Below are positions 1-64,000 of a DNA stretch of 64,000 nucleotides, piece after piece. Position 1 is the stretch's first letter, and each line of letters begins with the position of its first letter. The stretch lies in the sequence record MT446416.1; one strand, given 5' to 3'. The translations under genes were made by a program, and so were the position numbers. Below the pieces are notes generated by a model that was given only the letters and a program-made list of their open reading frames with translations, was not told where the DNA came from and ran no database searches.

Positions 1-1
1 A

Positions 2-1051
2 GAAGCTGAAGTAATTGACAATACCCTATCTGATGGTGATAAGGTTATGATATTCACAACTGATGGTGAAGATTATGTGAGATACCAAAACAATGCATGG
101 GAAACCATCTTGAGTGTATCAAAAATCAAAACTGACACCACACCAACCTTGTACACAGTAAGAAACACTGCGAACGGAACTGTAGAACTACTAGATAGTA
201 CTGGAGTTGTACTTCGTTATGATAACATCACTAAACAACAGAATGAACCAGCAATACCTCTAGCATTGAACATCGTTCGTATTAGAACCTTTGCTGATCC
301 AGAATTCTTGGTTGATGGTGTTAAGTTGTATGAAACAAATAGAAATTATGCTATCGACGCAATGAACTATGAAGTATTCTACGACACAACACTATACGGT
401 GGTTCTTATAATGATGGAATTACACCAGATGACGTTGATGTTTGGGTAGTGTCTAACGAGATATTTGAAGTTGATGGTGTTACCATTGATAACGGATATA
501 ACTTACCAATTACTGGTGCAGGTGTTCTTAGTGAGTTAGTGAGAACAAAAATGACTGATAGTGTGGAAATTAACGTGTTCGAGTATGATGTTGGTATTAT
601 TCAACCTGTACTGAATGCTGAAGGGGTATGGGAATATGCATATCCACTAGTTAGTGATACATATATTGGTGTAGTTGGTGGAACAGTAACTAACATTACT
701 GCTATCAGTGAAGAAAATGCTACTTATGTTTCACAACCAGATTCAGTTAGTCCATATAGTGTTACTAATAATGTTCTATCTGGTGCTGGTGCAAGTATGA
801 ATGATATTATTTCTCTTGGTTTTGAAAAAGTTGAAGTACGATTTGCAAATAACTTACTCCGTGGGGTAATGTATAGTGCAGAACACGACTTTAAAGAGAA
901 TGTGACATATTCATTTAATGGATTGAACTTAGGTAAAGTTAATTTACTAAAACGTTATAGTGTTAACAGTTATCCAATCGAACTATCGGTTTACTCCGAT
1001 AGTTTGCAAATAAGTGGTAATGACATTAAAAATCTATTAGAAGTTAAATAA
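2..1051 (+). CDS. 3' end of a large virion structural protein (5'-truncated by the window edge)
   Basis: Frame is open from base 2 (EAEVIDNTLSDGDKV) into the ORF-track ATG at 47, so the gene starts upstream of the window. Beta-rich V/T/N/Y composition like neighbouring virion proteins; ends at a terminator. Confidence 0.6.
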   Translation, partial: EAEVIDNTLSDGDKVMIFTTDGEDYVRYQNNAWETILSVSKIKTDTTPTLYTVRNTANGTVELLDSTGVVLRYDNITKQQNEPAIPLALNIVRIRTFADPEFLVDGVKLYETNRNYAIDAMNYEVFYDTTLYGGSYNDGITPDDVDVWVVSNEIFEVDGVTIDNGYNLPITGAGVLSELVRTKMTDSVEINVFEYDVGIIQPVLNAEGVWEYAYPLVSDTYIGVVGGTVTNITAISEENATYVSQPDSVSPYSVTNNVLSGAGASMNDIISLGFEKVEVRFANNLLRGVMYSAEHDFKENVTYSFNGLNLGKVNLLKRYSVNSYPIELSVYSDSLQISGNDIKNLLEVK

Positions 1052-1052
1052 C

Positions 1053-1085
1053 AAAAAGGAGAGCAAATGCTCTCCTTTTCTTTTT
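1053..1085. terminator. Bidirectional intrinsic terminator
   Basis: AAAAAGGAGAGC-AAAT-GCTCTCCTTTT with A/T tracts on both sides, between convergent genes. Confidence 0.9.
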
Positions 1086-3373
1086 TACGCAATAACTTTT
1101 TCTACTGCTTTAGTTCGTTTAGGTTTGATTGCCAATTTACCATCAATCACATCAAACGTTACGTTACCACCATTAACCAGAGAACCACACAACATCTCTT
1201 TAGCTAGTGGGACACGGATGTTTTGCTCAATAGTGCGTTTCATTGGACGTGCACCCATTCCAACTTTAACACCATTTGTTGCCAACCACTCACGAGCCGC
1301 TTTGGTCAGTGAAACTTTAACTTTGCGGTCTTTGATTTGTTCATTCAAACTTCCCATGAACTTATCAATGATGCTGTCAATCGCTTCGCTGCTTAGGTCT
1401 TTGAATGTCACAATACTATCGATACGGTTGATGAATTCAGGTGGCAAGAATGCTTTAATCGCTTTATCTTGTGCTGTATCACTACCGCTCATCCCAATAC
1501 TACGCTTGGTTGAATCTGCTGCACCAAGGTTAGTCGTCATAATAACAGTTACGTTATTGAAGTAAACAGTTTTACCTTGTGAACCAGTCAAACGTCCTTC
1601 GTCCAGAACCTGTAGGAAGGTTAGTAGTACTTTACGATCAGCTTTTTCGATTTCATCGAGCAACAGTACTGCATTCGGGAACTGCTCAATCTTGTCGAGT
1701 AGCAGACCGTTACCAGAATCGTGACCAACATAGCCTGGAGGTGAACCAATCAGTTTAGCAACAGTATGTTCCTGTGAAAACTCGGACATATCGAAACGAA
1801 TCAGTTCAGAACCAGTTGCATCAGCCAGTGCTTTGGTAATTTCAGTTTTACCAGTACCAGATGGCCCAACAAACATGAATGCACCTTGAACACTTGATTT
1901 ATCACGCAGACCAGCACGAGCTACCATCACGTTATCAACCAGTTTCTGTACTGCTTCTTCTTGACCGTATACACGAGAACGGAGTGCATCTGGTAGATTA
2001 CGCATACGTTCACTTTCAGTGCAAGCAACCACGTTAATATCTAGGTTTGCGATACCTGCAACAACTTCTTGAATCAGTGCAACAGTGATGATGTTATCAT
2101 CAGTTTCACGAGAACGTACTTTCGCTGCCGCCGCATCCATTAGGTCGATTGCTTTGTCAGGGAAGTGTTTGTTCTTCAGGAACTTATCACTTAGTGTAAT
2201 AACTGCATCCATTGCTTCAGTACTGAACTCTACGTTATGGAAAGTTTCATAAGTAGATTTCAAACCATTCACAATCGCACGGGTTTCATCAATTGATGGC
2301 TCAACTACATCAATTTTCATGAAACGACGAGTTAGTGCACTATCTTTTTCGATGTTTTTACGATATTCATCGTAAGTTGTTGCACCGATTACACGAATCT
2401 CACCACGAGATAGTGCAGGTTTGAGCATGTTGCTCATATCCATAGAACCGTTGCTTGCTGAACCAGCACCAACCATAATATGGATTTCATCGATGAACAC
2501 AATAGTGTTTTCACGTTTCTTCAGTTCTTTTAGTAGGTTATCGATACGTTCTTCGAACTCACCACGGTACTTAGTACCAGCAGTCAGTGCACCTACGTTC
2601 AGAGACAGAATTTCAACATCTTTAAGATGCTCTGGTACTTCACCATCAGCGATTGCCTGTGCTAGACCATCAATGATTTGAGTTTTACCAACACCAGCTT
2701 CACCAGTCAGGATGGCATTCTTCTTAGTCTTACGGGCCAGAGTTTCAATCAGTGCAGAAAGCTCTTTCTGGCGACCAATCATTGGGTCAAGTTTACCTTC
2801 TTTTGCAAGTGCTGTTAGGTTAGTGGTGTAATCTTCTAAACCTTTTTGTTTGGACGATGGTTGCTGTTGTGCCACTTTTTTCTCCCCAGTTGGCTCATCA
2901 CTAATGCTTTGAAGGTTGATTCCGTTGTCGATTGCTTCTACGTGCTTCTGTAGAGTTCGTGCTGCTTCAGTACAAGTGATACCCTCTTCACGCAATGCTG
3001 CTTCTAGTGCAGTATTTGGGAAGGACAAACACTCAAACAGTACAAAATAAGCATCAATTGAGAAATCATCACGTTTAAGTTGCTCAATTACTGATTTCTT
3101 AGAAAGTTCCTGAACTACACGGTTCACGAGAAGTGATGTGCGGTTCGCTTCATCACCATCAGCACTTTTAGGTGCATGTGGGAATGTTGTATTCTTCAGA
3201 TATGCAATCAAACGACCGTGTAGGTTGTCTGCATCGATGTTCATATCTTCAAATACTGCTTTGATGCTATCGATTGTCAGTACTGTAGCACTTAGATGGT
3301 CAATAGTCAAGAAGGTATGACCCAGAGAAGTTGCCAGTTCGTCGCTTTTTTTGAATAATTGGGTAAGATTCAT
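1085..3373 (-). CDS. clpA: ClpA-type Hsp100 AAA+ ATPase/unfoldase
   Basis: Two AAA modules: GEAGVGKT / VFIDEIH and GPSGTGKT / LLLDEIEK; KYRGEFEER pore loop, GSPPGYVG, GARPMKR. No long ClpB M-domain. Start placed at ATG 3373 after SD AGGAG. Confidence 0.9.
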   Translation of the reverse strand: MNLTQLFKKSDELATSLGHTFLTIDHLSATVLTIDSIKAVFEDMNIDADNLHGRLIAYLKNTTFPHAPKSADGDEANRTSLLVNRVVQELSKKSVIEQLKRDDFSIDAYFVLFECLSFPNTALEAALREEGITCTEAARTLQKHVEAIDNGINLQSISDEPTGEKKVAQQQPSSKQKGLEDYTTNLTALAKEGKLDPMIGRQKELSALIETLARKTKKNAILTGEAGVGKTQIIDGLAQAIADGEVPEHLKDVEILSLNVGALTAGTKYRGEFEERIDNLLKELKKRENTIVFIDEIHIMVGAGSASNGSMDMSNMLKPALSRGEIRVIGATTYDEYRKNIEKDSALTRRFMKIDVVEPSIDETRAIVNGLKSTYETFHNVEFSTEAMDAVITLSDKFLKNKHFPDKAIDLMDAAAAKVRSRETDDNIITVALIQEVVAGIANLDINVVACTESERMRNLPDALRSRVYGQEEAVQKLVDNVMVARAGLRDKSSVQGAFMFVGPSGTGKTEITKALADATGSELIRFDMSEFSQEHTVAKLIGSPPGYVGHDSGNGLLLDKIEQFPNAVLLLDEIEKADRKVLLTFLQVLDEGRLTGSQGKTVYFNNVTVIMTTNLGAADSTKRSIGMSGSDTAQDKAIKAFLPPEFINRIDSIVTFKDLSSEAIDSIIDKFMGSLNEQIKDRKVKVSLTKAAREWLATNGVKVGMGARPMKRTIEQNIRVPLAKEMLCGSLVNGGNVTFDVIDGKLAIKPKRTKAVEKVIA

Positions 3374-3411
3374 GTATTCTCCTAAATGAGTAGTCACTCT
3401 AATTAATAAAC

Positions 3412-3439
3412 ATTATATCACATTCTTTGCGTTTGTCAA
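3412..3439 (-). promoter_or_regulatory. sigma70-type promoter TTGACA-N16-TATAAT (extended -10) for clpA
   Basis: Minus strand TTGACA aacgcaaagaatgtga TATAAT. Confidence 0.8.
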
Positions 3440-3444
3440 CAAGG

Positions 3445-3450
3445 TAAATA
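3445..3450 (+). promoter_or_regulatory. T4-like late promoter core TAAATA
   Basis: TAAATA in the short intergenic gap ahead of the neck gene. The same core precedes structural genes at 9125(+), 9089(-), 13418(+), 19340(+), 34382(-), 35159(-), 35461(-), 38225(-), 42104(-) and 59780(-). It resembles T4 TATAAATA; the hexamer is common in AT-rich DNA, so position is the main support. Confidence 0.55.
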
Positions 3451-3481
3451 AAGATATACCCGATTTATTTTGGAGACAAAC

Positions 3482-4978
3482 ATGACATACAGAATGTGGA
3501 AAAAAGGTAGAACCAATGATTACAAGTTCATTGACTCTGCCATAGCAGAACAATACAACATCGGTGGTGTTGACATGTGGCTTTATGCCTATGTCGGACC
3601 AAAACAAGTCGCTGATAACACTGATTTATCATATGGCGGTGATTATTATGGTTCAGATAGTACCGTTGTGTCAAGCATTGGTGATTTAATTTTTGGTGAC
3701 ACTCCAAGTCGTAACTATAATCTCGAAGCTATCACCTTAAGTTGCGTCTACCAAGTCCAAGAAGCAACTCCTGACTTGAAAATCCCAGGATTGTTCTTCA
3801 ACTTTAACACTATGGACATCACAATTCATTATAACACAATGATTCAGCGTTTGGGAAGAAAAATTATGCCAGGTGACGTAATCGAACTCCCTAACTTACG
3901 TGATTTTGATGTACTTGGTAAAGATTCTGGTTTAAATCGCTTCTATGTAGTACAAGATGGGTTTAGAACATCAGAAGGTTACTCAGTTACATGGCAACAT
4001 CACATTTACAAACTCCGTGTTAAACCTCTTACTGATTCACCAGAGTATTCAGACCTTCTAGGTAACAATAACTACCCTGATGACCCAGATGAACCAAACA
4101 ACGGCAATGGTAATACTGATGATGGCTCTTCAGAGAACAGCAGCTATGGTAATGAAATGGACATTATGAACCGTATCATTATGCAAGCTGATGATGAAGT
4201 ACCATACATTCATTTTACTAACGAACACTTGTTCGATGACAGACCAGATACCGTTGATTTGTCTAAGTATATGCTAAATGGATACGAATTACCAGAGGAA
4301 CCAGCAAATAAAATGTATTTCCTCAAGAAAACTTACCCAGTACTGAAAGAACTATCTAATGATACATGGATTTCTGTAGAAGTCAAGCGTGGAACAATCT
4401 TTCCTCGCAAACCGATGGATGGTGACTTCTTCTTTAAAGAAAACGAGGCTGATGTCACTGGCTTCTCATTGTATCAATACGATAAATCTGCCAAAAAGTG
4501 GCTAAATTGTGATGTTGAGTATACTACAGAAAGCACACCACCACAAGGGGTTGATGATTTTTATATTGAATACAAAGAACCACACATTTATCAGTACTTA
4601 AATGGTAAATGGGGAGAACCAGAAGTAACTTACGTTAATGACCCATTCACTTCTAATAGTGTTTATGGAAATATCGATTCACAACAAGATTATCGTCCTA
4701 AGATTCCTCCAGCACGAGGTACAGTTCCTGAAGGTAATATGTTCCCAAGTGATGCAGTTGATGGTGATTACTACTATCGTACCGATTATACACCAGTAAC
4801 CCTATGGGAATACAGTGCATCCAAGAATTCTTGGGTGATTTTCGATTACGGTGGTAGAAAACCGTGGGAAGGTGCAGATCTTGCTCTAACAGAATTTGTT
4901 AATAGCCCGAACCGTGTACCATTACATGATGCAGTTAAACCTAATACAGCGTATCGTATACATAAGGATTCAGAATGA
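3482..4978 (+). CDS. Neck/head-closure protein (T4 gp14-like) with acidic linker and C-terminal extension
   Basis: N-terminal AEQYNIGGVDMWLY ... PGDVIELP ... YVVQDG ... YKLRVKP pattern resembles gp14; directly upstream of the gp15-like gene. ATG 3482 follows GGAG. Confidence 0.6.
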   Translation: MTYRMWKKGRTNDYKFIDSAIAEQYNIGGVDMWLYAYVGPKQVADNTDLSYGGDYYGSDSTVVSSIGDLIFGDTPSRNYNLEAITLSCVYQVQEATPDLKIPGLFFNFNTMDITIHYNTMIQRLGRKIMPGDVIELPNLRDFDVLGKDSGLNRFYVVQDGFRTSEGYSVTWQHHIYKLRVKPLTDSPEYSDLLGNNNYPDDPDEPNNGNGNTDDGSSENSSYGNEMDIMNRIIMQADDEVPYIHFTNEHLFDDRPDTVDLSKYMLNGYELPEEPANKMYFLKKTYPVLKELSNDTWISVEVKRGTIFPRKPMDGDFFFKENEADVTGFSLYQYDKSAKKWLNCDVEYTTESTPPQGVDDFYIEYKEPHIYQYLNGKWGEPEVTYVNDPFTSNSVYGNIDSQQDYRPKIPPARGTVPEGNMFPSDAVDGDYYYRTDYTPVTLWEYSASKNSWVIFDYGGRKPWEGADLALTEFVNSPNRVPLHDAVKPNTAYRIHKDSE

Positions 4979-6318
4979 AAATAGATTATTATTATGATGG
5001 TCAATTTCGTCGAGTACTGAAACATCTTATCAGAGTGTTTGGTGAATTTCAAGTACAAAATGGTGTTGATGCTGACGGAAAACCAAAATATAAGAAAGTT
5101 CCTTGCCGCTATGCAGATATTTCACGTATGGCAGCAGCAATTATTAATGGTAACAGTGAGAACGTGCTTCCAACAGCACCAATCATGACCATTAGTGTAA
5201 ACCAACTTAAACTAGATCGCAAGTCAGTTCGTTCAAACGCAAATGAAACATTAGTTATGGGGACTAACAAGTCCCCTGGAATTAACGAATATACTAAAGA
5301 CTTAGATAAACAGTATAAAGTAACTCGTCATAACCCAGTACCTTGGACATTTACGTTTGATGTTAATATTTGGGTTACACAAACACAAACTAAAATGGAA
5401 CTATTTGAGCAAATTTCAACATTGTTTGCTCCTAGTATTCAATTACAACTCTCCGAGAACCCACTGGATTGGACATCATTGAGTGATGTGGAGTTGATTG
5501 ACTGTCAATTTACTACTCGTGGTTTCCCACAAGGAACCGATAGTGATTTGGATATAATGGTATTGACATTTGAAACCACAATTTGGTTCTCTTTGCCAGC
5601 TATTGTTGAGAAACCAAAACTTATCCAACAAATCACCACCAATATTAAAGGTGCTCGTGATGAACTTGATTTTGAAATTGGTAATTACTCGGATATCATT
5701 ACTGATGTATTCACACCAAAGAACTTATGTATTAAAGTTGATGAAATAACAAACTCTGAACTTAATATCCCAGATACTTACCAACTCACTCTTGTTAGTC
5801 AATCACTATCAGAAACATCACCAAATGGTGGGATTTATTCATGGGAAAAATACCTTAAGTACTTGGACCCAGAATATGAAGACAAGACTGTAGGTATTAA
5901 ATTCCAACAAGCTATAGAAGAGGATAACCCACTAAAAGGACATATCTCTTCATTTGGGGAAGGGGCTGATTCTAACAAGATTGTAGTTCAGCTTGATAAT
6001 AGTAATTATACTGTTGATTATACAATACATGGATTCATTAGTAAAGACTCTTTGTTATATAACGCACTACCTGAACAATATTATGTAAATAATAGCATAC
6101 ATAACATCATTTACAAAGAGACTGAAATCCCAGCGAACTATTTGTTTAAAATTACCAATGATGGAGCAGAACTTATTGAGCCATCGCGAGTACACCACTA
6201 TGTTTATAATATGGAAGATAGTGGATATTATAGATATAATGACAAATTCAAATGGCATAAGAGTATTATGTCAGTATATCGTCAGGGATATTGGAAAATA
6301 ACTTTCACTGACAAATAA
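4975..6318 (+). CDS. Tail terminator / sheath stabiliser (T4 gp15-like)
   Basis: YYYDGQFRRVLKHLIRVFGEF ... KVPCRYA ... PVPWTFTFDVNIW ... EQISTLFAPS matches the gp15 pattern. Confidence 0.75.
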   Translation: MKIDYYYDGQFRRVLKHLIRVFGEFQVQNGVDADGKPKYKKVPCRYADISRMAAAIINGNSENVLPTAPIMTISVNQLKLDRKSVRSNANETLVMGTNKSPGINEYTKDLDKQYKVTRHNPVPWTFTFDVNIWVTQTQTKMELFEQISTLFAPSIQLQLSENPLDWTSLSDVELIDCQFTTRGFPQGTDSDLDIMVLTFETTIWFSLPAIVEKPKLIQQITTNIKGARDELDFEIGNYSDIITDVFTPKNLCIKVDEITNSELNIPDTYQLTLVSQSLSETSPNGGIYSWEKYLKYLDPEYEDKTVGIKFQQAIEEDNPLKGHISSFGEGADSNKIVVQLDNSNYTVDYTIHGFISKDSLLYNALPEQYYVNNSIHNIIYKETEIPANYLFKITNDGAELIEPSRVHHYVYNMEDSGYYRYNDKFKWHKSIMSVYRQGYWKITFTDK

Positions 6319-6330
6319 GGAGGTGTTGTT

Positions 6331-6795
6331 ATGAATGAAGCAGTAGGTGCTATATTTTTATCTAAAAGTACTGGACACATGATGTTAAACTTGAGATCAG
6401 AAAGAAGTACGTATTCTAACAACTGGGCATTTGTTGGTGGGAAGCTTGAGTATAATGAAACTCCGTTACAGGGTCTTATGCGTGAGATTAAAGAAGAGCT
6501 AGGTGATTCTATTCCAACGATAATAGATATTATACCATTTGATGTATTTTGTACGAAGAATGGTAAATTTAAATATTATTCATTTGTCATTGTAGTTGAA
6601 AATGAATTCGTACCTACTTTAAATCATGAGAGTTCTGGTTATGCATGGGTTAAGATTGGCTCATGGCCCAAACCATTACATCCTGGTGCAAAAAACACAT
6701 TACTTAACACAAATTTAATGAAGGATTTCTATTCATTGTGGGAAAGTATACGACAAGGTACACAGTTTGTCAACAGCTTACCATATCGATATTAA
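6331..6795 (+). CDS. Nudix hydrolase
   Basis: Nudix box GGKLEYNETPLQGLMREIKEELG. Confidence 0.9.
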   Translation: MNEAVGAIFLSKSTGHMMLNLRSERSTYSNNWAFVGGKLEYNETPLQGLMREIKEELGDSIPTIIDIIPFDVFCTKNGKFKYYSFVIVVENEFVPTLNHESSGYAWVKIGSWPKPLHPGAKNTLLNTNLMKDFYSLWESIRQGTQFVNSLPYRY

Positions 6796-6796
6796 T

Positions 6797-6828
6797 AAAA
6801 AAAGGAGCCAATGGCTCCTTTTTTCTTT
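6797..6828. terminator. Bidirectional intrinsic terminator
   Basis: AAAAAAAGGAGCC-AAT-GGCTCCTTTTTT between convergent genes. Confidence 0.9.
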
Positions 6829-7929
6829 TTATACCCCAATTAGTGGGATACCTGTTATATTAAGTAGAACAGATACTTGAAGCTTAACTGACTCACCTGC
6901 CGAAAGGTTGTTTACTATACCATCTACGCGGAACCCTAAGTTTTTATTAGAGTTAAGAGAGTTAATCACCCAGTTTTCGTAATCCGCTTTTGTAATACCA
7001 TTCGGATTTGGGAGAGTTGGGTCAACACCATTAATTACCATAGATACATCCCAATTAGGGCGACTACTTGTAATTACATCCTTGATTGATTCTAGTTGTG
7101 TAATGCGACGTGGGTCTGGAATCTGACTTGCACCAATTGAACCAGGAACAAATTTACCTTGGTTATCAACATAGAACTGACCTTTAATGAAAAATGTTTT
7201 TGAATTATACGGAAGAGAAACAATTTCACCTGATGAATCACTAACTTCACGAATCATAATTTTCAATTCATAAAAATAGTTACTACCAAATTCAAACACA
7301 CCAGTACCATTTGTGAATGTTGTCCAGTTATTTGAATCAACCTGTGAAGTACCACCCATATTGAAGTAAGCTAATGGCTTAGTACTGTTACTTTGTGTAA
7401 ATTCAATATATTTCTTACCTGTATCATAGTTGATATCAAGTAGTGTGGAGTACTCTTTATTTTCTGGACGAGATGTTTGAATTTCACGCCATTCTTTATT
7501 TTTCATTAGGACACGAAGGGAATCACCATTACTGGTAAGAACCATACGACCCATAATACTATTTTCACCATCTGGTACGGTGTTGAAAATTGAAATCATT
7601 GGGATAGATGCCCAGTCAGCTTCAGATGCAGTATCTACTGGCTGACGAGCATTATCAACTAATGCAAGAAGTAGTTCGCCAGTGTTGCCAGTATTTCTGT
7701 ACCAAATCTGACCATTAACGTTACCACGAGGTGCAGTTGCTCCACTGAAGTTCTCAACCAAGTGGAGGAAGTTTTCGTTCCATGCTTGACCGTAACCAAC
7801 TTTATTTCGACCTGCAAAGTTTAACGGTACTGGGTTACTACCAGGTTGGTTTGGTCCTAATATTACGTTATTTGGAATGGTAGCATAAACGCTACCATTA
7901 CTTCTATAAATTGTATAACTTACACTCAT
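6829..7929 (-). CDS. Putative baseplate/virion structural protein
   Basis: Late-promoter-driven operon; GRNKVGYGQAWNENFLHLVENF ... GQIWY motif typical of large-phage baseplate/fibre-attachment proteins. Confidence 0.5.
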   Translation of the reverse strand: MSVSYTIYRSNGSVYATIPNNVILGPNQPGSNPVPLNFAGRNKVGYGQAWNENFLHLVENFSGATAPRGNVNGQIWYRNTGNTGELLLALVDNARQPVDTASEADWASIPMISIFNTVPDGENSIMGRMVLTSNGDSLRVLMKNKEWREIQTSRPENKEYSTLLDINYDTGKKYIEFTQSNSTKPLAYFNMGGTSQVDSNNWTTFTNGTGVFEFGSNYFYELKIMIREVSDSSGEIVSLPYNSKTFFIKGQFYVDNQGKFVPGSIGASQIPDPRRITQLESIKDVITSSRPNWDVSMVINGVDPTLPNPNGITKADYENWVINSLNSNKNLGFRVDGIVNNLSAGESVKLQVSVLLNITGIPLIGV

Positions 7930-7941
7930 ATCATCACCTTA

Positions 7942-8550
7942 TTATTGTAGTTGGACACGAACTGTGTATTTGATTTGCAAAACACGGTTAGCACTTTTCT
8001 CAACTGGGTGAAAAATAATATGGGTAAGTGGAATACCGCTATCACCATTTGTATATAAACCCAATTCGTCAAATACATATGTCCCATCCATGCTAGTACC
8101 AGAGCTAACACCTTGGTCAGATGGCTCACCTAAACCTAATGTACAAATACAGACGATATCAGTGTAAGCTTGGCCTGGAATGTGAACAGTTGTAATGTTG
8201 TTATATTGTGAATCAATACCAGCAGAGATACGTGGGTTGATTTTTTTCAGATAAGTCTGAGAATATAGACCACCGAAAGAAGTAACGCGTGGTTTCTTGT
8301 ATGTGATACGACCAGTACTCAAAACTACTGTTCCACCATTACCAAAACGCATCTCACTAATAGATCCAATAGGAATACCAGTACTATCTTGATTATAAGC
8401 CAACGCATTAGCAATAGCAGTACTCATATTTTCAGGGTGAATTGCGTTTGATTTATCCAAAACGATTTTTTGGTTAGATGGATCAGTAACGTCAGTAATT
8501 AGTACATGACCCTTAACAAATAGTTTTGGTTGTTCTGTTTCTAATTTCAT
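7942..8550 (-). CDS. Putative baseplate/fibre-attachment structural protein
   Basis: ISEMRFGNGG ... FDELGLY ... LTHIIFHPVEK ... IKYTVRVQ, resembling fibre-anchor beta domains; structural context. Confidence 0.45.
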   Translation of the reverse strand: MKLETEQPKLFVKGHVLITDVTDPSNQKIVLDKSNAIHPENMSTAIANALAYNQDSTGIPIGSISEMRFGNGGTVVLSTGRITYKKPRVTSFGGLYSQTYLKKINPRISAGIDSQYNNITTVHIPGQAYTDIVCICTLGLGEPSDQGVSSGTSMDGTYVFDELGLYTNGDSGIPLTHIIFHPVEKSANRVLQIKYTVRVQLQ

Positions 8551-8559
8551 TTCTAATCC

Positions 8560-9057
8560 TTAGTAGTTAATTAAAATTTGTTCTAACTTACCAGCTAAAC
8601 TTTTTTGTACATCAGATGGATACTTGCTAATGTAATCACGGTCAATACCAACTTTCAGATAGGTAAAGTTTCCGGTTAAGGTTTCAGCGAATGTACCAGT
8701 TGTACCTTGTTCTCTAATAAGGTCACCACCATTTGGGTTAAGAATGACATTATCAGTAAATTCAAGATAGAAGTTGCAGCTTTCGGTAAATTTAATTGGG
8801 AACCAATCATCGTCCGATGGATTACTTGCCAGTGTAGCGAGTACGTAAATTCTACCAATGAAGTTACGTAGGGTAAAGGATATTGTATGTAATCCTGTAG
8901 TACTACCATAATAGCCGCCACTAGCTAATGATAATGTTTGTTCGTTCCAATGATAATCTAAGTTAGCAGGATACCAGCTATCTGATTCAGGAAATTCTTG
9001 CCATGAACCATCTTTAGTTTTTCTTTTGAAGAGGAAGTCTTTTGATCTTAATGCCAT
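8560..9057 (-). CDS. Hypothetical virion protein
   Basis: Clean ORF with SD (AAGGG), first gene after a TAAATA core. Confidence 0.5.
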   Translation of the reverse strand: MALRSKDFLFKRKTKDGSWQEFPESDSWYPANLDYHWNEQTLSLASGGYYGSTTGLHTISFTLRNFIGRIYVLATLASNPSDDDWFPIKFTESCNFYLEFTDNVILNPNGGDLIREQGTTGTFAETLTGNFTYLKVGIDRDYISKYPSDVQKSLAGKLEQILINY

Positions 9058-9166
9058 TGTTAAGCCCTTTTAGTAGTGAACTTTCATTTATTTATTAATG
9101 GCAACGAAATGTATTTTGTACTGATAAATATTGGTATATGACATTAACTCATACAAGGGAAATATT

Positions 9167-10294
9167 ATGACAATTTCATTCAACAATGGGTCAGGTGGTT
9201 CATGTAATAATTCTGGCATCAAAAGTTTAGTTATTAACGCTGCTGGACATTTAATTGTAACCTATTCCGACAATACAATCCAAGACCTAGGTCTAGTGGT
9301 TGGACAAAATGGTGCTAACGGTAGAAACTTTTATCCAAATGAGATAGGTTTTGAAGTTCCTAATGAACTCTTCCGTGTTGGTGAAGAACTAGGGTGGTGT
9401 TATCTTAGTCTTGCAAATGGCACTAGTACTTTATATTTTAAATCAAACGATGCACAAGAAGAAATTAGTACTTGGAACCGTGTAGAGTTTGGTAAAGGTG
9501 ATACTGGCGAAACTGGTAAACCATTCCACATTGACAGTTCTGGTACGGTGTTTCCAACAACTGGTCTTTTCAATAATTACACATTCTATAATACTGAAGA
9601 TGGTAAATTATATTTCTATCAAAGCGTAACTGCAACATGGAGTGATGGTATTCCTTTCCGTGGTGAACAAGGTCTACGTGGTCGTTTCCATATTGATAGT
9701 ACTGGTAGTCAATTCCCAAGTATTGATAATCTACCACAAGATTATTGCTTCTATAACACTACTGATGGTAATTTGTATTATGTTGATATCGTAACTACAT
9801 CATCAACCCCAACTAAAGAGTGGAGTGCTGGAATCTTATTCCGTGGTAAAGACGGTGAAGAAGGTAAGCAAGGTGAGCAAGGTGTTCAGGGTGAACCTGG
9901 TAAAGACACAGTTGTTATCATCAACACTATTGATCATTCATGGACTAACGCATTGTTAGTTATTGGTACATGCCCTGCTGGATACCTAGTAACTAATATC
10001 GAAGTTGACATTAATCAAGCATATGATGAACCAGTAAATGAAATGTTTGTACGTTTCGGTGGTGAAGCACAAGAAGATATTGGTGGTACTGTAATTGCAC
10101 CTGTTGATTATTTCGATATCAACCGCAAAATGCGTTACATTGTTAACGAAACCAACCACGAAGTATCAAGTAAAGATGAAATCATTTCTTGTGTATTCAA
10201 TGATTCCGTAAACAACAGTTCATTTGGTGAAATGAAGATCGTTTGTACTTTATCATGGCAAGCACCTATTCAGCCTATTCAAGATAACATTTAA
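9167..10294 (+). CDS. Collagen-repeat fibre/structural protein
   Basis: Gly-X-Y runs (GKDGEEGKQGEQGVQGEPGKD; GDTGETG; GEQGLRG) alternating with repeated HIDSxG..FP...FYNTxDGxLY modules. Start at ATG 9167 after AAGGGA. Confidence 0.6.
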   Translation: MTISFNNGSGGSCNNSGIKSLVINAAGHLIVTYSDNTIQDLGLVVGQNGANGRNFYPNEIGFEVPNELFRVGEELGWCYLSLANGTSTLYFKSNDAQEEISTWNRVEFGKGDTGETGKPFHIDSSGTVFPTTGLFNNYTFYNTEDGKLYFYQSVTATWSDGIPFRGEQGLRGRFHIDSTGSQFPSIDNLPQDYCFYNTTDGNLYYVDIVTTSSTPTKEWSAGILFRGKDGEEGKQGEQGVQGEPGKDTVVIINTIDHSWTNALLVIGTCPAGYLVTNIEVDINQAYDEPVNEMFVRFGGEAQEDIGGTVIAPVDYFDINRKMRYIVNETNHEVSSKDEIISCVFNDSVNNSSFGEMKIVCTLSWQAPIQPIQDNI

Positions 10295-10308
10295 AAGAGG
10301 GTTGATAC

Positions 10309-12450
10309 ATGGCAGTTTTTTCCAATTTAGAAGGGACCATGATGCCAACATTCAAGTTGGGTAAACGTGGTGCTTCTATTAATTTTGTAAACGATTCTGT
10401 CGCAATCAAAGACTTTTTAGGTGAAACGTTCCTACCTGTTAAGGTGGGAACTCCTAATGACGATGATTCCGCAGTAAACGTTATGTATCTTGAAGATAAC
10501 CCAAATGCTTTATTTGGCGTACTTCCACCAACAAATGACATTGGTAAAAATAACAACACTTATTTTCAAGTTGATTCTGAGGGTATTGTTGATATCTTTG
10601 CAAAAACAAATGATGTTTGGGTAAAATCATTATACATTAATAAAAATGTCCTTTCCAGTGTTAACGGTGCTGATTATATCGGACTTATTACTGGAGGAAC
10701 ACTCCAACAGGCACAGTTTTACATAACTCCAGAAGAGTTTGGTGCAAAAGGTGATGGCATCACTGATGACACGGCAGCGGTTAACGCATGTGCAGTTTAT
10801 GCAAAAGAACACCAAATCCAAATTCAAGCTGGTGGTAATTATCGTATCAGAACTGCTGTTTATTTGAATGATATTCAATGGTTTGGTGGAACAATCACTG
10901 GCAACGGTGGCACAATGGTATCAGTACTGAATAGTACAATCCAACAAGCAACATTAACAGGATGTTATTTAAAATTCTTTGGTGGTGATGGTAAATTTTA
11001 TTTTAATAAATTTATTAATATTACAAGTACTGCTACATTTCTAATGCAAGGTATGACTGAATCAGGTACTATCGACTTTTGCTTTAATGAAATGACACAA
11101 TGTAAGTACGGTGTTCTTCAGCAAGGCACTGGTGAGAAAATGACAGTTGGGCGTTATTCATACAACCACATCCATGATATATATGGTGATGCAATTGAAT
11201 TGAACGTAGTCAACTCACATTACCCAGACGGTTTTGTAATAGAAGGTAACTTGATTGAAAACGTAGATGGTACAGATGCACCAATTCCTCTTTCAAACTG
11301 GGGTATTGGTATCGGCGTTGCTGGTTCTGGTCCTTATGATGTGAATGCTGATGATTCACAATATGTAAAAAAATTCGTTATAAAAAATAACCGCTTGTAC
11401 AATGTCCGTCAATGTATTCACGTTGAGTTGGGTAAAGACTTTAAAATTCTCAATAATGAAGTTTATCCATCAACGTTGGTATCAATTGGTACTGGTTTGA
11501 CAACCGCTGGTGTAATTACTTATGGTTCTGTTGATTTTATTATTGATGGCCTATCTGGGCATCTATTAAATGATCCATCAGTAACTAACCGTATGGTTTC
11601 TATTAACTGGGGTGTAACATCTGGTAAATTTGCTGGTCCTCCACGTAACTTTAAATTATGTAATCTCCACATTCCTGAGTCGTCTATTATTGTGTATACT
11701 TCAGGCTCTGATAATTGGCTAAATACTACTGAACTTTCTAATATTACATGTAGTAGAATTCAATGGCGTGGATTGCCGTCATCTTCCAAGTTTAATAATA
11801 TCAGTACTAAAGAACTTGATGTTATTGGACAACACCTTGCAACTGAAGGTGAAGGAGGGGGCTTATATACTCGCTCTAAATATACATATACCAACTGGAC
11901 TAATTGTGTTGTTCAAGATGATTGTAACATATCAAAATATAGTTTCTCAAGAATGTATGTTGACCGTATTGACCAATCATCTAATAACTTTAAAGTAACC
12001 ACTGCAATTGATGGAACTGGACATCGTGGACCTGTAGTAATACCTGTAGTTGAACAGTATTACGTGCCTTATGATGTTTTTCCTGGTGGGAGATATTTCC
12101 CAGAAGGAACAATTATCCATAAACAATCAGGTGGAAAATTTATTGTTACAGTAGGTGGTTCTTTCTTTGGTCGATATGACACAATTAGACAAACAGTTGC
12201 AGGACAAACTTATATCGAAGCATTGGGTGTATCATGGGGTGATAATCAATATGCTAAAGCTGCTGGAACCGAAATCCTAATCACAGGAGCAGGGGAAAAC
12301 GGCGAAGATTTAAAAACATATATCACTAGAGCAGTTTATGTTGTTAATAATGCGTATCGTATCGATATTGCCGATCCGATTGTTACTGCTACCGCAGCAG
12401 GGGCATTATTGAAAGCTGCTCAACCAATAACATATATCACCCTATCTTAA
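10309..12450 (+). CDS. Tailspike/depolymerase, WcaM-like (putative colanic-acid-degrading enzyme)
   Basis: ITPEEFGAKGDGITDDT beta-helix start; GDAIELNV, NWGIGIGVAGS..Y, RQCIHVELGKDF and YGSVDFII match motifs I recall from enterobacterial WcaM. Confidence 0.75.
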   Translation: MAVFSNLEGTMMPTFKLGKRGASINFVNDSVAIKDFLGETFLPVKVGTPNDDDSAVNVMYLEDNPNALFGVLPPTNDIGKNNNTYFQVDSEGIVDIFAKTNDVWVKSLYINKNVLSSVNGADYIGLITGGTLQQAQFYITPEEFGAKGDGITDDTAAVNACAVYAKEHQIQIQAGGNYRIRTAVYLNDIQWFGGTITGNGGTMVSVLNSTIQQATLTGCYLKFFGGDGKFYFNKFINITSTATFLMQGMTESGTIDFCFNEMTQCKYGVLQQGTGEKMTVGRYSYNHIHDIYGDAIELNVVNSHYPDGFVIEGNLIENVDGTDAPIPLSNWGIGIGVAGSGPYDVNADDSQYVKKFVIKNNRLYNVRQCIHVELGKDFKILNNEVYPSTLVSIGTGLTTAGVITYGSVDFIIDGLSGHLLNDPSVTNRMVSINWGVTSGKFAGPPRNFKLCNLHIPESSIIVYTSGSDNWLNTTELSNITCSRIQWRGLPSSSKFNNISTKELDVIGQHLATEGEGGGLYTRSKYTYTNWTNCVVQDDCNISKYSFSRMYVDRIDQSSNNFKVTTAIDGTGHRGPVVIPVVEQYYVPYDVFPGGRYFPEGTIIHKQSGGKFIVTVGGSFFGRYDTIRQTVAGQTYIEALGVSWGDNQYAKAAGTEILITGAGENGEDLKTYITRAVYVVNNAYRIDIADPIVTATAAGALLKAAQPITYITLS

Positions 12451-12464
12451 AGGAGATTATAAAA

Positions 12465-13364
12465 ATGGCAGTTTTTTCTAATTTAGAAGGAACCATGAAG
12501 AAGACCTTCATACTTGGTAAAAATGGTGCACAAATTGCCACTAATGGTAATGTTGTTCAAATCCAGAACTACACGGGTACACAACTTCTTCCTGTTTCAG
12601 CAGGTGACCCAACCGCAAATACACACTTGGTTACATTGGGTTATTTGAATACACATAGCGGTGGTGGTGGCGGTTCCGGTATTTTACGTGGAACTATTGC
12701 ACCATCTGAATCAATTGGTGTAGATGGTGACGCTTACTTCTTAGTTGACAGTACTAATATTATTCAGATCTATATTAAAGACCTTGGTGTTTGGAAACCT
12801 CTCCAAAGCACAACTCCAGGTACTGATAGTTCTTACGTTACTACTGAAATCGTTCCTGTATCGGCATTTACATTAGTTCCTGGAACAACAGATCAATATA
12901 CTTATTCTTTACCTGAATCAGTACATGGTCGTGGTCCAGATATTATGGTTCAGCTACAGGGTGACCCTGGTAACATCCCACTTGACACTGTATTCCAAAC
13001 TAACGTCACTGTGAGTGGTATTGGTGACATTACGATTGATGTTATTGGTCAAATCACTGATTATACAAGTGTCAAAGTCAACATCATAGGAGCAACAACA
13101 ATGACAGTACCTTATAGTAAATTAATTAACCAAGCGGATTGGGTAGTATCTAGTGATGAATACACCATTACTATCCCAGCGTCTGAACATAACCAAACAC
13201 CTGATAATTTGTATATTTCAATTTATTCAAATAAAACTCCAGGTAGCACAGCAGCATCACCATTTGAACTGGTAATAACCGAAACTCAAATTGATGCAAG
13301 TGGTAATGTTACATTCACTTCTGACGAAGCGTTTAGTGGTAAAATAGTAATTTCTGGTAAATAA
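12465..13364 (+). CDS. Fibre/spike adaptor protein sharing its N-terminal anchor with the tailspike
   Basis: Begins MAVFSNLEGTM like 10309; about 100 aa of clear similarity. Confidence 0.55.
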   Translation: MAVFSNLEGTMKKTFILGKNGAQIATNGNVVQIQNYTGTQLLPVSAGDPTANTHLVTLGYLNTHSGGGGGSGILRGTIAPSESIGVDGDAYFLVDSTNIIQIYIKDLGVWKPLQSTTPGTDSSYVTTEIVPVSAFTLVPGTTDQYTYSLPESVHGRGPDIMVQLQGDPGNIPLDTVFQTNVTVSGIGDITIDVIGQITDYTSVKVNIIGATTMTVPYSKLINQADWVVSSDEYTITIPASEHNQTPDNLYISIYSNKTPGSTAASPFELVITETQIDASGNVTFTSDEAFSGKIVISGK

Positions 13365-13373
13365 AAAAAATAG

Positions 13374-13406
13374 TCCAGACTACGATTCATCGAGTCTGGA
13401 TTTTTT
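13374..13406 (+). terminator. Intrinsic terminator
   Basis: TCCAGACT-(ACGATTCATCG)-AGTCTGGA-TTTTTT. Confidence 0.75.
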
Positions 13407-13482
13407 ATATCAATAACTAAATATATGTATATTAACAAGGTCAAATGTATTTTATGCTTTTTGCCTATTTGGAGGGAACTAA

Positions 13483-16400
13483 ATGTACTCGATTAAAACA
13501 GATCTCGATATAACTGGTGGTGCAACGGTTGGTAAAGATCTTCTTGTGAAAGGCGATGCAGTATTCAATAAAAATCTAACAGTTAATGGAACCGTAACTT
13601 TTGCTGACGCTGTATTCACTGCGATTGAAGCAGGAACTGTAGACATTTCATCTACACTAGATGTTGCTGGTAAAGCATCATTGAATGGTGGGATTGAAGT
13701 TCATGGTAATTCCGTAATTGGTAATTTACCAGTTGGCTCTGATACTGCAACGATTAATTCTAATGCACAATTCCAAAGCCCAGTATCAATGGCAGGTAAC
13801 CTAACACAAACGGCTGGCACTGCTGTACTAAAAGATACCCAAGTGGCATCAATGGATGTTCTTGGAACTTCTTCATTTAAAGGTAATATTACTGCTGAAA
13901 CTGGCACTACCGCAGCATTTGACAAAATAACTGCAACTGATGCAACATTCACAAACACTGCAACTACTGATATCACATCAACTGGAACTGCAAACTTTAA
14001 AGATGTGAATATTTCCGGTACACTAGGTGGAACATTTAGTCTATCTGATGTTAATGCAACAACTCTAACTGTTTCTGGTTTAACCAGTCTACAAGGTGGT
14101 GTTACATTAGGTTCCAACATTACTGGTGTGAATAGTAGTGCAAACTTCCGTGATATTAAAATTGGTTCCAATGCTGCAAACACTAACTACCGTTTGAGCT
14201 TTAACTATTCTGCTCCAAGTCTTCGTCCAACTGTAATTCTACAGAACGAAATCCAATCAGAATTGATGTCTCCAGCTACCCTAAGTGTATTGAAAACTGC
14301 ATCTTTTGGTGATTCGTCATTATCCACTTTTGGTATTACTGGTAATGGTCTAAACAAACTAGATTACCTAACAGTATCTGGTAACTCTGTTCAAGATCCA
14401 ACAACTCCACTATTACAAGTAACTTCAGGTAAAACTAAAGTTCATGATTTCGAAGTAACAGGAACTGCAACTATTCCTAACATTGAAAGTACTGGAACTG
14501 CTAATTTTAATAACATCAACGTATCTGGTACACTCGGCGGTACTTTCAGTCTTGATGATATTGAAGCAAACACTCTAACTGTTTCTGGATTAACTAGCCT
14601 TGTTGGTGGTGTAACTTTGGGTGCTGATATTTCCGGTGCTAATAGTACTGCTAATTTTAAAGCAGTAAGTTTAGGACAAAACGCAGCCGATGCTAACGTT
14701 AAGTATGGTTTTGCTTATTCTGCCCCTGGTGCACGTCCAACTGTAATTCTACAAAATGAAATTCAGTCTGAACTAGTATCTCCAGCAGTACTAAATGTAC
14801 AAAAAACTGCTACCTTCGGTGATGCATCTCTTGCAACCTATGGTATCACAGGTAACGGTCTAAACAAACTAGATTATCTATCTATTACTGGTAATGGTAC
14901 ACAAAGTCCAGCAACGCCACAACTACAAGTAGCTGGTAAATCAGTACTAAATGATGTTGAATTCACTGGTACTGTAACTGGCCTAACAGTTGATGTAAGT
15001 GGTCAAGACCTAACTCCTAAATCTGTTGTTGCTGCTGAAGCAATCAAAGGACAAACCCTTGAATCTGTTGGTCAAACCACCGTAGGAACTAACCTACAAG
15101 TTGGTGGAACAGCTAATGTTGTTGGTGCACTAACTGGTACTGCTGCAACCTTTACTGGTGACGTAAGTGCTGCTAAAGGTACTTTCAGTGGTGATGTTAG
15201 CGTTACTGGGCAAACTGTAACTGTACGTGATTTAGTAGTAACTGGCACAACTACTGGTGTAACTGCCCAAGCTGACGTTGATGGTCTTGATATCGCCCCA
15301 AATAAAGTTGATGTTACAACAACACTATCTGTTGCTGGGGACACTACTTTAGCTGGTCTAACTGCTAGTTCAGTAACAAGTACTGGTGATGTTACTGGTG
15401 CGTCTGTATCTGGTAATACAGTAACTGCGGCTGGTGCACTATCTGGTGGTTCTCTTGCAGTAACTGGTGCTGGTTCTATGGCTTCACTAACTGTTCCAAG
15501 TATTACTGGGGACACTACTTTTGCTAATAACGTAACTATTACTGGAACACTAACTCCGAGTAGTATAGATTTAAGCACTACTGATGTAAGTGCTGCTTCT
15601 TTAACAACTACTGGTAACGTAACTGTTGGTGGTTCTCTTGCAGTAACTGGTGCTATTGATTTGTCTGCTGCTGATGTAGTAACAAAATCAGTTAGTGCAA
15701 CTAACCCAAGTACATTTGGTGTAATTAATGCATCTTCTGTTGCCGCAACTGGTGACGTTTCAGGTGGCACTCTAACTACTACTGGTGCAGCGAAAGTAGG
15801 AACACTAACTAGTACTGGTGTAGTATCTGGTTCGCGTTTGTCTTCTGGTACTGCAACAATCTCAACTTCTGTAACAGTTCCAACTTTACAAGCTGAAGCT
15901 GCTGGTGCTGGTACACTAAATCTAGCAAGTAATGTTGTCGCGGCAAAAGATCTAACTGTCACTGGTGTATTCAAACCTGAAGGTGGTCTTGACCTAACAA
16001 CTGTTGATATTACTGCAAACTCACTAACTACTACTGCTGATGTTAATGTTGGTGGAAACTTAGTAGTTGATGGTACTTTTGACCTAAGTGCTGCTGATGT
16101 ATCAGTTAAATCTCTTGTAAGTGCAGAGGCAATTACTAGTGGTGGTGTGATTACCGTTACCGATTCAACCAATACTAGTTCGTTCCCTAAAATTACTTCA
16201 ACTGATGCAACACTCTTTACAGTAAATGCAGGTACTATTAATGCAACTGGCAACAGTGTACTACAAAGTGTATCAGCTACTCAAGTAACTGCTACTAGTG
16301 CTGAATTTTCTGGTAGTGGCCTTGGTCTTCAAGTTGATAATGATGCAAACGTTGGTGGTGCATTATCTGTTGGTGGCATTGCAACTGTTGGTTCTTTAAC

Positions 16401-18441
16401 AACAACTGCTGCTTCTCTTAATATTGCAAAAAATACTGCAATCAATGGTGATTTAGCTGTATCTGGTACACTAACTGCTGGTTCAATCGACCTAAGCAAT
16501 ACTGATGTAACCGTTAAATCTCTTGATTCACTAGGTAACGCACACATTGCTGGTAACCTAACTGTTGATGGTGCATTCGACTTAAGTGCAACTAACCTTG
16601 TAGCTGCAAGTCTAGCAAGTACTGGTTCTACTACTGTTGGAACTGATCTAGTACTAACAACTGGTGTTGTGACTGGTAGCCCAGCTATCTCTGGTAATAC
16701 AACAATCGGTGGAACTCTTGGTGTAACTGGTGCTGTTAACCTAACTGATATTGTTAATATCGGTAAGAAAGTAACAGTGAGTACTGGTGGTATTCAGGTA
16801 GTTGATGGTGGTATCAATACTAACACAATTAACGTTTCTGGTGCTACTACTCTAGCAGGAACTTCCATTACTGGAACTTTAGGTGTAACTGGTGCTTCTA
16901 CTCTAGCAGGTGTATCTGCAACATCACTAACAGTTTCTGGTGACAGTACTGTTCAGAAACTAACTGTCCAAGGTGAATTGATCCCACAAGGTGGTCTTGA
17001 CCTAAGCGGTGCAGACATTACTGCTAATAGTCTAACTACTGCAACAACTATCAATGCAACTGGCCTAAGTACTCTAAGTGGTGGTGTTAGTACTTCTACT
17101 GTGACTGCATCTGGTCTAGCAACTGTTGGAAGTTTAACTTCTACTGCAAACGCATCAGTTGGTGGTAATTTGGGTGTAACTGGAACTCTAGGTGTTACTG
17201 GTGCAACTACTGTATCTTCACTAACAGCTACTGGTGCAGTGAAAACTGGTACAACCCTAACTGTTGGTACTCCAGTTGGTGAACAACCTGAAACTGTACA
17301 GATCATTCCAGATACTTATATTGCTGGTAAATTGCGTGTAATCGGCGGTATTAACGCTGATATTGATGTTAGTGGTCAAACACTAGAACCATATGCAATT
17401 GAAGCTGCTGCAACACTATCTGCTGTTGGTAACATTACTTCTGGTGCAACCATCGTTTCTAAAGCTGCAACAATTGGTGATGTTGGTTCACAAAACAACA
17501 ACCTAACTGTTAATGGTAACGTAGTAACTAATGGTGACTTCACAGTTACTGGGGTACTAAATGCACAATTGAACCAAGCAGATTCCGATGTAGCTGTTAA
17601 ATCTTTAACTGCAACTAATAACGTTGCGGCTGGTACTTCAATCACTGCTGGTACTTCCATCACTGCAACTGGATTACTTAAAGGTAATACTTTAGAAGTT
17701 ACTACTACTGGTTCATTTGGTGGTGCAGTAACTATGTCAAGTGGTGCAAACATCACTGGTACAGTGGGTATTACTGCTGGTGACCTAACAGTAGGTGGTA
17801 ATATCTCTGCAACTGGCACTGCTGGATTCGGTGCAACAACCGTTTCTACAATTACAACATCAGGTTTGGCTACACTTGCAAGTACATCCGTTACTGGTAA
17901 CGCAACAGTAGGTGGAACACTAGCAGTAACAGGAGCACTAACTGCGAATGGTAACGTAACATTAGGTGACGCAGCGGCTGACGTTCTAACCGTTAATGCA
18001 ACTTCATCATTTAAAGAAAATGCTGTGTTTGATAAGGCAGTAACAGTAACTGGTGAACTAACCACTACTAATGCTAACTTAACTACTACAACAGTAACTA
18101 CCAAAAAGTATGATGTAATCCCAACTCAAGTTACATCATCAGTAATTGCTCCAACCGGAACATGGACTCCAGATGGTACAAGTAACGTGTACTTCATCAC
18201 TCTAGACCAAGATACCACGTTGGCTCCAATTACTGGCCTAATTGGTGGCGGTAAAGCTGCATCAGTATACATCTATGTTAAACAAGATACAACTGGTAAC
18301 AGAAACTTTACAACTGATGGTACTTATGCTGTTGTTGATGGTGAACTAAACAAAACTGCTGGTAGCGTGACCATTTACCAAGTAATTTATGATGGTGTAA
18401 GTCCAGTTACTGATTTGTTCATTGCACAACGTACTGCTTAA
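13483..18441 (+). CDS. Very long repetitive fibre protein (1652 aa)
   Basis: T/G/V/S/A-rich beta-strand repeats, a 170-aa tandem duplication and repeated DLSxxDVxxxSL motifs; late promoter core upstream; followed by a DUF4376-like gene. Confidence 0.7.
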   Translation: MYSIKTDLDITGGATVGKDLLVKGDAVFNKNLTVNGTVTFADAVFTAIEAGTVDISSTLDVAGKASLNGGIEVHGNSVIGNLPVGSDTATINSNAQFQSPVSMAGNLTQTAGTAVLKDTQVASMDVLGTSSFKGNITAETGTTAAFDKITATDATFTNTATTDITSTGTANFKDVNISGTLGGTFSLSDVNATTLTVSGLTSLQGGVTLGSNITGVNSSANFRDIKIGSNAANTNYRLSFNYSAPSLRPTVILQNEIQSELMSPATLSVLKTASFGDSSLSTFGITGNGLNKLDYLTVSGNSVQDPTTPLLQVTSGKTKVHDFEVTGTATIPNIESTGTANFNNINVSGTLGGTFSLDDIEANTLTVSGLTSLVGGVTLGADISGANSTANFKAVSLGQNAADANVKYGFAYSAPGARPTVILQNEIQSELVSPAVLNVQKTATFGDASLATYGITGNGLNKLDYLSITGNGTQSPATPQLQVAGKSVLNDVEFTGTVTGLTVDVSGQDLTPKSVVAAEAIKGQTLESVGQTTVGTNLQVGGTANVVGALTGTAATFTGDVSAAKGTFSGDVSVTGQTVTVRDLVVTGTTTGVTAQADVDGLDIAPNKVDVTTTLSVAGDTTLAGLTASSVTSTGDVTGASVSGNTVTAAGALSGGSLAVTGAGSMASLTVPSITGDTTFANNVTITGTLTPSSIDLSTTDVSAASLTTTGNVTVGGSLAVTGAIDLSAADVVTKSVSATNPSTFGVINASSVAATGDVSGGTLTTTGAAKVGTLTSTGVVSGSRLSSGTATISTSVTVPTLQAEAAGAGTLNLASNVVAAKDLTVTGVFKPEGGLDLTTVDITANSLTTTADVNVGGNLVVDGTFDLSAADVSVKSLVSAEAITSGGVITVTDSTNTSSFPKITSTDATLFTVNAGTINATGNSVLQSVSATQVTATSAEFSGSGLGLQVDNDANVGGALSVGGIATVGSLTTTAASLNIAKNTAINGDLAVSGTLTAGSIDLSNTDVTVKSLDSLGNAHIAGNLTVDGAFDLSATNLVAASLASTGSTTVGTDLVLTTGVVTGSPAISGNTTIGGTLGVTGAVNLTDIVNIGKKVTVSTGGIQVVDGGINTNTINVSGATTLAGTSITGTLGVTGASTLAGVSATSLTVSGDSTVQKLTVQGELIPQGGLDLSGADITANSLTTATTINATGLSTLSGGVSTSTVTASGLATVGSLTSTANASVGGNLGVTGTLGVTGATTVSSLTATGAVKTGTTLTVGTPVGEQPETVQIIPDTYIAGKLRVIGGINADIDVSGQTLEPYAIEAAATLSAVGNITSGATIVSKAATIGDVGSQNNNLTVNGNVVTNGDFTVTGVLNAQLNQADSDVAVKSLTATNNVAAGTSITAGTSITATGLLKGNTLEVTTTGSFGGAVTMSSGANITGTVGITAGDLTVGGNISATGTAGFGATTVSTITTSGLATLASTSVTGNATVGGTLAVTGALTANGNVTLGDAAADVLTVNATSSFKENAVFDKAVTVTGELTTTNANLTTTTVTTKKYDVIPTQVTSSVIAPTGTWTPDGTSNVYFITLDQDTTLAPITGLIGGGKAASVYIYVKQDTTGNRNFTTDGTYAVVDGELNKTAGSVTIYQVIYDGVSPVTDLFIAQRTA
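13981..14980 (+). repeat. 510-bp (170-aa) tandem duplication within the fibre gene
   Basis: ACTGGAACTGCxAAxTTTAA starts at 13981 and 14491; proteins STGTANFKDVNISGTLGGTFSL...RPTVILQNEIQSEL vs STGTANFNNINVSGTLGGTFSL...RPTVILQNEIQSEL. Confidence 0.9.
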
Positions 18442-18507
18442 TAATTATAATAAAAAAAACGGTGTCATCAATTATGGTGACACCATCTTAACAAGTGAGG
18501 TAGTTAT

Positions 18508-19287
18508 ATGTTTACATATGTAAAAGGTAGTTCTAAAGAAAATTATGAATTGGGTAACATCATCTCCAACCCAGTTGGTGTTAAGGGTTTAAAAGAACGC
18601 CCTGGGGCAACTCCAGATGATGAACAAACATATCGTTATTTGTACAGTGATATTCGTGCACTTTATGGTATTTCAAGTAAAGATGGTTCTGAAATTGAAC
18701 CTAATAACGCTGTTCGCAAAGAAGAGGGTTTCTGGTGGTTGGAATATAAGAATGTTGGTAATGTGAACGCAATTAATGAGAATTTGGAATATATTAAACT
18801 ACAAGATAGTAATCAACCAGTCATCACATTCTTAGAAGAAGCAGAAGGTGAATATAAAGAGTTAACAGTACTGAAAACTTATAATTATGTTGATATGGAC
18901 ATTGCAGCAGTTAAATCTGATCTGAAAGCACGCACAGTATCATCTCGTAGTGATCGTATTAATGCTGGTTATATGTTTAACGGTCATCGTTATAGTACTG
19001 ATCTAGCTGGTCGTCAAATGCTTCTTAATTATTATACACAAGTAACTTCCGGTTCTGATAGCGTTTCGATTTTCCTTGATGACGCAATTGTAAAACTATC
19101 TGCTGCTGAAATGACTCAACTATACACTGAAGCATTTGCTATGGTTGAATCCCTATTTGCAGAGTGTAATAAGCAATGTGCTGACATTGATGCAGTTCCT
19201 GATGCTGATGAAGATGCAATTTATAAAGCACAACAGGCGGCTGTATGGGTATATGAAGGTATTGATATTCCTGAGCGTACTCGTTAA
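18508..19287 (+). CDS. Tail-fibre-associated protein with DUF4376-like C-terminal domain
   Basis: RSDRINAGYMFNGHRYSTDLAGRQMLL ... LSAAEMTQL pattern, directly after the fibre gene. Confidence 0.55.
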   Translation: MFTYVKGSSKENYELGNIISNPVGVKGLKERPGATPDDEQTYRYLYSDIRALYGISSKDGSEIEPNNAVRKEEGFWWLEYKNVGNVNAINENLEYIKLQDSNQPVITFLEEAEGEYKELTVLKTYNYVDMDIAAVKSDLKARTVSSRSDRINAGYMFNGHRYSTDLAGRQMLLNYYTQVTSGSDSVSIFLDDAIVKLSAAEMTQLYTEAFAMVESLFAECNKQCADIDAVPDADEDAIYKAQQAAVWVYEGIDIPERTR

Positions 19288-19301
19288 TTTATATTTTTTT
19301 T

Positions 19302-19331
19302 AAAGGTCAACTATGGTTGGCCTTTTCTTTT
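19302..19331 (+). terminator. Intrinsic terminator
   Basis: AAAGGTCAAC-TATG-GTTGGCCTTT-TCTTTT. Confidence 0.8.
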
Positions 19332-19379
19332 ATCTAAAATAAATACTTAATATATAATCTATTCTGAGGAAATATTTAA

Positions 19380-21344
19380 ATGAGTATAAATCGAATTAGA
19401 GGTGATGGTGGTGTAATTATAGATAGTCAGGCATTTCTAGAATTACCTAAAGCACCGACTAAAGAAACCGCTGATGTGGTTAGATCAGGGATGATTAGAT
19501 ACAATAAAGGATGGAAAGCATTTGAAGGTGTACTAGACTTTGAAGATGGTTCAATGGCATATCGACGTTTTGCAAACCTAGATGCGAACGGTAAACTTCT
19601 TACTTCCCAATTACCAGATTCAGTAACTAGTGGTTTACAATTTGTTGGTACATATAATCCCATCCCAGATGATATCGATCCACCTTTAGCACAAACTCCA
19701 CTACCAGCACCATCACCATCGCTTAATGGTGATTATTATGTCGTTCGTGGTATAATGGATGCCGCACAAGCACATTATGAAGCAAATAATCCACAAACAA
19801 GTCCTGTTACATTTACACCTACAAATCCAACTGGACAAGGTAATTGGATTGAAATTTTATATTATGTTGACTCTAATCCAAATATATCTGGTGCTAAACT
19901 AGTAACATACGCTTTTGCTAGAATTATTACTGCATCTATTCCCAGTACTGGACATGATGGCCTTGAAAATTTAGCAACAGATACTGACTTGACCAAACCA
20001 TTTGCATCTGGTGTTCCAATGAACCAAACTGCACTTTCAGATGGCGATTGGATTATTATAACTGAAGATAAGAATATACGTCTTCGTCAGTCAAGAACAA
20101 GCATTTCCGCTGCTTCAGTATTATATGACAATACTGTAATGATTGCAAATCATCGTCAATTTAGAACAAACGCAGGGACCGTTCAAACATCCATAGATAA
20201 CGTTGTGATTGAGTGTTTACGTAGAACTGGCGATTCCATGTATAATGATGGAACAGACGGCTCTGGGCGTTTTGGGGTGGTGTATGGCAGTGCAGCAGCA
20301 CCAGCATTGACATTTAATAATAATCCGTTTGACCCAACGAATAACCCAGGTAATGACCCAACTAAGTGGTCCGATGCTAATACTGGTATATTTCATCCAT
20401 CCGATGACGCAATTGGGTTCAGCACTGCTGGCACAGAACGTGTTCGAATTAATAATGGAACACTAACATTATTCCAAACTACCGCTACACCAGCAGCTAC
20501 GCCAGTAATACGTTTTGATAATGCATCAAACACAAACGTAGGGATAAGTGCAAGTAGTAATATTATTTCTTTAAGTTCAATGAATAAAGTTCAAGTTGAA
20601 TTTAAAAATGGTGAATCACATTTTCATGGAAATATTATTGTAGATGGTTCAACATCACTAACTGGTGATTTAGACGCAGGTAACATCAATGCCAGCGGGA
20701 ATTTAGTTGTTAAAGGTAATACAACACTAGGTGACACTACTGGTGACACTATTACAGTTAATGGTGTTAGTACTTATAATGCAAATACTAATTTCAATGG
20801 AACTAATAACAAATTCAAAAACATAAACTTACTAGAGAATGGTGTATTCACATTAGAAAGTACTACAAACCAAAGTGATATAAAACTACTTGGTGCAGAC
20901 TTACGTTTCACTATGGGAAGTTATGCTGATGTAAGTATATATGATAACGGTGTTATTCGTACTCGTTTCAACCGATATGGTATTCAATTACCAGTACTGG
21001 CTACAATTGATAACTCGGTTGGTGTTGATGGTATGATTGCATACTCAAATACCGAACGTACATCGATGCAGAAGGTTCAAGGACAATGGGTTCCAATTGG
21101 TTCTGGTTCTGTTCGTACTGACCCGTTTGTTGCGTCAGCGTGGGTTTTAAACGGCTCATATTACACATTAACAGTAACTGCTAGTAACATAGTAACTGCT
21201 GAAATTCAAGAACTCGTAAGTACTGGTGTTTACACTCGTGTTGAAGTTGATAGTGTTACATTCAATGGAACAAGCGTAGTGTTCAGTATCCCTGCAACTC
21301 CTGATGTGAGATTTGCCGGACGTACACTGGTTACATTAAGATAA
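19380..21344 (+). CDS. Virion fibre/baseplate structural protein
   Basis: LELPK...GMIRYN...FEG at the N-terminus and QLPV...GMIAYS at the C-terminus; FSTAGTERVRI and TTLGDTTGDTITVNG fibre-like motifs; TAAATA upstream. Confidence 0.55.
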   Translation: MSINRIRGDGGVIIDSQAFLELPKAPTKETADVVRSGMIRYNKGWKAFEGVLDFEDGSMAYRRFANLDANGKLLTSQLPDSVTSGLQFVGTYNPIPDDIDPPLAQTPLPAPSPSLNGDYYVVRGIMDAAQAHYEANNPQTSPVTFTPTNPTGQGNWIEILYYVDSNPNISGAKLVTYAFARIITASIPSTGHDGLENLATDTDLTKPFASGVPMNQTALSDGDWIIITEDKNIRLRQSRTSISAASVLYDNTVMIANHRQFRTNAGTVQTSIDNVVIECLRRTGDSMYNDGTDGSGRFGVVYGSAAAPALTFNNNPFDPTNNPGNDPTKWSDANTGIFHPSDDAIGFSTAGTERVRINNGTLTLFQTTATPAATPVIRFDNASNTNVGISASSNIISLSSMNKVQVEFKNGESHFHGNIIVDGSTSLTGDLDAGNINASGNLVVKGNTTLGDTTGDTITVNGVSTYNANTNFNGTNNKFKNINLLENGVFTLESTTNQSDIKLLGADLRFTMGSYADVSIYDNGVIRTRFNRYGIQLPVLATIDNSVGVDGMIAYSNTERTSMQKVQGQWVPIGSGSVRTDPFVASAWVLNGSYYTLTVTASNIVTAEIQELVSTGVYTRVEVDSVTFNGTSVVFSIPATPDVRFAGRTLVTLR

Positions 21345-21345
21345 T

Positions 21346-21378
21346 AAAAAAGGGAGACATAAGTCTCCCTTTTCTTTT
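21346..21378. terminator. Bidirectional intrinsic terminator
   Basis: AAAAAAGGGAGAC-ATAA-GTCTCCCTTTT between convergent genes. Confidence 0.9.
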
Positions 21379-22306
21379 ATACAGCCATTGGTGCTTTGAT
21401 TGTTGGCATTGGATCGTAATTAACTAATTTGAAAGAATCCATAGTGAAATCTTCAATATCAGTAATAGTAGGATCTAACCATAATTCTGGTAATGTACGT
21501 GGTTCACGTTGGAGTTGCTCTTTTACTTGTTCAATATGGTTTTGATAGATATGGCAGTCGCCACCATTCCAAATAAATTCACCAACATCTAACCCAGTAA
21601 TTTGTGCAATCATATGAGTTAGTAGTGAGTAACTACTAATGTTAAATGGTACACCAAGGAATAAATCAGCACTGCGTTGATGAAGAATACAACTTAGTTT
21701 ACCCTGTACAACACAAAACTGCACAAAGCTATGACAGGGTGGCAAAGTCATAGCATCAAGCTCACCAACGTTCCATGCACTTAGAATGTGACGACGACCG
21801 TATGGATCAGTATTGATACCTTCAATAACTTGTTTTAGCTGGTCAGTTACACGACGCATAATAACACCATGTGAACCAGTATAATCAATAACTTTATACC
21901 CTTTATCTTTTAGTTCTTGAATTTCTTCAGTACTGGAACTGAATTTATAATCTTCCCATTCACGCCATTGTTTACCATAAACTGGGCCAAGCTCACCATC
22001 AGAATACCCAAGGCTTACACCTTGATTAAGGTAGTTGTCTGTCCAAATTGTTTTCTTTTCTACATCACGTGTCCCGTGTAAAATTTCACACAGACGACGC
22101 TCATCGTGAGAACCTTCAATAAACCATAACAATTCTGAAGTCATTGCTTTCCAAGCCAAACGTTTAGTAGTTACTGCTGGGAAACCTTCTTTTAGGTCAA
22201 AACGCATTTGTTGTCCGATTAGCTTGATAGTGCCAACACCAGTACGATCAACGCTTTCGACACCTTGATCCAGAATTCTTTGATATAGTTCTTGTAGTTG
22301 TTTCAT
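21377..22306 (-). CDS. thyA: Thymidylate synthase (ThyA/td family)
   Basis: DRTGVGT, LGPVYGKQWR, SAWN, LPPCH and QRSADLFLGVPFN motifs; no intron visible. Confidence 0.97.
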   Translation of the reverse strand: MKQLQELYQRILDQGVESVDRTGVGTIKLIGQQMRFDLKEGFPAVTTKRLAWKAMTSELLWFIEGSHDERRLCEILHGTRDVEKKTIWTDNYLNQGVSLGYSDGELGPVYGKQWREWEDYKFSSSTEEIQELKDKGYKVIDYTGSHGVIMRRVTDQLKQVIEGINTDPYGRRHILSAWNVGELDAMTLPPCHSFVQFCVVQGKLSCILHQRSADLFLGVPFNISSYSLLTHMIAQITGLDVGEFIWNGGDCHIYQNHIEQVKEQLQREPRTLPELWLDPTITDIEDFTMDSFKLVNYDPMPTIKAPMAV

Positions 22307-22899
22307 TTTACGTCCTTGAAAAATGTAATAAAGTGTTCCATGTGTTTTTGTGTAGCATTACGTGAACCAATCCCAGTCCAGTTACCGTGTGGTGCTGGTA
22401 TTGAGAATGTTTCAGTAAACTCTTTCAGTACTGTATCATAATAAAATACAGAGCGAGTGTTCATATCATAACAANNNNNNNNNNNNNNNNNNNNNNNATC
22501 CATATACATCTGTACTGCCCATGCAGTTCCACCTGAAACTTGCGTAGGTGATGTAATATTTGCAATACAATATACTCTTTTAGTATTAAGTATCTGATAA
22601 CTATTTCTTGCAAGTAATTTATATACATACGAACCGGGCTTCGGAACTGTTCGGCGTAAAGAGTAACATGCAATGTTTAATTGTTTTAATATTGAACTAT
22701 CACAAAGGATATTGGATGGAATTTCTAATATAGTATTTTCATCTACGCTGCTTTGGTGACCCTTGAATGAAAAATTTATTACTTCAAATCCATTGTCTTT
22801 TGCATAGATAGAAAAAAGGCGGTCAGCACCTGCTGCCCCGCCACTGAAACATACATTAGATAAACCATTGATTGCTTCATCTAATTCTATTTTATTCAT
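22303..22899 (-). CDS. SLOG-fold-like hypothetical protein (contains a 23-N gap)
   Basis: SGGAAGAD near the N-terminus and SGGTAW later; frame appears preserved across Ns at 22475-22497. Confidence 0.45.
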   Translation of the reverse strand: MNKIELDEAINGLSNVCFSGGAAGADRLFSIYAKDNGFEVINFSFKGHQSSVDENTILEIPSNILCDSSILKQLNIACYSLRRTVPKPGSYVYKLLARNSYQILNTKRVYCIANITSPTQVSGGTAWAVQMYMDXXXXXXXXCYDMNTRSVFYYDTVLKEFTETFSIPAPHGNWTGIGSRNATQKHMEHFITFFKDVK

Positions 22900-22904
22900 T
22901 TATA

Positions 22905-23558
22905 TTATTTTGCTTTACGTTCTGCAAATGCCTGTTTAACTTTCTCAATTGCTTTGGTTTGTGAAATTCCTTCTGGGATTTCAATATAGAAAGTTTTGCT
23001 ATCAGGTGCTACAGGTGTTGCTTGAACTTGTGGACGTAGAGATGGTTCTAAGTTGTAAGCACGTTCAAAGTGCTCTTTAGCCAACTGCTCATAACGTTGT
23101 GCATCTTTAAGTAGTTGCTCAACAATGGTAGCTTCTTCAACAGAAGTATCAACTTCTTGTGGCTTGAATGGGTTGTATTCTTTAACTTTACCATCTTCAT
23201 GTTTTTTAGTATCATTATCATTGATTGCGTTGTTTAGAACATCAAGAGAAATCTTACTGTTTCCGCCAACATGCATATCAATATCACAAGTACGTGCACG
23301 ACGCAAATGTTGTAGATTATGAAGAACATCTAGCATTTTGCGACCGTCTAGATGACCAATCTTATGCATAACTTCCCACAAATCTACATTCGATTGACCT
23401 TGATTCATTACTAAATCTGCAACAGATTGAGCATATGCTTCAGGAAGTGAGTCGCGATAAACAATGAGACAATGTTCTGGATCATCAGGGAGTGAACGCC
23501 ATACCACAAATACTCGTGAACCCGTATTACGTACTACACCAACGTGACGAATAGCCAT
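22905..23558 (-). CDS. Hypothetical protein
   Basis: 217-aa ORF with SD GGAG and phage-like codon usage. Confidence 0.7.
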   Translation of the reverse strand: MAIRHVGVVRNTGSRVFVVWRSLPDDPEHCLIVYRDSLPEAYAQSVADLVMNQGQSNVDLWEVMHKIGHLDGRKMLDVLHNLQHLRRARTCDIDMHVGGNSKISLDVLNNAINDNDTKKHEDGKVKEYNPFKPQEVDTSVEEATIVEQLLKDAQRYEQLAKEHFERAYNLEPSLRPQVQATPVAPDSKTFYIEIPEGISQTKAIEKVKQAFAERKAK

Positions 23559-23560
23559 TA

Positions 23561-23791
23561 TTATTCTCCTTTATTTTGTTCAGCAGCAGCTTGTGCAGCA
23601 TCAGCTTCTTCTTGTGCTTTGATATCTTCGAGTGCAGAGTTAGCAAACTCAACAAACTTAGATACGACTGGAGCAACATCAACAAGTTCTTCGACTTTAA
23701 ATGAATTACGAGCAACAGCAGCTTCCATGATTTTAGCAGCGTTGATTAGGTCGATTAGGGTTAGTTGAATTTTTTCTGGTTCTTGTTCCAT
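23561..23791 (-). CDS. Small helical hypothetical protein (76 aa)
   Basis: Start reassigned to ATG 23791 (GGAG about 9 nt upstream); the longer ORF-track start lies within promoter/terminator elements. Confidence 0.6.
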   Translation of the reverse strand: MEQEPEKIQLTLIDLINAAKIMEAAVARNSFKVEELVDVAPVVSKFVEFANSALEDIKAQEEADAAQAAAEQNKGE

Positions 23792-23825
23792 TTTAATACT
23801 CTCCATGTATGTTGTTACAAATATA

Positions 23826-23853
23826 ATTATATCACCTTTTTCCAAGCTGTCCC
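23826..23853 (-). promoter_or_regulatory. GGGACA-N16-TATAAT promoter
   Basis: Minus strand GGGACA gcttggaaaaaggtga TATAAT; same architecture at 44835-44862 and 57615-57642. Confidence 0.65.
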
Positions 23854-23857
23854 GCTG

Positions 23858-23888
23858 AAAAAAGTAGAGAACGGAATTTTCCGTTCTC
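23858..23888 (-). terminator. Intrinsic terminator
   Basis: GAGAACGGAA-AA-TTCCGTTCTC-TACTTTTTT on the minus strand, after the vWA gene. Confidence 0.75.
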
Positions 23889-23900
23889 ATTATTTAGTAC

Positions 23901-25310
23901 TTAGCTACGTTGACGCTTTTTGTCAGCTTCATATTCGTAGTGTACAGTTTCGCCAAATGGTGCTTGTTTGTTAGGATTACTGTGGATAACAAACAGTGTC
24001 TTACAGTAATCAGGATCACCCCATGACTGCCACGGCTCACCATCGGTAAACATAATAAGCTGTTTAGGCTTATAGTTGTCATGCTTCATATGAACCCATA
24101 CTGCTTCAAAGTCAGTACCACCACCACCTTTCACTGGATATTCGAGAATCTTACTCTCTTCACCAGTTTTGTAATCTTTAACAGTATAAACTTCAGTATC
24201 GAACGTCATGATACGGATTTTAAATTGTTTAAACTGCTTAGTGATACCCAGTACTTCACTGATGAAATCACGGAGCATATCTTCAGAGATAGAACCGGAT
24301 GCATCTAGTGCAATTGCAATATCAATATCATCATCTGGTTTCATGCCTGGGAAGATTGGATTCCCGTAGAATGAACCAGTACTACCAAAACCAGCACCCC
24401 ATGAACGACGATTAGGACTTTGATAAGTTGCGTCAGACTTCAACCAGCTACGCAGTGTGCGGTGAAGTTTGGAACGCCAGTCAATCTTAGGTTCTTTGAA
24501 GTTGTTAATCATACGTGCGATTTCAGCAGGAGTACCACCTGCACGAGCAGCATTCATCATTGCTGTTTTGAAATCATCCATATAATCACGTTTTTGTTTA
24601 TCACTTGAACCACCTTCTTGACCTTCTTGTGGAACGTCATGCTGGTCGATTGTTGTACCTTTGCCTTTACCATCTTTGATATCACCAAAAGTACCGCGTG
24701 ATTTACCTTCACCCTCACCACTACCAGCCTGTGGATTTCCTTCACCTTCCCCGTCTTGATCCTGTTTATCTTCTTCTTCGAGAATGTTATAAATCTCTTC
24801 AGCAGTCATACCATCGTACTTTTTATCGTACAGCCATTGGCTTTGGATTTTACCAATTTTATCACGAACAAGAATCTGGTTAATTGCATAGTCAGCAGCA
24901 CGGTTATAACGCTGCGGGTCACGCATACCACGACGCAAGAAGTGGTCATATGCACAGTGAAGAATCTCATGACAGATAACTGCAATCAGGTTTTCATCAG
25001 TCAAACCTTCTGTCATTTCTTTAAGTTGTTCTTCAGTTACTTCAGGATGTTTCTCACGAATTGCTTCTTCGTATGCGGACTTTTTGGATTGGTCCTGAAT
25101 ACCCATGATGAATTCTACGTTGTAGAATAAATGCTTACCATCTACTGCCAAAGTACGACACCATGTATTGTTTGCAACTGGACGCAGACGAGAAGCCAGT
25201 ACACCAAAGAATGGGAATGTTAGCATTAAAGATGTGCGAGCTAAGATCAGACGATCTTGACATTCTTTCTGGAGAGCCGGAGTAACATCACTGAAACGTT
25301 TATCTGACAT
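23901..25310 (-). CDS. Zn-metallopeptidase-like + vWA domain protein (DUF2201-like)
   Basis: TLAVDG and HEILH (HExxH) in the N-terminal half, acidic/Gly linker, MIDAS LDASGS ... GGGTDF ... FTDG. Confidence 0.85.
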   Translation of the reverse strand: MSDKRFSDVTPALQKECQDRLILARTSLMLTFPFFGVLASRLRPVANNTWCRTLAVDGKHLFYNVEFIMGIQDQSKKSAYEEAIREKHPEVTEEQLKEMTEGLTDENLIAVICHEILHCAYDHFLRRGMRDPQRYNRAADYAINQILVRDKIGKIQSQWLYDKKYDGMTAEEIYNILEEEDKQDQDGEGEGNPQAGSGEGEGKSRGTFGDIKDGKGKGTTIDQHDVPQEGQEGGSSDKQKRDYMDDFKTAMMNAARAGGTPAEIARMINNFKEPKIDWRSKLHRTLRSWLKSDATYQSPNRRSWGAGFGSTGSFYGNPIFPGMKPDDDIDIAIALDASGSISEDMLRDFISEVLGITKQFKQFKIRIMTFDTEVYTVKDYKTGEESKILEYPVKGGGGTDFEAVWVHMKHDNYKPKQLIMFTDGEPWQSWGDPDYCKTLFVIHSNPNKQAPFGETVHYEYEADKKRQRS

Positions 25311-25335
25311 TTGTATTTCCTCGTTTAGTTAAGAT

Positions 25336-25365
25336 AAAAGAAGGATACCATGTGGTATCCTCCTT
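25336..25365 (-). terminator. Intrinsic terminator overlapping a sigma70-like promoter
   Basis: GGATACC-ACAT-GGTATCC-TTCTTTT; TTGACA (25365-25370)-N17-TATCCT overlaps the stem. Confidence 0.7.
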
Positions 25366-25385
25366 GTCAACACTCTTTTTAATTA

Positions 25386-26714
25386 TTAACCAAGAGAGCG
25401 TGCTTTACGTACTAGGTCAGAGTACTTCATAACGAAGTCTTTAAACGCTGGTACATCTTTAATCGTAATCGCTACTTTATGAAGCGTGATGGTACGAATC
25501 GCCAGTACTGCCAGTTCTGCTTGAGTTGCAGAGAAGTTATGGTCTAGGAAGGTGATGAAGTTGTTGCACAGCTTACCCCAATCTTCCACTGGTAGACGTT
25601 GTTCTTGCTTCTCATTGTAGAGGTCGATAATTTTGTAAACCAGATTCAGAGTGATGAAGTAGTTCGCGGAAATATCAAGCGAAGCATCAATCTCTTTAAT
25701 CTCACCCTGTAGGATGGACATGGTATCTGGTAGTTTAGCTACGTTATCAACATACTCGATGTATTCAGTTGCTACGCCTTCACCAACACGACCTGCAATC
25801 ATCGCACGGAACACTTCTTTATCAATGTTCTTAACTTTCTTCAGATCTTCGTAGCGTGCTACTGCTTCCCATGAACGTGGAGAAGTACCACCACAGTGAG
25901 AAGGATCTTGTGGGCTAAGGGTGTTGAAGTGTTTAGCACCAGTGTTGTTGATGAACGCAACAGTTGCTGGGTTCAAACGCTTGCCAATCGCATAATCGTT
26001 AATCCAATCTTGATGATAAGGAATCATTTCGATGTGGGTCATACGGTCACGCAGTGGTGTAGCTAGAGAGAACGTTACACCGCCATCAGTTTCACGGTTA
26101 CCTGCTGCGAGAATCAGTGCAGTCTTAGGTAGCTTCATCTCACCAACACAACGGTCGAGGATTAGCTGGTAAGACGCTGCCTGTACAATCGGCATTGCAG
26201 AGTTGATTTCGTCAAACAGGATAACACCTTTCCAATCATCGGGCAATTTCAGTACTTTTGGTGCTGCCCACACAACTGCTGTTTCAGCGATGTAATCTTG
26301 TGCACTAGCCAGTTCAGATTCAATCAGTTGCTTACCATCCATATCAAGGAACACTTTCTCTGGAACTGGAATACCACGAAGGTCACTTGGTTCAATCTGA
26401 GACAAACGGAAATCGATAAAGTTAGTGTCTTGGTCGATTAGTTTGGCTTCAAACGCTGCCAGTTCACGGCGAAGTTGATCGGCATTTTCAGTATCAGCTT
26501 CGATTTGTTGTTTCATGAACTCAATTTTTGCCACGTTATCTTTACGCAGTGGGTAGTTCTCATCAGCGTATTGACGTGCGATAGCAGATTTACCGATACC
26601 AGGGCTACCCCAAATCATCAGGCTATCTTGAATCATGTCAGCCAGTGCCATTGCTTCTTTAGCTTTCTTAGGAGTCAGTTTTACGTTCAGGATATCGTTG
26701 TTTTGAGTAGACAT
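25386..26714 (-). CDS. MoxR-like AAA+ ATPase
   Basis: Walker A WGSPGIGKS, Walker B LFDEIN, sensor AAGNR, Arg finger LRDRM, SPRSW; adjacent to the vWA gene. Confidence 0.85.
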   Translation of the reverse strand: MSTQNNDILNVKLTPKKAKEAMALADMIQDSLMIWGSPGIGKSAIARQYADENYPLRKDNVAKIEFMKQQIEADTENADQLRRELAAFEAKLIDQDTNFIDFRLSQIEPSDLRGIPVPEKVFLDMDGKQLIESELASAQDYIAETAVVWAAPKVLKLPDDWKGVILFDEINSAMPIVQAASYQLILDRCVGEMKLPKTALILAAGNRETDGGVTFSLATPLRDRMTHIEMIPYHQDWINDYAIGKRLNPATVAFINNTGAKHFNTLSPQDPSHCGGTSPRSWEAVARYEDLKKVKNIDKEVFRAMIAGRVGEGVATEYIEYVDNVAKLPDTMSILQGEIKEIDASLDISANYFITLNLVYKIIDLYNEKQEQRLPVEDWGKLCNNFITFLDHNFSATQAELAVLAIRTITLHKVAITIKDVPAFKDFVMKYSDLVRKARSLG

Positions 26715-26754
26715 GTATATTTTCCTTTTGTTGGATAAAATCGTTTAGGTTTCT

Positions 26755-27007
26755 ATTATAGCCAATCCGTGGGCAAAAGTAAAGGAACTGTGTTAAAAGA
26801 ATTTTTAACTTATCAGTTCCTTTGTTACTTCATGAATCATCCGTGTATTTAAAAAGGCATTTCTCTTTGCCGTCTTGATGTGGTCATTATATCACATCGT
26901 TCAGGCTTGTCAACAACTTTTTTTTATTTCTTTTTCAATCTCACATCTTGTGATTTTGAAAACTTGCTTCGTGGTGGTCATTATATCACATCATTCGGCG
27001 TTGTCAA
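26755..27007 (-). promoter_or_regulatory. Three tandem sigma70-type promoters upstream of the MoxR gene
   Basis: TTGACA-N16-TATAAT at 27007-26980 and 26913-26886 (94-bp spacing, shared GATGTGATATAATGACCAC), plus TTTACT-N17-TATAAT at about 26783-26755. Confidence 0.8.
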
Positions 27008-27034
27008 CATCTTTTTTTTTCTTTATTTTCGAAG

Positions 27035-27412
27035 CTACATGTGCATCGAAATTAACATTCTAAAATCATCACCACACAATGTTAACTCTGTAACTATCAT
27101 TGCGTCAGAGAGGTATATGTACTGCCCTTCAACATAGTAGGGTGAAGTACATATCCTATCAAGCGATGTAAAGATTATAGAACTTTTGAACTCTCTTTGC
27201 AAGGGGATTTTTGTAAATTCGTAAAGAATGTTTTCTTTACAAATTGTATATCCAAACTTGCTAAGTCTTAAACCACCGCCAGTTCTGAAATTTTCAAAAA
27301 TTGACATCAGAAGCATACGGTCTGTTAATTCAGCGTCTGATCCATGTACTTCTCTAACTTTTAAAAGTACATCGTTTTGAAATTCAGTACTGTTGTGTGG
27401 TTCAGGGATCAT
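27035..27412 (-). CDS. Hypothetical protein
   Basis: 125-aa ORF abutting the upstream gene. Confidence 0.6.
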   Translation of the reverse strand: MIPEPHNSTEFQNDVLLKVREVHGSDAELTDRMLLMSIFENFRTGGGLRLSKFGYTICKENILYEFTKIPLQREFKSSIIFTSLDRICTSPYYVEGQYIYLSDAMIVTELTLCGDDFRMLISMHM

Positions 27413-27415
27413 ATA

Positions 27416-27808
27416 TTACATCCCCACAAAACCCTGTCTTGCTGCATATGAAGGAGCATCTTTAACTTTATAGTCTTGGACACCATCTTTACCAATTTTC
27501 GGACCCATATCTTTGGTTCCGAAGCAGCAATCAGTGGATTCATCAACTTCTTCAGTACTTTCATCATTATATCGAACATCCGATAAAATGTCACACGCTT
27601 TTTGAAGCTTTTCTACGATTTCTTTTTGATCTTCACCTGATTTAACCTTATCCACAATGTGGATAAGGCATTCGGTGATATCTTTAAGTAAATCGGTGGC
27701 TACAGCATCAGAAGGAGTCTCAACTGCAAAACTTTCTTCTTCAGTAGATTCTTCACTAGAAGTGATTTCATCTAATGCTTCAACCAATTCACGATAATTA
27801 TATCCCAT
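27416..27808 (-). CDS. Acidic hypothetical protein (possible internal head protein)
   Basis: Acidic, tight operon spacing, LVEA/VDES motifs. Confidence 0.6.
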   Translation of the reverse strand: MGYNYRELVEALDEITSSEESTEEESFAVETPSDAVATDLLKDITECLIHIVDKVKSGEDQKEIVEKLQKACDILSDVRYNDESTEEVDESTDCCFGTKDMGPKIGKDGVQDYKVKDAPSYAARQGFVGM

Positions 27809-27809
27809 C

Positions 27810-28799
27810 TTATTTGTCCCCTAGAAATTGTTGATATTTCTTCTGGAGACTTTCGAAAATGTCTTCGACTTCTTCATCGCTTTCATCTTCTAGTTCTTCG
27901 TTACCTTCCACGGACTCATCACTCTCATTAACATTGAGTGGGTTGTCACCTAGAGCAGTACCTGGAAACTTAGGTTCAAATTTGTGAACACGGTTCTCGT
28001 TACCGTCATTGTCATAGTACTCTGGTTCAGGACGATTGTCAACATCTTCATCAACGACACGTCTCCAGTAGAACTTGTTACCCTTGGTAATAACAACAAA
28101 GTGGTCACCTTCTACACCATTAGTTTTAGCTTGACCGTCACGAACGGCATCAGCTTCAGTGTTGTAAGGTCCAAAATCAGTACTGTCACCTTGTTCTTCA
28201 TCTTCAGAGATGGTTAGGTCTGGTAGGAAAGTGTTTTCTTCAACTTTAACTTCAGTATCTGGGTTACCTTCTACTGAATATTCATCTTCTGGTTCGTCTT
28301 GAAGACCAGCTAGAGATAGCATACGACTGAAATCGAATTCTTCTTCGATGATTTCTTCTTCTTCCTCTTCTTCAACTGATTCTAGTTGAGGTTGACCGGA
28401 AAGATCTAAAGAAAACTCTTCTTCATCTGCAACCCCAGGCTCTTCGAACTCTGCATCCATACTTACTTCTTCAGAATCACCACCAAAATCACCAGCTTCA
28501 GCAGATAGTGAGTCAGCAGCTACTTCCAATGGGTCTTCAACTGGTGCATCAATCGCACCATCCATTGCACCACCAACTTCTTCTTCAGCACCAGCACCAA
28601 TGGAATCCATGTCGAGTGGAGCGATTGGTGGTAGAGAAGGGGTCATAGACCCCATAGAAGGAACTGGAGCAGCAACAGGAGAAGCTTGACGCTCTGCTTG
28701 ACCAGCTAATGCAAGCATACGAGATAGTGTTTCTAGATCTTCAGATTCTAGACCTGCGATATCGATTTTAACTTGTGCTTCATTAATTTTTTTAGCCAT
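27810..28799 (-). CDS. Highly acidic low-complexity protein (possible scaffold/internal head protein)
   Basis: Very E/D-rich; INEA, QLES, VNES and IFES motifs. Confidence 0.6.
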   Translation of the reverse strand: MAKKINEAQVKIDIAGLESEDLETLSRMLALAGQAERQASPVAAPVPSMGSMTPSLPPIAPLDMDSIGAGAEEEVGGAMDGAIDAPVEDPLEVAADSLSAEAGDFGGDSEEVSMDAEFEEPGVADEEEFSLDLSGQPQLESVEEEEEEEIIEEEFDFSRMLSLAGLQDEPEDEYSVEGNPDTEVKVEENTFLPDLTISEDEEQGDSTDFGPYNTEADAVRDGQAKTNGVEGDHFVVITKGNKFYWRRVVDEDVDNRPEPEYYDNDGNENRVHKFEPKFPGTALGDNPLNVNESDESVEGNEELEDESDEEVEDIFESLQKKYQQFLGDK

Positions 28800-28821
28800 T
28801 TTAAATAAATCCTTTTAGTTA

Positions 28822-30324
28822 TCAATCATTCTTATTTAATGATTTTAAAATTTGCACTGTTTCATCCTTTTTACCAGATAGTAAAATGTCAGCAGCAATT
28901 AGAGAAACCTCATCACCACGCGTTAATAGTACTGTAATTTTCTTAGCGTAAGGTGATTCTTTAATTCGTGAAGCTAATGATTGAACTTCATCCCCAGCAG
29001 CAGGAACTTCAGGTTCTGGCTCTGCAACAGGTTCTGGTTCTTTAGTAGGCTCAGCTTTTGGCTCAACTACATCAGTACTTGATACTTCAGCATCTACTTT
29101 CTCTTCAGGTTCTTCTTCTTTCTTATCAGCACGTTCTGCATCATAACGAGCAAGAATGTTATCAGCAGTTGATTTTGGAATCAATTTACCATCAGCACTA
29201 ATAAAGCGGTTACCACCGATATAAGAATACTCTGTGCCTTTCTTAGATTTTACTTTAGTTCCGATTTTCATTGCACCAGAACTGTTATGGCGAATTATAT
29301 CACGTTGTGCAGCACGTTCAACACTTTTTGCAGCACTAACATTTAGTTGTTTTTTAGTTTCTACATCAAACCATGCATCTTTTTGTTTAATGTATGTTTT
29401 ACCTTTATTTGAAGTAATGCGGTAACCATTTGGAACCACAACAGATTCAGTTTCTTCAATCTCTTCATCTGCTTCATTAATGGATTCTTTTGTTGCGAAT
29501 ACTGGCTGTTTTACTGGTTGTTTAGGTTTTTCACCTGAACCAAAACGTTGTTCACCTGATTCATGATCACCAGTTAGTGAAGGGAAATCACCAGGGTTAG
29601 CCTTAACAAATTTCTGATATGCATTAAAGATTGCATGTGCATTTTGTTCTGGAATTACAACATTACCATCATTATCACAAAATTCTTTACCATTCCATTC
29701 GGAACGAGTATTACCTTGTACTAAAGTAGATTTAATTGGAATTAGTTTGTTTTTTGGTGCTAATTGGCGAGCAATACGCATACCTTCATCGGAAAGTTTA
29801 CGAGTCATTGCTGGGTCAACTGGACGTCCAGATTTTGCATCAACAAAACGGTGATTTTTAGGGATGAATTTAAATCCACTAACTTCCATACCTGCTGGAA
29901 TAGAAATATCATCAGCATATGGTGGAAGGATATAGAATTTTAGTGAGTTCCATTCTTTTTGTAGAGTTTCTTTTGAAACATTATATACACGGTGGTCATC
30001 TGCCATTAGTTCAGTGATAATTTCACTTTCAGTTAGTAGAATTCCATCTTTAGAATTGAAACGATTTTCACCAAGAAATGTACACTCTTTACCTTCAAGA
30101 ATATATTTGTTACCAATTTTATATTCACTAGAAGATAGATTGTGCTCAACAATCTGTTGTCGAGCACTTGCGTACATGGATGGGTATTTTTTAGGGTCTA
30201 CCATTAACATATTATTGTCGTTAAACCAGAAACCTTCTAGAAATACATATTTGCCACCAGTGTGAGAAGTATATACATATCCATTAGGTACTGTGGTAGT
30301 TTCAGTACTGAAAAAATTATCCAT
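28822..30324 (-). CDS. Hypothetical protein with an internally duplicated ~80-aa domain
   Basis: VPNGY..TS..G..Y......WF ... KIG.K.....E..(F/Y).G.NRF occurs twice; start at ATG 30324 after AGGAG. Confidence 0.65.
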   Translation of the reverse strand: MDNFFSTETTTVPNGYVYTSHTGGKYVFLEGFWFNDNNMLMVDPKKYPSMYASARQQIVEHNLSSSEYKIGNKYILEGKECTFLGENRFNSKDGILLTESEIITELMADDHRVYNVSKETLQKEWNSLKFYILPPYADDISIPAGMEVSGFKFIPKNHRFVDAKSGRPVDPAMTRKLSDEGMRIARQLAPKNKLIPIKSTLVQGNTRSEWNGKEFCDNDGNVVIPEQNAHAIFNAYQKFVKANPGDFPSLTGDHESGEQRFGSGEKPKQPVKQPVFATKESINEADEEIEETESVVVPNGYRITSNKGKTYIKQKDAWFDVETKKQLNVSAAKSVERAAQRDIIRHNSSGAMKIGTKVKSKKGTEYSYIGGNRFISADGKLIPKSTADNILARYDAERADKKEEEPEEKVDAEVSSTDVVEPKAEPTKEPEPVAEPEPEVPAAGDEVQSLASRIKESPYAKKITVLLTRGDEVSLIAADILLSGKKDETVQILKSLNKND

Positions 30325-30337
30325 GTGTTGATTCTCC

Positions 30338-30883
30338 TTAAGAAAGCATACGCAAAAGTTGTTCACGCTGTTCTGGACTTAATTTTTGTAGAACATCAGG
30401 GATACTAGAACCTTGTGCTTTTGGCTGTTCCTGTGGTGCTGGTTGTGGAGCATTGTCAGGTTGAGCTTGTGGTGCAGGACGTTGTTGTTCTTCACCTTTA
30501 TCATCTTCACGATAATCATTCATCAAGTCACGGGATGCTGCCAATAGAGCAGAACCAACATCTTTAGGAGTAAAAGTACGACGACTGTTATTACCCAAGT
30601 GTTTTATATCAAGGTTATTTCCTTTGAAGAATTGTGCAACATCAGCATATGGTACTGATGGCTGTGCTTTACCGTATTTGCGGCCAACATAGCGTTTAAA
30701 TTCAGCCCAAAGACGGTTTGCTTCTGCACCAACTTCTTGTGCACCTTGTTCTACTTGACCACTACCGAAAAAGCCTTTTACTTTTCCTTTTGCACTATCT
30801 ACTGCACTTTGTGAACGACTATATGGACGAGCTTCATTTAGCTCTTCATCATTATAGTCTAACATTTCATTAAGTATACTCAT
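30338..30883 (-). CDS. Hypothetical protein (possible processed head protein)
   Basis: MSILNEM...LNEA N-terminus; P/Q-rich linker. Confidence 0.6.
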   Translation of the reverse strand: MSILNEMLDYNDEELNEARPYSRSQSAVDSAKGKVKGFFGSGQVEQGAQEVGAEANRLWAEFKRYVGRKYGKAQPSVPYADVAQFFKGNNLDIKHLGNNSRRTFTPKDVGSALLAASRDLMNDYREDDKGEEQQRPAPQAQPDNAPQPAPQEQPKAQGSSIPDVLQKLSPEQREQLLRMLS

Positions 30884-30886
30884 GTC

Positions 30887-31420
30887 TCAATCCTTTTTAC
30901 CAAAACCAGCACTCATATATTGAGAGTATTTATTGTCACTTTTAACTGCTTCAATCGCATCTTTAACTGCGGTTACAGCACGTTCTTCACCAGCTAAATC
31001 ATGGCTGTCTTCTGGTTTGCCAAAATCAACACCAATTACTGGTTCGTAATCGTCAAAGTCAATATCATCTTCGAGTTCGGTCATTTCTTGTTGACGTGGT
31101 TCATCTTTACTACGTACACGGATTAGAGCTTCAGTCATACTTAGTAGGTTACCAATTTCATACATTAGTACGTTTGATTGAACACCACGGTGGCATTTGA
31201 AATCAAACATCCAAATTTCACCACAATCTAATTCATAAAAATCTAGTGGTTTTTCCATGAAAATAGTTTTCTTGAGTGCCCCAATATCAAATGCATCATA
31301 ACGATCCATTAGGCGTTGTGATACTTTACTAAGTTGTTCGTTAGTAGGTTCAACTGCAAACTTGACTCGGTATTCAAAAACTGGTTTTTTATCTGTTAGG
31401 ATTTGTTGTAATCTATTCAT
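30887..31420 (-). CDS. Hypothetical protein
   Basis: 177-aa ORF with SD GGAG in the operon. Confidence 0.6.
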   Translation of the reverse strand: MNRLQQILTDKKPVFEYRVKFAVEPTNEQLSKVSQRLMDRYDAFDIGALKKTIFMEKPLDFYELDCGEIWMFDFKCHRGVQSNVLMYEIGNLLSMTEALIRVRSKDEPRQQEMTELEDDIDFDDYEPVIGVDFGKPEDSHDLAGEERAVTAVKDAIEAVKSDNKYSQYMSAGFGKKD

Positions 31421-31447
31421 TTTAATAACTCCATAAGGTCGTTTAAG

Positions 31448-32464
<1,017 letters not shown>

Positions 32465-33559
32465 TTAAAAATCTCCTAATATGTTACCTAATCCGAATTT
32501 TGAGCTTGCAGAAGAAACGATGCTTCCTAAACCAATAGCATTTGCACCTCTTGTCACTGCGGAACCTATGTTTCGGATGGTATCAGGAGTAATGTCACCA
32601 CGAAGGATATCACCAGCACTACTGATTATATCACTAACTGATGTTCCTGCTCGGATAATTTTACCAACTGTCGAAAGTCCTTTAGTTTTGTCATCAAGTT
32701 CACCAAAGTACTTAAAGAATCCACTCACACCAAGACCTTCAGTATCGGTGATGAGTTGTGCAATTTCCATTGTAGGAACACCAATACTCAAGTACCCTTC
32801 AGGACCAAAGTTGTTACACGCTTCATAACGCATAGTCAACGATAATAGTGCTGGGTCACCTTCACTTTCCATAGATTTAGTTTCTAATTGTATATCTTCG
32901 ATGAACACATTTATCATGTTATGAACTGTATAGGTTTCATTATCAATTTCATAGATATTAATTGATTTGAAAAAGTACTGGTTGTCGTAGTTACCATTGT
33001 TCATTACAGAACGACCCCAGTTTCCACCTAAACCATTGAAATTTTCTGGTGTACTGAGTACGTCATTTCGGTAAGATTGTGGGTTCTTGTCAAAGAAGTC
33101 ACCATAGTAGAACTTACGATATGCGTCCATTAAAAGATATCCAGCACCATCGACGGTATCATAGAAAACAACATTACTGGGTTTATAAACAATATCACCA
33201 GTAACTAAACGTTTTTTGTTGTATTGGTTTACGGTTTCAACACTAAAAGAAAAACTAGGAAGTGTTACATCTTTTACAAAGCACGATACATTATTAACAT
33301 CAAAATCAGTATGTGTATCTGGGAGTTGTGTTTTAATAAAGTTCTTTGCGAACGGGGTTAGTACAAATTCGATAATAAAACTGTTCTTAAATTTTGGTAA
33401 ATTATAGAATGAAAAACCCATTTCACCTGCTGTACCAAACACTCGTTGTGCAGCGTTATAATTCTCAAAAGCTGGATCTCTAATGATGTTGATATTGTCA
33501 ATAACACCATTAACTATACTAGTTCCAGTACTGACAAATGAATCAAAAAAATCACTCAT
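32465..33559 (-). CDS. Tube-fold baseplate/tail-tube initiator (gp54/gp48-like)
   Basis: VKDVTLPSFSF ... NQYNKKR ... Y.P..VVFYD tube-fold pattern, downstream of the tube genes. Confidence 0.55.
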   Translation of the reverse strand: MSDFFDSFVSTGTSIVNGVIDNINIIRDPAFENYNAAQRVFGTAGEMGFSFYNLPKFKNSFIIEFVLTPFAKNFIKTQLPDTHTDFDVNNVSCFVKDVTLPSFSFSVETVNQYNKKRLVTGDIVYKPSNVVFYDTVDGAGYLLMDAYRKFYYGDFFDKNPQSYRNDVLSTPENFNGLGGNWGRSVMNNGNYDNQYFFKSINIYEIDNETYTVHNMINVFIEDIQLETKSMESEGDPALLSLTMRYEACNNFGPEGYLSIGVPTMEIAQLITDTEGLGVSGFFKYFGELDDKTKGLSTVGKIIRAGTSVSDIISSAGDILRGDITPDTIRNIGSAVTRGANAIGLGSIVSSASSKFGLGNILGDF

Positions 33560-33570
33560 GGGTTATCTCC

Positions 33571-34347
33571 TTATAATCCAATGCTACCGAAAACACGGTC
33601 AATGATATCTAATCCTTGGTTTACGTTTTCAGGTAAAAGTGAATTTATTCTAGTACTGTACATTTCTTCGATATTATCGAATTGGATACAATTATCAGGT
33701 TTTATTGTAATAACCATTTCAACTGGAGAACTTGAACTATAGTCAAGTGAATCATATGATATATTTTGTATAACGCATCCTGTTAGTACAAAGTACTCCA
33801 TAACGCCAGCACTATTGTATGATGAACCACCAATGAACTGATCAACAGCGTTGACTAATCCAGTATTGTTGGTAGCGGCAGTTGCTGCATTAACTAATGT
33901 GTTTCTTCCCAAGTCTTCTAGTGTATCATCAGAGTTGCGACCATTCAACATCTGAATGACAATTCCGAACTTATATGAACCATAATCATGGTCAGTTCTG
34001 GAAGTAATTCTTCGTTGAAAATCTAATTGTTTCTGTAATTGTCGTGACAAGGCTTTTGCTGATGCATTACCAACTGAATCACGGATAGTTAAAGTAATTG
34101 GGTCCCAATCGTGACTACCAATGTAAGATGTATTTGTTGTAAATTGATATAGTTTATGAGTACTGAAAGTAACAGTAGGTCTATCAACTTTATCAACATC
34201 TAATGCAATGTGATCACGCTCATCTATATCAGTACCGAAATTATATACAATAACACGAAATTTGTATTTTGCTTTCGGTTGTAACATTGAACGGTTACGT
34301 CCTGATGGTAGAGGAACGCCATATTTATTAATCATGTTATTTGCCAT
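33571..34347 (-). CDS. Tail tube protein paralogue 2 (gp19-like)
   Basis: QPKAKYKFRV ... WDPITLTIRD ... IQNISYDSLDYSSS; homologous to 34437-35123. Confidence 0.8.
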   Translation of the reverse strand: MANNMINKYGVPLPSGRNRSMLQPKAKYKFRVIVYNFGTDIDERDHIALDVDKVDRPTVTFSTHKLYQFTTNTSYIGSHDWDPITLTIRDSVGNASAKALSRQLQKQLDFQRRITSRTDHDYGSYKFGIVIQMLNGRNSDDTLEDLGRNTLVNAATAATNNTGLVNAVDQFIGGSSYNSAGVMEYFVLTGCVIQNISYDSLDYSSSSPVEMVITIKPDNCIQFDNIEEMYSTRINSLLPENVNQGLDIIDRVFGSIGL

Positions 34348-34391
34348 AGCAACCTCTTTTATTTTATAAGGTATTATACTTTATTTAGCAT

Positions 34392-34420
34392 AAAAAAAGC
34401 CTCGAACTAGTTCGAGGCTT
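34392..34420 (-). terminator. Intrinsic terminator
   Basis: AAGCCTCGAA-CTAG-TTCGAGGCTT-TTTTT, followed by a CTAAATA late core (34382-34388). Confidence 0.9.
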
Positions 34421-34436
34421 ACGTTTAAAAGAAAAA

Positions 34437-35123
34437 TTAATTTTCGTAGAAGTTACTATCTGGTAGAGTAGTACTACTAATGTTGGTTTGTGCACCACTA
34501 ATAGAGGTAGCAGTGGATGGGTTACCGAAACCAGTAATTTCATCACCGAACGCTTCACCATTAGGACCGAGTTTTGCACAGCCGTCTGGTTGAATTGTCA
34601 TAGAAATAACTTGTGCTTCACTTGAGGAATAATCCCAGTCACCAAAGTTACTAGATTCAATAAAGCAGCCTTGACATACCCAAGTACTCAAAGTACCTTC
34701 AAAAAGGTTAGAAGTGTTTTCACTATTAGAGCCATCTAGTTCTTGAATCCACATTTCAAATTTGAACTGGGAATCAGTCATACGAGATTCTTGACTGTAA
34801 TAGTTAAATTCTTTACGCATTTGGTTATAAAGAGCTTTAGCAGAAGCATTACCTACGGAATCACGGAAAGCCACATCAATAGTATCCCAAGTATACTTAC
34901 CTTTATAGTGAGCAGAACTGTTATAACTATGCACAGTGACGTTTTCATGTGATACAGATACAGCACCAACGGTGTTGGTATCTAGGGTAATCATATTGCC
35001 ATCGTCGTTAGCACCGAAGCCAAAGAAAACAACACGGAATTTATATTTTGCTTTAGGTTGTTTCATAGAGATACGACCACCGCCAGCGAGCGGAACGCCA
35101 TATCGATCAAGCATTGTAGCCAT
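34437..35123 (-). CDS. Tail tube protein paralogue 1 (gp19-like)
   Basis: QPKAKYKFRV ... WDTIDVAFRD ... GCFIESSNFGDWDYSSS; downstream of the sheath gene. Confidence 0.85.
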   Translation of the reverse strand: MATMLDRYGVPLAGGGRISMKQPKAKYKFRVVFFGFGANDDGNMITLDTNTVGAVSVSHENVTVHSYNSSAHYKGKYTWDTIDVAFRDSVGNASAKALYNQMRKEFNYYSQESRMTDSQFKFEMWIQELDGSNSENTSNLFEGTLSTWVCQGCFIESSNFGDWDYSSSEAQVISMTIQPDGCAKLGPNGEAFGDEITGFGNPSTATSISGAQTNISSTTLPDSNFYEN

Positions 35124-35180
35124 TTATATTCTCCTGTTATGGAATGACATCTTTATATTATTTATCTATTACTTACACTT

Positions 35181-35427
35181 TTATTGAAGTATCTCATCAA
35201 CAGGAAACCAATCTATATTCACACAATACAAGTACTTTTTTTCTTGTTTATTATCTGTATAGTTTACACCAACCGACCATTTACCATTTGTGTAAACATT
35301 GTATCCTCGAATTATACCGACAATGTTCCAAATTTTGCATAAAAGCTTTAAGGATTTTTACGGCATCGTCCTTTGTTGCTACAGTTTTACTTACATCTTG
35401 TAATGTTTTTTTAAGTATTTCTTCCAT
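35181..35427 (-). pseudogene. Small (~81 aa) gene split by one extra base
   Basis: ATG 35427 gives MEEILKK...AFMQN; the +1 frame continues WNIVGIIRGYNVYTNGKWSVGVNY...WFPVDEILQ* to TAA 35181. Span 247 nt = 82 codons + 1. Confidence 0.55.
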
Positions 35428-35478
35428 ATTATTCCCGAACGTTGAATTAATAACATAACGTATTTAATTTTAAACAAT

Positions 35479-35504
35479 AAAAAAGGGAACCAAAAGGTTC
35501 CCTT
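35479..35504 (-). terminator. Intrinsic terminator after the sheath gene
   Basis: AAGGGAACC-TTTT-GGTTCCCTTTTTT. Confidence 0.85.
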
Positions 35505-35510
35505 AGTGTT

Positions 35511-38174
35511 TTATTGAGTCTTTTCAATACGAATAGGTACGTAAATGAAGTTGATAGACTTGGTAGGTTGGATTGCAATATCCATCCAAAGTTCGTTACG
35601 GTCAATACGTTCAGAAGTGTTGTTACTTTCGTCACAAACTACTGCGAAGTTATATAGACCTTGTTGTTGAACGATTTCAGCTAGGAAGCTATTCACTACA
35701 CCACTGAATTCCTGACGAGTACTTGGAGTATTCAAACGGAATAGGAATGGTTCAGAGATGATTTCTAGTTGACGACGAATGTAAACAACCAAACGAGCAA
35801 CGTTAACACGGCTTAGTGCAGAGGTTTGGTTAGCAGATAGTGTTTTATCACCATATACTAGCAAGCCACGGTTAGGACGCATTGCAATTGGGTTAATGTT
35901 GTTGGTATACATCACGTCACGTTGACCTTGGTTGTATACTACTGGTTGATATTCACCTTCACTATTAATGAAACCAGTACTTGCAGCGTTGGTTACAACA
36001 CCACGAGTAGTACCAGCAGGTGGATACCACACATAACTAACACTATCACTGTACGCATAGGTACGCATTGCAACAGTACTGCCTGGAACTGCAACTTCTT
36101 CACCATCAACGTTAGTACTTAAACACCAGCCCATGTACTGAGCAGCATAATCATATGCAGAAGTACGGCCTACTGAACCATTACTTGGTGCGTTGTTTGC
36201 GTTGGTAGCCCATTCTTGAACTGCACTACCGTTTCCGGTTGGGTTCAAACGAGCAGGTACATCAGTTACGATAAACGCTGTTTCTTTACGATCAGTGTTT
36301 AGGGTAATACATTCATCTAGAGTTTCTACATAACCAGGAACACAGATTAGGTTAAAGTTGATGAATTCAGAACGGATATCATCATTACCGATGATTACAG
36401 CAGCTAGTGCTTCAACGATTAGTTTGCGTTGTGCTGCACGACCGAATAGACCTGCACCATCAAGACTAACACCACTAACAACTTGCCATTGACCATTAAC
36501 CATTTTCTTAACAACACCTTCGGTATTACCGAGGTCAATTGCAAGCATACCATTCTGATAAAGAGCAGCAGAAGCAACTTGTTCAGGGAAGTTAAAGTCA
36601 GCGAAAATCATACCGTTTAGAGTACTTTGGTCAGTATTGTCTAGTTTAACCCACTCACCATCAACGTTACGATAGAAATCATAACCATCAATTCCTTGAG
36701 ATAGAGGGCGTACCCAAATTAGACGGTCTGCCGCAGGTTCATCAACTTGAACATATTTGTTATCTTCTTGTACTAGATCCCATTCGTCATTTGCAACATC
36801 TGCAATGTACATGGTAACAGTTAGGTTATCGGAATTACCGAAATCATACCAAATAGTACCGTCTTTAGCAATACTACGTGGAACAGAAGAGCTAACACGT
36901 AAGTTATTAACGTTAACTAGAGAATAGTTGTTACTATCTACAGTTAGTTTAGCTAGTTCATTCGCTGCAAAAATATCATCACCGCTTTGGGTAACTTTAA
37001 AGCTATAACCTTTGGTGTTTGTAACTACCAAACCGCCATTAGATTCACGTTTGAATTTGAATCCATCATTGATAAGATCAGCACTAACATTTAGATTATC
37101 GATGATAGTTTGAGTATTAATTACGCCACCTTGTGGTACTGCAAGTACTTTAACAGATTTGTTTAGGTAAGCGAAAGTCAAATAACTATCTTCACCAGCT
37201 TGCTCAATAACAGTTTCACCTAGTGGTACTGCTGGAGCACTAATTGCTGATAGTTTTGCACTTTGAATATAGAAAGAGAAACTCTTACTATCGTCATCAA
37301 AACGGCAAGCAATATAACTGTTGTTTAGTACACCACTCTTAGCTTCAACTTCTTGGAAAGAATTACCAGTATATGCTGGAACGATATTCCAAACTTGAGT
37401 TAGAGATGCATAACGTTTTAGAACAAAGCGAGTGCCAAAATAGTTTGAACCATTTTGAGTATAACCATCACGAATCCATACGTTACCTTGTTCAACAGTT
37501 GAACCAACTGGAACTTTGTTGATTGGTGATAGATAAGTTTCAACCTGTACTAGACCAGATGCTGCACGTTTGTACATAAGCATTTGACCATTACTTGGCT
37601 TATAACGTAGAACTAGATCATCAACGTTTAGACCAACTAGGCTAACATCGTCAACTTCTTCAGAACTTACGATAGTAACAGGCTTCAATTGCCAGTCATA
37701 GAAGCTGCTTGGGCTGTCTTTCTTAGCAACATAAGCTTCAATTTGTGATTGAGCAGCATCAAACCATAGAGTACCATTTGGTACTGGGCCAGTTGGTGCA
37801 GTTGCACTTGGTGATAGTTGAGCCAAATCGATATCAGCACGAATAACATATGCACGGTTGGTGATACCTAGATAAGAATATACAGCATGTAGACCATATT
37901 CGTTTAGTTCGTCACCTTGAACAACTGAACCATTGTTCATTTGGAAAATTGGTGAGCCAAATGTATCTAGTGAGCTTTTCTGTGATGTTAGTAGCTGTAG
38001 TTTACCAGCGTTTGCTTTAGTGGTTCCCGCAGCGATTGCACTGCTACCAGGAACAAGTTTGTCTTCAGCAGTAGCGATTACAAATAGTGGTACTGTGCCA
38101 GGTGCAGCAGCAGTACTCATACTTTCATCAGTTACTGAAATGGAAACGCCAGGTGAGAGTAGATCTCCTGCCAT
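35511..38174 (-). CDS. Tail sheath protein (gp18-like) with a large insertion
   Basis: LSPGVSISVTDES ... FGSP ... YSYLG ... YVIRA; C-terminal VWYPPAG..RG, INPI, VYGDKTL, RVNVARL and IDRNELWMDIAIQPTKSINFI. Confidence 0.95.
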   Translation of the reverse strand: MAGDLLSPGVSISVTDESMSTAAAPGTVPLFVIATAEDKLVPGSSAIAAGTTKANAGKLQLLTSQKSSLDTFGSPIFQMNNGSVVQGDELNEYGLHAVYSYLGITNRAYVIRADIDLAQLSPSATAPTGPVPNGTLWFDAAQSQIEAYVAKKDSPSSFYDWQLKPVTIVSSEEVDDVSLVGLNVDDLVLRYKPSNGQMLMYKRAASGLVQVETYLSPINKVPVGSTVEQGNVWIRDGYTQNGSNYFGTRFVLKRYASLTQVWNIVPAYTGNSFQEVEAKSGVLNNSYIACRFDDDSKSFSFYIQSAKLSAISAPAVPLGETVIEQAGEDSYLTFAYLNKSVKVLAVPQGGVINTQTIIDNLNVSADLINDGFKFKRESNGGLVVTNTKGYSFKVTQSGDDIFAANELAKLTVDSNNYSLVNVNNLRVSSSVPRSIAKDGTIWYDFGNSDNLTVTMYIADVANDEWDLVQEDNKYVQVDEPAADRLIWVRPLSQGIDGYDFYRNVDGEWVKLDNTDQSTLNGMIFADFNFPEQVASAALYQNGMLAIDLGNTEGVVKKMVNGQWQVVSGVSLDGAGLFGRAAQRKLIVEALAAVIIGNDDIRSEFINFNLICVPGYVETLDECITLNTDRKETAFIVTDVPARLNPTGNGSAVQEWATNANNAPSNGSVGRTSAYDYAAQYMGWCLSTNVDGEEVAVPGSTVAMRTYAYSDSVSYVWYPPAGTTRGVVTNAASTGFINSEGEYQPVVYNQGQRDVMYTNNINPIAMRPNRGLLVYGDKTLSANQTSALSRVNVARLVVYIRRQLEIISEPFLFRLNTPSTRQEFSGVVNSFLAEIVQQQGLYNFAVVCDESNNTSERIDRNELWMDIAIQPTKSINFIYVPIRIEKTQ

Positions 38175-38268
38175 ATTAAATCCTCCAAAAATAATTGGTT
38201 ATTCGAATTATATTCGTATAGTCTTATTTATTGAAGGATTTGAATGTCAAGTCCTAATTGTTTTAATT

Positions 38269-38895
38269 TCACTTATTGGCATAAATAACACTCAATGCTT
38301 GTTGGTGCAACGCTTCAATTGTGCTATTATTTTGTACAATGATATCAGGATTATTGATACCAATCCACGCCCATTCAGATTCATGTACTGATTCAAGTTC
38401 TACTGGTTTAATTTTAATATTTCCTTTATTATAAGATGCAGCCAATCCATACCAATGTGGAAGTACACGTTGCACTTCAATAATAGTGCCATGTTGAGAT
38501 CTAATCATTTTTAATTCATTAAGAAATCGACAATCAGTGATGATGATATTTCCATTTACTTCTTGCATAGATTTTTCTAAACTGAATACCCAAATATCAT
38601 TATGAAAATACTTACGTAGTATATTAGTACCGTAATTTTGTAATACCCATCGAGGGGACACATCATCACGCCCCAATTTTTCACACCAGTACTTATCCGG
38701 TTTTTCACGAATCATGCGACTTTCCTTAGTCGTTCCCTCAAGCATTTCACGATCCCACCCAAAAATAGAAGATACTGAGTCTTTTAAATTGGTAGCAAAT
38801 GACATTTTTGTATATCCATTTTCAATAAATGTTTTTGCAAAAGTATCTTTTCCACTTCCTATTGTCCCATTAATTGCGATTATTTGTCTTTCCAT
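38269..38895 (-). CDS. Deoxynucleoside monophosphate kinase (T4 gp1-like)
   Basis: IAINGTIGSGKD P-loop, SFATNLKD, PRWVLQNYGT, IITDCRFLNE, HESE; start ATG 38895 after GGAG. Confidence 0.9.
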   Translation of the reverse strand: MERQIIAINGTIGSGKDTFAKTFIENGYTKMSFATNLKDSVSSIFGWDREMLEGTTKESRMIREKPDKYWCEKLGRDDVSPRWVLQNYGTNILRKYFHNDIWVFSLEKSMQEVNGNIIITDCRFLNELKMIRSQHGTIIEVQRVLPHWYGLAASYNKGNIKIKPVELESVHESEWAWIGINNPDIIVQNNSTIEALHQQALSVIYANK

Positions 38896-38912
38896 ATTAT
38901 TTCTCCATGAAA

Positions 38913-39182
38913 TTATTCTAATACAACCAAATCCTTCCCCACCAAACATTGAAGCAATTTAACTATTGATTCGTTACTATTATAAACAGAAACATAAGTA
39001 ATGAAAAATGTTTCTCCATGCTCATCACGATATATACTGGCCCACGCATTTATACGATCTCGACCGAATACATCAACAATTGAATCTTTTATAAATTTCC
39101 AGTACTTTTCAGTGGATTCATAATCAAGCGTTGGTTTCCCACAACGATATCTGTTATACATTACATTTATATTATCATTCAT
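38913..39182 (-). CDS. Hypothetical protein
   Basis: 89-aa ORF preceded by an extended -10 (TGTGATATAAT, -10 at 39210-39215). Confidence 0.55.
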   Translation of the reverse strand: MNDNINVMYNRYRCGKPTLDYESTEKYWKFIKDSIVDVFGRDRINAWASIYRDEHGETFFITYVSVYNSNESIVKLLQCLVGKDLVVLE

Positions 39183-39226
39183 GGTATATTCTCTTCTATT
39201 AATATTATCATTATATCACAGATAAA

Positions 39227-39256
39227 GAAAAAAGACCCCATATAGGAGTCTTTTTA
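39227..39256. terminator. Intrinsic terminator
   Basis: AAAAAAGACCCC-ATATA-GGAGTCTTTTT. Confidence 0.75.
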
Positions 39257-41251
39257 TTAATATTTTTTTGTGTATTTTATATTACCAGAGTTGTAAATCT
39301 TATAATATCCCAATACATCACAGCAAATTTGTCTCTCAGTTAAGTTAATATCATGACCTTTCTTGACCAATTTATGTTTTTGACATTTCTGACGTGAAAT
39401 CCTCTCATGTGTTTGTGGGTCATAATAAAAATATCCGGGTTCTGTATAGCTATCAAACTCAAAGCCAAGAACTGTATAAAGATCACCACTACTCCAATCC
39501 ATATCCGCATATGTCAATAATGATTGTGGATTATATACTGTTTCAAAATATTTTAGTAATTTTGATGCACCACCAACAACTGTACCGGATGAACAGTATC
39601 TGATTAATTCATATTCATAGTTTTTATCAAACCTTGATTTACCAAAGGTCATAACTGCAACTAAATCACTTCCATAGTAAAGTCCAATGTGAATACTTGC
39701 TTGTGCAACACCTTGAATATGGTGTGATTTAGTAAACATATTACTTACTTGTTTGTCTATATTTCTAACAGTACATTTTCTAGCATAAATTCTATTTGAC
39801 ACTAGAAGTTTATTCTTTAAACGTTCCTTGATAATTTTATTTGTTAATGGGTTATCCCATTCATCTTCATAAATGTGAATAAGATTCACCCCATGTTTTA
39901 AACAATCCAATACCTTATCTTGATGTTTAGTGGAATTTACATTTTCATCATTATGCCAATACACACCATTAAATTCAATAGCTAGATTACGGTCTGGGAT
40001 ATACACATCCAACTCTTTAGGTTTCAGCACTGAACGGTCGTTTTCTATAATTTGCATATTTTGTATTAATGATTTTATATAATCAACTAAATCTTTCTCT
40101 TTCAATGAATGACCATTATTTTTCTGACACTTACATTTCACTTTATGATTTTTATACTTACTATAAAACAATTCATCACAATACTCACACCAAAATGGGT
40201 ATTCGTCTGTATTAACTTTCATCATTAGGTCGGTGTTTTCAAATAATGGAATATAGTTTTTATCAATATTTGCAACAATGATATTATATCTTTCGTCTAG
40301 ACGAGCAAGTGACATTTTCTCTTTATACTCATCAGTCTGTGAGTAGTGTTCTGAACCATATCTATTTTTTGTGGTTTCTTTCATTTTTTCAATGATAGAA
40401 TTATTTTGGGCTGGGTGTTTTACACCATATCGCTCCACATTGGTATTATGAACTTTTTCCTGAACACTCATATTGCTCATTGGGTAAAATGAATTATACT
40501 TCAACGTGTTGGTGTTTTTTATTTTATCTTGGACAATTTTATTTGATAGTGGATTGCCACCATATCGTTCAAGATTTGTTTTATTGATTTTTTCACGAAT
40601 CGTCGGTGATGATAAAGAATACTCAGCACCGTATCTTAATATATTTGTGTTTTTGGCTTTCTCTTTTACTTCATTTCTTTTGCTTTGGAATTCAACACCA
40701 TACTTTTTTAAATTTGTTGCTTTTACTTTATTGAATATTTCAGAGTTTTGGTTTGGATATTCACAACCATATCGCTCTATATTAGTTTGTTTGATTTTAT
40801 CTTTAGTTTCTGATGTTTGTAAATTAGATGAGACACCATAACGCTCAATGTTAGTTTTTTCTTTCTTTTGTTTTACTTCTTGTATTTGGGACACATTAGA
40901 TACACCATACATATCCATTAATGTTGATTTTGTTTTATTAGTTCGATTTTTATAATACATTTCATGGCATACATTACATGTATTTTTCTTATTAATCACA
41001 TAGTCATCACAAAATTTATAAAATCCTTTTTGGAAATTTTTGTATCTTGCTTTTTTTCCGCAATATGCAGTTGGAACGGTTGTTATATCATTCATGAACA
41101 TATATAGAATTTTATATATTTCGAAATCAGTTTTTGGTTCTATTCCAAAAGTAGAAAGGAGAACCCTCACACGAGAGTCCCCTTTGTATAAATGTACCCA
41201 TGAATTAATATGTTTTGACAACAAAAGTTTTTTTAATTCTTCATTGTTCAT
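39257..41251 (-). mobile_element. Free-standing homing-endonuclease-like gene (23-aa repeats + Vsr/PD-(D/E)xK-type nuclease + C-terminal domain)
   Basis: Nine KxKxTxxx(R/K)YG repeats, Cys-X2-Cys motifs, ELDVYIPDRNLAIEFNGVYWH; more AT-rich than flanks; inserted between conserved genes. Confidence 0.75.
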
Positions 41252-41277
41252 ATAGTTCTCTTTTTAAATGTTTAAAT

Positions 41278-42069
41278 TTATCCGATAATCATTCCAAGTG
41301 GTTCCCCACCATCTTTATATCGCTTCAACTGTTCTTTTAGTTGTTCTTGTAATTGGATACCTTCATTTCTTAATGTATCACCATCCATTGAAAATGTCCC
41401 TTGCGGTCCAGGCAATGAAGCAAACTTAGCACGGTTACGACCAAGCATAATCATTGCTTCAGACAATGCCCAATCACGAAGCCACGGGTAACTTTGCTGA
41501 CGTTGGAATAACAATGGTTCTGGGATGTTATGATATACATGTAATAATACTTCTTCTGTACCACGAATATCACGATCAATAATAAGTTTCTTAGTCATTT
41601 GGTTGAATTGGAATATAATTTCACGTCCAAACATACGACCAACCAATTCTTGAAATTGAAAGCTGAAATCATATGTTGTTAGGTCATATCCACCTGCATT
41701 CCTAGCAGACGTCAATAGATATGTATTTGTGAATGCCAATGAGAATGGGTCTACGCTGTTACCTGACCCAGAACTTAAATAACCATTACCATAACGATAA
41801 ATCTTTTTAACAATTTCTACTTCTGTTGGTAGCATATATACCGATTGTGAATCATAAAATTTCATATTTAAAAATGCTTCTTCTTTAGAAGCAGAACTCC
41901 ACGCTCTGTAATTTGATACAGCATTATCAATTGCAATTTCTAATTGACCATCAGTAATTTCTACCTCAACTGCACCTGCTCCCAACATTTGAGTGATAAC
42001 ATCTTTCAGTTTTTCACGATGATCAAAATTAGGAGCATCTGGGTTTCCACCCATATAATTGTAAGACAT
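41278..42069 (-). CDS. Neck protein / head-tail adaptor (T4 gp13-like)
   Basis: LKDVITQMLGAGAVEVEITDGQLEIAID ... WLRDWALSEAMIMLG..R.KF...PG....DG..L..EG pattern. Confidence 0.85.
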   Translation of the reverse strand: MSYNYMGGNPDAPNFDHREKLKDVITQMLGAGAVEVEITDGQLEIAIDNAVSNYRAWSSASKEEAFLNMKFYDSQSVYMLPTEVEIVKKIYRYGNGYLSSGSGNSVDPFSLAFTNTYLLTSARNAGGYDLTTYDFSFQFQELVGRMFGREIIFQFNQMTKKLIIDRDIRGTEEVLLHVYHNIPEPLLFQRQQSYPWLRDWALSEAMIMLGRNRAKFASLPGPQGTFSMDGDTLRNEGIQLQEQLKEQLKRYKDGGEPLGMIIG

Positions 42070-42117
42070 AAAAAAAGCACCTCATTAATGTTTATATATA
42101 CATTATTTAGAGGTGCT
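42070..42117 (-). promoter_or_regulatory. Terminator-like hairpin containing a late promoter and sequestering the neck-gene SD
   Basis: AGCACCTC-TAAATAATGTATATATAAACATTAAT-GAGGTGCT-TTTTTT-ATG; CTAAATA straddles the 5' arm and loop, SD GAGGT is in the 3' arm. Confidence 0.75.
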
Positions 42118-42122
42118 AATAC

Positions 42123-42350
42123 TTATTTTGAATTATACAAGCAGTACAGGTATACCAACGGAGTAAAATGTTCTGAATCTATAGCATATATTAACTGTGT
42201 AACATATATTCCGTATAAATCTCGACTTTTATCTCGGTACATTAACAATGAATTATTAAAGTATGGGTCAACCCAGTACTTTATATTATTTAACATCAAT
42301 GTATTGTTTCTGTATCCTGATAATTTTAAGCATTTAGCCAACTTTTTCAC
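42123..42350 (-). CDS. Hypothetical protein
   Basis: 75-aa ORF overlapping the upstream stop. Confidence 0.5.
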   Translation of the reverse strand: MKKLAKCLKLSGYRNNTLMLNNIKYWVDPYFNNSLLMYRDKSRDLYGIYVTQLIYAIDSEHFTPLVYLYCLYNSK

Positions 42351-42711
42351 AATTACTTAGTAAGTGTGTGATTACATCGGCAGTGAATGGTCCTAGAACT
42401 AAAACTTCTTCTCCATTACCGAAGATACTCAATGGTACAGATTGTTGTCCTGCTAGATATTCGATTTGTTCTAATTCGAAAATGTCATCAGCAGCATAAA
42501 CAACCTGTTCCATTTCATTATCTTTAATCCATGACTGCCAATGTTCTTTAAACTGCTTCGCTTCGTATTCCAGCACATAGTTAGGTGATTCTGGATTGTA
42601 CTGATGTAGCATTGTCATACCAGCCATGACCAGTTCTTTTGGTGATGGAGTAGAATCTTTCAGTACTACGATAGCTTGGATAGTTTTAACTTTAACGTTT
42701 TGAGCAGCCAT
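42334..42711 (-). CDS. Pth2-fold-like protein (degenerate peptidyl-tRNA hydrolase 2 family?)
   Basis: QAIVVLKD ... W ... QVVYAADDIFEL ... A...VP ... VLGP...VI..LL..CEKV parallels the Pth2 pattern; canonical GKxAAQxxHA and DAGRT motifs absent. Confidence 0.4.
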   Translation of the reverse strand: MAAQNVKVKTIQAIVVLKDSTPSPKELVMAGMTMLHQYNPESPNYVLEYEAKQFKEHWQSWIKDNEMEQVVYAADDIFELEQIEYLAGQQSVPLSIFGNGEEVLVLGPFTADVITHLLSNCEKVG

Positions 42712-42723
42712 TAGATACCTCTA

Positions 42724-43041
42724 TTATAGAATGATTTTGTTATCAGGAACAATCAGTGCTGGTTTTTCTTCGATAGCCTTGATTGCTTCAACATAAGCTT
42801 CAACTAGTGCAGGGTTTGCATCACTGATGCTGATGATGTTGGATTTATAAAAAATAACGCCTTTTTCAGAACTAATGAATTCTAGGTAATCACGTAGAAT
42901 GATTTCACCTTGTTCGTCAGTACCTAGCTGTGCTGGGTAGTTAACTACTACTGCTTCAGGTGCATCATTTTGTAGAATTGCTAGTACTGGGCCAACGCTG
43001 TTGATGTTTAGTAGTTTAACGGTCATAGTCATTTTTGTCAA
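42724..43041 (-). CDS. Small beta-rich protein, possibly Sm-like
   Basis: VVVNYPAQL ... LRDY ... VIFYKSNI ... LVEAY ... LIVP pattern seen in T4-like Sm-like proteins; weak. Confidence 0.35.
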   Translation of the reverse strand: MTKMTMTVKLLNINSVGPVLAILQNDAPEAVVVNYPAQLGTDEQGEIILRDYLEFISSEKGVIFYKSNIISISDANPALVEAYVEAIKAIEEKPALIVPDNKIIL

Positions 43042-43051
43042 GTCCTTTTGT

Positions 43052-43528
43052 TTATTTTATAATGTATAAGTGTTTTTCTGCATTAACCAGTCTGTGGTCA
43101 ATGATTTCTTTGATAACGTTCCAGTTACCACCGCCTAAATCGGCTCCAATTTTCGGGAAGTGTACATGAACAGTGCGTTCAACGTTACATAAGTAATTGA
43201 GTTGTTTGAAAACATCATCGATTGCATCATAACTCACATACTTAGAACCGTCATTACCATAGTACTTTTGGGTAATGCAGTTTGCGATAAGCAAATCATC
43301 ACTTATAGAAGAATATGAAATTTGTCCTGTTCTTAGAAATCCCATTTCCTTTTCATATGCTTTATAATCATCATATGCCATCGGGTAACGATTTCTTAGT
43401 TCTTTTGCAAAACCCGAACCCATCTTACCCTGTGCATTACAACCATGAGCGATTATATGCAACGCGGTTTGATCATCAGTAACAGTGTTGAACAATTCAA
43501 ACAAATTACCTAGGTGTTCATGTATCAT
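43052..43528 (-). CDS. Macrodomain protein (ADP-ribose binding/hydrolase; T4 Tk.4-like)
   Basis: IAHGCNAQGKMGSGFA ... ANCITQ ... FPKIGADLGGGNW. Confidence 0.9.
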   Translation of the reverse strand: MIHEHLGNLFELFNTVTDDQTALHIIAHGCNAQGKMGSGFAKELRNRYPMAYDDYKAYEKEMGFLRTGQISYSSISDDLLIANCITQKYYGNDGSKYVSYDAIDDVFKQLNYLCNVERTVHVHFPKIGADLGGGNWNVIKEIIDHRLVNAEKHLYIIK

Positions 43529-43539
43529 TATATTCTCCG

Positions 43540-43569
43540 AAAAGAAAGGACTCTGTAATCAGAGTCCTT
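43540..43569 (-). terminator. Intrinsic terminator
   Basis: GGACTCT-GATTAC-AGAGTCC-TTTCTTTT. Confidence 0.75.
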
Positions 43570-43579
43570 AATTTATATT

Positions 43580-43822
43580 TTATTCTTCTTCACCGAATCG
43601 AATTTTTTTCAATTCTTTTCGTTGTTTGCGAGCAATGGTACTTTTGTGAAGTCTATTACCACGTTTTGTGTCTTTCGTGATGTACCATGAATCTTCTGGT
43701 GCATTATAATCACAATAACCATCTTCTGTAATCGTCCCTAAGAAAGCAGACTTTTTAGGAATGGATGTTTGAGCTTTAGCAGCGAATTGGCCTTTTGCTA
43801 ATTGTTCACGAAAACTGAGCAT
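43580..43822 (-). CDS. Small basic hypothetical protein
   Basis: ATG 43822 after GGGAG. Confidence 0.6.
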   Translation of the reverse strand: MLSFREQLAKGQFAAKAQTSIPKKSAFLGTITEDGYCDYNAPEDSWYITKDTKRGNRLHKSTIARKQRKELKKIRFGEEE

Positions 43823-43867
43823 AATAGTATCTCCCAAATTGTTACGAAGAACTTGTGTTCTTCATTA

Positions 43868-44110
43868 TTATTTAGGGTTGCTCGAAACCTCTACTGAAGC
43901 GATGAATGCCAAAATATCATCTTTACTGAAAGCTTCAATAATATAAGCAACCGCTTTATCGTACTGTTCTTTCTTAGTAGTGTATTCTTTCATTTTGTGA
44001 ATTTTACGTTGTGCTTTAACTTTTGCAGCTTCCATATCAGGCATTTTAAATTCAACACCCAATGTGTCAGCTAAATGTTTTGCACGAGATGATACTTTAT
44101 CAATATTCAT
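43868..44110 (-). CDS. Hypothetical protein
   Basis: 80-aa ORF coupled to glutaredoxin (TAATG overlap). Confidence 0.6.
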   Translation of the reverse strand: MNIDKVSSRAKHLADTLGVEFKMPDMEAAKVKAQRKIHKMKEYTTKKEQYDKAVAYIIEAFSKDDILAFIASVEVSSNPK

Positions 44111-44358
44111 TAATTCCAGCGACCTTCTTTAAGACCTTCAACGAAACCAGTACAGCCACCTGGAACGTAAACATCGTTTACGAAAATTTGTGGAACCTGT
44201 CGTACTGGCTCGCCACATAGTTCAGATAGTTTAGCACCATCAATACCAGCGGTAACAATATCGATAAACTCCATATCAAATTTGTTATTTTCACATACTG
44301 CTTTTGCAGTGTCGCAGAATTTACAACCAGTAGTGCGACCATAAATTTTAACTTTCAT
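44110..44358 (-). CDS. grx: Glutaredoxin (NrdC/NrdH-like)
   Basis: CKFC active site, VPQIF, GG. Confidence 0.9.
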   Translation of the reverse strand: MKVKIYGRTTGCKFCDTAKAVCENNKFDMEFIDIVTAGIDGAKLSELCGEPVRQVPQIFVNDVYVPGGCTGFVEGLKEGRWN

Positions 44359-44792
44359 TTCTTTTCCCTTTATTTCGTTGAAACATCGTAACAGCCTTTA
44401 TTATACTGTTACACATTCGTTCAGTCAAATACTTTTGACAATCTAGTACATCAATGTACATGAACTTATCCAATTCTGGGTGACTTCTACCATATCGGTT
44501 TGTGTAAGTACTCTTACACTCTAACTCTTCTGGTATAGGCTTATCTTTGGCTGTATAGAAAAATAAAACTAAACGTTTCCCCTTTCTATACGATACATCA
44601 CCAAGAAACAGAAGATCATCTTCATCGATTTCATATCCTGTCTCTTCGTAGCATTCGCGAACAGCAGCCTCTTTAAATGTTTCTGTACCTTCAGTTTTAC
44701 CTTTAGGTAAGTCCCAGTGATTCTGTCCGTGTTGTATGCCCGATAAGTATCTGACCATCACGATAAAATATTATACCACAACTATAACGCAT
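44348..44792 (-). pseudogene. Nudix hydrolase whose N-terminus is separated by a +1 frameshift
   Basis: Nudix box PKGKTEGTETFKEAAVRECYEETG. ATG 44792 reads MRYSCGIIFYRDGQILIGHTT and joins GQNHWDLPKG only if one base near 44730 is removed (span 445 = 148 codons + 1). Confidence 0.75.
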
Positions 44793-44834
44793 AATCTTAT
44801 CTCTTTATCATCAAGTGATGTTCAGATACTAGTA

Positions 44835-44862
44835 ATTATATCAGAAGATGTTAACTTGTCCC
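44835..44862 (-). promoter_or_regulatory. GGGACA-N16-TATAAT promoter
   Basis: Minus strand GGGACA agttaacatcttctga TATAAT upstream of the Nudix-glutaredoxin genes. Confidence 0.65.
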
Positions 44863-44867
44863 AGCTT

Positions 44868-45983
44868 TTAGAACATTTGCTTGATTGCTTCAATACGCAA
44901 TTCAGCAACAAAATCACGAATCTCTGATGTTTGGAGTTCACCATCTTTCACTAACTGCTGAATATCAGGTAATTCAACATCAGTATAACGATCATAAACT
45001 TTAATAATCAAATCTTCAAGATCAGAATCAATTTCTTTGTTCAAAATGAAGTTTTCCAGTACTTTGTAAAGGAAATCTTCGCCACCATTGTTTTTGATAT
45101 TCATCTCCAGTAAGATTTGTCCCATTTCAACGGGGGTCTTCTTACGGAAGGTTTTAATATCTTCACGGAAACGCTTGATGTAATTACTAAACTTCACGTA
45201 CTTAACTGGAACCTTAATAGAACCATTAAGTACTGAATCATTATTTACTTCTTCATTTTCAAGAAGTACTGTCCATAAGAAATATGGTTTATATTCTTCT
45301 GTACAATTTGCAGCGATAGCATCAATTAATTCCAGACGTTTCTTGGTAACTGGAACTGTAGTAAATGCCTTTTCGTAATAACCAAATTGTACCAGAGTTT
45401 TGATAAACTTGGAAGGGTTTTCTTCAGAAAGTGCTTTTTCGAATTCAACAAAAACACGATCTGGAACTAGATGGTCTAGTTCACCAGTACTAACCATATC
45501 TTTACACATTGTCATAGTATCATCATGGATTGTAAAGTCTGAGTAACGTGTAGCGAAACGTGCCAAACGTAGTACACGCAATGGATCTTCTTTAAAGTGT
45601 TCTGATACATGACGAAGTACTTTGTTCTTGATATCAGCTTTCCCGCCATAAGGGTCGATGTGAATCTGGAGTACTGGATCATACGCTATGCTATTTACCG
45701 TAATATCCCTTCTGTATAGATCTTGCTCTAGTGTCACGCCTTTAGTATTCACTTCGAAGCCACCGTAGCCAGTACCAGTTTTACGTTCGGTACGTGCCAA
45801 TGCGTGCTCATTACCCTCTGGACTTAGATACACTGGAAAATCCTTACCTACTTGCTTATAGCCAATACTTTGTAAGTACTTAATATCGGATTCGGTAGCA
45901 CCGACAATGACATAATCTTTGTCTTTTGCACGAATACCCATTAAACGGTCCCTCACATAGCCGCCCACCAAATACTTTTTCAT
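44868..45983 (-). CDS. cca: CCA-adding tRNA nucleotidyltransferase (short form, no clear HD domain)
   Basis: YLVGGYVRD...DKDYV, ALARTERK.G.GY.GF, DLYRRDITVN, DPYGG, EDPLRVLR.ARF. Confidence 0.95.
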   Translation of the reverse strand: MKKYLVGGYVRDRLMGIRAKDKDYVIVGATESDIKYLQSIGYKQVGKDFPVYLSPEGNEHALARTERKTGTGYGGFEVNTKGVTLEQDLYRRDITVNSIAYDPVLQIHIDPYGGKADIKNKVLRHVSEHFKEDPLRVLRLARFATRYSDFTIHDDTMTMCKDMVSTGELDHLVPDRVFVEFEKALSEENPSKFIKTLVQFGYYEKAFTTVPVTKKRLELIDAIAANCTEEYKPYFLWTVLLENEEVNNDSVLNGSIKVPVKYVKFSNYIKRFREDIKTFRKKTPVEMGQILLEMNIKNNGGEDFLYKVLENFILNKEIDSDLEDLIIKVYDRYTDVELPDIQQLVKDGELQTSEIRDFVAELRIEAIKQMF

Positions 45984-47047
45984 AATATACCTTCCTCTGA
46001 AAGATGTTTTTTTAATACAGTTAAGTGGTCTTCATAATATGTTACACGTATTAATTTAATAAAATTCTTTTCACAATATTGTGTCTTTATAGTATCGTTA
46101 TCCTTGATGTTTTTCAATTTATCTTCTCCACCCCAATGAGGTGATTTCTCAAAATGTTGTTTACCATCATACTCAATACAAATATCATAATCAACCAAAT
46201 AAAAATCAAATCTTAATAACATTTTATTTTTACAGTCACTAAATGTTTGTTCTTTATTAAATTTTATACCATTTTCAATTAAAAAACGTGTTATTTCTCT
46301 ACTAGCTCTGGATTCAGTATGTTCAGATGAGCATATTGGGCAACCTTGTTTTTTATTTTTTGCTATATGAAAATTTGGAATGATATAAAAAGAATTATTA
46401 TGTTTTTTACAAATTATTTCAACATGAGTGCTACTATTAATGTAGATGACTTTTGAATAGTCATATACATTACCATGAATTTCTTTTGCTCGTTCAACAA
46501 ATTCAGCGGTGGTGAATGCGTGTGCTAATCTGGTTTTTTCAAATCGACAAATAGAGCAACCCTGACCACTTTGTATATTACTAATTTCCATTTCATCAAC
46601 GTGACCACATTTTAAGCATTTATAAGTTAATTTGGTTCTTTTATCTTTAATTATTGGTTGTTCTAAAAGTAATTCACATTCACCAGTCATTAGACTTTTT
46701 GAAGTCTTATAAAGATAATATCTATAATTTGCATTGTCATATTTCCCAATGATATATTTCATACCTTTCGTTTTTATATCATTTATATTTCTTTTTGTAT
46801 ATATAATACCATCTTTTTCAACAACAGTTCTTGTAAAACTAGATTTCCATTCATCACTTGATGTTATAGCAAATCCTAAAATATTATATCCTTTTTCTAT
46901 TATTTCTTCAAAATGTTCTTTAGGTGTTTTTGATGTTTTAATTAATTTTGGTGATAAATCTTCGGGACGCATCCATTCGAAACGCATACCTAATTCTTCA
47001 TGGAAATATACCTTCTCGTTATTTTCATTAAAATAAAATTTATACAT
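45980..47047 (-). mobile_element. Homing-endonuclease-like gene (Zn ribbons + Vsr/DUF559-type nuclease)
   Basis: CLKCGH, GQGCSIC, IICKKH, QGCPIC and LRFDFYL....IEYDGKQH; AT-rich; abuts cca. Confidence 0.7.
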
Positions 47048-47056
47048 TTTCTAATC

Positions 47057-47179
47057 TTATTCCCCCATCAACCAATCAAGCAAATGTTCCCAGAATCCTT
47101 TAGGCTTATATTCTGGGTATTCATATTCATCAGTTCCTTGTTCGGAAACACCCCAATCTTCTTCTAATACTGTAACCAC
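47057..47179 (-). CDS. Unannotated 40-aa acidic peptide
   Basis: GGAGG SD, GTG start at 47179; MVTVLEEDWGVSEQGTDEYEYPEYKPKGFWEHLLDWLMGE*, filling the gap exactly. Confidence 0.7.
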   Translation of the reverse strand: MVTVLEEDWGVSEQGTDEYEYPEYKPKGFWEHLLDWLMGE

Positions 47180-47190
47180 AATGCCTCCAA

Positions 47191-47613
47191 TTAAATCAAT
47201 CTGTCACGTAGACGGTCGTAATATTTTGCATGTATATCTAGTATACACTGAAATGATGGATAGTCAATACTAAATGTATCATCAATGAACATGTACTGAT
47301 CAAGTGTTTCAGGACCATTATCAACAACTGGCAATGAACCTTCTTTTTTTGACAGTGTGTTCCACATCAACTCACATGTAGTATCGAAAATTGCGTATGT
47401 TAATTCTATCTTACTTTTTCTAAGTGTAATTAATAATTCATCATTCTCTTCTAACGAGTTTCGTATTTTTATACGTACAGTACCCTGAAATTTATTAGTG
47501 GTTAGTACTCTATATTGATTATACGAAATTATACCTCGTATTTCAGTACTGATTTCTTGTTCAGAAAAGAACCTTACTGTACTGTGGAAATTTGGTATTT
47601 TACGAATGTCCAT
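47191..47613 (-). CDS. Hypothetical protein (paralogue family, ...QYxFIDDTF...)
   Basis: C-terminal GSLP...QYMFIDDTF shared with 47600-48013. Confidence 0.65.
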   Translation of the reverse strand: MDIRKIPNFHSTVRFFSEQEISTEIRGIISYNQYRVLTTNKFQGTVRIKIRNSLEENDELLITLRKSKIELTYAIFDTTCELMWNTLSKKEGSLPVVDNGPETLDQYMFIDDTFSIDYPSFQCILDIHAKYYDRLRDRLI

Positions 47614-48013
47614 TCAAATTCCTTTCGTATATATGGTATACGTTCATTATACTATTATATAGATCAAAGTCAAATCCAAATGTGTCATCAATGAACTGAT
47701 ATTGTAGATATTCTTCATATGAAGCATCAATTGGTAATGAGCCATTACGCACATCATCTGATTTAAAATCGTCAATGTATCTTAATGTTATGTCTTCATC
47801 AACCGTGATATCTATCATCAACGTATCGTCACTGTACCATAGGTTGTGTATACGGATGTAAAGTCTCTTAGCACGATTAAACCAAGATACATTGGTATAG
47901 CGATGAAGTTTGTCTAAATTGAAGAAAAAACCTGACTCGTTCTTACTTATGTTTTTAATATGTTCTGCAATCGGTTCAATTATATGAACAATGTTGAATG
48001 TTTTCATAAACAA
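47600..48013 (-). CDS. Hypothetical protein (paralogue family)
   Basis: GSLPIDASYEEYLQYQFIDDTF. Confidence 0.65.
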   Translation of the reverse strand: MFMKTFNIVHIIEPIAEHIKNISKNESGFFFNLDKLHRYTNVSWFNRAKRLYIRIHNLWYSDDTLMIDITVDEDITLRYIDDFKSDDVRNGSLPIDASYEEYLQYQFIDDTFGFDFDLYNSIMNVYHIYERNLNGHS

Positions 48014-48189
48014 ATCTCATAACGGTTTGTGTTTGGATTGTAGCAATAGGTATCATTAATTTTAACACCAGGTTTAAGTGTGATGGTTGTACCTACTTCA
48101 GTACTGGGTTCCGCATCACAGTAAATCATCACACCAACTCCTGCGAGTAAGGCTATGATACATACAATTACACATATGGTATATTCCAT
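48004..48189 (-). CDS. Small membrane protein
   Basis: N-terminal hydrophobic helix TICVIVCIIALLAGVGVMIY; SD GAGG. Confidence 0.6.
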   Translation of the reverse strand: MEYTICVIVCIIALLAGVGVMIYCDAEPSTEVGTTITLKPGVKINDTYCYNPNTNRYEICL

Positions 48190-48202
48190 TTCAATTCCTC
48201 GG

Positions 48203-48595
48203 TTATAAAAAGTAATTGTACATTTTATTGTACAATATAAAAAGGTCTTTCACATTATCATAAGTAATATTAGATACATCATGAATTAATGATAACTGAA
48301 AAAATGATGCTTCGTCTATATCTACTGGGATTATAACATCATCGTCTTCGTCCATTTTATTGGTGTAGTATTTTATGTGATCAGCATTCATCTCAATAGA
48401 GAACGCAAGGTTGGATTTTGTATAATCTTCAATTAATCCGATAAATTTAGATTTTTCATTAATAAAAAATCCAATCCCAAAACAACGGTTATCTGAATAT
48501 GGATAGTACCATCTATTAAAAACTAGGCTTTCAGGTAAATCATCATCATGTGTTGATACGAGAGATTTTACTACATCTACCCAAACATAATTCAT
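48203..48595 (-). CDS. Hypothetical protein (paralogue family, DEASFFQ motif)
   Basis: SD GGAG; C-terminal IPVDIDEASFFQLSLI. Confidence 0.6.
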   Translation of the reverse strand: MNYVWVDVVKSLVSTHDDDLPESLVFNRWYYPYSDNRCFGIGFFINEKSKFIGLIEDYTKSNLAFSIEMNADHIKYYTNKMDEDDDVIIPVDIDEASFFQLSLIHDVSNITYDNVKDLFILYNKMYNYFL

Positions 48596-48610
48596 AATTA
48601 AAACTCCATA

Positions 48611-48640
48611 AGAAAAGGGACAGAATTAATCTGTCCCTTT
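48611..48640 (-). terminator. Intrinsic terminator
   Basis: AAGGGACAGA-TTAAT-TCTGTCCCTT-TTCTT. Confidence 0.85.
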
Positions 48641-48648
48641 ATTATATC

Positions 48649-48981
48649 TTACTCTTCGTCTTCAGTCAAGTCTTCTTGAACTGGATGTTCTGGGTGGTTA
48701 CGGCGATGCAATTTGATGCTTTTGTCTTTACCTAAGACAGTTTCCATTTTTTCAAATGAATCACCAATTGCTTTGTATAAATCTGCATCATCGGCTGTAA
48801 CACTCTTACCGCCTGATGTTAAAGTTACGGAATATTGGTTCTTATGCTCTTTCTTCACATGAACACCAATATGCAGTACTGAAGAATCACTAAACTTCGT
48901 TAGTGCATTTGCTTCAGCATGAATTGCGTCATTGATTGCTGGAGTAATATCAACATTACCTTGGATAACTAAATCTAGCAT
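48649..48981 (-). CDS. hpf: Ribosome hibernation promoting factor (HPF/RaiA, S30AE family)
   Basis: IQGNVDITPAI ... L.K ... V.V ... DLYKAI...F.KME..L.K.K matches the short-HPF pattern. Confidence 0.75.
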   Translation of the reverse strand: MLDLVIQGNVDITPAINDAIHAEANALTKFSDSSVLHIGVHVKKEHKNQYSVTLTSGGKSVTADDADLYKAIGDSFEKMETVLGKDKSIKLHRRNHPEHPVQEDLTEDEE

Positions 48982-49005
48982 AATTTACCTACCTTTTTTT
49001 TAGTT

Positions 49006-49932
49006 TTAAAGATTACTAACTAACAATTCTGCACGGTTTCCTACTTGACGATACCATAGAGAATTCTTAATTTCTTTTTTGAACTTGTTATCATTTTGAT
49101 TATCAACGCTTTTCCATAATTTATTGAAAGTATTTAACTTATCAACTCCTAATGTAAATGCCATCTCAAATAAAATTCGTTGTTGTTCAGCCGTAAGGTT
49201 TGTTGCATTTCTTTTCTTCAATAATAAAACTAAATCATTATTAGTTCGTTCCATGTCAGACAATAAAAGTTTATGTGCTTGTGACTTCGTAATACCATTA
49301 CGATACTTACTTGCATCTGATTCTTTCTTTCCAAGATAATGTCCGTACCCAATAGTGAAGTTACCTTTTATATCACGATACGGATAAAATTTAGAATTTC
49401 GATATGGAACTCCAACTTTCCCACCAAGTAAACGTCGTTTGTTCTTGGACTGAAATTCAATAGAACCTTCAGCTTCTTTGATGTGATTGACAATTTCTGG
49501 ATCTTTATAATCAAACAGTACAGTCACATCTGGTAACAATACGTGCTTCAAATCCTCTTTTGTTGGGATAAAGATACCCTGAGAAGTATGAAGAGTTGCA
49601 TTTAAGTTGATGTTCTTCAACAAAATGACATAATCTTCAATCTGTACATTTTTAGGTTTAAATTTCTGTGCAATAGAATAATAACTATCACCAGGTTGAA
49701 CCGTATAATGTTTCTCGCTGCTTGGAACTGCTTTTGGTACTGATACCTTTGGTAGTTCCTGCTTTTGAATTTGAGTAAACTGTGGTTTTAAATTATGCAC
49801 CTGACTTTCGTCTAATGATGGTACATGATCACTTTGAGAAAAACCATAAAATCCAATAGCAGCGAATAGGGCTGATGAAACTAATACGCCTACGGCAATT
49901 TTAGTTTTCAGTGCTTTTTTCGCTTTTTTCAA
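49006..49932 (-). CDS. Signal-anchored LysM + T4-type (GH24) lysozyme
   Basis: Basic N-terminus plus hydrophobic helix; LysM YTVQPGDSYYSIA; EG...YRD..GNFTIGYGH, EMAFTLG, SLWYRQVGNRA. TTG start 49932 after GGAGG. Confidence 0.8.
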   Translation of the reverse strand: MKKAKKALKTKIAVGVLVSSALFAAIGFYGFSQSDHVPSLDESQVHNLKPQFTQIQKQELPKVSVPKAVPSSEKHYTVQPGDSYYSIAQKFKPKNVQIEDYVILLKNINLNATLHTSQGIFIPTKEDLKHVLLPDVTVLFDYKDPEIVNHIKEAEGSIEFQSKNKRRLLGGKVGVPYRNSKFYPYRDIKGNFTIGYGHYLGKKESDASKYRNGITKSQAHKLLLSDMERTNNDLVLLLKKRNATNLTAEQQRILFEMAFTLGVDKLNTFNKLWKSVDNQNDNKFKKEIKNSLWYRQVGNRAELLVSNL

Positions 49933-50099
49933 AACGCCTCCTTTGTTGGTTGTTAACAATGAGCAATCACAAAGAGGGCAAAGAGGCCATTTGCAAAAGC
50001 CTCATTGGACTTTCTACAGTACTCAGTTGTTCTTTGGAACATTTAAGTAGTATAGCATACTTTTTAGTTATATCAAGACCTATTTACCAAATAACCACA

Positions 50100-50510
50100 T
50101 TAATCGTAATATGTTCTACCAATGGTGATGTGATATTTGAAATATTTAGATGCTAAACCAAGTTCATCACGAATTTGTGCAATGAAATCATCTTCAAACT
50201 CTATGATAAAGAATGACCCAGGTTTCTTATTGTCTTTTACTTCTTCGATGAAAGGTTCGAACTTAATCTTAACTTTCATACCATCGTACTTTTTCCAGTA
50301 CTCTGGATTTGGTGGCACTTCACCACGAACGATACTGACATGTGCTCCCCATTGGGGGTCTTTAATATCAATATGTAAGTCAGTTCTGATGAAGTACTGG
50401 TAGTATCGAACCAACTGTAATGGAAGTTGCAGTACTAACCAGAAGTCCTTCTTCTTTTTCATAGTGCCACGATCTGGATCATACACCAGAGTTCCTTCCA
50501 TTTCAATCAT
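50100..50510 (-). CDS. 2H-phosphoesterase superfamily protein
   Basis: Two Hx(S/T)x motifs: AHVSIV and YHITIG, about 70 aa apart. Confidence 0.65.
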   Translation of the reverse strand: MIEMEGTLVYDPDRGTMKKKKDFWLVLQLPLQLVRYYQYFIRTDLHIDIKDPQWGAHVSIVRGEVPPNPEYWKKYDGMKVKIKFEPFIEEVKDNKKPGSFFIIEFEDDFIAQIRDELGLASKYFKYHITIGRTYYD

Positions 50511-50517
50511 ATTTTAC

Positions 50518-50721
50518 CTATAAATTTACATATATGTTTTTATTTTCAATACGAACATAAGTTTCTAAAACATCTTTCGGAATTTTATTACTTGTTTTGT
50601 ACCATGTAGTATTATCTACTAAAACAAAAGTTTCACCTTCAGTTTCACCAAATGTACTTAGTGCATAAATGAAGTAGTTTGGTGATGCACTACAATAAAC
50701 ATCAGCATTAATTTCAATCAT
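50518..50721 (-). CDS. Hypothetical protein
   Basis: 67-aa ORF in a tight operon. Confidence 0.55.
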   Translation of the reverse strand: MIEINADVYCSASPNYFIYALSTFGETEGETFVLVDNTTWYKTSNKIPKDVLETYVRIENKNIYVNL

Positions 50722-50724
50722 ATT

Positions 50725-50856
50725 TTACACCACAATAAAGCTTAATACAACGAGTGTAATAAACACACCCACAATGGCGGTCATTTCAGGGTTAGCATCG
50801 TATGTATAACGGATGCACTTTAGAAAATCTTTACCAAACTTTTTTAGTCCATTCAT
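50725..50856 (-). CDS. Unannotated 43-aa membrane protein
   Basis: MNGLKKFGKDFLKCIRYTYDANPEMTAIVGVFITLVVLSFIVV*, SD AGGA, fills the gap. Confidence 0.65.
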   Translation of the reverse strand: MNGLKKFGKDFLKCIRYTYDANPEMTAIVGVFITLVVLSFIVV

Positions 50857-50867
50857 ATATTTTCCTT

Positions 50868-51224
50868 TCATTTCTTGTGTAAAGGGTCGGCACTTTCATA
50901 ATAGATTGTATCATTGTTTCGCTCAATAGTAAAACTCTTTTGACACAACTCTTCAGCTAAACCCTTAGCATAGTTTAATACATCTCGGTTGAGATATACT
51001 TCTTCTTTTGGAAAGCGTGGGTACTGAATAATACGAGCACACATTCCACTTTCAAGACCACCCGTGTAGATGTATTCACACGGAATCAATTGTACACAAA
51101 AACCAAGATTGAATGTGAACTTTCTTGTGTACTCTCTTGCTGTTTGGATATCACCAGCAATATGAATATTCCAGTACTGCGTTTCAACTGTACCTTTGTC
51201 GATGTATTTCATACTCATCTCCAA
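50868..51224 (-). CDS. Hypothetical protein
   Basis: 118-aa ORF; YIYTGG.E.G...IIQYPRFP. Confidence 0.6.
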   Translation of the reverse strand: MEMSMKYIDKGTVETQYWNIHIAGDIQTAREYTRKFTFNLGFCVQLIPCEYIYTGGLESGMCARIIQYPRFPKEEVYLNRDVLNYAKGLAEELCQKSFTIERNNDTIYYESADPLHKK

Positions 51225-51241
51225 TTATAGCATAAAAAATC

Positions 51242-51637
51242 CTACTTGCCCAAATCTTCTATAATTCTTTTTATGGTATCATTGTTTTCCAGACATAAAG
51301 TACTGAAATTTCTACCTGTTTTTTCATTTAGTTCGCTGATTTCAAGCATAAGATAACCATACGTGATATCTTGAATCCTACTTCGTTTTACCCTTGAGTA
51401 CAGTTTTATGGGTACAGATACACGAGTATTCAAAAAGAATTCTGGTAAATCATAACGATATACCAGGTATTCATTCTTGGAACGTCTACGACTGTACGAT
51501 TCTAAACACTGTGGGAAACGTCTGTCAAAAATACTACTCCTTAACTTAAGGAACATTGGATCTATCTTATGTGAGTAATATGATTTGATTATTTCATCAA
51601 ATCTTTTTGTATGTCGTTTACGCCATCTCATAATCAA
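51242..51637 (-). CDS. Basic hypothetical protein
   Basis: ORF overlapping the upstream stop. Confidence 0.55.
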   Translation of the reverse strand: MIMRWRKRHTKRFDEIIKSYYSHKIDPMFLKLRSSIFDRRFPQCLESYSRRRSKNEYLVYRYDLPEFFLNTRVSVPIKLYSRVKRSRIQDITYGYLMLEISELNEKTGRNFSTLCLENNDTIKRIIEDLGK

Positions 51638-52077
51638 ACCTTAAAAAATATAATAGGAAAGTATTTTGTTTCCGAATCTGAAATACTGTTACAGTAATCT
51701 TTCAATTCATCATGGATAACATTCAAATGAATAGTAGGATAGTTCATAGGTTTCTGTACTGGGCCAGTGGCATATACGCAATCTGTTCTATCCCAACTTA
51801 CATATTGGGTTGGATAATTATCTTTAGTACGTTCTTCAATAATAATATTATATTCTGGTGTATTCAATACATATATATCACATTGAGAAATGTACTGAAC
51901 ATTAAAATCACCGTCAGTGAGATGGATCATGTTCCCATCGCAATATAAGCATGATGGTTCAGTGTATCCTAAAATTGAAGATAAAGTTCTGAAGTTTGCT
52001 CCTGGACCCAAATATACCAAATTCGTGTGTAAACAAATATCAATGAAACGTTTGAAGACTTCAGTTTCGTTATGCAT
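51634..52077 (-). CDS. Hypothetical protein
   Basis: 147-aa ORF. Confidence 0.55.
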   Translation of the reverse strand: MHNETEVFKRFIDICLHTNLVYLGPGANFRTLSSILGYTEPSCLYCDGNMIHLTDGDFNVQYISQCDIYVLNTPEYNIIIEERTKDNYPTQYVSWDRTDCVYATGPVQKPMNYPTIHLNVIHDELKDYCNSISDSETKYFPIIFFKV

Positions 52078-52088
52078 ATAGATACCTT

Positions 52089-52112
52089 AAAAAGACCCCA
52101 CATAGTGAGGTC
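52089..52112 (-). terminator. Intrinsic terminator
   Basis: GACCTCAC-TAT-GTGGGGTC-TTTT. Confidence 0.65.
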
Positions 52113-52120
52113 AAACACTT

Positions 52121-52345
52121 TTAAACGTTATCATCATCCAATATTTCACGGTAAACATAATAAACATGTGTACCTAGAAGAACAATGAGTACAATGAAGA
52201 CTAACCAGAATGGTACAAAATGCAGTACAAGTGCAAATGCCATTACGGTAATAATCATTACTACTGAACTGAAAATAAGACTGGTCGCTTTTTTAAATCC
52301 AGATAGTACATCATTCAAAACGCGTTTCATAAATGAATCAACCAT
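52121..52345 (-). CDS. Small membrane protein (two TM helices)
   Basis: Long hydrophobic stretch LIFSSVVMIITVMAFALVLHFVPFWLVFIVLIVLLG. Confidence 0.65.
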   Translation of the reverse strand: MVDSFMKRVLNDVLSGFKKATSLIFSSVVMIITVMAFALVLHFVPFWLVFIVLIVLLGTHVYYVYREILDDDNV

Positions 52346-52922
52346 TTTTCTTCCTCATATAATCCATATAGCAAGTTCTGCATAGACTCTTGTATGATTC
52401 ATCACCACCAATAAAGACTTTATCAGTACTTTCAACTATACGGGCATTCATAGTGGCTTCTTTGCCACACTTCTGATTCTCACACACGTTCTTAAGTTCA
52501 TGTATGTCATCAGCTATTTCGAACAGTCTTTGTGAACCTTCAAAAAGATTGGATTCAAAATCTGTTCGGATTCCATAACAGGAAACATCAACACCATAAT
52601 TATCTGCTATATCAGCTAAATGGTCAATTTGTTCTCTGTTTAAAAATTGACATTCATCAACATAGATACTGTTAATGTCAACGTCATTTTTGAGTGTTTC
52701 TTTAACTTTAAGAAGAACACTAATGTCATTTTTTGGAATTACTTCAGCCTCAGCTTCGATGCCAATTCTCGAAGTAATCTTTCCTGTTCCATAACGATCA
52801 TCAAGTGCACTGGTTAAGTAAATTACCTTCATTCCATTTTTCTTATGGTTATATGCTTTTTGTAAAAGATGAGTACTTTTACCACTAGACATACTACCAT
52901 AGTAATATACTAATTTACTCAT
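52338..52922 (-). CDS. tdk: Thymidine kinase (type II)
   Basis: YGSMSSGKST, YVDECQFL, YGIRTDF, C...CGK.A..NAR, IGGDESYKSLCR.C. Confidence 0.97.
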   Translation of the reverse strand: MSKLVYYYGSMSSGKSTHLLQKAYNHKKNGMKVIYLTSALDDRYGTGKITSRIGIEAEAEVIPKNDISVLLKVKETLKNDVDINSIYVDECQFLNREQIDHLADIADNYGVDVSCYGIRTDFESNLFEGSQRLFEIADDIHELKNVCENQKCGKEATMNARIVESTDKVFIGGDESYKSLCRTCYMDYMRKKNG

Positions 52923-53253
52923 TTTTAATCCTTAAGTACGTGTGCTTGCATTTTAATCTATTACCATAGGATGAAATTGGGATATTGAACATTTCTATTT
53001 TACCCTCTTTTAAAAGACGTAAAATATCTGGATCGTTTTTGGTTTGTACACAATGAAGACCATTGACTTGAATTTCTACACCATTATTCAGAAATTCATA
53101 AATCTTCTGTCTACGCTTCCCACCGAAACTTTCATTTCGGATAACATCTCTTAGGTCTTTATATTCTTGTTTTAATTTCCTGTCAAAAAGTGTTCCATCT
53201 TTCTTTCTGATTTCTTCAATACACTTATATTGAGTTTGTCCTCTAAGAGCCAT
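52915..53253 (-). CDS. Basic hypothetical protein
   Basis: SD GAGG; overlaps tdk start. Confidence 0.6.
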   Translation of the reverse strand: MALRGQTQYKCIEEIRKKDGTLFDRKLKQEYKDLRDVIRNESFGGKRRQKIYEFLNNGVEIQVNGLHCVQTKNDPDILRLLKEGKIEMFNIPISSYGNRLKCKHTYLRIKNE

Positions 53254-53722
53254 ATTTGACCTCGTTGGGATATTTCTTCATTAACTCATGTAAACGTTGA
53301 ATTTCCTGATTTTTCTTATGTTCTTCATCATACTTCTTAGAAAGATTCTTTCTTGTATTTGATTCTAATAATCTAAAATTAGTACAGAATCTATCATTTT
53401 TAGCAACGTTCTTACGTAACGCATCAAAAACAGTACTGAAATAGTTATCCAATGGAAAAGAAGTGTCAGTGTAATTATAAAAATCCATTACATTTGTCAG
53501 GTTCACATGTTCAATTACCGCACCATTGTGCGTTACAATAAACATTATATCACCATAATTACAATTTGCATCAGTACGGTGCAGATATAAATGATCACGT
53601 AAATAATCTTTTAATTTATGTTCAATACCACTTTGTTCAGTACTTTGAAATACCAAAACTTCACCATAGGTTGTATTACCGTCATATTCATTTGGTTCGC
53701 GGATAATTGTAAGGTTATACAT
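53243..53722 (-). CDS. Hypothetical protein
   Basis: SD GGAG; 159 aa. Confidence 0.6.
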   Translation of the reverse strand: MYNLTIIREPNEYDGNTTYGEVLVFQSTEQSGIEHKLKDYLRDHLYLHRTDANCNYGDIMFIVTHNGAVIEHVNLTNVMDFYNYTDTSFPLDNYFSTVFDALRKNVAKNDRFCTNFRLLESNTRKNLSKKYDEEHKKNQEIQRLHELMKKYPNEVKYGS

Positions 53723-53730
53723 ATAACTCC

Positions 53731-54021
53731 TTATACCGGAGATACGGTACTCAGCATTAGTAGAGCAGTGTTTTCATCAATTTCATGTTGATTGTCGCAA
53801 ACTAGAGTTTCCAGCAGATCTGGATTGTAATAATAATGTTCATAATCTGTATCATTTGGAATATGGTGATAGGTGAATACAATGTCAAATACATCATCAT
53901 CATTTTCACTTTTGAAACGCTTTAATTCTTCTACACTTTCAACAAAGCCATACTCTTCAAAAGCAGTAGTACCATCTTGTAGTTTCATCCATGCACTTGC
54001 GACAATTTTCATAAATTTCAA
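53731..54021 (-). CDS. Hypothetical protein
   Basis: 96-aa acidic ORF. Confidence 0.55.
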   Translation of the reverse strand: MKFMKIVASAWMKLQDGTTAFEEYGFVESVEELKRFKSENDDDVFDIVFTYHHIPNDTDYEHYYYNPDLLETLVCDNQHEIDENTALLMLSTVSPV

Positions 54022-54025
54022 ATCC

Positions 54026-54613
54026 TTATTCTTTTGTAATGTTTAGTTTAGAAACGAAATGGTTTTTTGCTTCTTCAAATGTCATTGAAGTATATACTGG
54101 GTTCCAATTATCGTCAAGATCTGTAAGTACTTTAACTTCCATTACATCTTCAGGTGTGTAGAATTGCCATGTATTATGGTCTGGCTCATAATTAGGATCT
54201 AGTACAAAAACTGTTCCATTCTGACCATAAACTTCCCCATCATTTAATAGTTCACTGAAGAAATCTTCACCTGTTGTTGGGTCTTCGTATGCATTATAAA
54301 AACGAAAAACAACATTCTCAACATCAGTTCGGGTAGTACCATCGTCTTCATCATATTCCACCAAACGGTCCTGATGAAATACTAGGTCAATAGCACCAAT
54401 GCGAGGTTTATTATGTGGAGTTTTGATTTCTTGCTGGGAATTGTAATCCATACGTTCAGTACTGATGAATACACCACTTGGTGTGATTTCAATACCAGAC
54501 ACATTTTCTGGTGAATAGTACGCTTCACACATATCATCAATATACATGTGCTCATGATACACTTCCATTTCAGGGTTCTGCATCAACAGTGCTGCTAGGT
54601 CTTTTGCTTTCAA
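54026..54613 (-). CDS. Hypothetical protein
   Basis: MKAKDLAALLMQNPEMEV N-terminus; 195 aa. Confidence 0.6.
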   Translation of the reverse strand: MKAKDLAALLMQNPEMEVYHEHMYIDDMCEAYYSPENVSGIEITPSGVFISTERMDYNSQQEIKTPHNKPRIGAIDLVFHQDRLVEYDEDDGTTRTDVENVVFRFYNAYEDPTTGEDFFSELLNDGEVYGQNGTVFVLDPNYEPDHNTWQFYTPEDVMEVKVLTDLDDNWNPVYTSMTFEEAKNHFVSKLNITKE

Positions 54614-55002
54614 TCTTCAATCTCCATAGAGTCATCACTTTCGTAATCATCACTAGTGTACTTAGTTTTTACCTCAATACCATTCTCATGTAGGTATGTG
54701 ATAAAACCATTACCATGAACGAATTGATTATAATATGTATTTTCTTCTACATGTGAGTCATAATCATCTTCGTAATATGTGGGCATTGTAACATCATGAC
54801 CAGCACTTTGCAAGTACTGGAACAATTCTTTCAGTACTACTTCGATATCACCTTCTTCTGTACCATAACAATATGCAGGTTCACCGTGAGTGAATTTGAA
54901 TCCTTTACAGGAAACTGTATAAATGTCACTCATGTTCATACCACAATCATCACATTCATGTATAGAACAATGCTGGTGGAATTTAATCTTTTTGATTTGC
55001 AT
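54610..55002 (-). CDS. Acidic hypothetical protein with Cys/His cluster
   Basis: HQHCSIHECDDCG possible metal site. Confidence 0.55.
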   Translation of the reverse strand: MQIKKIKFHQHCSIHECDDCGMNMSDIYTVSCKGFKFTHGEPAYCYGTEEGDIEVVLKELFQYLQSAGHDVTMPTYYEDDYDSHVEENTYYNQFVHGNGFITYLHENGIEVKTKYTSDDYESDDSMEIED

Positions 55003-55351
55003 TTAGAAAATCCTGTAAAGATGTAGTAGACATTGGACTATCAGCACCATCATACCACAGTGATGTATATGGCTGAACTGAACTAATATCAATACACAAC
55101 CCTTCACGCTCACATTTTTGAGCGAATTCTTCAGTAGTTTGTTTGTTACCAAAAGAAATCTCAAATTCATAACTCTCAAATTCATAACTAGACATATCAA
55201 TATCAGTACTGTAAATTAATGCACCATCATATGTAATATGGAGTTTAGAATCTGCGTCAAAAAGACGATCTGAAATAGCTTCATAATCATCTTCAGGAAC
55301 TGCTTCAATAAGACGGGCCATTAGTCCAGATGTTACGCGGTAATCACTCAT
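54983..55351 (-). CDS. Hypothetical protein
   Basis: ATG 55351 after GGAG; WYDGADSP. Confidence 0.6.
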   Translation of the reverse strand: MSDYRVTSGLMARLIEAVPEDDYEAISDRLFDADSKLHITYDGALIYSTDIDMSSYEFESYEFEISFGNKQTTEEFAQKCEREGLCIDISSVQPYTSLWYDGADSPMSTTSLQDFLNANQKD

Positions 55352-55362
55352 ATATATTCTCC

Positions 55363-55392
55363 AAAAGAAAAGGAGAGTCACAATGACTCTCC
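55363..55392 (-). terminator. Intrinsic terminator
   Basis: GGAGAGTCA-TTG-TGACTCTCC-TTTTCTTTT. Confidence 0.85.
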
Positions 55393-55399
55393 ATATATT

Positions 55400-55843
55400 T
55401 TATTGTAAAACTTTAAGTTTGTAAAGCATTCCTTCACAAAAACTCATAATGTCTTCTAGTGTGTTAGTACTGCCATAGTCTTCAGCCTCTTCAAGCATAG
55501 CATGAATGGCTTTACATTGACTAACATATTCTTCAAGAATTGGTACACAATCCTCGATAGGGGTAAAACGATAACTGTTACCAGTACCTACCTGTAATGC
55601 CCCGCGAGTGTTCATAATACCCTCTACAAATGCATCAACGTACTCAGGTAACTCTTTGTATAGTTCATCCAATTGTAGATGCTTAGTGTAGAAATGGCTC
55701 TGTAAATGCCAGTTGTGAGCAGCAGCACTTAAAAATAAACTATTCTCAATAAATGTAAGTAGTACTTCATCATAAGAACTATCTTCTTCAGTATCTCCAA
55801 TAAAGTCCATAACGTGGCGAAGTGTTGATATATCTTCATTCAT
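55400..55843 (-). CDS. Dps/ferritin-like DNA-protection protein
   Basis: AHNWHL....Y.KH..LDELY..L.EYVDAFVE ferroxidase-like pattern; ATG 55843 after GAGG. Confidence 0.75.
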   Translation of the reverse strand: MNEDISTLRHVMDFIGDTEEDSSYDEVLLTFIENSLFLSAAAHNWHLQSHFYTKHLQLDELYKELPEYVDAFVEGIMNTRGALQVGTGNSYRFTPIEDCVPILEEYVSQCKAIHAMLEEAEDYGSTNTLEDIMSFCEGMLYKLKVLQ

Positions 55844-55872
55844 ATAATTACATCCTCTATGTGTATTCATAT

Positions 55873-56514
55873 TCATATTTTATTTATAGTAATGGTGATA
55901 TTAAAACTTTCTATATCATTCTTTAATATATCAACTCGTTTTCGTAAACCATCTATAACTTCTGGTATTACATCATTTTTATACATCTCTATTAACTCTT
56001 CTATATATTTTTTCTTTTCTATCTGCCACGCACGATGTGCATCTTCTGGAGTTTCATAAACACCAATGTATGTTGTTTTATTATATATTGTTATTTTAGC
56101 ACAATAAGGTTTGGTATATTCACTCACCATGTCTTTTGGACGTTTTCTGTATATCACTCCCATTCCATATGGTGATGCATTTGCAGCACTGTCTAGTATA
56201 CAGTAATTCAATTCTTTGGGAACAAATGCACATGTTTCAGGAGAATAGATTTTCTTACTCCCACCAATAATATCTTTATCTAATTGATATCCTTCTTTAT
56301 AATGTGATTTGTACCAAATTTTAAATTTTGAATAATACTTCCACTCATCACATACAACAGTTCCAATATAAGAACCCTTAGCCTTATCGGAATAGCATCG
56401 GTCTAACATACGTTGCCATGCACAATATATTGCTCGATCTGGATTTGTTATACTAGCATCACCTTTTATATCACAGATGCCATGACCATAAAACTTCTTC
56501 ATTAATTTATCCAT
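55873..56514 (-). mobile_element. HNH-family homing-endonuclease-like gene with AP2-like C-terminus
   Basis: W..ML.RCY ... V.DEW..Y..F..W ... LDKDII ... YSPETC.FVP..LN; YIGVYETPEDAHRAW. Confidence 0.8.
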
Positions 56515-56524
56515 ATTTTTGTAA

Positions 56525-56953
56525 TTAGTTAATAATAAAGGTAACTTCAGGATTCATTTCTGAAACTGCATTTCTTTTACTTCTATTCCATAGTACTCTA
56601 TTGTTATATAATGAAGAATCACAAATTATAAGTAAGCAATTCCTTAATCTACTTACAGTACTTTGATTACTTAAATCAGTTTCTGTAACAAAAAATACAT
56701 TATCAGGAACTTCTACAGGAATTGATTTATCAAAGAAGAAAACTACAATAGGTCTGTTTGTATGAACTAAATTAATAAAGTCTAAAATACTGTTATAAAA
56801 TTCAGTTCCTTTGTTTAAACTTAATGGATCTTTGATCCTCTTCAAATATGTCTGAACCAATTTATGATCGTTTTTGATTTGATACTCAAAATATTCTTTG
56901 AATAACATTTGTGTTAATTCAGATGTATTGGATATTTTCGTTGTGTTACTCAT
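56525..56953 (-). CDS. Hypothetical protein
   Basis: 142-aa ORF. Confidence 0.5.
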   Translation of the reverse strand: MSNTTKISNTSELTQMLFKEYFEYQIKNDHKLVQTYLKRIKDPLSLNKGTEFYNSILDFINLVHTNRPIVVFFFDKSIPVEVPDNVFFVTETDLSNQSTVSRLRNCLLIICDSSLYNNRVLWNRSKRNAVSEMNPEVTFIIN

Positions 56954-57093
56954 TCACTTCGTTCTCTCGTAACTCAAGAAGTCACTACGTTTACTTCGTA
57001 AACTAGTTCCTTCTGAAAATGATAATGTACTTTAAAAGCTTGACGGGATTTGTTGAGGACTATTTCATCCCCCCGCAGGGGAATGAAGGTAAT

Positions 57094-57119
57094 AAAAAAG
57101 AGACAATTAAGTCTCTCTT
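57094..57119 (-). terminator. Intrinsic terminator within the non-coding gap
   Basis: GAGAC-TTAATT-GTCTC-TTTTTT on the minus strand. Confidence 0.7.
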
Positions 57120-57155
57120 GACGATGATGGCATCGGATATTATCGAATTGCGAAT

Positions 57156-57338
57156 TTCTCAAATTTTGGACGGATCTTTCTTGTACCAAAATTTAGAGAG
57201 CGAAAGCGGGTTGCTCGGTTTCTCTCTATCGCAGTCATATGCAACGGTCGCTGGTCTTTTCATCAACAGCACTCAGTACTAAACTCTATTCGATCAAAGT
57301 AGTACCTGTTCTCAAATTTTGGACGCAACTTTCTTGTA
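57156..57338. repeat. Two-copy 30-nt direct repeat (28/30 identical)
   Basis: 57156-57185 TTCTCAAATTTTGGACGGATCTTTCTTGTA and 57309-57338 TTCTCAAATTTTGGACGCAACTTTCTTGTA. Confidence 0.9.
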
Positions 57339-57614
57339 AAATCGCGTCCACAATCCTTGAACTCCCTTAGCAAATTCGTAAGGTGCGAACCTTATACATC
57401 TATCTAGGAACTCTCTGTGTGCTTATTGGAGTTCTTTATACAGCCGTGTCGCCGTGATTCGTGGTCTTATCTCGTGTTTGTTTGATTGCCAGTACTCTAA
57501 CAGGTTTCTTTTGCTGTTCGCTACAACGGTAAAGCTCATCTATCCTTTACATTTTCAAGAGAAGTAGGTTCTCATTATCCATTTTTCAATGTCCGTTGTC
57601 ATTTTACAATATAC

Positions 57615-57642
57615 ATTATATCACTAGGATGTATTATGTCCC
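57615..57642 (-). promoter_or_regulatory. GGGACA-N16-TATAAT promoter
   Basis: Minus strand GGGACA taatacatcctagtga TATAAT, pointing into the non-coding gap. Confidence 0.65.
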
Positions 57643-57643
57643 G

Positions 57644-58057
57644 TTACATGTATACCTTTTTCAAATCCTTGGAACAACGGTCAAAAATTGTTTTGATGAA
57701 TTCGACATCCTCTTTGATATTGGAGTCTATAGCATCATTCTCGTTTCTTGTCGTGTTCCTGTATTTGTGTTCAGGGTGATTGTATACCACCTTGACTACA
57801 TTATTTAGGTCTACAAAAAATGACGATTTTTGCGTATAGGAAGCCTGAAGCTTAATGAGTTTACCATCGTTTTGTAGATTAGTCTTGTGAATTAGTTCTT
57901 CAATACCATCTAAATGGCTATAGCTATCCTGTTCTTTGACGAATGTAACAGTTACCAGTACTGACTTCTCATCTCCAAAGTCAGAGATATTTTTAACAGC
58001 ACTGATGATTTCTAAGTTTGAAAAATCTAATTCTTTTAGCATTACAAGTATTTCCAT
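57644..58057 (-). CDS. Hypothetical protein
   Basis: ORF coupled to the upstream gene; true start may be ATG 58042. Confidence 0.55.
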   Translation of the reverse strand: MEILVMLKELDFSNLEIISAVKNISDFGDEKSVLVTVTFVKEQDSYSHLDGIEELIHKTNLQNDGKLIKLQASYTQKSSFFVDLNNVVKVVYNHPEHKYRNTTRNENDAIDSNIKEDVEFIKTIFDRCSKDLKKVYM

Positions 58058-58398
58058 AAAGTTCGATAAGTGATAATTTCTTCTCTGGTAACAGAAACTT
58101 CATAGCACTTAACACCATCAGTTTCATTTCTGAATGGTTCTGCTGGTCTATCTTCTGTTAAACCTCGTTCATACGTACAATGATAATATTTGTTCGTGTT
58201 CATGTCAAGAAAAACTAGATCAAATTCTTCTGTCCATCGTCTATGCCCTTTACTTTCATTACTAATGATTTTGTACTTAACATCTGGATTGAATGATTCA
58301 GTACTGTCATCCCATGTACCATAGTCAGTATATTCATCATCTTCATCTAACTCTGCCAGATGCCACATTAACTGCGGTAAAAAGATTTTAGATTTCAT
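58042..58398 (-). CDS. Hypothetical protein
   Basis: SD GGAG; GHRRW...F.LVF ... YERGLTE pattern. Confidence 0.6.
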   Translation of the reverse strand: MKSKIFLPQLMWHLAELDEDDEYTDYGTWDDSTESFNPDVKYKIISNESKGHRRWTEEFDLVFLDMNTNKYYHCTYERGLTEDRPAEPFRNETDGVKCYEVSVTREEIITYRTLWKYL

Positions 58399-58407
58399 TT
58401 ATTTTCT

Positions 58408-58442
58408 CCAAAAAAATAGGGACTCGATTTCTCAAGTCCCTA
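58408..58442 (-). terminator. Intrinsic terminator
   Basis: TAGGGACTTGA-GAAA-TCGAGTCCCTA-TTTTTTT. Confidence 0.8.
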
Positions 58443-58452
58443 TCATAACACA

Positions 58453-59064
58453 TTAATTGTGATTATTCAATTTCTTTTGTTCTTTTTTTAGAGCTTTCAT
58501 ATGTCGTCCAAAATCACGGACATGCCATATATGGTCGGTTTCCCATAGTTCTGTACGTAAACGGCGTTCTTCCAATTCTTCTGGAGTAGGAATTTTAGAT
58601 TTCTTCTTATCTTTATTGAAAAAATCATTCATATGTTCTTCCAGTAGATTTCTACCCTTAACTTTTTCCAGGAATTCATCTACTGATTCAGTTTTATTAG
58701 AACGAAGACTGTTACAACGTGAACACATTGTGTTGTAATTTGACTCTAAATCAGGTCCACCCTTAGATGCTAGTTGGTTATTATCTACTGTCATCAGTAC
58801 TTCATATAGACCACAAACTGCATAGACATTTAAGTGAGGTTTACCATATACCGGATCTGTGCTATGTGAACGCTCAATGCGAACTTCAGTAGCTTCAATG
58901 CCACACGCAACGCATTTGCAATTCTTAACGAATGTCAGTACTTTTTGTGGGAAGTATCGGAAAGTAACACCGTTATATGTATAGCGTTTCATCTGTGTAC
59001 TTCTTTGATTTAACTCATTAAGAAGTGATAGTTTGGCAACATAGTAGACCTGATATTTTGACAT
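58453..59064 (-). CDS. HNH/McrA-like Zn-binding protein
   Basis: CVACG ... TVDNNQLASKGG.D...N...MC..CN..RS; the usual DH histidine is Asn. Confidence 0.65.
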   Translation of the reverse strand: MSKYQVYYVAKLSLLNELNQRSTQMKRYTYNGVTFRYFPQKVLTFVKNCKCVACGIEATEVRIERSHSTDPVYGKPHLNVYAVCGLYEVLMTVDNNQLASKGGPDLESNYNTMCSRCNSLRSNKTESVDEFLEKVKGRNLLEEHMNDFFNKDKKKSKIPTPEELEERRLRTELWETDHIWHVRDFGRHMKALKKEQKKLNNHN

Positions 59065-59066
59065 TT

Positions 59067-59381
59067 TTAATCCTCGGATTTAATTTTAACCTTAACATCT
59101 TGATTTTGTAAATCACGAATAGTTTTAATTAATGCATCATGTTTTAGTGCACAGTCATTGTACATTGCATCCCATTTTGCAAGTACTGCAAGAATTTCAG
59201 CACCATCATATCCTCTGAACCCGTTTTTATCGACCATGATCTTACTTGGTAGTGGTGTGTTTTCATCACAACGTTCAAGTAAGATTTCTTGTTCTACAAT
59301 TGGCTTAGGTTGATACTTAATTTCTTCAGCACAACCACTAATTAATAGAAAAGAAATTGCAAATACTAAAGCGTATTTCAT
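59067..59381 (-). CDS. o-spanin (Rz1-like lipoprotein)
   Basis: Signal peptide with lipobox LISGC; Cys-containing helical C-terminus; overlaps the i-spanin end. Confidence 0.8.
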   Translation of the reverse strand: MKYALVFAISFLLISGCAEEIKYQPKPIVEQEILLERCDENTPLPSKIMVDKNGFRGYDGAEILAVLAKWDAMYNDCALKHDALIKTIRDLQNQDVKVKIKSED

Positions 59382-59752
59382 TTGAATTTATTCCTCGCTG
59401 CAAGGGAATTCTGTTTAAGTTCATTCAGAAGTTTAACGCCATCTTCATCTAGACATACGTTTTTGTAAACTTCTCTTTCTACTATAATAGGCACTTGTGT
59501 CTCGATAACTTTAGCATTATCTTGCATTATCTTTTTGGTTTCGATATAGTTTTTTGCATTTTCTTGCTGCATCTTAGCGAGTGCAGAATCAACTTTCTTT
59601 TCTATTTTTTGGTCAATACTTTCTTTATAACCAGTATAATAAGTATTTGCTGACCATCCACCATAAACACAACCTGCCATTACTCCTACTACCAAAATTG
59701 GTTTCCAATATGGTATTAAAACTTTTGAAACAATAATTTCTAGTACACTCAT
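59378..59752 (-). CDS. i-spanin (Rz-like)
   Basis: Single N-terminal TM helix, coiled coil, C-terminal Y.NVCLD; CTAAATA late core upstream (59780). Confidence 0.75.
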   Translation of the reverse strand: MSVLEIIVSKVLIPYWKPILVVGVMAGCVYGGWSANTYYTGYKESIDQKIEKKVDSALAKMQQENAKNYIETKKIMQDNAKVIETQVPIIVEREVYKNVCLDEDGVKLLNELKQNSLAARNKFK

Positions 59753-59805
59753 AATAACATCTCCTATAGTTGGTAATATTATTTAGAGTGTACTATATTA
59801 TATGT

Positions 59806-60222
59806 TTACAACATTTTTTGAATATGATCTACGAGTTTACATAGCATTGTATCATTATCTTCGTACTTTTGATCAACTTCAACTTTGAATTCTTCTTCAA
59901 GTTCCATGATCATTTCAATCCAGTCAAGCCAATCGAATTTAAATTTATCTTCAATTTCCCATTTCTTAAGATGGAAGTTCATTGATACATCTTTCTCTGA
60001 TGCATTTTTGTCGCGACTTGTAATGAATTTGACAATTGCTTTTTCAACGTCAGTTAGTTCACGTGTGCGATATTCTGGATCAAGATACCATTCGCCATTA
60101 TTGATAGCTTCCAACGAAAGTCTAAGTTCATGCATTAGTTTATAACGATCAGTACTTTTCTGGATGCGGTTAACTTCGCGATTCAGTACACGTAGTGCGT
60201 CTTTGATTTGTTCGTTTAGCAT
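59806..60222 (-). CDS. Protein with a C-terminal acyl-carrier-protein-like domain (Ser site replaced by Trp)
   Basis: FDWLDWIEMIMELEEEFKVEV vs canonical ACP [20 protein letters not shown]; ATG 60222 after GAGG. Confidence 0.65.
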   Translation of the reverse strand: MLNEQIKDALRVLNREVNRIQKSTDRYKLMHELRLSLEAINNGEWYLDPEYRTRELTDVEKAIVKFITSRDKNASEKDVSMNFHLKKWEIEDKFKFDWLDWIEMIMELEEEFKVEVDQKYEDNDTMLCKLVDHIQKML

Positions 60223-60232
60223 AACAATCCTC

Positions 60233-62509
60233 TTATTTTTTACTGTACCATTGCATTTCACGGATATCTAATAGTACCTTCGTAGCCAACTTTATGTTTG
60301 GTCGCTTCGGTAGATGGGTTTTATGATACGCCACATTTCGGATGTAGTCAACCTTTTCGTTGAAATAATCCATAACTTCTTGATACAACCACTTCCCGTT
60401 ACGAATGTCCATCAACATAGCAGCATCTGGTCGGTGAACTTGGATGATGCCAGTTTCAAGTGCTTCCTCGGCTGTATTCAGCAGCCTGATTGTATGCATA
60501 GCATGTTTGCAATTTCCATGTAATGCGGTTTTTCCATTTCTACGAGTAATGAGTGTTCCGTTGGGAACAGAAAAACACACAGTTCTGTAATTAGTAACTG
60601 GAATTTTTTCAAGATTTTGTTTCATGTTCATTTTTTCGGTTTTGGGTTTCATATTGATATGAATTTGATATATATCAACACTACCAAAATTGGTTTCGTT
60701 TGTGTATGGTCCCCATTTTGATGTTTCATAACCACATAGCAATGCTAGTTTTTGAACATCATCAGCTAATAATGAATTGGTAGTATAATATACAAATGTA
60801 TCATTGTCATTAACTAAATTTCGTTTTGTTCCATCACCTTGTAACAAACCTTTCAGAAGGAAATCCATTTTACGTTTTGTTAAATCAAATACCCAATTTG
60901 GAATTCGTTTATTATATGAACCATGTCCACAATCATTATATAATGCTTCAGCTACTTCACTTGGGAATGTATATCTTGATTCGTCATTAGCTTGATAATC
61001 TTTCTTTTCTATAATGTATTCATTAAACATTAATTGACCAGATTTTTTGTATTTTGATAAAGCACAACGCATACCTTGACTAGTTTTTGACTGGGAAATA
61101 TATAAAGATTTTACTTTACCATCCCTGAAATTTATGCACCCATCTGAAATAAACCATCCCATGAGTTGAAGATAAACTTTGATATCCATGTAGTCAATTG
61201 GACTTTTTTTATCTTTGTGTTCTTTAGTTATTGGGGATATTGTATTCAAAATTTTATATGTTTCTTTTAATTGTGCTGCTTCTACAAATTTCCAATCAGA
61301 CATATCTTTTTGTTGATTTCGTGCATAATCCTTAACATACATTCGGTGGTTAGCAGTCACTAAAGTATCTTGGTGATGACCAGTGAAATGGTATAGATTG
61401 CCATTATATAAATTATCAAAACGTTCAGTGTATTTCTGATATTCAACTTTGTGATTTTTGTCAAAAGTAGCTAATAGATCGTTTTCAGTAATATCATCAA
61501 ATAACTTCCAACCATCTTTAGTTAAGAATTCAGTATCAAAACTATAACAGTCATAACCGTGGTGTGATTCAAGAATAGCACGTTTGGCATTACGGTTCTG
61601 CTTCCATTTGTGATAACTCTTACGGTTCTCACTATTTTCTTTGTATTCCTTTTCATTGAATTTTACAATGAGTTCAGGACGAACTTTTAATTCTTCCGAA
61701 GTACGTTCTTTATTGAAGTAACGTAGTGAACCATCAGCATTCACTGTACTTTCATTCGGGTTGATAATTACCCCAAAGATGTTTTCACCGTAATGGATTA
61801 GTTCATATCCAGAATTGTAATTCAATAAATTGAAATCACGATCTAATACTTTGTCAGTACTATAATTATGTACTAAACGTACAAAATGATATTGTTTCAA
61901 TGCTTGTGTTGAAACTAATTGTAATGAAGTATCACGCATGTATTTTTCGAAATCAATTTTTGTAGCATTGAATGGGTGAAGATTGGATTTATTCAAACGG
62001 TCAACCAAATACTGCGGGAATGTATCATACATCCATGAAAGTACTTCGTCAACTGGATGTTCTTCTAAAATTTCATTTAGTTTACGTTCAGCAATTCGTT
62101 CCTTATCGAGCCATCCGTGGTGATTCGACATACGCTTAACCTGATTGTATGCATAACCACTGTATGAATGAGCAATCTTTGAACTCAATAATTGCTGATT
62201 GAATGAGCGTAGATAGTCATAGATTTCAGTACTTTCTACGATGTGTTCCGGTTTAACCCATAGTGATTCAAGAATGTTTGGGTTAGCTTCTGTATAAAGA
62301 CTTAAGTACTGATTGACTTCATAAAATTTAGTATCTTCTTCAGAAGGATCTGAAACTTCCTTAACATTAAAAAAAGGAGTTAGGATAAATTCTTTGTTTG
62401 CAAGGAAGATACCACGATAATCGGTATCACTTTCTGGTGTGCTTGTGCCATACGCCTGTGAACCCGCTAAGTGTTTAACAATTGTTTGTTCTAGAAAATT
62501 GTTTTTCAT
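60233..62509 (-). CDS. Pol-beta-superfamily nucleotidyltransferase (PF10127/RlaP-like) interrupted by an intein
   Basis: AGSQAYGTSTPESDTDYRGIF, DTKFYEV..Y, ANPNILESLW; after intein removal HHGYD|CKHAMHTIRLL. Confidence 0.8.
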   Translation of the reverse strand: MKNNFLEQTIVKHLAGSQAYGTSTPESDTDYRGIFLANKEFILTPFFNVKEVSDPSEEDTKFYEVNQYLSLYTEANPNILESLWVKPEHIVESTEIYDYLRSFNQQLLSSKIAHSYSGYAYNQVKRMSNHHGWLDKERIAERKLNEILEEHPVDEVLSWMYDTFPQYLVDRLNKSNLHPFNATKIDFEKYMRDTSLQLVSTQALKQYHFVRLVHNYSTDKVLDRDFNLLNYNSGYELIHYGENIFGVIINPNESTVNADGSLRYFNKERTSEELKVRPELIVKFNEKEYKENSENRKSYHKWKQNRNAKRAILESHHGYDCYSFDTEFLTKDGWKLFDDITENDLLATFDKNHKVEYQKYTERFDNLYNGNLYHFTGHHQDTLVTANHRMYVKDYARNQQKDMSDWKFVEAAQLKETYKILNTISPITKEHKDKKSPIDYMDIKVYLQLMGWFISDGCINFRDGKVKSLYISQSKTSQGMRCALSKYKKSGQLMFNEYIIEKKDYQANDESRYTFPSEVAEALYNDCGHGSYNKRIPNWVFDLTKRKMDFLLKGLLQGDGTKRNLVNDNDTFVYYTTNSLLADDVQKLALLCGYETSKWGPYTNETNFGSVDIYQIHINMKPKTEKMNMKQNLEKIPVTNYRTVCFSVPNGTLITRRNGKTALHGNCKHAMHTIRLLNTAEEALETGIIQVHRPDAAMLMDIRNGKWLYQEVMDYFNEKVDYIRNVAYHKTHLPKRPNIKLATKVLLDIREMQWYSKK
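60512..61549 (-). mobile_element. Intein (346 aa) with LAGLIDADG-type endonuclease domain
   Basis: Starts CYSFDTEFLTKDGW, block B LVTANHRMY, LMGWFISDGC and LKGLLQGDG motifs, ends CFSVPNGTLITRRNGKTALHGN followed by Cys+1. Confidence 0.92.
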
Positions 62510-62907
62510 AAGTAAATCGTTAACTCCTTTAGAAAACCATTATAGTATCGTTTAAAATCATGATCCAGTACTTGGTAGTCATTGTAACTAAAACCTAGAT
62601 TTATAATAGTATCTTCTTGGAAGAATTTCTCTTCATTCATTACTTCGATAGGTTCATATACTTTTCCACCTTTATATACTTTAGTAAAGAACATACCATC
62701 ATTGTTAATTTCAACGTACATGAAATTATTTTCTGGATCTCGTGGACACACAATGTTTAATGAACTGGTTCCGTTGTTATTATATTCGTATGAGATAATA
62801 TCAAAAGAATCGATACCATAACACTTGGACTTTTCTTTGTCACCAAAGACTTTTCTATCTGTACTCATATTGCGTATAGTACTATAGATATCATCAACTG
62901 TAGTCAT
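62506..62907 (-). CDS. Hypothetical protein (EEKFFQ motif family)
   Basis: MNEEKFFQE motif like 48203. Confidence 0.55.
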   Translation of the reverse strand: MTTVDDIYSTIRNMSTDRKVFGDKEKSKCYGIDSFDIISYEYNNNGTSSLNIVCPRDPENNFMYVEINNDGMFFTKVYKGGKVYEPIEVMNEEKFFQEDTIINLGFSYNDYQVLDHDFKRYYNGFLKELTIYL

Positions 62908-62909
62908 AA

Positions 62910-63419
62910 TTAACCACCGTACTTTGACTTGTATGTTTCTAATGATAAAGAAATACGATTTTGCTTTTTAATTCTTTCATCAATATCCTTTGAATTCTTC
63001 ACACTTCTGTATACATCAGCTAATAAATTATAATCTTCTTTATTTGAACTATGCGGTGACCAACCTATATCTGTTTTGATTCGAACATATGCTTTATTTG
63101 ATGTGAAATAAAAACTGAATCCGTTGGACCCATCAAAAATATCATAAGTATCTACCCAATCGCCATAAGGGAAACTCATTGGTACTGACTCGTGATCAAT
63201 AGTGATATCCGATAAATTTTTAGAACAGTACTTTGCAAAGTGATATACAATCGGATCGCATTTTGATAATTCATATTTGTATTCAATGATAGATTTTCTA
63301 TTAGTATCATTGATGGCATATTCTTTCATCAAAGGACTTTTTTTGATGATAAGAGTCCACAGAAACGATTCTAATCCAGTTTCATCAACTTTTTCTTTCT
63401 TTTTGAAAAATGAAATCAT
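62910..63419 (-). CDS. Hypothetical protein (paralogue of 63416-63937)
   Basis: IND..RK.I.E.KYELSK shared motif. Confidence 0.6.
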   Translation of the reverse strand: MISFFKKKEKVDETGLESFLWTLIIKKSPLMKEYAINDTNRKSIIEYKYELSKCDPIVYHFAKYCSKNLSDITIDHESVPMSFPYGDWVDTYDIFDGSNGFSFYFTSNKAYVRIKTDIGWSPHSSNKEDYNLLADVYRSVKNSKDIDERIKKQNRISLSLETYKSKYGG

Positions 63420-63937
63420 TTATATAAACCCTTAATTTTCTGTCTATTATGTATATCATTTTGCTGAATTTTCAAATTAGTAAGATTGTGTCTTACACCT
63501 TCAACACCACGCATTATTTGTAACATAATTAGTGATTCATCATAGGTTAGCACATTGCTATTATTATCGATATACACCTTCACTCCACTTTCAAGATAAT
63601 CATTTTCTTTGGAGTTGAAGTTTCTAATAGCAAACTTGACTCCATTTGTTGTATCCGTGAATACATATCGTTCAGCACCGTAGAATGTTCTACCACGAAA
63701 TAAACTGCCGTCTTCCCACTTCCAACGACTGGAATCATAATCATTAACGTAATCAATGATTAATGGTAGCAAAGGGTGTTTGCTCAATTTATATTTTGCT
63801 TCTAACAGAACACGACGATCTTGATCTGTATTGATACTATCTTTAAGTGAAAAACTTTTTGATATAATTTTAAAGATAATTTCATGCCAAATTAAAGTAC
63901 TGTTTTGTTTTCCAACTGGGCCAAAAAACATATTCAT
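63416..63937 (-). CDS. Hypothetical protein (paralogue of 62910-63419)
   Basis: INTDQDRRVLLEAKYKLSK; SD GAGGA. Confidence 0.6.
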   Translation of the reverse strand: MNMFFGPVGKQNSTLIWHEIIFKIISKSFSLKDSINTDQDRRVLLEAKYKLSKHPLLPLIIDYVNDYDSSRWKWEDGSLFRGRTFYGAERYVFTDTTNGVKFAIRNFNSKENDYLESGVKVYIDNNSNVLTYDESLIMLQIMRGVEGVRHNLTNLKIQQNDIHNRQKIKGLYK

Positions 63938-63967
63938 TCCTCATTAATATAAATCAGTAATGTCTTT

Positions 63968-64000
63968 GTATGCATTAAACTGTAACAGTTTAATGCATAC
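63968..64000. repeat. Perfect 16-bp inverted repeat (33-bp palindrome) running to the window end
   Basis: GTATGCATTAAACTGT-A-ACAGTTTAATGCATAC. Confidence 0.85.

Follow-up and report, generated by a model that had tools for sequence, protein, structure and literature searches.

The genomes of the Enterobacterales-infecting RaK2-like ('group 2.2') jumbo myoviruses are filled with copies of the palindrome AGTACT, a word specific to this group. The complete genome of Escherichia virus TH47 (Asteriusvirus) holds 917 copies against 119 expected, about eight times chance, and no other hexamer is as frequent in this phage and its relatives. AGTACT is a positively selected double-stranded DNA word, and the selection is strong enough to change protein sequence. 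Short palindromes should normally be lost from phage genomes, and TH47 has otherwise shed them to an extreme; GCGC is absent against 329 expected occurrences, and 23 palindromic hexamers are wholly missing. An earlier remark that the excess runs contrary to the usual palindrome avoidance was therefore apt: the lineage retains AGTACT, with reshaped proteins as the cost. The reading favoured here, possible rather than probable, is that AGTACT is the site of a putative dimeric DNA-binding protein, serving both as an early-promoter operator and as a genome-wide mark.

The window analysed comprises the terminal 64 kb (64,000 nucleotides) of the TH47 genome, record MT446416.1. A preliminary description, made by eye from the letters alone, had counted about 125 sites and expected 20–25. 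The exact count is 128, all five of its example positions (197, 1626, 4339, 5013 and 10923) are true sites, and an order-0 Markov model predicts 21.5, so that the excess is 6-fold relative to composition. It persists against models of order 1 (19.5 expected), order 2 (32.5) and order 3 (53.3). The order-4 expectation of 112 is uninformative, because it is built on the pentamers AGTAC and GTACT, 62% of which lie inside AGTACT itself. Palindromes of the same composition are unremarkable and far less frequent (ACTAGT 16, TGTACA 24, AGATCT 14, TCATGA 16), and the near words TGTACT, GGTACT and CGTACT, which had looked much rarer by eye, occur 35, 30 and 16 times. The sites lie in genes of both strands and, as first noticed, in more than one reading frame (66, 20 and 38 per frame); 4 fall outside called ORFs. 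When synonymous codons are shuffled within genes, the 123 coding sites observed compare with 34.4 ± 5.1 (3.6-fold; z = 17), the maximum among 500 shuffles being 52.

In principle, such an excess could be a by-product of amino-acid content, of codon or codon-pair preference, or of base composition. Half of the window sites are indeed AGT-ACT, coding for Ser-Thr, and these two codons are the favoured ones for Ser and Thr. Ser-Thr takes the form AGT-ACT in 66 of 124 cases, where 19.6 would be expected; likewise, GTA-CTG is used for Val-Leu 26 times against 3.5 expected. However, shuffling codons across the whole genome yields 222.8 ± 11.2 coding sites against 791 observed (3.6-fold; z about 50), all three frames are enriched 3.2–4.1-fold, and intergenic DNA carries 121 sites where composition predicts 11 (11-fold). 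The dipeptides that the word can encode are over-used but their reverses are not: ST 1.52-fold against TS 0.96, VL 1.34 against LV 0.95, and QY 1.35 against YQ 1.00. Together with the ordinary frequencies of the same-composition hexamers, these results refute the by-product reading, whose probability is practically nil.

The symmetry of the word extends beyond its six bases. In the window, C precedes 65 of the 128 sites and G follows 56, which bears out the early impression that the word often appears as CAGTACT(G); the complete octamer CAGTACTG occurs 27 times, and the extended consensus is (T/C)C-AGTACT-G(A). Genome-wide, CAGTACTG is present 203 times against 3.6 expected (56-fold). C or A before the hexamer and G or T after it are favoured, and G before and C after are avoided. 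When sites of frames 0 and 2 are read in the sense orientation, the preference for C at −1 is about as strong as that for G at +1.

The excess is a property of a clade. Counts of AGTACT and of the control word TCATGA are 917 and 139 in TH47, 903 and 134 in 121Q, 937 and 142 in RaK2, 1011 and 169 in GAP32, 1072 and 152 in both BF and pEa_SNUABM_19, 1313 and 200 in Hallingskeid, and 1114 and 174 in Kaldavass. This is a 6–7-fold excess in eight genomes from at least four genera (Asteriusvirus, Alcyoneusvirus, Mimasvirus and Eneladusvirus), retained although the genes shared across genera have diverged to about 63% nucleotide identity. The genomes of PA5oct, XacN1, Atu_ph07 and T4 lack it. The host is depleted; E. 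coli K-12 contains 400 AGTACT against 1147 TCATGA. Sites are thus spaced about one per 380 bp in the phage and one per 11.6 kb in E. coli, a roughly 30-fold difference in density. Conservation of individual sites is about double that of background hexamers, yet most turn over at constant density, and about three-quarters are not common between genera. Such low sharing fits weak selection per site, but it also fits a generative process (see below). A repeat family as the carrier of the sites is excluded, the most frequent 14-mer context accounting for only 11 of the 917. Codon shuffling, reading frames, intergenic DNA, symmetric flanks and conservation in at least four genera strongly support the initial proposal of a dispersed DNA-level cis-signal beyond amino-acid usage.

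The word also has a fixed place in promoters. In σ70-type early promoters of all four genera, a single base separates AGTACT from the TATAAT downstream of it; one promoter of TH47 with such boxes lies at 95275–95302 of the record. The arrangement AGTACT-N-TATAAT peaks at exactly one offset, with 16 instances in TH47 against 0–3 at other offsets, and the same peak is found in RaK2 (17), BF (12) and GAP32 (10); PA5oct has no such peak. These copies span −19 to −14. A second box often adjoins the −35 element (AGTACT-a-TTGACA in TH47, AGTAC-TTGCA in BF), the two boxes being 20–22 bp apart. As in an operator, the spacing to the −10 and −35 elements is constant, recurs at several promoters and is conserved among relatives. 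The terminal repeat, which holds early genes, is about 3-fold denser in AGTACT than the rest, and close to the physical genome end four tandem copies follow one another with a 13-bp period. The repeat has been mapped experimentally in phage fEgEco12 (PMC13070987), and its counterpart in TH47 is the region 87.4–106 kb. Each genus has one such hyperdense block. Outside it, coding and intergenic densities are equal at 2.5 sites per kb.

Among the mechanisms first listed, a DNA-organising or DNA-binding protein fits best, given the constant register in promoters, the tandem arrays and the exceptionally dense terminal repeat; a methyltransferase or repair system of the phage acting on the word is disfavoured. 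From these patterns we infer the binding of a protein, its origin and the effect of its binding. A symmetric, dimeric, sequence-specific protein, probably phage-encoded, would recognise AGTACT. Bound to the box at −19 to −14 and to the box next to −35, it could switch early promoters; bound to the dispersed sites, it could form a phage-specific scaffold that silences, coats, protects or organises the 350 kb chromosome. Alternatively, RNA polymerase itself or the phage σ-like factor might recognise the promoter box, with no separate protein involved. A presence/absence screen yielded 104 TH47 ORFs that are common to RaK2, BF and GAP32 and missing from both PA5oct and XacN1; a Pfam search of 20 of these clade-specific proteins, all of unknown function, returned no DNA-binding domain. 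No TetR-type helix-turn-helix (TetR_N) was found in these phages, and an Atlas search with a conserved basic protein of 85 amino acids (window positions 43580–43837) gave no lead.

Functionally, the favoured model resembles φ29 p6 and SPO1 TF1, phage proteins that coat the genome and also shut off early promoters; here, too, a whole-chromosome binder would shut off early promoters, although the protein in the present case is hypothetical. What the known proteins bind is a DNA shape or a modified base (hmU), not a defined hexamer, and the φ29 and SPO1 genomes are not known to have an enriched word.

The local distribution of sites in the window follows the origin of the genes (Table 1). AGTACT tracks native genes, and foreign genes are without it. 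Across TH47, the density is 0.57 sites per kb in homing endonuclease genes and 2.55 outside them, and these genes make up 7 of the 11 long site-free ORFs (p = 2.6e-5). The genome contains site-free stretches of 8.4, 5.0 and 3.2 kb, so that local AGTACT density is not essential. The assembly gap in the DprA-like gene has little effect on the counts; on the 121Q orthologue its two flanks align in a single frame with 24 nt between them (23 N plus one window base), so the gap is continuous and in frame and hides at most a site or two. No tRNA and no Rfam family was found in the window.

Table 1. AGTACT sites and selected genes in the 64,000-nucleotide window of the TH47 genome.
Feature	Coordinates	Strand	AGTACT content and remarks
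AGTACT sites, dispersed	1..64000	.	n = 128, about 1 per 500 bp; top-ranking hexamer in the window
Long tail fibre proximal subunit gene	13483..18441	+	12 sites; typical native late gene; one pair 21 bp apart (17068, 17089)
DprA-like gene	22303..22899	-	contains assembly gap 22475-22497; flanks collinear and in frame
Hef-type homing endonuclease gene	39257..41251	-	0 sites in 1995 nt; within a 3.2 kb site-free gap
tRNA nucleotidyltransferase gene	44868..45983	-	7 sites in 1116 nt, the highest density among the long ORFs of the genome
HNH homing endonuclease gene	45980..47047	-	0 sites in 1068 nt; 26% GC
AGTACT pair 20 bp apart (54813, 54833)	54813..54838	.	coding DNA

Two lineage-specific islands likewise have no AGTACT. 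The 8.4 kb island at 71.8–80.2 kb of TH47 contains 0 AGTACT and 48 AGTACA; the latter occur in all frames and, with one exception, in a single orientation. A sequencing artefact is excluded, as the pattern is conserved in phage CMSTMSU. In the second island, all 12 GTAC tetramers occur as GTACA, on the strand opposite to that of the first. The AGTACA island hints that the functional unit may be strand-specific and not a dimer site. According to this alternative, an enzyme would read approximately (C)AGTAC on single-stranded or translocating DNA. As replication and attack come from both directions, the palindrome would simply be the most compact form in which either strand can display the word. 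The candidates would be a Chi-like regulator of a helicase-nuclease that spares phage DNA during host degradation, a primase or a translocase. Half-palindromes that retain AGTAC are enriched 1.5–2.4-fold, the density peaks in the terminal repeat, beside the DNA ends, and the 30-fold difference from the host is what a self-marking word would need. Discrimination of self from host would be required because the phage DNA is unmodified and cuttable (PMC13070987) and about seven host-genome equivalents of it are made per cell (PMC11895373). Against this stand the symmetric flanks and the 56-fold enrichment of the full 8-bp palindrome, as well as the promoter register and the 13-bp tandem arrays, which suggest duplex binding. 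Purely polar islands are confined to Asteriusvirus and lie within lineage-specific genes that may be imports, and no candidate enzyme was found. A strand-specific unit is thus unlikely. Like Chi, KOPS and DNA uptake sequences, AGTACT is an over-represented word under weak density selection that could mark 'self' for an enzyme, and which imports lack until ameliorated. Such signals, however, lack symmetry and show an orientation skew, whereas AGTACT is a palindrome with symmetric flanks; the AGTACA island is the sole polar exception.

A dimeric reader could in principle also be supplied by the host. The obvious Enterobacterales candidate is the nucleoid-occlusion factor SlmA; AGTACT forms the middle of its 12-bp site GTGAGTACTCAC, and phage copies would then block cell division by recruiting it. 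AGTACT is identical to positions 4–9 of the SlmA-binding sequence (SBS; PMC3020112), the excess is limited to Enterobacterales phages, cells infected by Asteriusvirus Sharanji form filaments (PMC11895373), and early promoters have to fire before any phage protein exists, which would suit a host protein. SlmA, however, requires G, T and a purine at positions 1–3 (PMC3020112). A search of TH47 for the consensus GTRAGYRCTYAC gave no match and just 27 half-matches. In each of the four genera, G is the least frequent base at −1, with 62 of 917 sites in TH47. Moreover, E. coli has 400 AGTACT but only about 50 SlmA-bound sites. The phage word therefore does not fit the SlmA-binding consensus, and recruitment of SlmA or another host protein is very improbable. 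The likeness to the nucleoid-occlusion sites SlmA-SBS and Noc-NBS lies in the scattered palindromic chromosomal sites and in the dimeric binder (putative here). The systems differ in that a whole bacterial genome has only tens of sites, and in the GTR...YAC flanks that SBS needs, which are absent or avoided in the phage.

A 6-bp palindrome is also typical of type II methyltransferases, and AGTACT could be the target of a phage modification enzyme, an epigenetic mark for the timing of early promoters and the tagging of phage DNA, comparable to GATC with Dam and SeqA. At promoters, the word overlaps core elements. Both a C5-methyltransferase (PF00145) and an enzyme of the Dam family (PF05869) are encoded in TH47, RaK2, GAP32 and CBB, and 121Q has PF00145, the only family tested there; both are absent from PA5oct, which has no AGTACT excess. 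This association is a broad one, as the two families co-occur with all other clade-defining features. The methyltransferase families PF01555 and PF02086 are absent from these phages. AGTACT-specific methylation is present in other large viruses (PMC7253447). By contrast, Nanopore comparison of native and amplified DNA from Hallingskeid (1313 sites) and Kaldavass (1114 sites) revealed only GATC, CCWGG and TGCAT as modified motifs (PMC11780129); these data concern virion DNA of relatives of TH47, with motifs called by manual inspection. Going by this literature on relatives, AGTACT in virion DNA is not detectably modified. Bisulfite sequencing of RaK2 pointed to CpG methylation, which links the C5 enzyme to CpG (PMC3622015). 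Methylation alone would give no reason for an 8-fold enrichment or a distorted proteome, and a modification target is quite improbable.

The closest counterpart among known words is HIP1 (GCGATCGC) of cyanobacteria. Like HIP1, AGTACT is a short, hyper-abundant palindrome, many-fold enriched both within and outside coding DNA; it persists against codon preference, and its conservation among relatives exceeds chance. Unlike HIP1, it is viral and not cellular, has a 6 bp AT-rich core, and lacks detected cognate methylation in the Nanopore data of relatives; it has a fixed promoter place and a 3-fold denser terminal-repeat block, and the host is depleted in it. Deviations from HIP1 are reportedly found mostly at the outer bases (Elhai 2015), and the same holds for deviations from the phage octamer. 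One model for the cyanobacterial word, in which biased mutation, repair or gene conversion of near-matches creates the excess irrespective of site function, can be applied here. The rapid turnover of sites at constant density, the equal coding and intergenic densities outside the terminal repeat, and the co-occurrence of methyltransferases with the excess would all be in line with it. The near-matches, however, do not show the expected loss. All 18 one-mismatch neighbours were counted; 16 are at or above expectation (1.07–2.4-fold), and only AGGACT and AGTCCT fall below, at about 0.5-fold. The deamination products AGTATT (1.14-fold) and AATACT (1.45-fold) are not depleted, with codon-shuffle z values of +0.6 and −1.8, respectively. 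As no neighbour that could feed the word is depleted, directed repair of the VSP or HIP type is rejected. Conversion of Ser codons from TCN to AGT would, in addition, take several steps via other amino acids. The fixed promoter register and tandem arrays favour function, and resident homing endonuclease genes and the 8.4 kb island stay word-free. A purely generative origin is very improbable indeed. The function of HIP1 itself is described as unresolved (PMC5861425), and AGTACT may provide a tractable viral counterpart to this long-standing problem.

No paper linking AGTACT with these phages was found in a search of the freely accessible literature. The retention of the word implies a strong, conserved interaction of a protein or enzyme with DNA that is central to a widespread group of 350 kb phages, with hosts including E. 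coli, Klebsiella, Cronobacter, Erwinia, Serratia and Pectobacterium; some of these phages are under development for therapy. AGTACT offers a direct handle on the putative factor, by affinity capture on the word. It is also a simple signature for clade members and for foreign inserts within them, and gives ready annotation of early promoters and of the terminal-repeat region.

If a phage-encoded reader does exist, its role may go further. These hmC-free relatives of T4 might discern self from host by the density of AGTACT and not by base modification; the putative reader would serve to protect or organise phage DNA, or to favour its use, during the shutdown or recycling of the host chromosome, and it would also turn off the early promoters in the terminal repeat. 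This extension of the favoured reading is speculative and on balance rather unlikely. Were density-based self-marking true, the AGTACA of the imported island would suggest that parallel systems with other words operate in other lineages.

AGTACT ranks first among all hexamers in the window, with 128 copies; the preliminary description had counted about 125 by eye. Markov models of orders 0, 1, 2 and 3 predict 21.5, 19.5, 32.5 and 53.3, the first of these within the 20-25 estimated earlier, and order 4 gives 112, a circular figure since AGTACT itself supplies 62% of the AGTAC pentamers. A second null permuted synonymous codons within each gene, keeping protein sequence and codon usage. Against this null, coding DNA of the window holds 123 sites where 34.4±5.1 are expected (z=17). 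The excess thus survives codon shuffling and is not shared by the same-composition words ACTAGT, TGTACA and AGATCT, which had been named beforehand as comparators and which, like GATATC, are ordinary in this test. Ser-Thr is written AGT-ACT in 66 of 124 cases (19.6 expected), and Val-Leu is written GTA-CTG 26 times (3.5 expected).

The window corresponds base for base to positions 288451-352450 of MT446416.1, the unannotated record (352,450 bp) of Escherichia virus TH47, and the whole genome was rebuilt from this public entry. TH47, an Asteriusvirus, is a jumbo myovirus, RaK2- and 121Q-like and distantly related to T4. The suggestion of a genome-wide signal was borne out: TH47 carries 917 copies against 119 expected, AGTACT is the leading hexamer here too, and the extended palindrome CAGTACTG occurs 203 times (3.6 expected). 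In coding DNA, delimited by greedy ORF calls made in this analysis rather than curated annotation, 791 copies compare with 222.8±11.2 after codon shuffling. All frames contribute (382, 153 and 256 in frames 0, 1 and 2, against 118, 43 and 62), and intergenic DNA holds 121 copies where 11 are expected; outside the terminal-repeat region its density equals that of genes, 2.5 per kb. The codon-shuffle null, the spread over frames and the intergenic copies support the earlier doubt that amino-acid usage is the cause. Codon and composition effects are refuted by the Markov and codon-shuffle nulls, and a repeat family as carrier was rejected, as the sites do not lie within one.

The TH47 proteome itself is bent towards the word: ST occurs 745 times against 489 expected (1.52-fold; TS 0.96-fold), VL is at 1.34-fold (LV 0.95) and QY at 1.35-fold (YQ 1.00). 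With sites read along the sense strand, frames 0 and 2 show about the same preference for C at −1 as for G at +1. Such two-fold symmetry marks it as a signal in duplex DNA; a signal in mRNA would be asymmetric.

GCGC is absent from TH47 (329 expected), as from all four fully read genomes (TH47, RaK2, BF and GAP32), and 23 palindromic hexamers have no copy in TH47; PA5oct, a related Pseudomonas phage, has no such avoidance of GC-rich palindromes. AGTACT thus stands alone against the restriction pressure that shaped the lineage, save that GTGCAC is mildly exceptional too in TH47 (85 against 35 expected). TH47 also has 23 copies of GCTGGTGG, the Chi sequence of E. coli, where about 2 are expected; 17 of them lie on the main coding strand. 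This may partly reflect GCT-GGT codon usage.

Copies of AGTACT and of the same-composition control word TCATGA in each genome
Genome	AGTACT	TCATGA
TH47	917	139
121Q	903	134
RaK2	937	142
GAP32	1011	169
Serratia phage BF	1072	152
Erwinia phage pEa_SNUABM_19	1072	152
Erwinia phage Hallingskeid	1313	200
Erwinia phage Kaldavass	1114	174
Agrobacterium phage Atu_ph07	25	82
Xanthomonas phage XacN1	0	127
T4	29	51
E. coli K-12	400	1147

The excess is present in eight of these genomes, TH47 included. CBB has 112 copies in 50 kb; in PA5oct, where 16.6 would be expected per 50 kb, there are 3. E. coli K-12 has one per 11.6 kb, about a thirtieth of the phage density. In all four enriched genera, the flanks met least often are G at −1 and C at +1; TH47 and RaK2 favour C/G, BF and GAP32 A or C before and T or G after. 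Orthologues aligned by codon show the window's AGTACT sites to be kept above background: 56% in 121Q (any hexamer 32%), 24% in GAP32 (11%) and 23% in CBB (11-12%), and within these alignments each compared genome has equally many AGTACT of its own. At AGT-ACT positions of TH47, GAP32 has Ser-Thr in only 12 of 39 cases, and often a dipeptide lies one residue off. Single sites are thus weakly conserved at constant density, which is the pattern of a density-selected signal. The excess is almost certainly a selected, clade-specific signal at the DNA level. Directed repair could also create such an excess, but neighbour words are not depleted, and this explanation is disfavoured.

Eleven TH47 ORFs of at least 900 nt lack AGTACT, and seven of these encode homing endonucleases of the HNH or Hef type, including two in the window (Fisher p=2.6e-5 for the association). 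The 13 homing endonuclease paralogues (29% GC) have 0.57 sites per kb, compared with 2.55 elsewhere, a contrast that is partly circular since the seed genes were chosen for lacking sites. Two longer islands also lack the word, where the largest gap by chance would be ~2.6 kb, and their 37 ORFs have no homologue in RaK2, BF or GAP32. The word is carried by native, long-resident genes and is missing from mobile or recently gained DNA. In island 1, where 18 of 18 ORFs are lineage-specific, AGTACA replaces AGTACT: 48 copies on the coding strand against 1 in the opposite orientation, spread over all three frames and intergenic DNA. Phage CMSTMSU has kept this pattern too, so it is not an artefact. 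The island keeps in contention the main competing explanation, in which an enzyme would read a strand-specific word on DNA that is moving or single-stranded. Island 2 adjoins the terminal repeat at its inner boundary, on the inside; all 12 of its GTAC read GTACA on the plus strand, and none of its 19 small ORFs has a homologue in other genera.

Coordinates of features in the window and in the TH47 record (L numbers are locus handles)
Feature	Position	Strand
Assembly gap, 23 N, within DprA-like gene	window 22475-22497	
Small basic protein, ~80 aa, pI 9.5	window 43580-43837	minus
Island 1, 8.4 kb, no AGTACT	TH47 71,774-80,217 (L002 21774-30217)	
Island 2, 5 kb, no AGTACT	TH47 82,631-87,593 (L002 32631-37593)	
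Small genes with box promoters	TH47 88-106 kb	minus
Hyperdense block, aligned to fEgEco12 terminal repeat	TH47 105,970 down to ~87,450	
Four AGTACT in tandem	TH47 104,389-104,433	
Strong σ70-like promoter	TH47 104597	
Conserved region without convincing ORF	TH47 104600-105300 (L003 4600-5300)	plus
Degenerate repeat block	TH47 ~105.0-105.2 kb; fEgEco12 L101 760-930; BF L043 640-800	
Second promoter class	TH47 122.9-138.5 kb	
C5-cytosine methyltransferase gene	TH47 175438-177327 (L004 25438-27327)	minus

Each of the small minus-strand genes at TH47 88-106 kb has a near-consensus σ70 promoter before it, with AGTACT exactly one base upstream of TATAAT (TTGACA-N9-AGTACT-G-TATAAT). Often, a second box lies immediately upstream of the −35 element, 22 bp from the first. 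The one-base offset occurs 16 times in TH47 (0-3 at other offsets), 17 times in RaK2 and 12 times in BF, where the upstream box overlaps the −35 element as AGTAC-TTGCA and boxes are 20-21 bp apart; GAP32 and CBB have it with T or A as spacer base, and PA5oct has no such promoters. Spacers between boxes vary and the hexamer is invariant, which speaks for constraint and against shared descent. In fEgEco12 the direct terminal repeat has been mapped by experiment at 20,993 bp (PMC13070987); the stretch of TH47 to which it aligns is exactly the dense block, with 6-7 AGTACT per kb against 2.3 elsewhere, and density drops to zero at its inner boundary. Every genus has a single such block of 20-25 kb containing the box promoters. 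The non-coding leader at the physical genome end has many copies, some in pairs 13 bp apart.

Dyad symmetry, fixed promoter register, tandem arrays, the dense terminal repeat and the spacing of box pairs by about two helical turns favour a putative symmetric DNA-binding protein. Such a protein would recognise the AGTACT duplex, act from operators at early promoters and use the word genome-wide as a phage-specific mark; we hold this reading tentatively. A presence/absence screen of ORFs, Pfam on 20 clade-specific proteins and an Atlas search found no binder, and open-access papers and preprints do not mention AGTACT together with these phages. Across four genera the small basic protein of the window shares 65-71% identity, and PA5oct and XacN1 lack it; it matches no Pfam family, and the Atlas search gave no lead. 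Recruitment of the host protein SlmA is a tempting alternative, as AGTACT is the core of the SlmA-binding sequence and Sharanji-infected cells filament, but the flanks that SlmA requires are missing, even avoided, and it is disfavoured.

Of the mechanisms proposed earlier, a DNA-binding protein thus gains from symmetry and promoter register, and a methyltransferase or repair target does not hold up well. The search for methyltransferases did find a C5-methyltransferase and a PF05869 Dam-type enzyme in the enriched phages, both lacking in PA5oct, a pattern shown by ~100 other genes. Nanopore comparison of native and amplified DNA of Hallingskeid and Kaldavass lists only GATC, CCWGG and TGCAT (PMC11780129); the absence of AGTACT, despite its 1313 and 1114 sites, disfavours a methylation target. 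CpG methylation is reported for RaK2 (PMC3622015), and fEgEco12 DNA is cut by ten enzymes as predicted (PMC13070987). The TH47 C5-methyltransferase has 629 codons against ~290 in 121Q, GAP32 and CBB; its extra middle part matches intein-containing proteins and is thus probably an intein with a homing endonuclease.

Judged by synteny with 121Q and by PHROG and Pfam matches, the window codes for a ClpA-like protease, tail and baseplate proteins, the long tail fibre proximal subunit, tail sheath, thymidylate synthase, thymidine kinase, tRNA nucleotidyltransferase, a DprA-like protein and two homing endonucleases; it has no tRNA or Rfam matches. The flanks of the assembly gap are collinear with the 121Q orthologue, in a single frame and 24 nt apart, so the sequence is continuous and in frame.

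The non-coding leader also holds a block of short, degenerate direct repeats, with units such as GGCTAAACG and GGATGGCT; conserved between two genera and ~0.7-0.9 kb from the physical end, it could be an origin or packaging signal. A second promoter class, TTGACT-tcggtcagccctttttgc-TATAAT, has an almost invariant spacer and no AGTACT box; several of its six copies adjoin homing endonuclease genes. The strong promoter near the genome end reads into ~700 bp in which ARAGORN finds no tRNA; this sequence is conserved in fEgEco12 and may be a non-coding RNA.

Follow-up and report, generated by a model that had tools for sequence, protein, structure and literature searches.

Organization of the gene-free gap

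The stretch of DNA analyzed here (64 kb, hereafter the window) is the last 64 kb of the genome of an Asteriusvirus, a Rak2-like jumbo phage of 352 kb identical to Escherichia virus TH47 (TH47 288451–352450), with close relatives that include 121Q, PBECO4 and Sharanji. Within the window, a 690-nt gap (56954–57643) contains no ORF of 90 aa or more and is flanked by two minus-strand ORFs at 56525–56953 and 57644–58057. With a 60-aa cut-off the largest ORF-free stretch of the window lies inside this gap, whereas with a 90-aa cut-off one other stretch (43529–44347, 819 nt) is longer, so that the preliminary description of the gap as by far the largest was slightly overstated. The GC content is 0.40–0.435 inside the gap, compared to 0.24–0.36 in the flanks. 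A promoter is located on the minus strand at 57642 to 57615, and consists of a –35-like GGGACA (57637–57642), a 16-nt spacer and an extended –10 element, TGATATAAT (57615–57623); it matches 10 of 12 consensus positions plus the TG, and the predicted start is at about 57608. A terminator-like hairpin followed by U6 is present at 57094–57119, although it was not listed by an automated scan, presumably because the stem extension in that scan absorbs the U run. When folded as a single sequence, the minus strand was more stable than its shuffles (z = –4.5), and the plus strand gave z = –2.4.

To ask whether the gap encodes a known RNA, the whole window was scanned against Rfam 15 at gathering scores, which gave no hits. 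At E up to 10 the gap gave only two chance-level hits, and 12 further copies of the element (see below) gave nothing consistent at E up to 5. ARAGORN found no tRNA or tmRNA in the window. Thus, no match was obtained to ROOL, GOLLD, OLE, HEARO, raiA, RNase P RNA, tmRNA, or group I and group II introns, and no description of the element was found in the papers searched.

The gap is one copy of a family in Rak2-like jumbo phages

The preliminary description treated the gap as a single element. However, three further copies lie in the same genome, at about 49.4, 146.0 and 262.0 kb of TH47; they are 72–73% identical and all lie on the same strand. A profile built from the four copies found a full-length match in nearly every locus fetched from 15 other genomes, with one RaK2 copy matching only in part. 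These genomes are A4, JNE01 and EJP2 (Asteriusvirus), CBB, GAP32 and XbC2 (Mimasvirus), BF and fHe-Yen9-04 (Eneladusvirus), RaK2 (Alcyoneusvirus), and 7t3, Munch, fENko-Kae01, Kaldavass, Hallingskeid and XaC1, whose records name no genus. In total, 64 distinct copies were collected from 16 genomes, 2–5 per genome, each of about 400–555 nt, with a mean pairwise identity of 67% and a minimum of 53%. Searches by blastn with three different members always returned the same 70–72 phage records, all of the Rak2-like group. A profile search of loci from pattern scans kept 13 hits, most of them in viral contigs of about 350–380 kb, and none of the bacterial loci, although these scans were incomplete and this is no proof of absence. 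In a phylogenetic tree, paralogue groups were shared across genera, so the duplications are old, while the copies of Asteriusvirus and of XaC1 clustered by genome, which suggests concerted evolution or separate duplications. The core is more conserved than the flanking genes: against PBECO4 it is 96.9% identical, compared to 92.8% for the wider stretch.

An extended –10 element (TGnTAYAAT) lies 33–79 nt upstream of the conserved core in 57 of 64 copies, preceded by a genus-specific –35-like motif, and this places the RNA on the minus strand of the window. One copy of this genome (copy B) lacks a nearby –10 element. TH47 has 20 promoters of the class G(G/A)GA(C/T)A-N16-TGnTAYAAT, all on the gene-rich strand, of which three drive copies of this RNA. 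Several copies are antisense to both neighboring genes, namely another copy of this genome (copy C) and the copy located between the endonuclease VII and baseplate hub genes in BF, 7t3, Hallingskeid and EJP2, and they must therefore be independent units. In two transcriptomic runs, the deepest contigs over a 5.6-kb stretch lie on 57214–57677 and 57218–57632, and contigs of the paralogues are present too. Because contigs show neither ends, strand nor level, and DNA may be present in those libraries, this provides only weak support for transcription and no direct evidence of a discrete transcript.

Covariation supports a predicted pseudoknotted RNA structure

To assess whether the copies share a structure, we first applied RNAalifold to MAFFT alignments, but the global fold obtained was partly implausible because of pseudoknots and indels. 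We therefore used a model-free helix and mutual-information analysis on a plain MAFFT alignment of 63 copies. Nearly all of the top 30 column pairs were Watson-Crick-compatible, each with 3–4 different pair types, and some were 160 columns apart. From this analysis 74 pairs in 17 helices were assembled, of which 97.4% of cells were paired, compared to 78.1% in shuffles (0 of 500 reached this value) and 39–45% when the partners were slid. Changes on both sides were found in 55 pairs; 847 cells showed such changes, against 224 in shuffles, and the covariation score was 0.558, against 0.202 in shuffles and 0.06–0.11 when slid. Since the structure was read from the same alignment, the derivation was repeated on 28 copies from Mimasvirus, Eneladusvirus and Kaldavass only. 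The 8 helices (40 pairs) found there were 98.1% paired in the 35 held-out copies (slid, 34–45%), and in 10 pairs the held-out set had new doubly changed pair types.

G-U cells outnumber A-C cells 365 to 27. Thus, the structure belongs to the promoter-defined strand and to RNA, rather than to a DNA cruciform. It might be considered that the gap is only a conserved DNA element, such as a set of protein-binding sites or a recombination target, or that it hides small protein genes: direct repeats are present, and short ORFs exist and have been annotated by others, for example 121Q gene 516. However, the compensatory changes, the G-U over A-C asymmetry, indels that are not in multiples of three, and the absence of any ORF conserved across the copies make this very unlikely, and the small ORFs called by several depositors across these loci are spurious.

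Predicted anatomy of the minus-strand RNA

All features below are on the minus strand. Downstream of the promoter, a 5' leader (57568–57614) is variable between paralogue groups; in most other copies it carries an AAYYCUG motif plus a variable hairpin. It is followed by hairpin H1 (57540–57567), with the conserved loop GAAAAUGUA and compensatory changes in 5 of 6 pairs, and hairpin H2 (57520–57535), which is 100% paired with 2 of 3 pairs compensatory. The long-range helix H3 (57513–57517 with 57440–57444) encloses H4 (57500–57503 with 57452–57455) and a variable insert; both helices are 100% paired, and H3 was also recovered from the training half in the held-out test. In pseudoknot PKa, 57447–57449 pairs with 57396–57398 (98.9% paired, 3 of 3 pairs compensatory). 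Hairpin H6 (GAACU/AGUUC, 57408–57434) has 5 of 5 pairs compensatory with up to 6 pair types, and its loop (57421–57423) pairs with 57369–57371 to form pseudoknot PKb, which was also seen among the mutual-information pairs and by eye; the invariant AAGGGAG follows at 57362–57368. Hairpin H7 (UAAG/CUUA) lies at 57379–57394.

Hairpin H8 (57278–57305) has a stem of 10–13 bp that forms in 63 of 63 copies with very different stem sequences. Its 7-nt loop (57288–57294) pairs with 57142–57148 in the long-range pseudoknot PKc, which is 99.8% paired with 7 of 7 pairs compensatory and was the first helix recovered in the held-out test. Hairpin H9 (57249–57271) contains the top mutual-information pair. 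A central knot (57149–57245) comprises pseudoknot PKd (57241–57245 with 57210–57214), H10 (57229–57233 with 57149–57153), H11 (57222–57226 with 57202–57206) and H12 (57196–57199 with 57157–57160); these four helices are 96.6–100% paired and all were recovered in the held-out test. Thus, at least four pairings are pseudoknots. In addition, many unpaired nucleotides are invariant, for example GACCGUUGC, GAUAGA and AAGGGAG. A 30-nt direct repeat corresponds to an optional module, with an A/U-rich stem and the conserved loop UACAAnAnAGnUnCGUCC, present here at both 57309–57350 and 57156–57194, the latter inside H12; by our pattern count it occurs at the first site in about 35 of 63 copies and at the second in about 21 of 63.

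Of the seven hairpins proposed in the preliminary description, five are conserved. Those at 57406–57436 and 57379–57394 show covariation, that at 57064–57087 shows one-sided changes only, that at 57161–57194 is the stem of the second optional module, and that at 56984–57007 is conserved with compensatory changes seen by eye among the Asteriusvirus copies. The hairpin at 57320–57350 is a copy-specific pairing inside the first optional module. The hairpin at 57194–57228 is not conserved, and covariation supports H11 (GAGAG/CUUUC) and H12 (UCUC/GAGA) instead.

The 3' region and its direct repeats

Hairpin P3'a (57118–57136) folds with 4 bp or more in 63 of 63 copies, and compensations (C-G to A-U, and in RaK2) were seen by eye; its 3' strand and flank are repeat unit 1 (AUCAUCGUCAA, 57118–57128). 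The terminator-like hairpin at 57094–57119 had been taken as the terminator of the RNA, but a hairpin plus U5 or longer occurs at this place in only 27 of 63 copies, with varying stem sequences. It is optional, and it is internal to the conserved region, because conserved structure continues about 150 nt past it. It is always followed by hairpin H15 (57065–57086, UCAUUCCCC / GGGGGGAUGA), which is 93.4% paired with mostly one-sided changes, and by repeat unit 2 (AUCCCGUCAA, 57040–57049), at the end of the HMM-defined core. Beyond this, most copies in all genera examined carry a further module up to the next gene (here 56962–57003, reaching almost to the start codon at 56953), which reads AAAGUAC, AUGAAUUGAG, a hairpin with ACGWAGUGA, then AACGAAAAUUCUUGAC, a covarying hairpin, and GGCAAAU. 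In the window copy the two hairpins correspond to hairpin A (56989–57003) and a hairpin B-like element (56962–56980), and compensatory changes in both were seen by eye. ACGWAGUGA was rejected as a genome-wide promoter signal, with 9 sites against about 5 expected. The 3' limit of the RNA may therefore lie at about 57094, 57040 or 56960. The 3' end is probably heterogeneous, with termination at the optional hairpin plus U run in some copies, and read-through or processing near the second CGUCAR repeat in others.

The arrangement raises the possibility of a cis-acting leader cassette, in which the folded RNA modifies the transcribing polymerase, as in put-like processive antitermination, or gates read-through at the optional terminator into the conserved downstream module and genes. 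Consistent with this, 36 of 63 copies have no terminator before the downstream module and gene, so that in those copies the RNA may be the 5' part of a longer transcript, and in the '94k' paralogue group repeat unit 1 itself forms the 5' arm of the terminator hairpin. A terminator/antiterminator switch involving unit 1, however, holds only in that group. Moreover, the copies between the endonuclease VII and baseplate hub genes, conserved across genera, sit antisense to both neighbors and carry a terminator-like hairpin plus U run, so they have no co-directional annotated genes to serve, and put RNAs appear to be much shorter, at about 65 nt. We regard this explanation as unlikely.

The two direct repeats, AYC(N)NCGUCAR, change in parallel within each copy. 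At one position they read U/U in 39 copies and C/C in 24, with no exception, and at another G/G in 34 and A/A in 28, with one exception. CGUC changes to CUUC in both repeats of RaK2, and to UGUC in both repeats of one Hallingskeid copy. Both states occur within single genomes, so the constraint acts within each copy. No common pairing partner was found: the best candidate for unit 2, AGAUGAG near the 5' end, fits in 13 of 63 copies and does not covary. A role as template for rolling-circle reverse transcription (DRT2-like) was not supported, since PF00078 gave no match in TH47, CBB or BF, in a search whose control detected 3 of 14 control genomes. Two identical short sites (CGUCAR) flanking a roughly 80–110 nt segment and changing in parallel might be expected of paired processing sites, and together with the many invariant unpaired nucleotides inside a pseudoknotted core could point to a ribozyme that processes itself or other RNAs. 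Against this, the RNA matches no ribozyme model in Rfam 15, several gene copies suggest a stoichiometric rather than a catalytic need, and there is no evidence of a processed product. A ribozyme thus seems improbable.

Distribution of the copies around the genome

All copies of a genome lie on one strand and are spaced more evenly than expected by chance, at about 75 kb, with gaps of about 62–86 kb in 5-copy genomes (P for a smallest circular gap at least as large as observed, 0.0001–0.018). This is the main support for an alternative already raised in the preliminary description, that of a replication origin. In an RNA-primed (R-loop) version, the promoter-driven structured transcript would stay hybridized, or be processed near the G-rich hairpin and CGUCAR repeats, and prime leading-strand synthesis, for which ColE1 RNA II and the T4 origins oriF and oriG would be likely precedents. 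The size and the promoter-driven non-coding layout, as judged from sequence only, resemble ColE1 RNA II, two short direct repeats and an AT-rich stretch lie at the 3' side, and the phage promoter class that drives the copies is a limited set of 20. However, about 85% of TH47 is by our estimate transcribed on the same strand, so co-orientation is weak evidence, and positions are inherited by synteny, so the spacing is in effect one evolutionary observation. Cumulative GC skew showed no inflection at any of the four copies and followed the direction of transcription, although this is weak evidence against an origin because phage skew is dominated by transcription. In addition, an intrinsic terminator would release the RNA and, to our knowledge, no known origin RNA shows this degree of pseudoknotted, covarying structure with invariant unpaired bases. 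The origin explanation is therefore doubtful, though it gains some weight from the spacing.

Discussion

These results support the core inference of the preliminary description, that of an undescribed, large, structured phage non-coding RNA on the minus strand with its own promoter, on the basis of covariation with a held-out test, promoter conservation, and the absence of matches by Rfam and ARAGORN. We are highly confident that this is a real structured RNA family. On this sequence evidence, and without direct evidence of a discrete transcript, the gap is a gene for a non-coding RNA of about 0.5 kb (up to about 0.65 kb if the downstream module belongs to it), which belongs to a previously uncatalogued family kept in 2–5 diverged paralogous copies in Rak2-like jumbo phages, most copies having their own strong sigma-70-like extended –10 promoter.

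How the RNA acts can only be inferred. We consider it somewhat more likely than not that it works as a folded RNA, not as DNA and not as a coding sequence, and that it acts in trans as an abundant RNA that binds one or more proteins or assembles with itself, as a scaffold, decoy or ribonucleoprotein core. This is because some copies are stand-alone units antisense to their neighbors, and because the many invariant unpaired bases in a knotted core resemble protein-binding or self-assembling RNAs. More speculatively, and as the least certain step, several diverged copies with strong promoters suggest a need for dosage from a single infecting genome. On the other hand, no partner protein is identified, no neighboring gene is consistently linked, and a purely trans-acting RNA does not need even spacing on one strand; the protein sponge or anti-defence decoy of the preliminary description remain suggestions. 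It is possible, though we think it less likely than not, that this is a new class of large RNA with its own biochemistry, either a self-assembling or catalytic RNA, or the RNA component of evenly spaced, RNA-primed replication origins of 350-kb genomes, in which case the two co-varying CGUCAR repeats would mark sites of processing, switching or priming.

Large, highly structured bacterial and phage RNAs are rare, and the few known classes (RNase P RNA, tmRNA, group I and II introns, OLE, ROOL and GOLLD) each revealed new biology. The RNA described here occurs in lytic phages of E. coli K-12 and O157 that are already in culture, its alignment is rich in covariation, and it is kept in several diverged copies across at least three named genera, which implies strong selection. 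It therefore makes the long-standing question of what large ornate phage RNAs do directly testable.

Among known systems, the ColE1 RNA II and T4 oriF/oriG transcripts are likewise promoter-driven and non-coding; RNA II is of similar length, probably about 550 nt, and RNA folding matters for it, and T4 has several sites per genome. The present RNA has a far more elaborate conserved tertiary-type structure and an optional intrinsic terminator, with no GC-skew inflection at the copies. The four RNA-seq-defined lncRNAs of the distantly related Pseudomonas jumbo phage PA5oct (PMC7318152) are non-coding transcripts of 236–619 nt, two of which are highly expressed throughout infection, but a profile search detected no sequence homology with ncRNA001 or ncRNA002. 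HK022 put RNA is also a structured RNA made directly downstream of a promoter of the sigma-70 type, but the present RNA is about eight times larger, and some copies are antisense to their neighbors and carry a terminator-like hairpin plus U run. Like 6S RNA and CsrB-type protein-sequestering RNAs, it is presumably abundant and could bind protein stoichiometrically, which is the mode of action we favor, but it has no repeated GGA-loop array and no open-promoter mimic, and Rfam models do not match. It is closest in kind to ROOL and GOLLD, large ornate non-coding RNAs, often phage- or prophage-borne, that form RNA-only multimeric cages (bioRxiv 10.1101/2024.12.08.627333): it is roughly 0.5 kb or more, carried by a phage, has many helices and pseudoknots with strong covariation, encodes no protein, and has an unknown function. 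It matches neither Rfam model, however, and whereas ROOL and GOLLD frequently neighbor tRNA genes, no tRNA genes occur in the window. It further differs from ROOL and GOLLD in being dispersed in 2–5 copies per genome, most with their own promoter, and in its hosts, which are Enterobacterales and Xanthomonas jumbo phages.

Paralogous copies and their distribution in the genome

Three paralogous copies of the same RNA lie in the same phage genome outside the window, in TH47 (MT446416) at about 49.4-49.9 kb, 146.0-146.5 kb and 261.9-262.4 kb (loci L006, L004 and L005). Copy C lies antisense to its neighbouring genes, and copy B lacks a nearby –10 element. In addition, a RaK2 member of the family lies next to a gene annotated as an RNA polymerase sigma factor. 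At the genome scale, the copies are spaced more regularly than chance, as seen for example in CBB (32, 94, 174, 258 and 336 kb) and in Hallingskeid (52, 119, 196, 275 and 341 kb), with gaps of 62-86 kb and P between 0.0001 and 0.018 in 5-copy genomes, and all lie on one strand.

Genome-wide analysis of TH47 showed a tight promoter class, G(G/A)GA(C/T)A-N16-TGnTAYAAT, with 20 sites, all of which are on the gene-rich strand. In the window, sites of this class are found at 57615-57642 and at TH47 312303 and 333312 (window about 23853 and 44862). In one paralogue group, the '30k' group (e.g., loci L006, L029 and L027), a hairpin plus U7 run lies directly after the predicted transcription start and before the conserved core; it looks like a terminator placed inside the leader.

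Repeats and modules within and downstream of the RNA core

A 30-nt direct repeat at window 57156-57185 and 57309-57338 is an optional hairpin module with a conserved 16-nt loop. This module is inserted at either of two sites in different family members, which suggests a portable protein- or RNA-docking motif. Two short direct repeats (AYC.NCGUCAR), at window 57118-57128 and 57040-57049, co-vary in parallel at several positions across 63 copies, keeping the same letter rather than a complementary one, and we found no pairing partner for them. A further conserved module lies downstream of the RNA core, at window 56962-57003 and in the equivalent 100-150 nt after most other copies. It reads AAAGUAC, AUGAAUUGAG, a hairpin with ACGWAGUGA, then UUGAC plus a covarying hairpin plus GGCAAAU, and may be part of the RNA, a second small RNA, or a promoter and leader.

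Open reading frames at and around the RNA loci

Only one other long stretch of the window, 43529-44347 (819 nt), is without an ORF of 90 aa or more. Depositors have annotated short 'hypothetical protein' ORFs across the RNA loci in the records of 121Q, A4, 7t3, fHe-Yen9-04, Kaldavass and others, for example 121Q gene 516, and these are probably spurious. Two genes upstream of the RNA, the ORF at window 58453-59064 (minus strand) has the same length and relative position as 121Q gene 513, which is annotated as an HNH endonuclease, whereas no such gene is annotated beside the copies whose loci we inspected in other genera.
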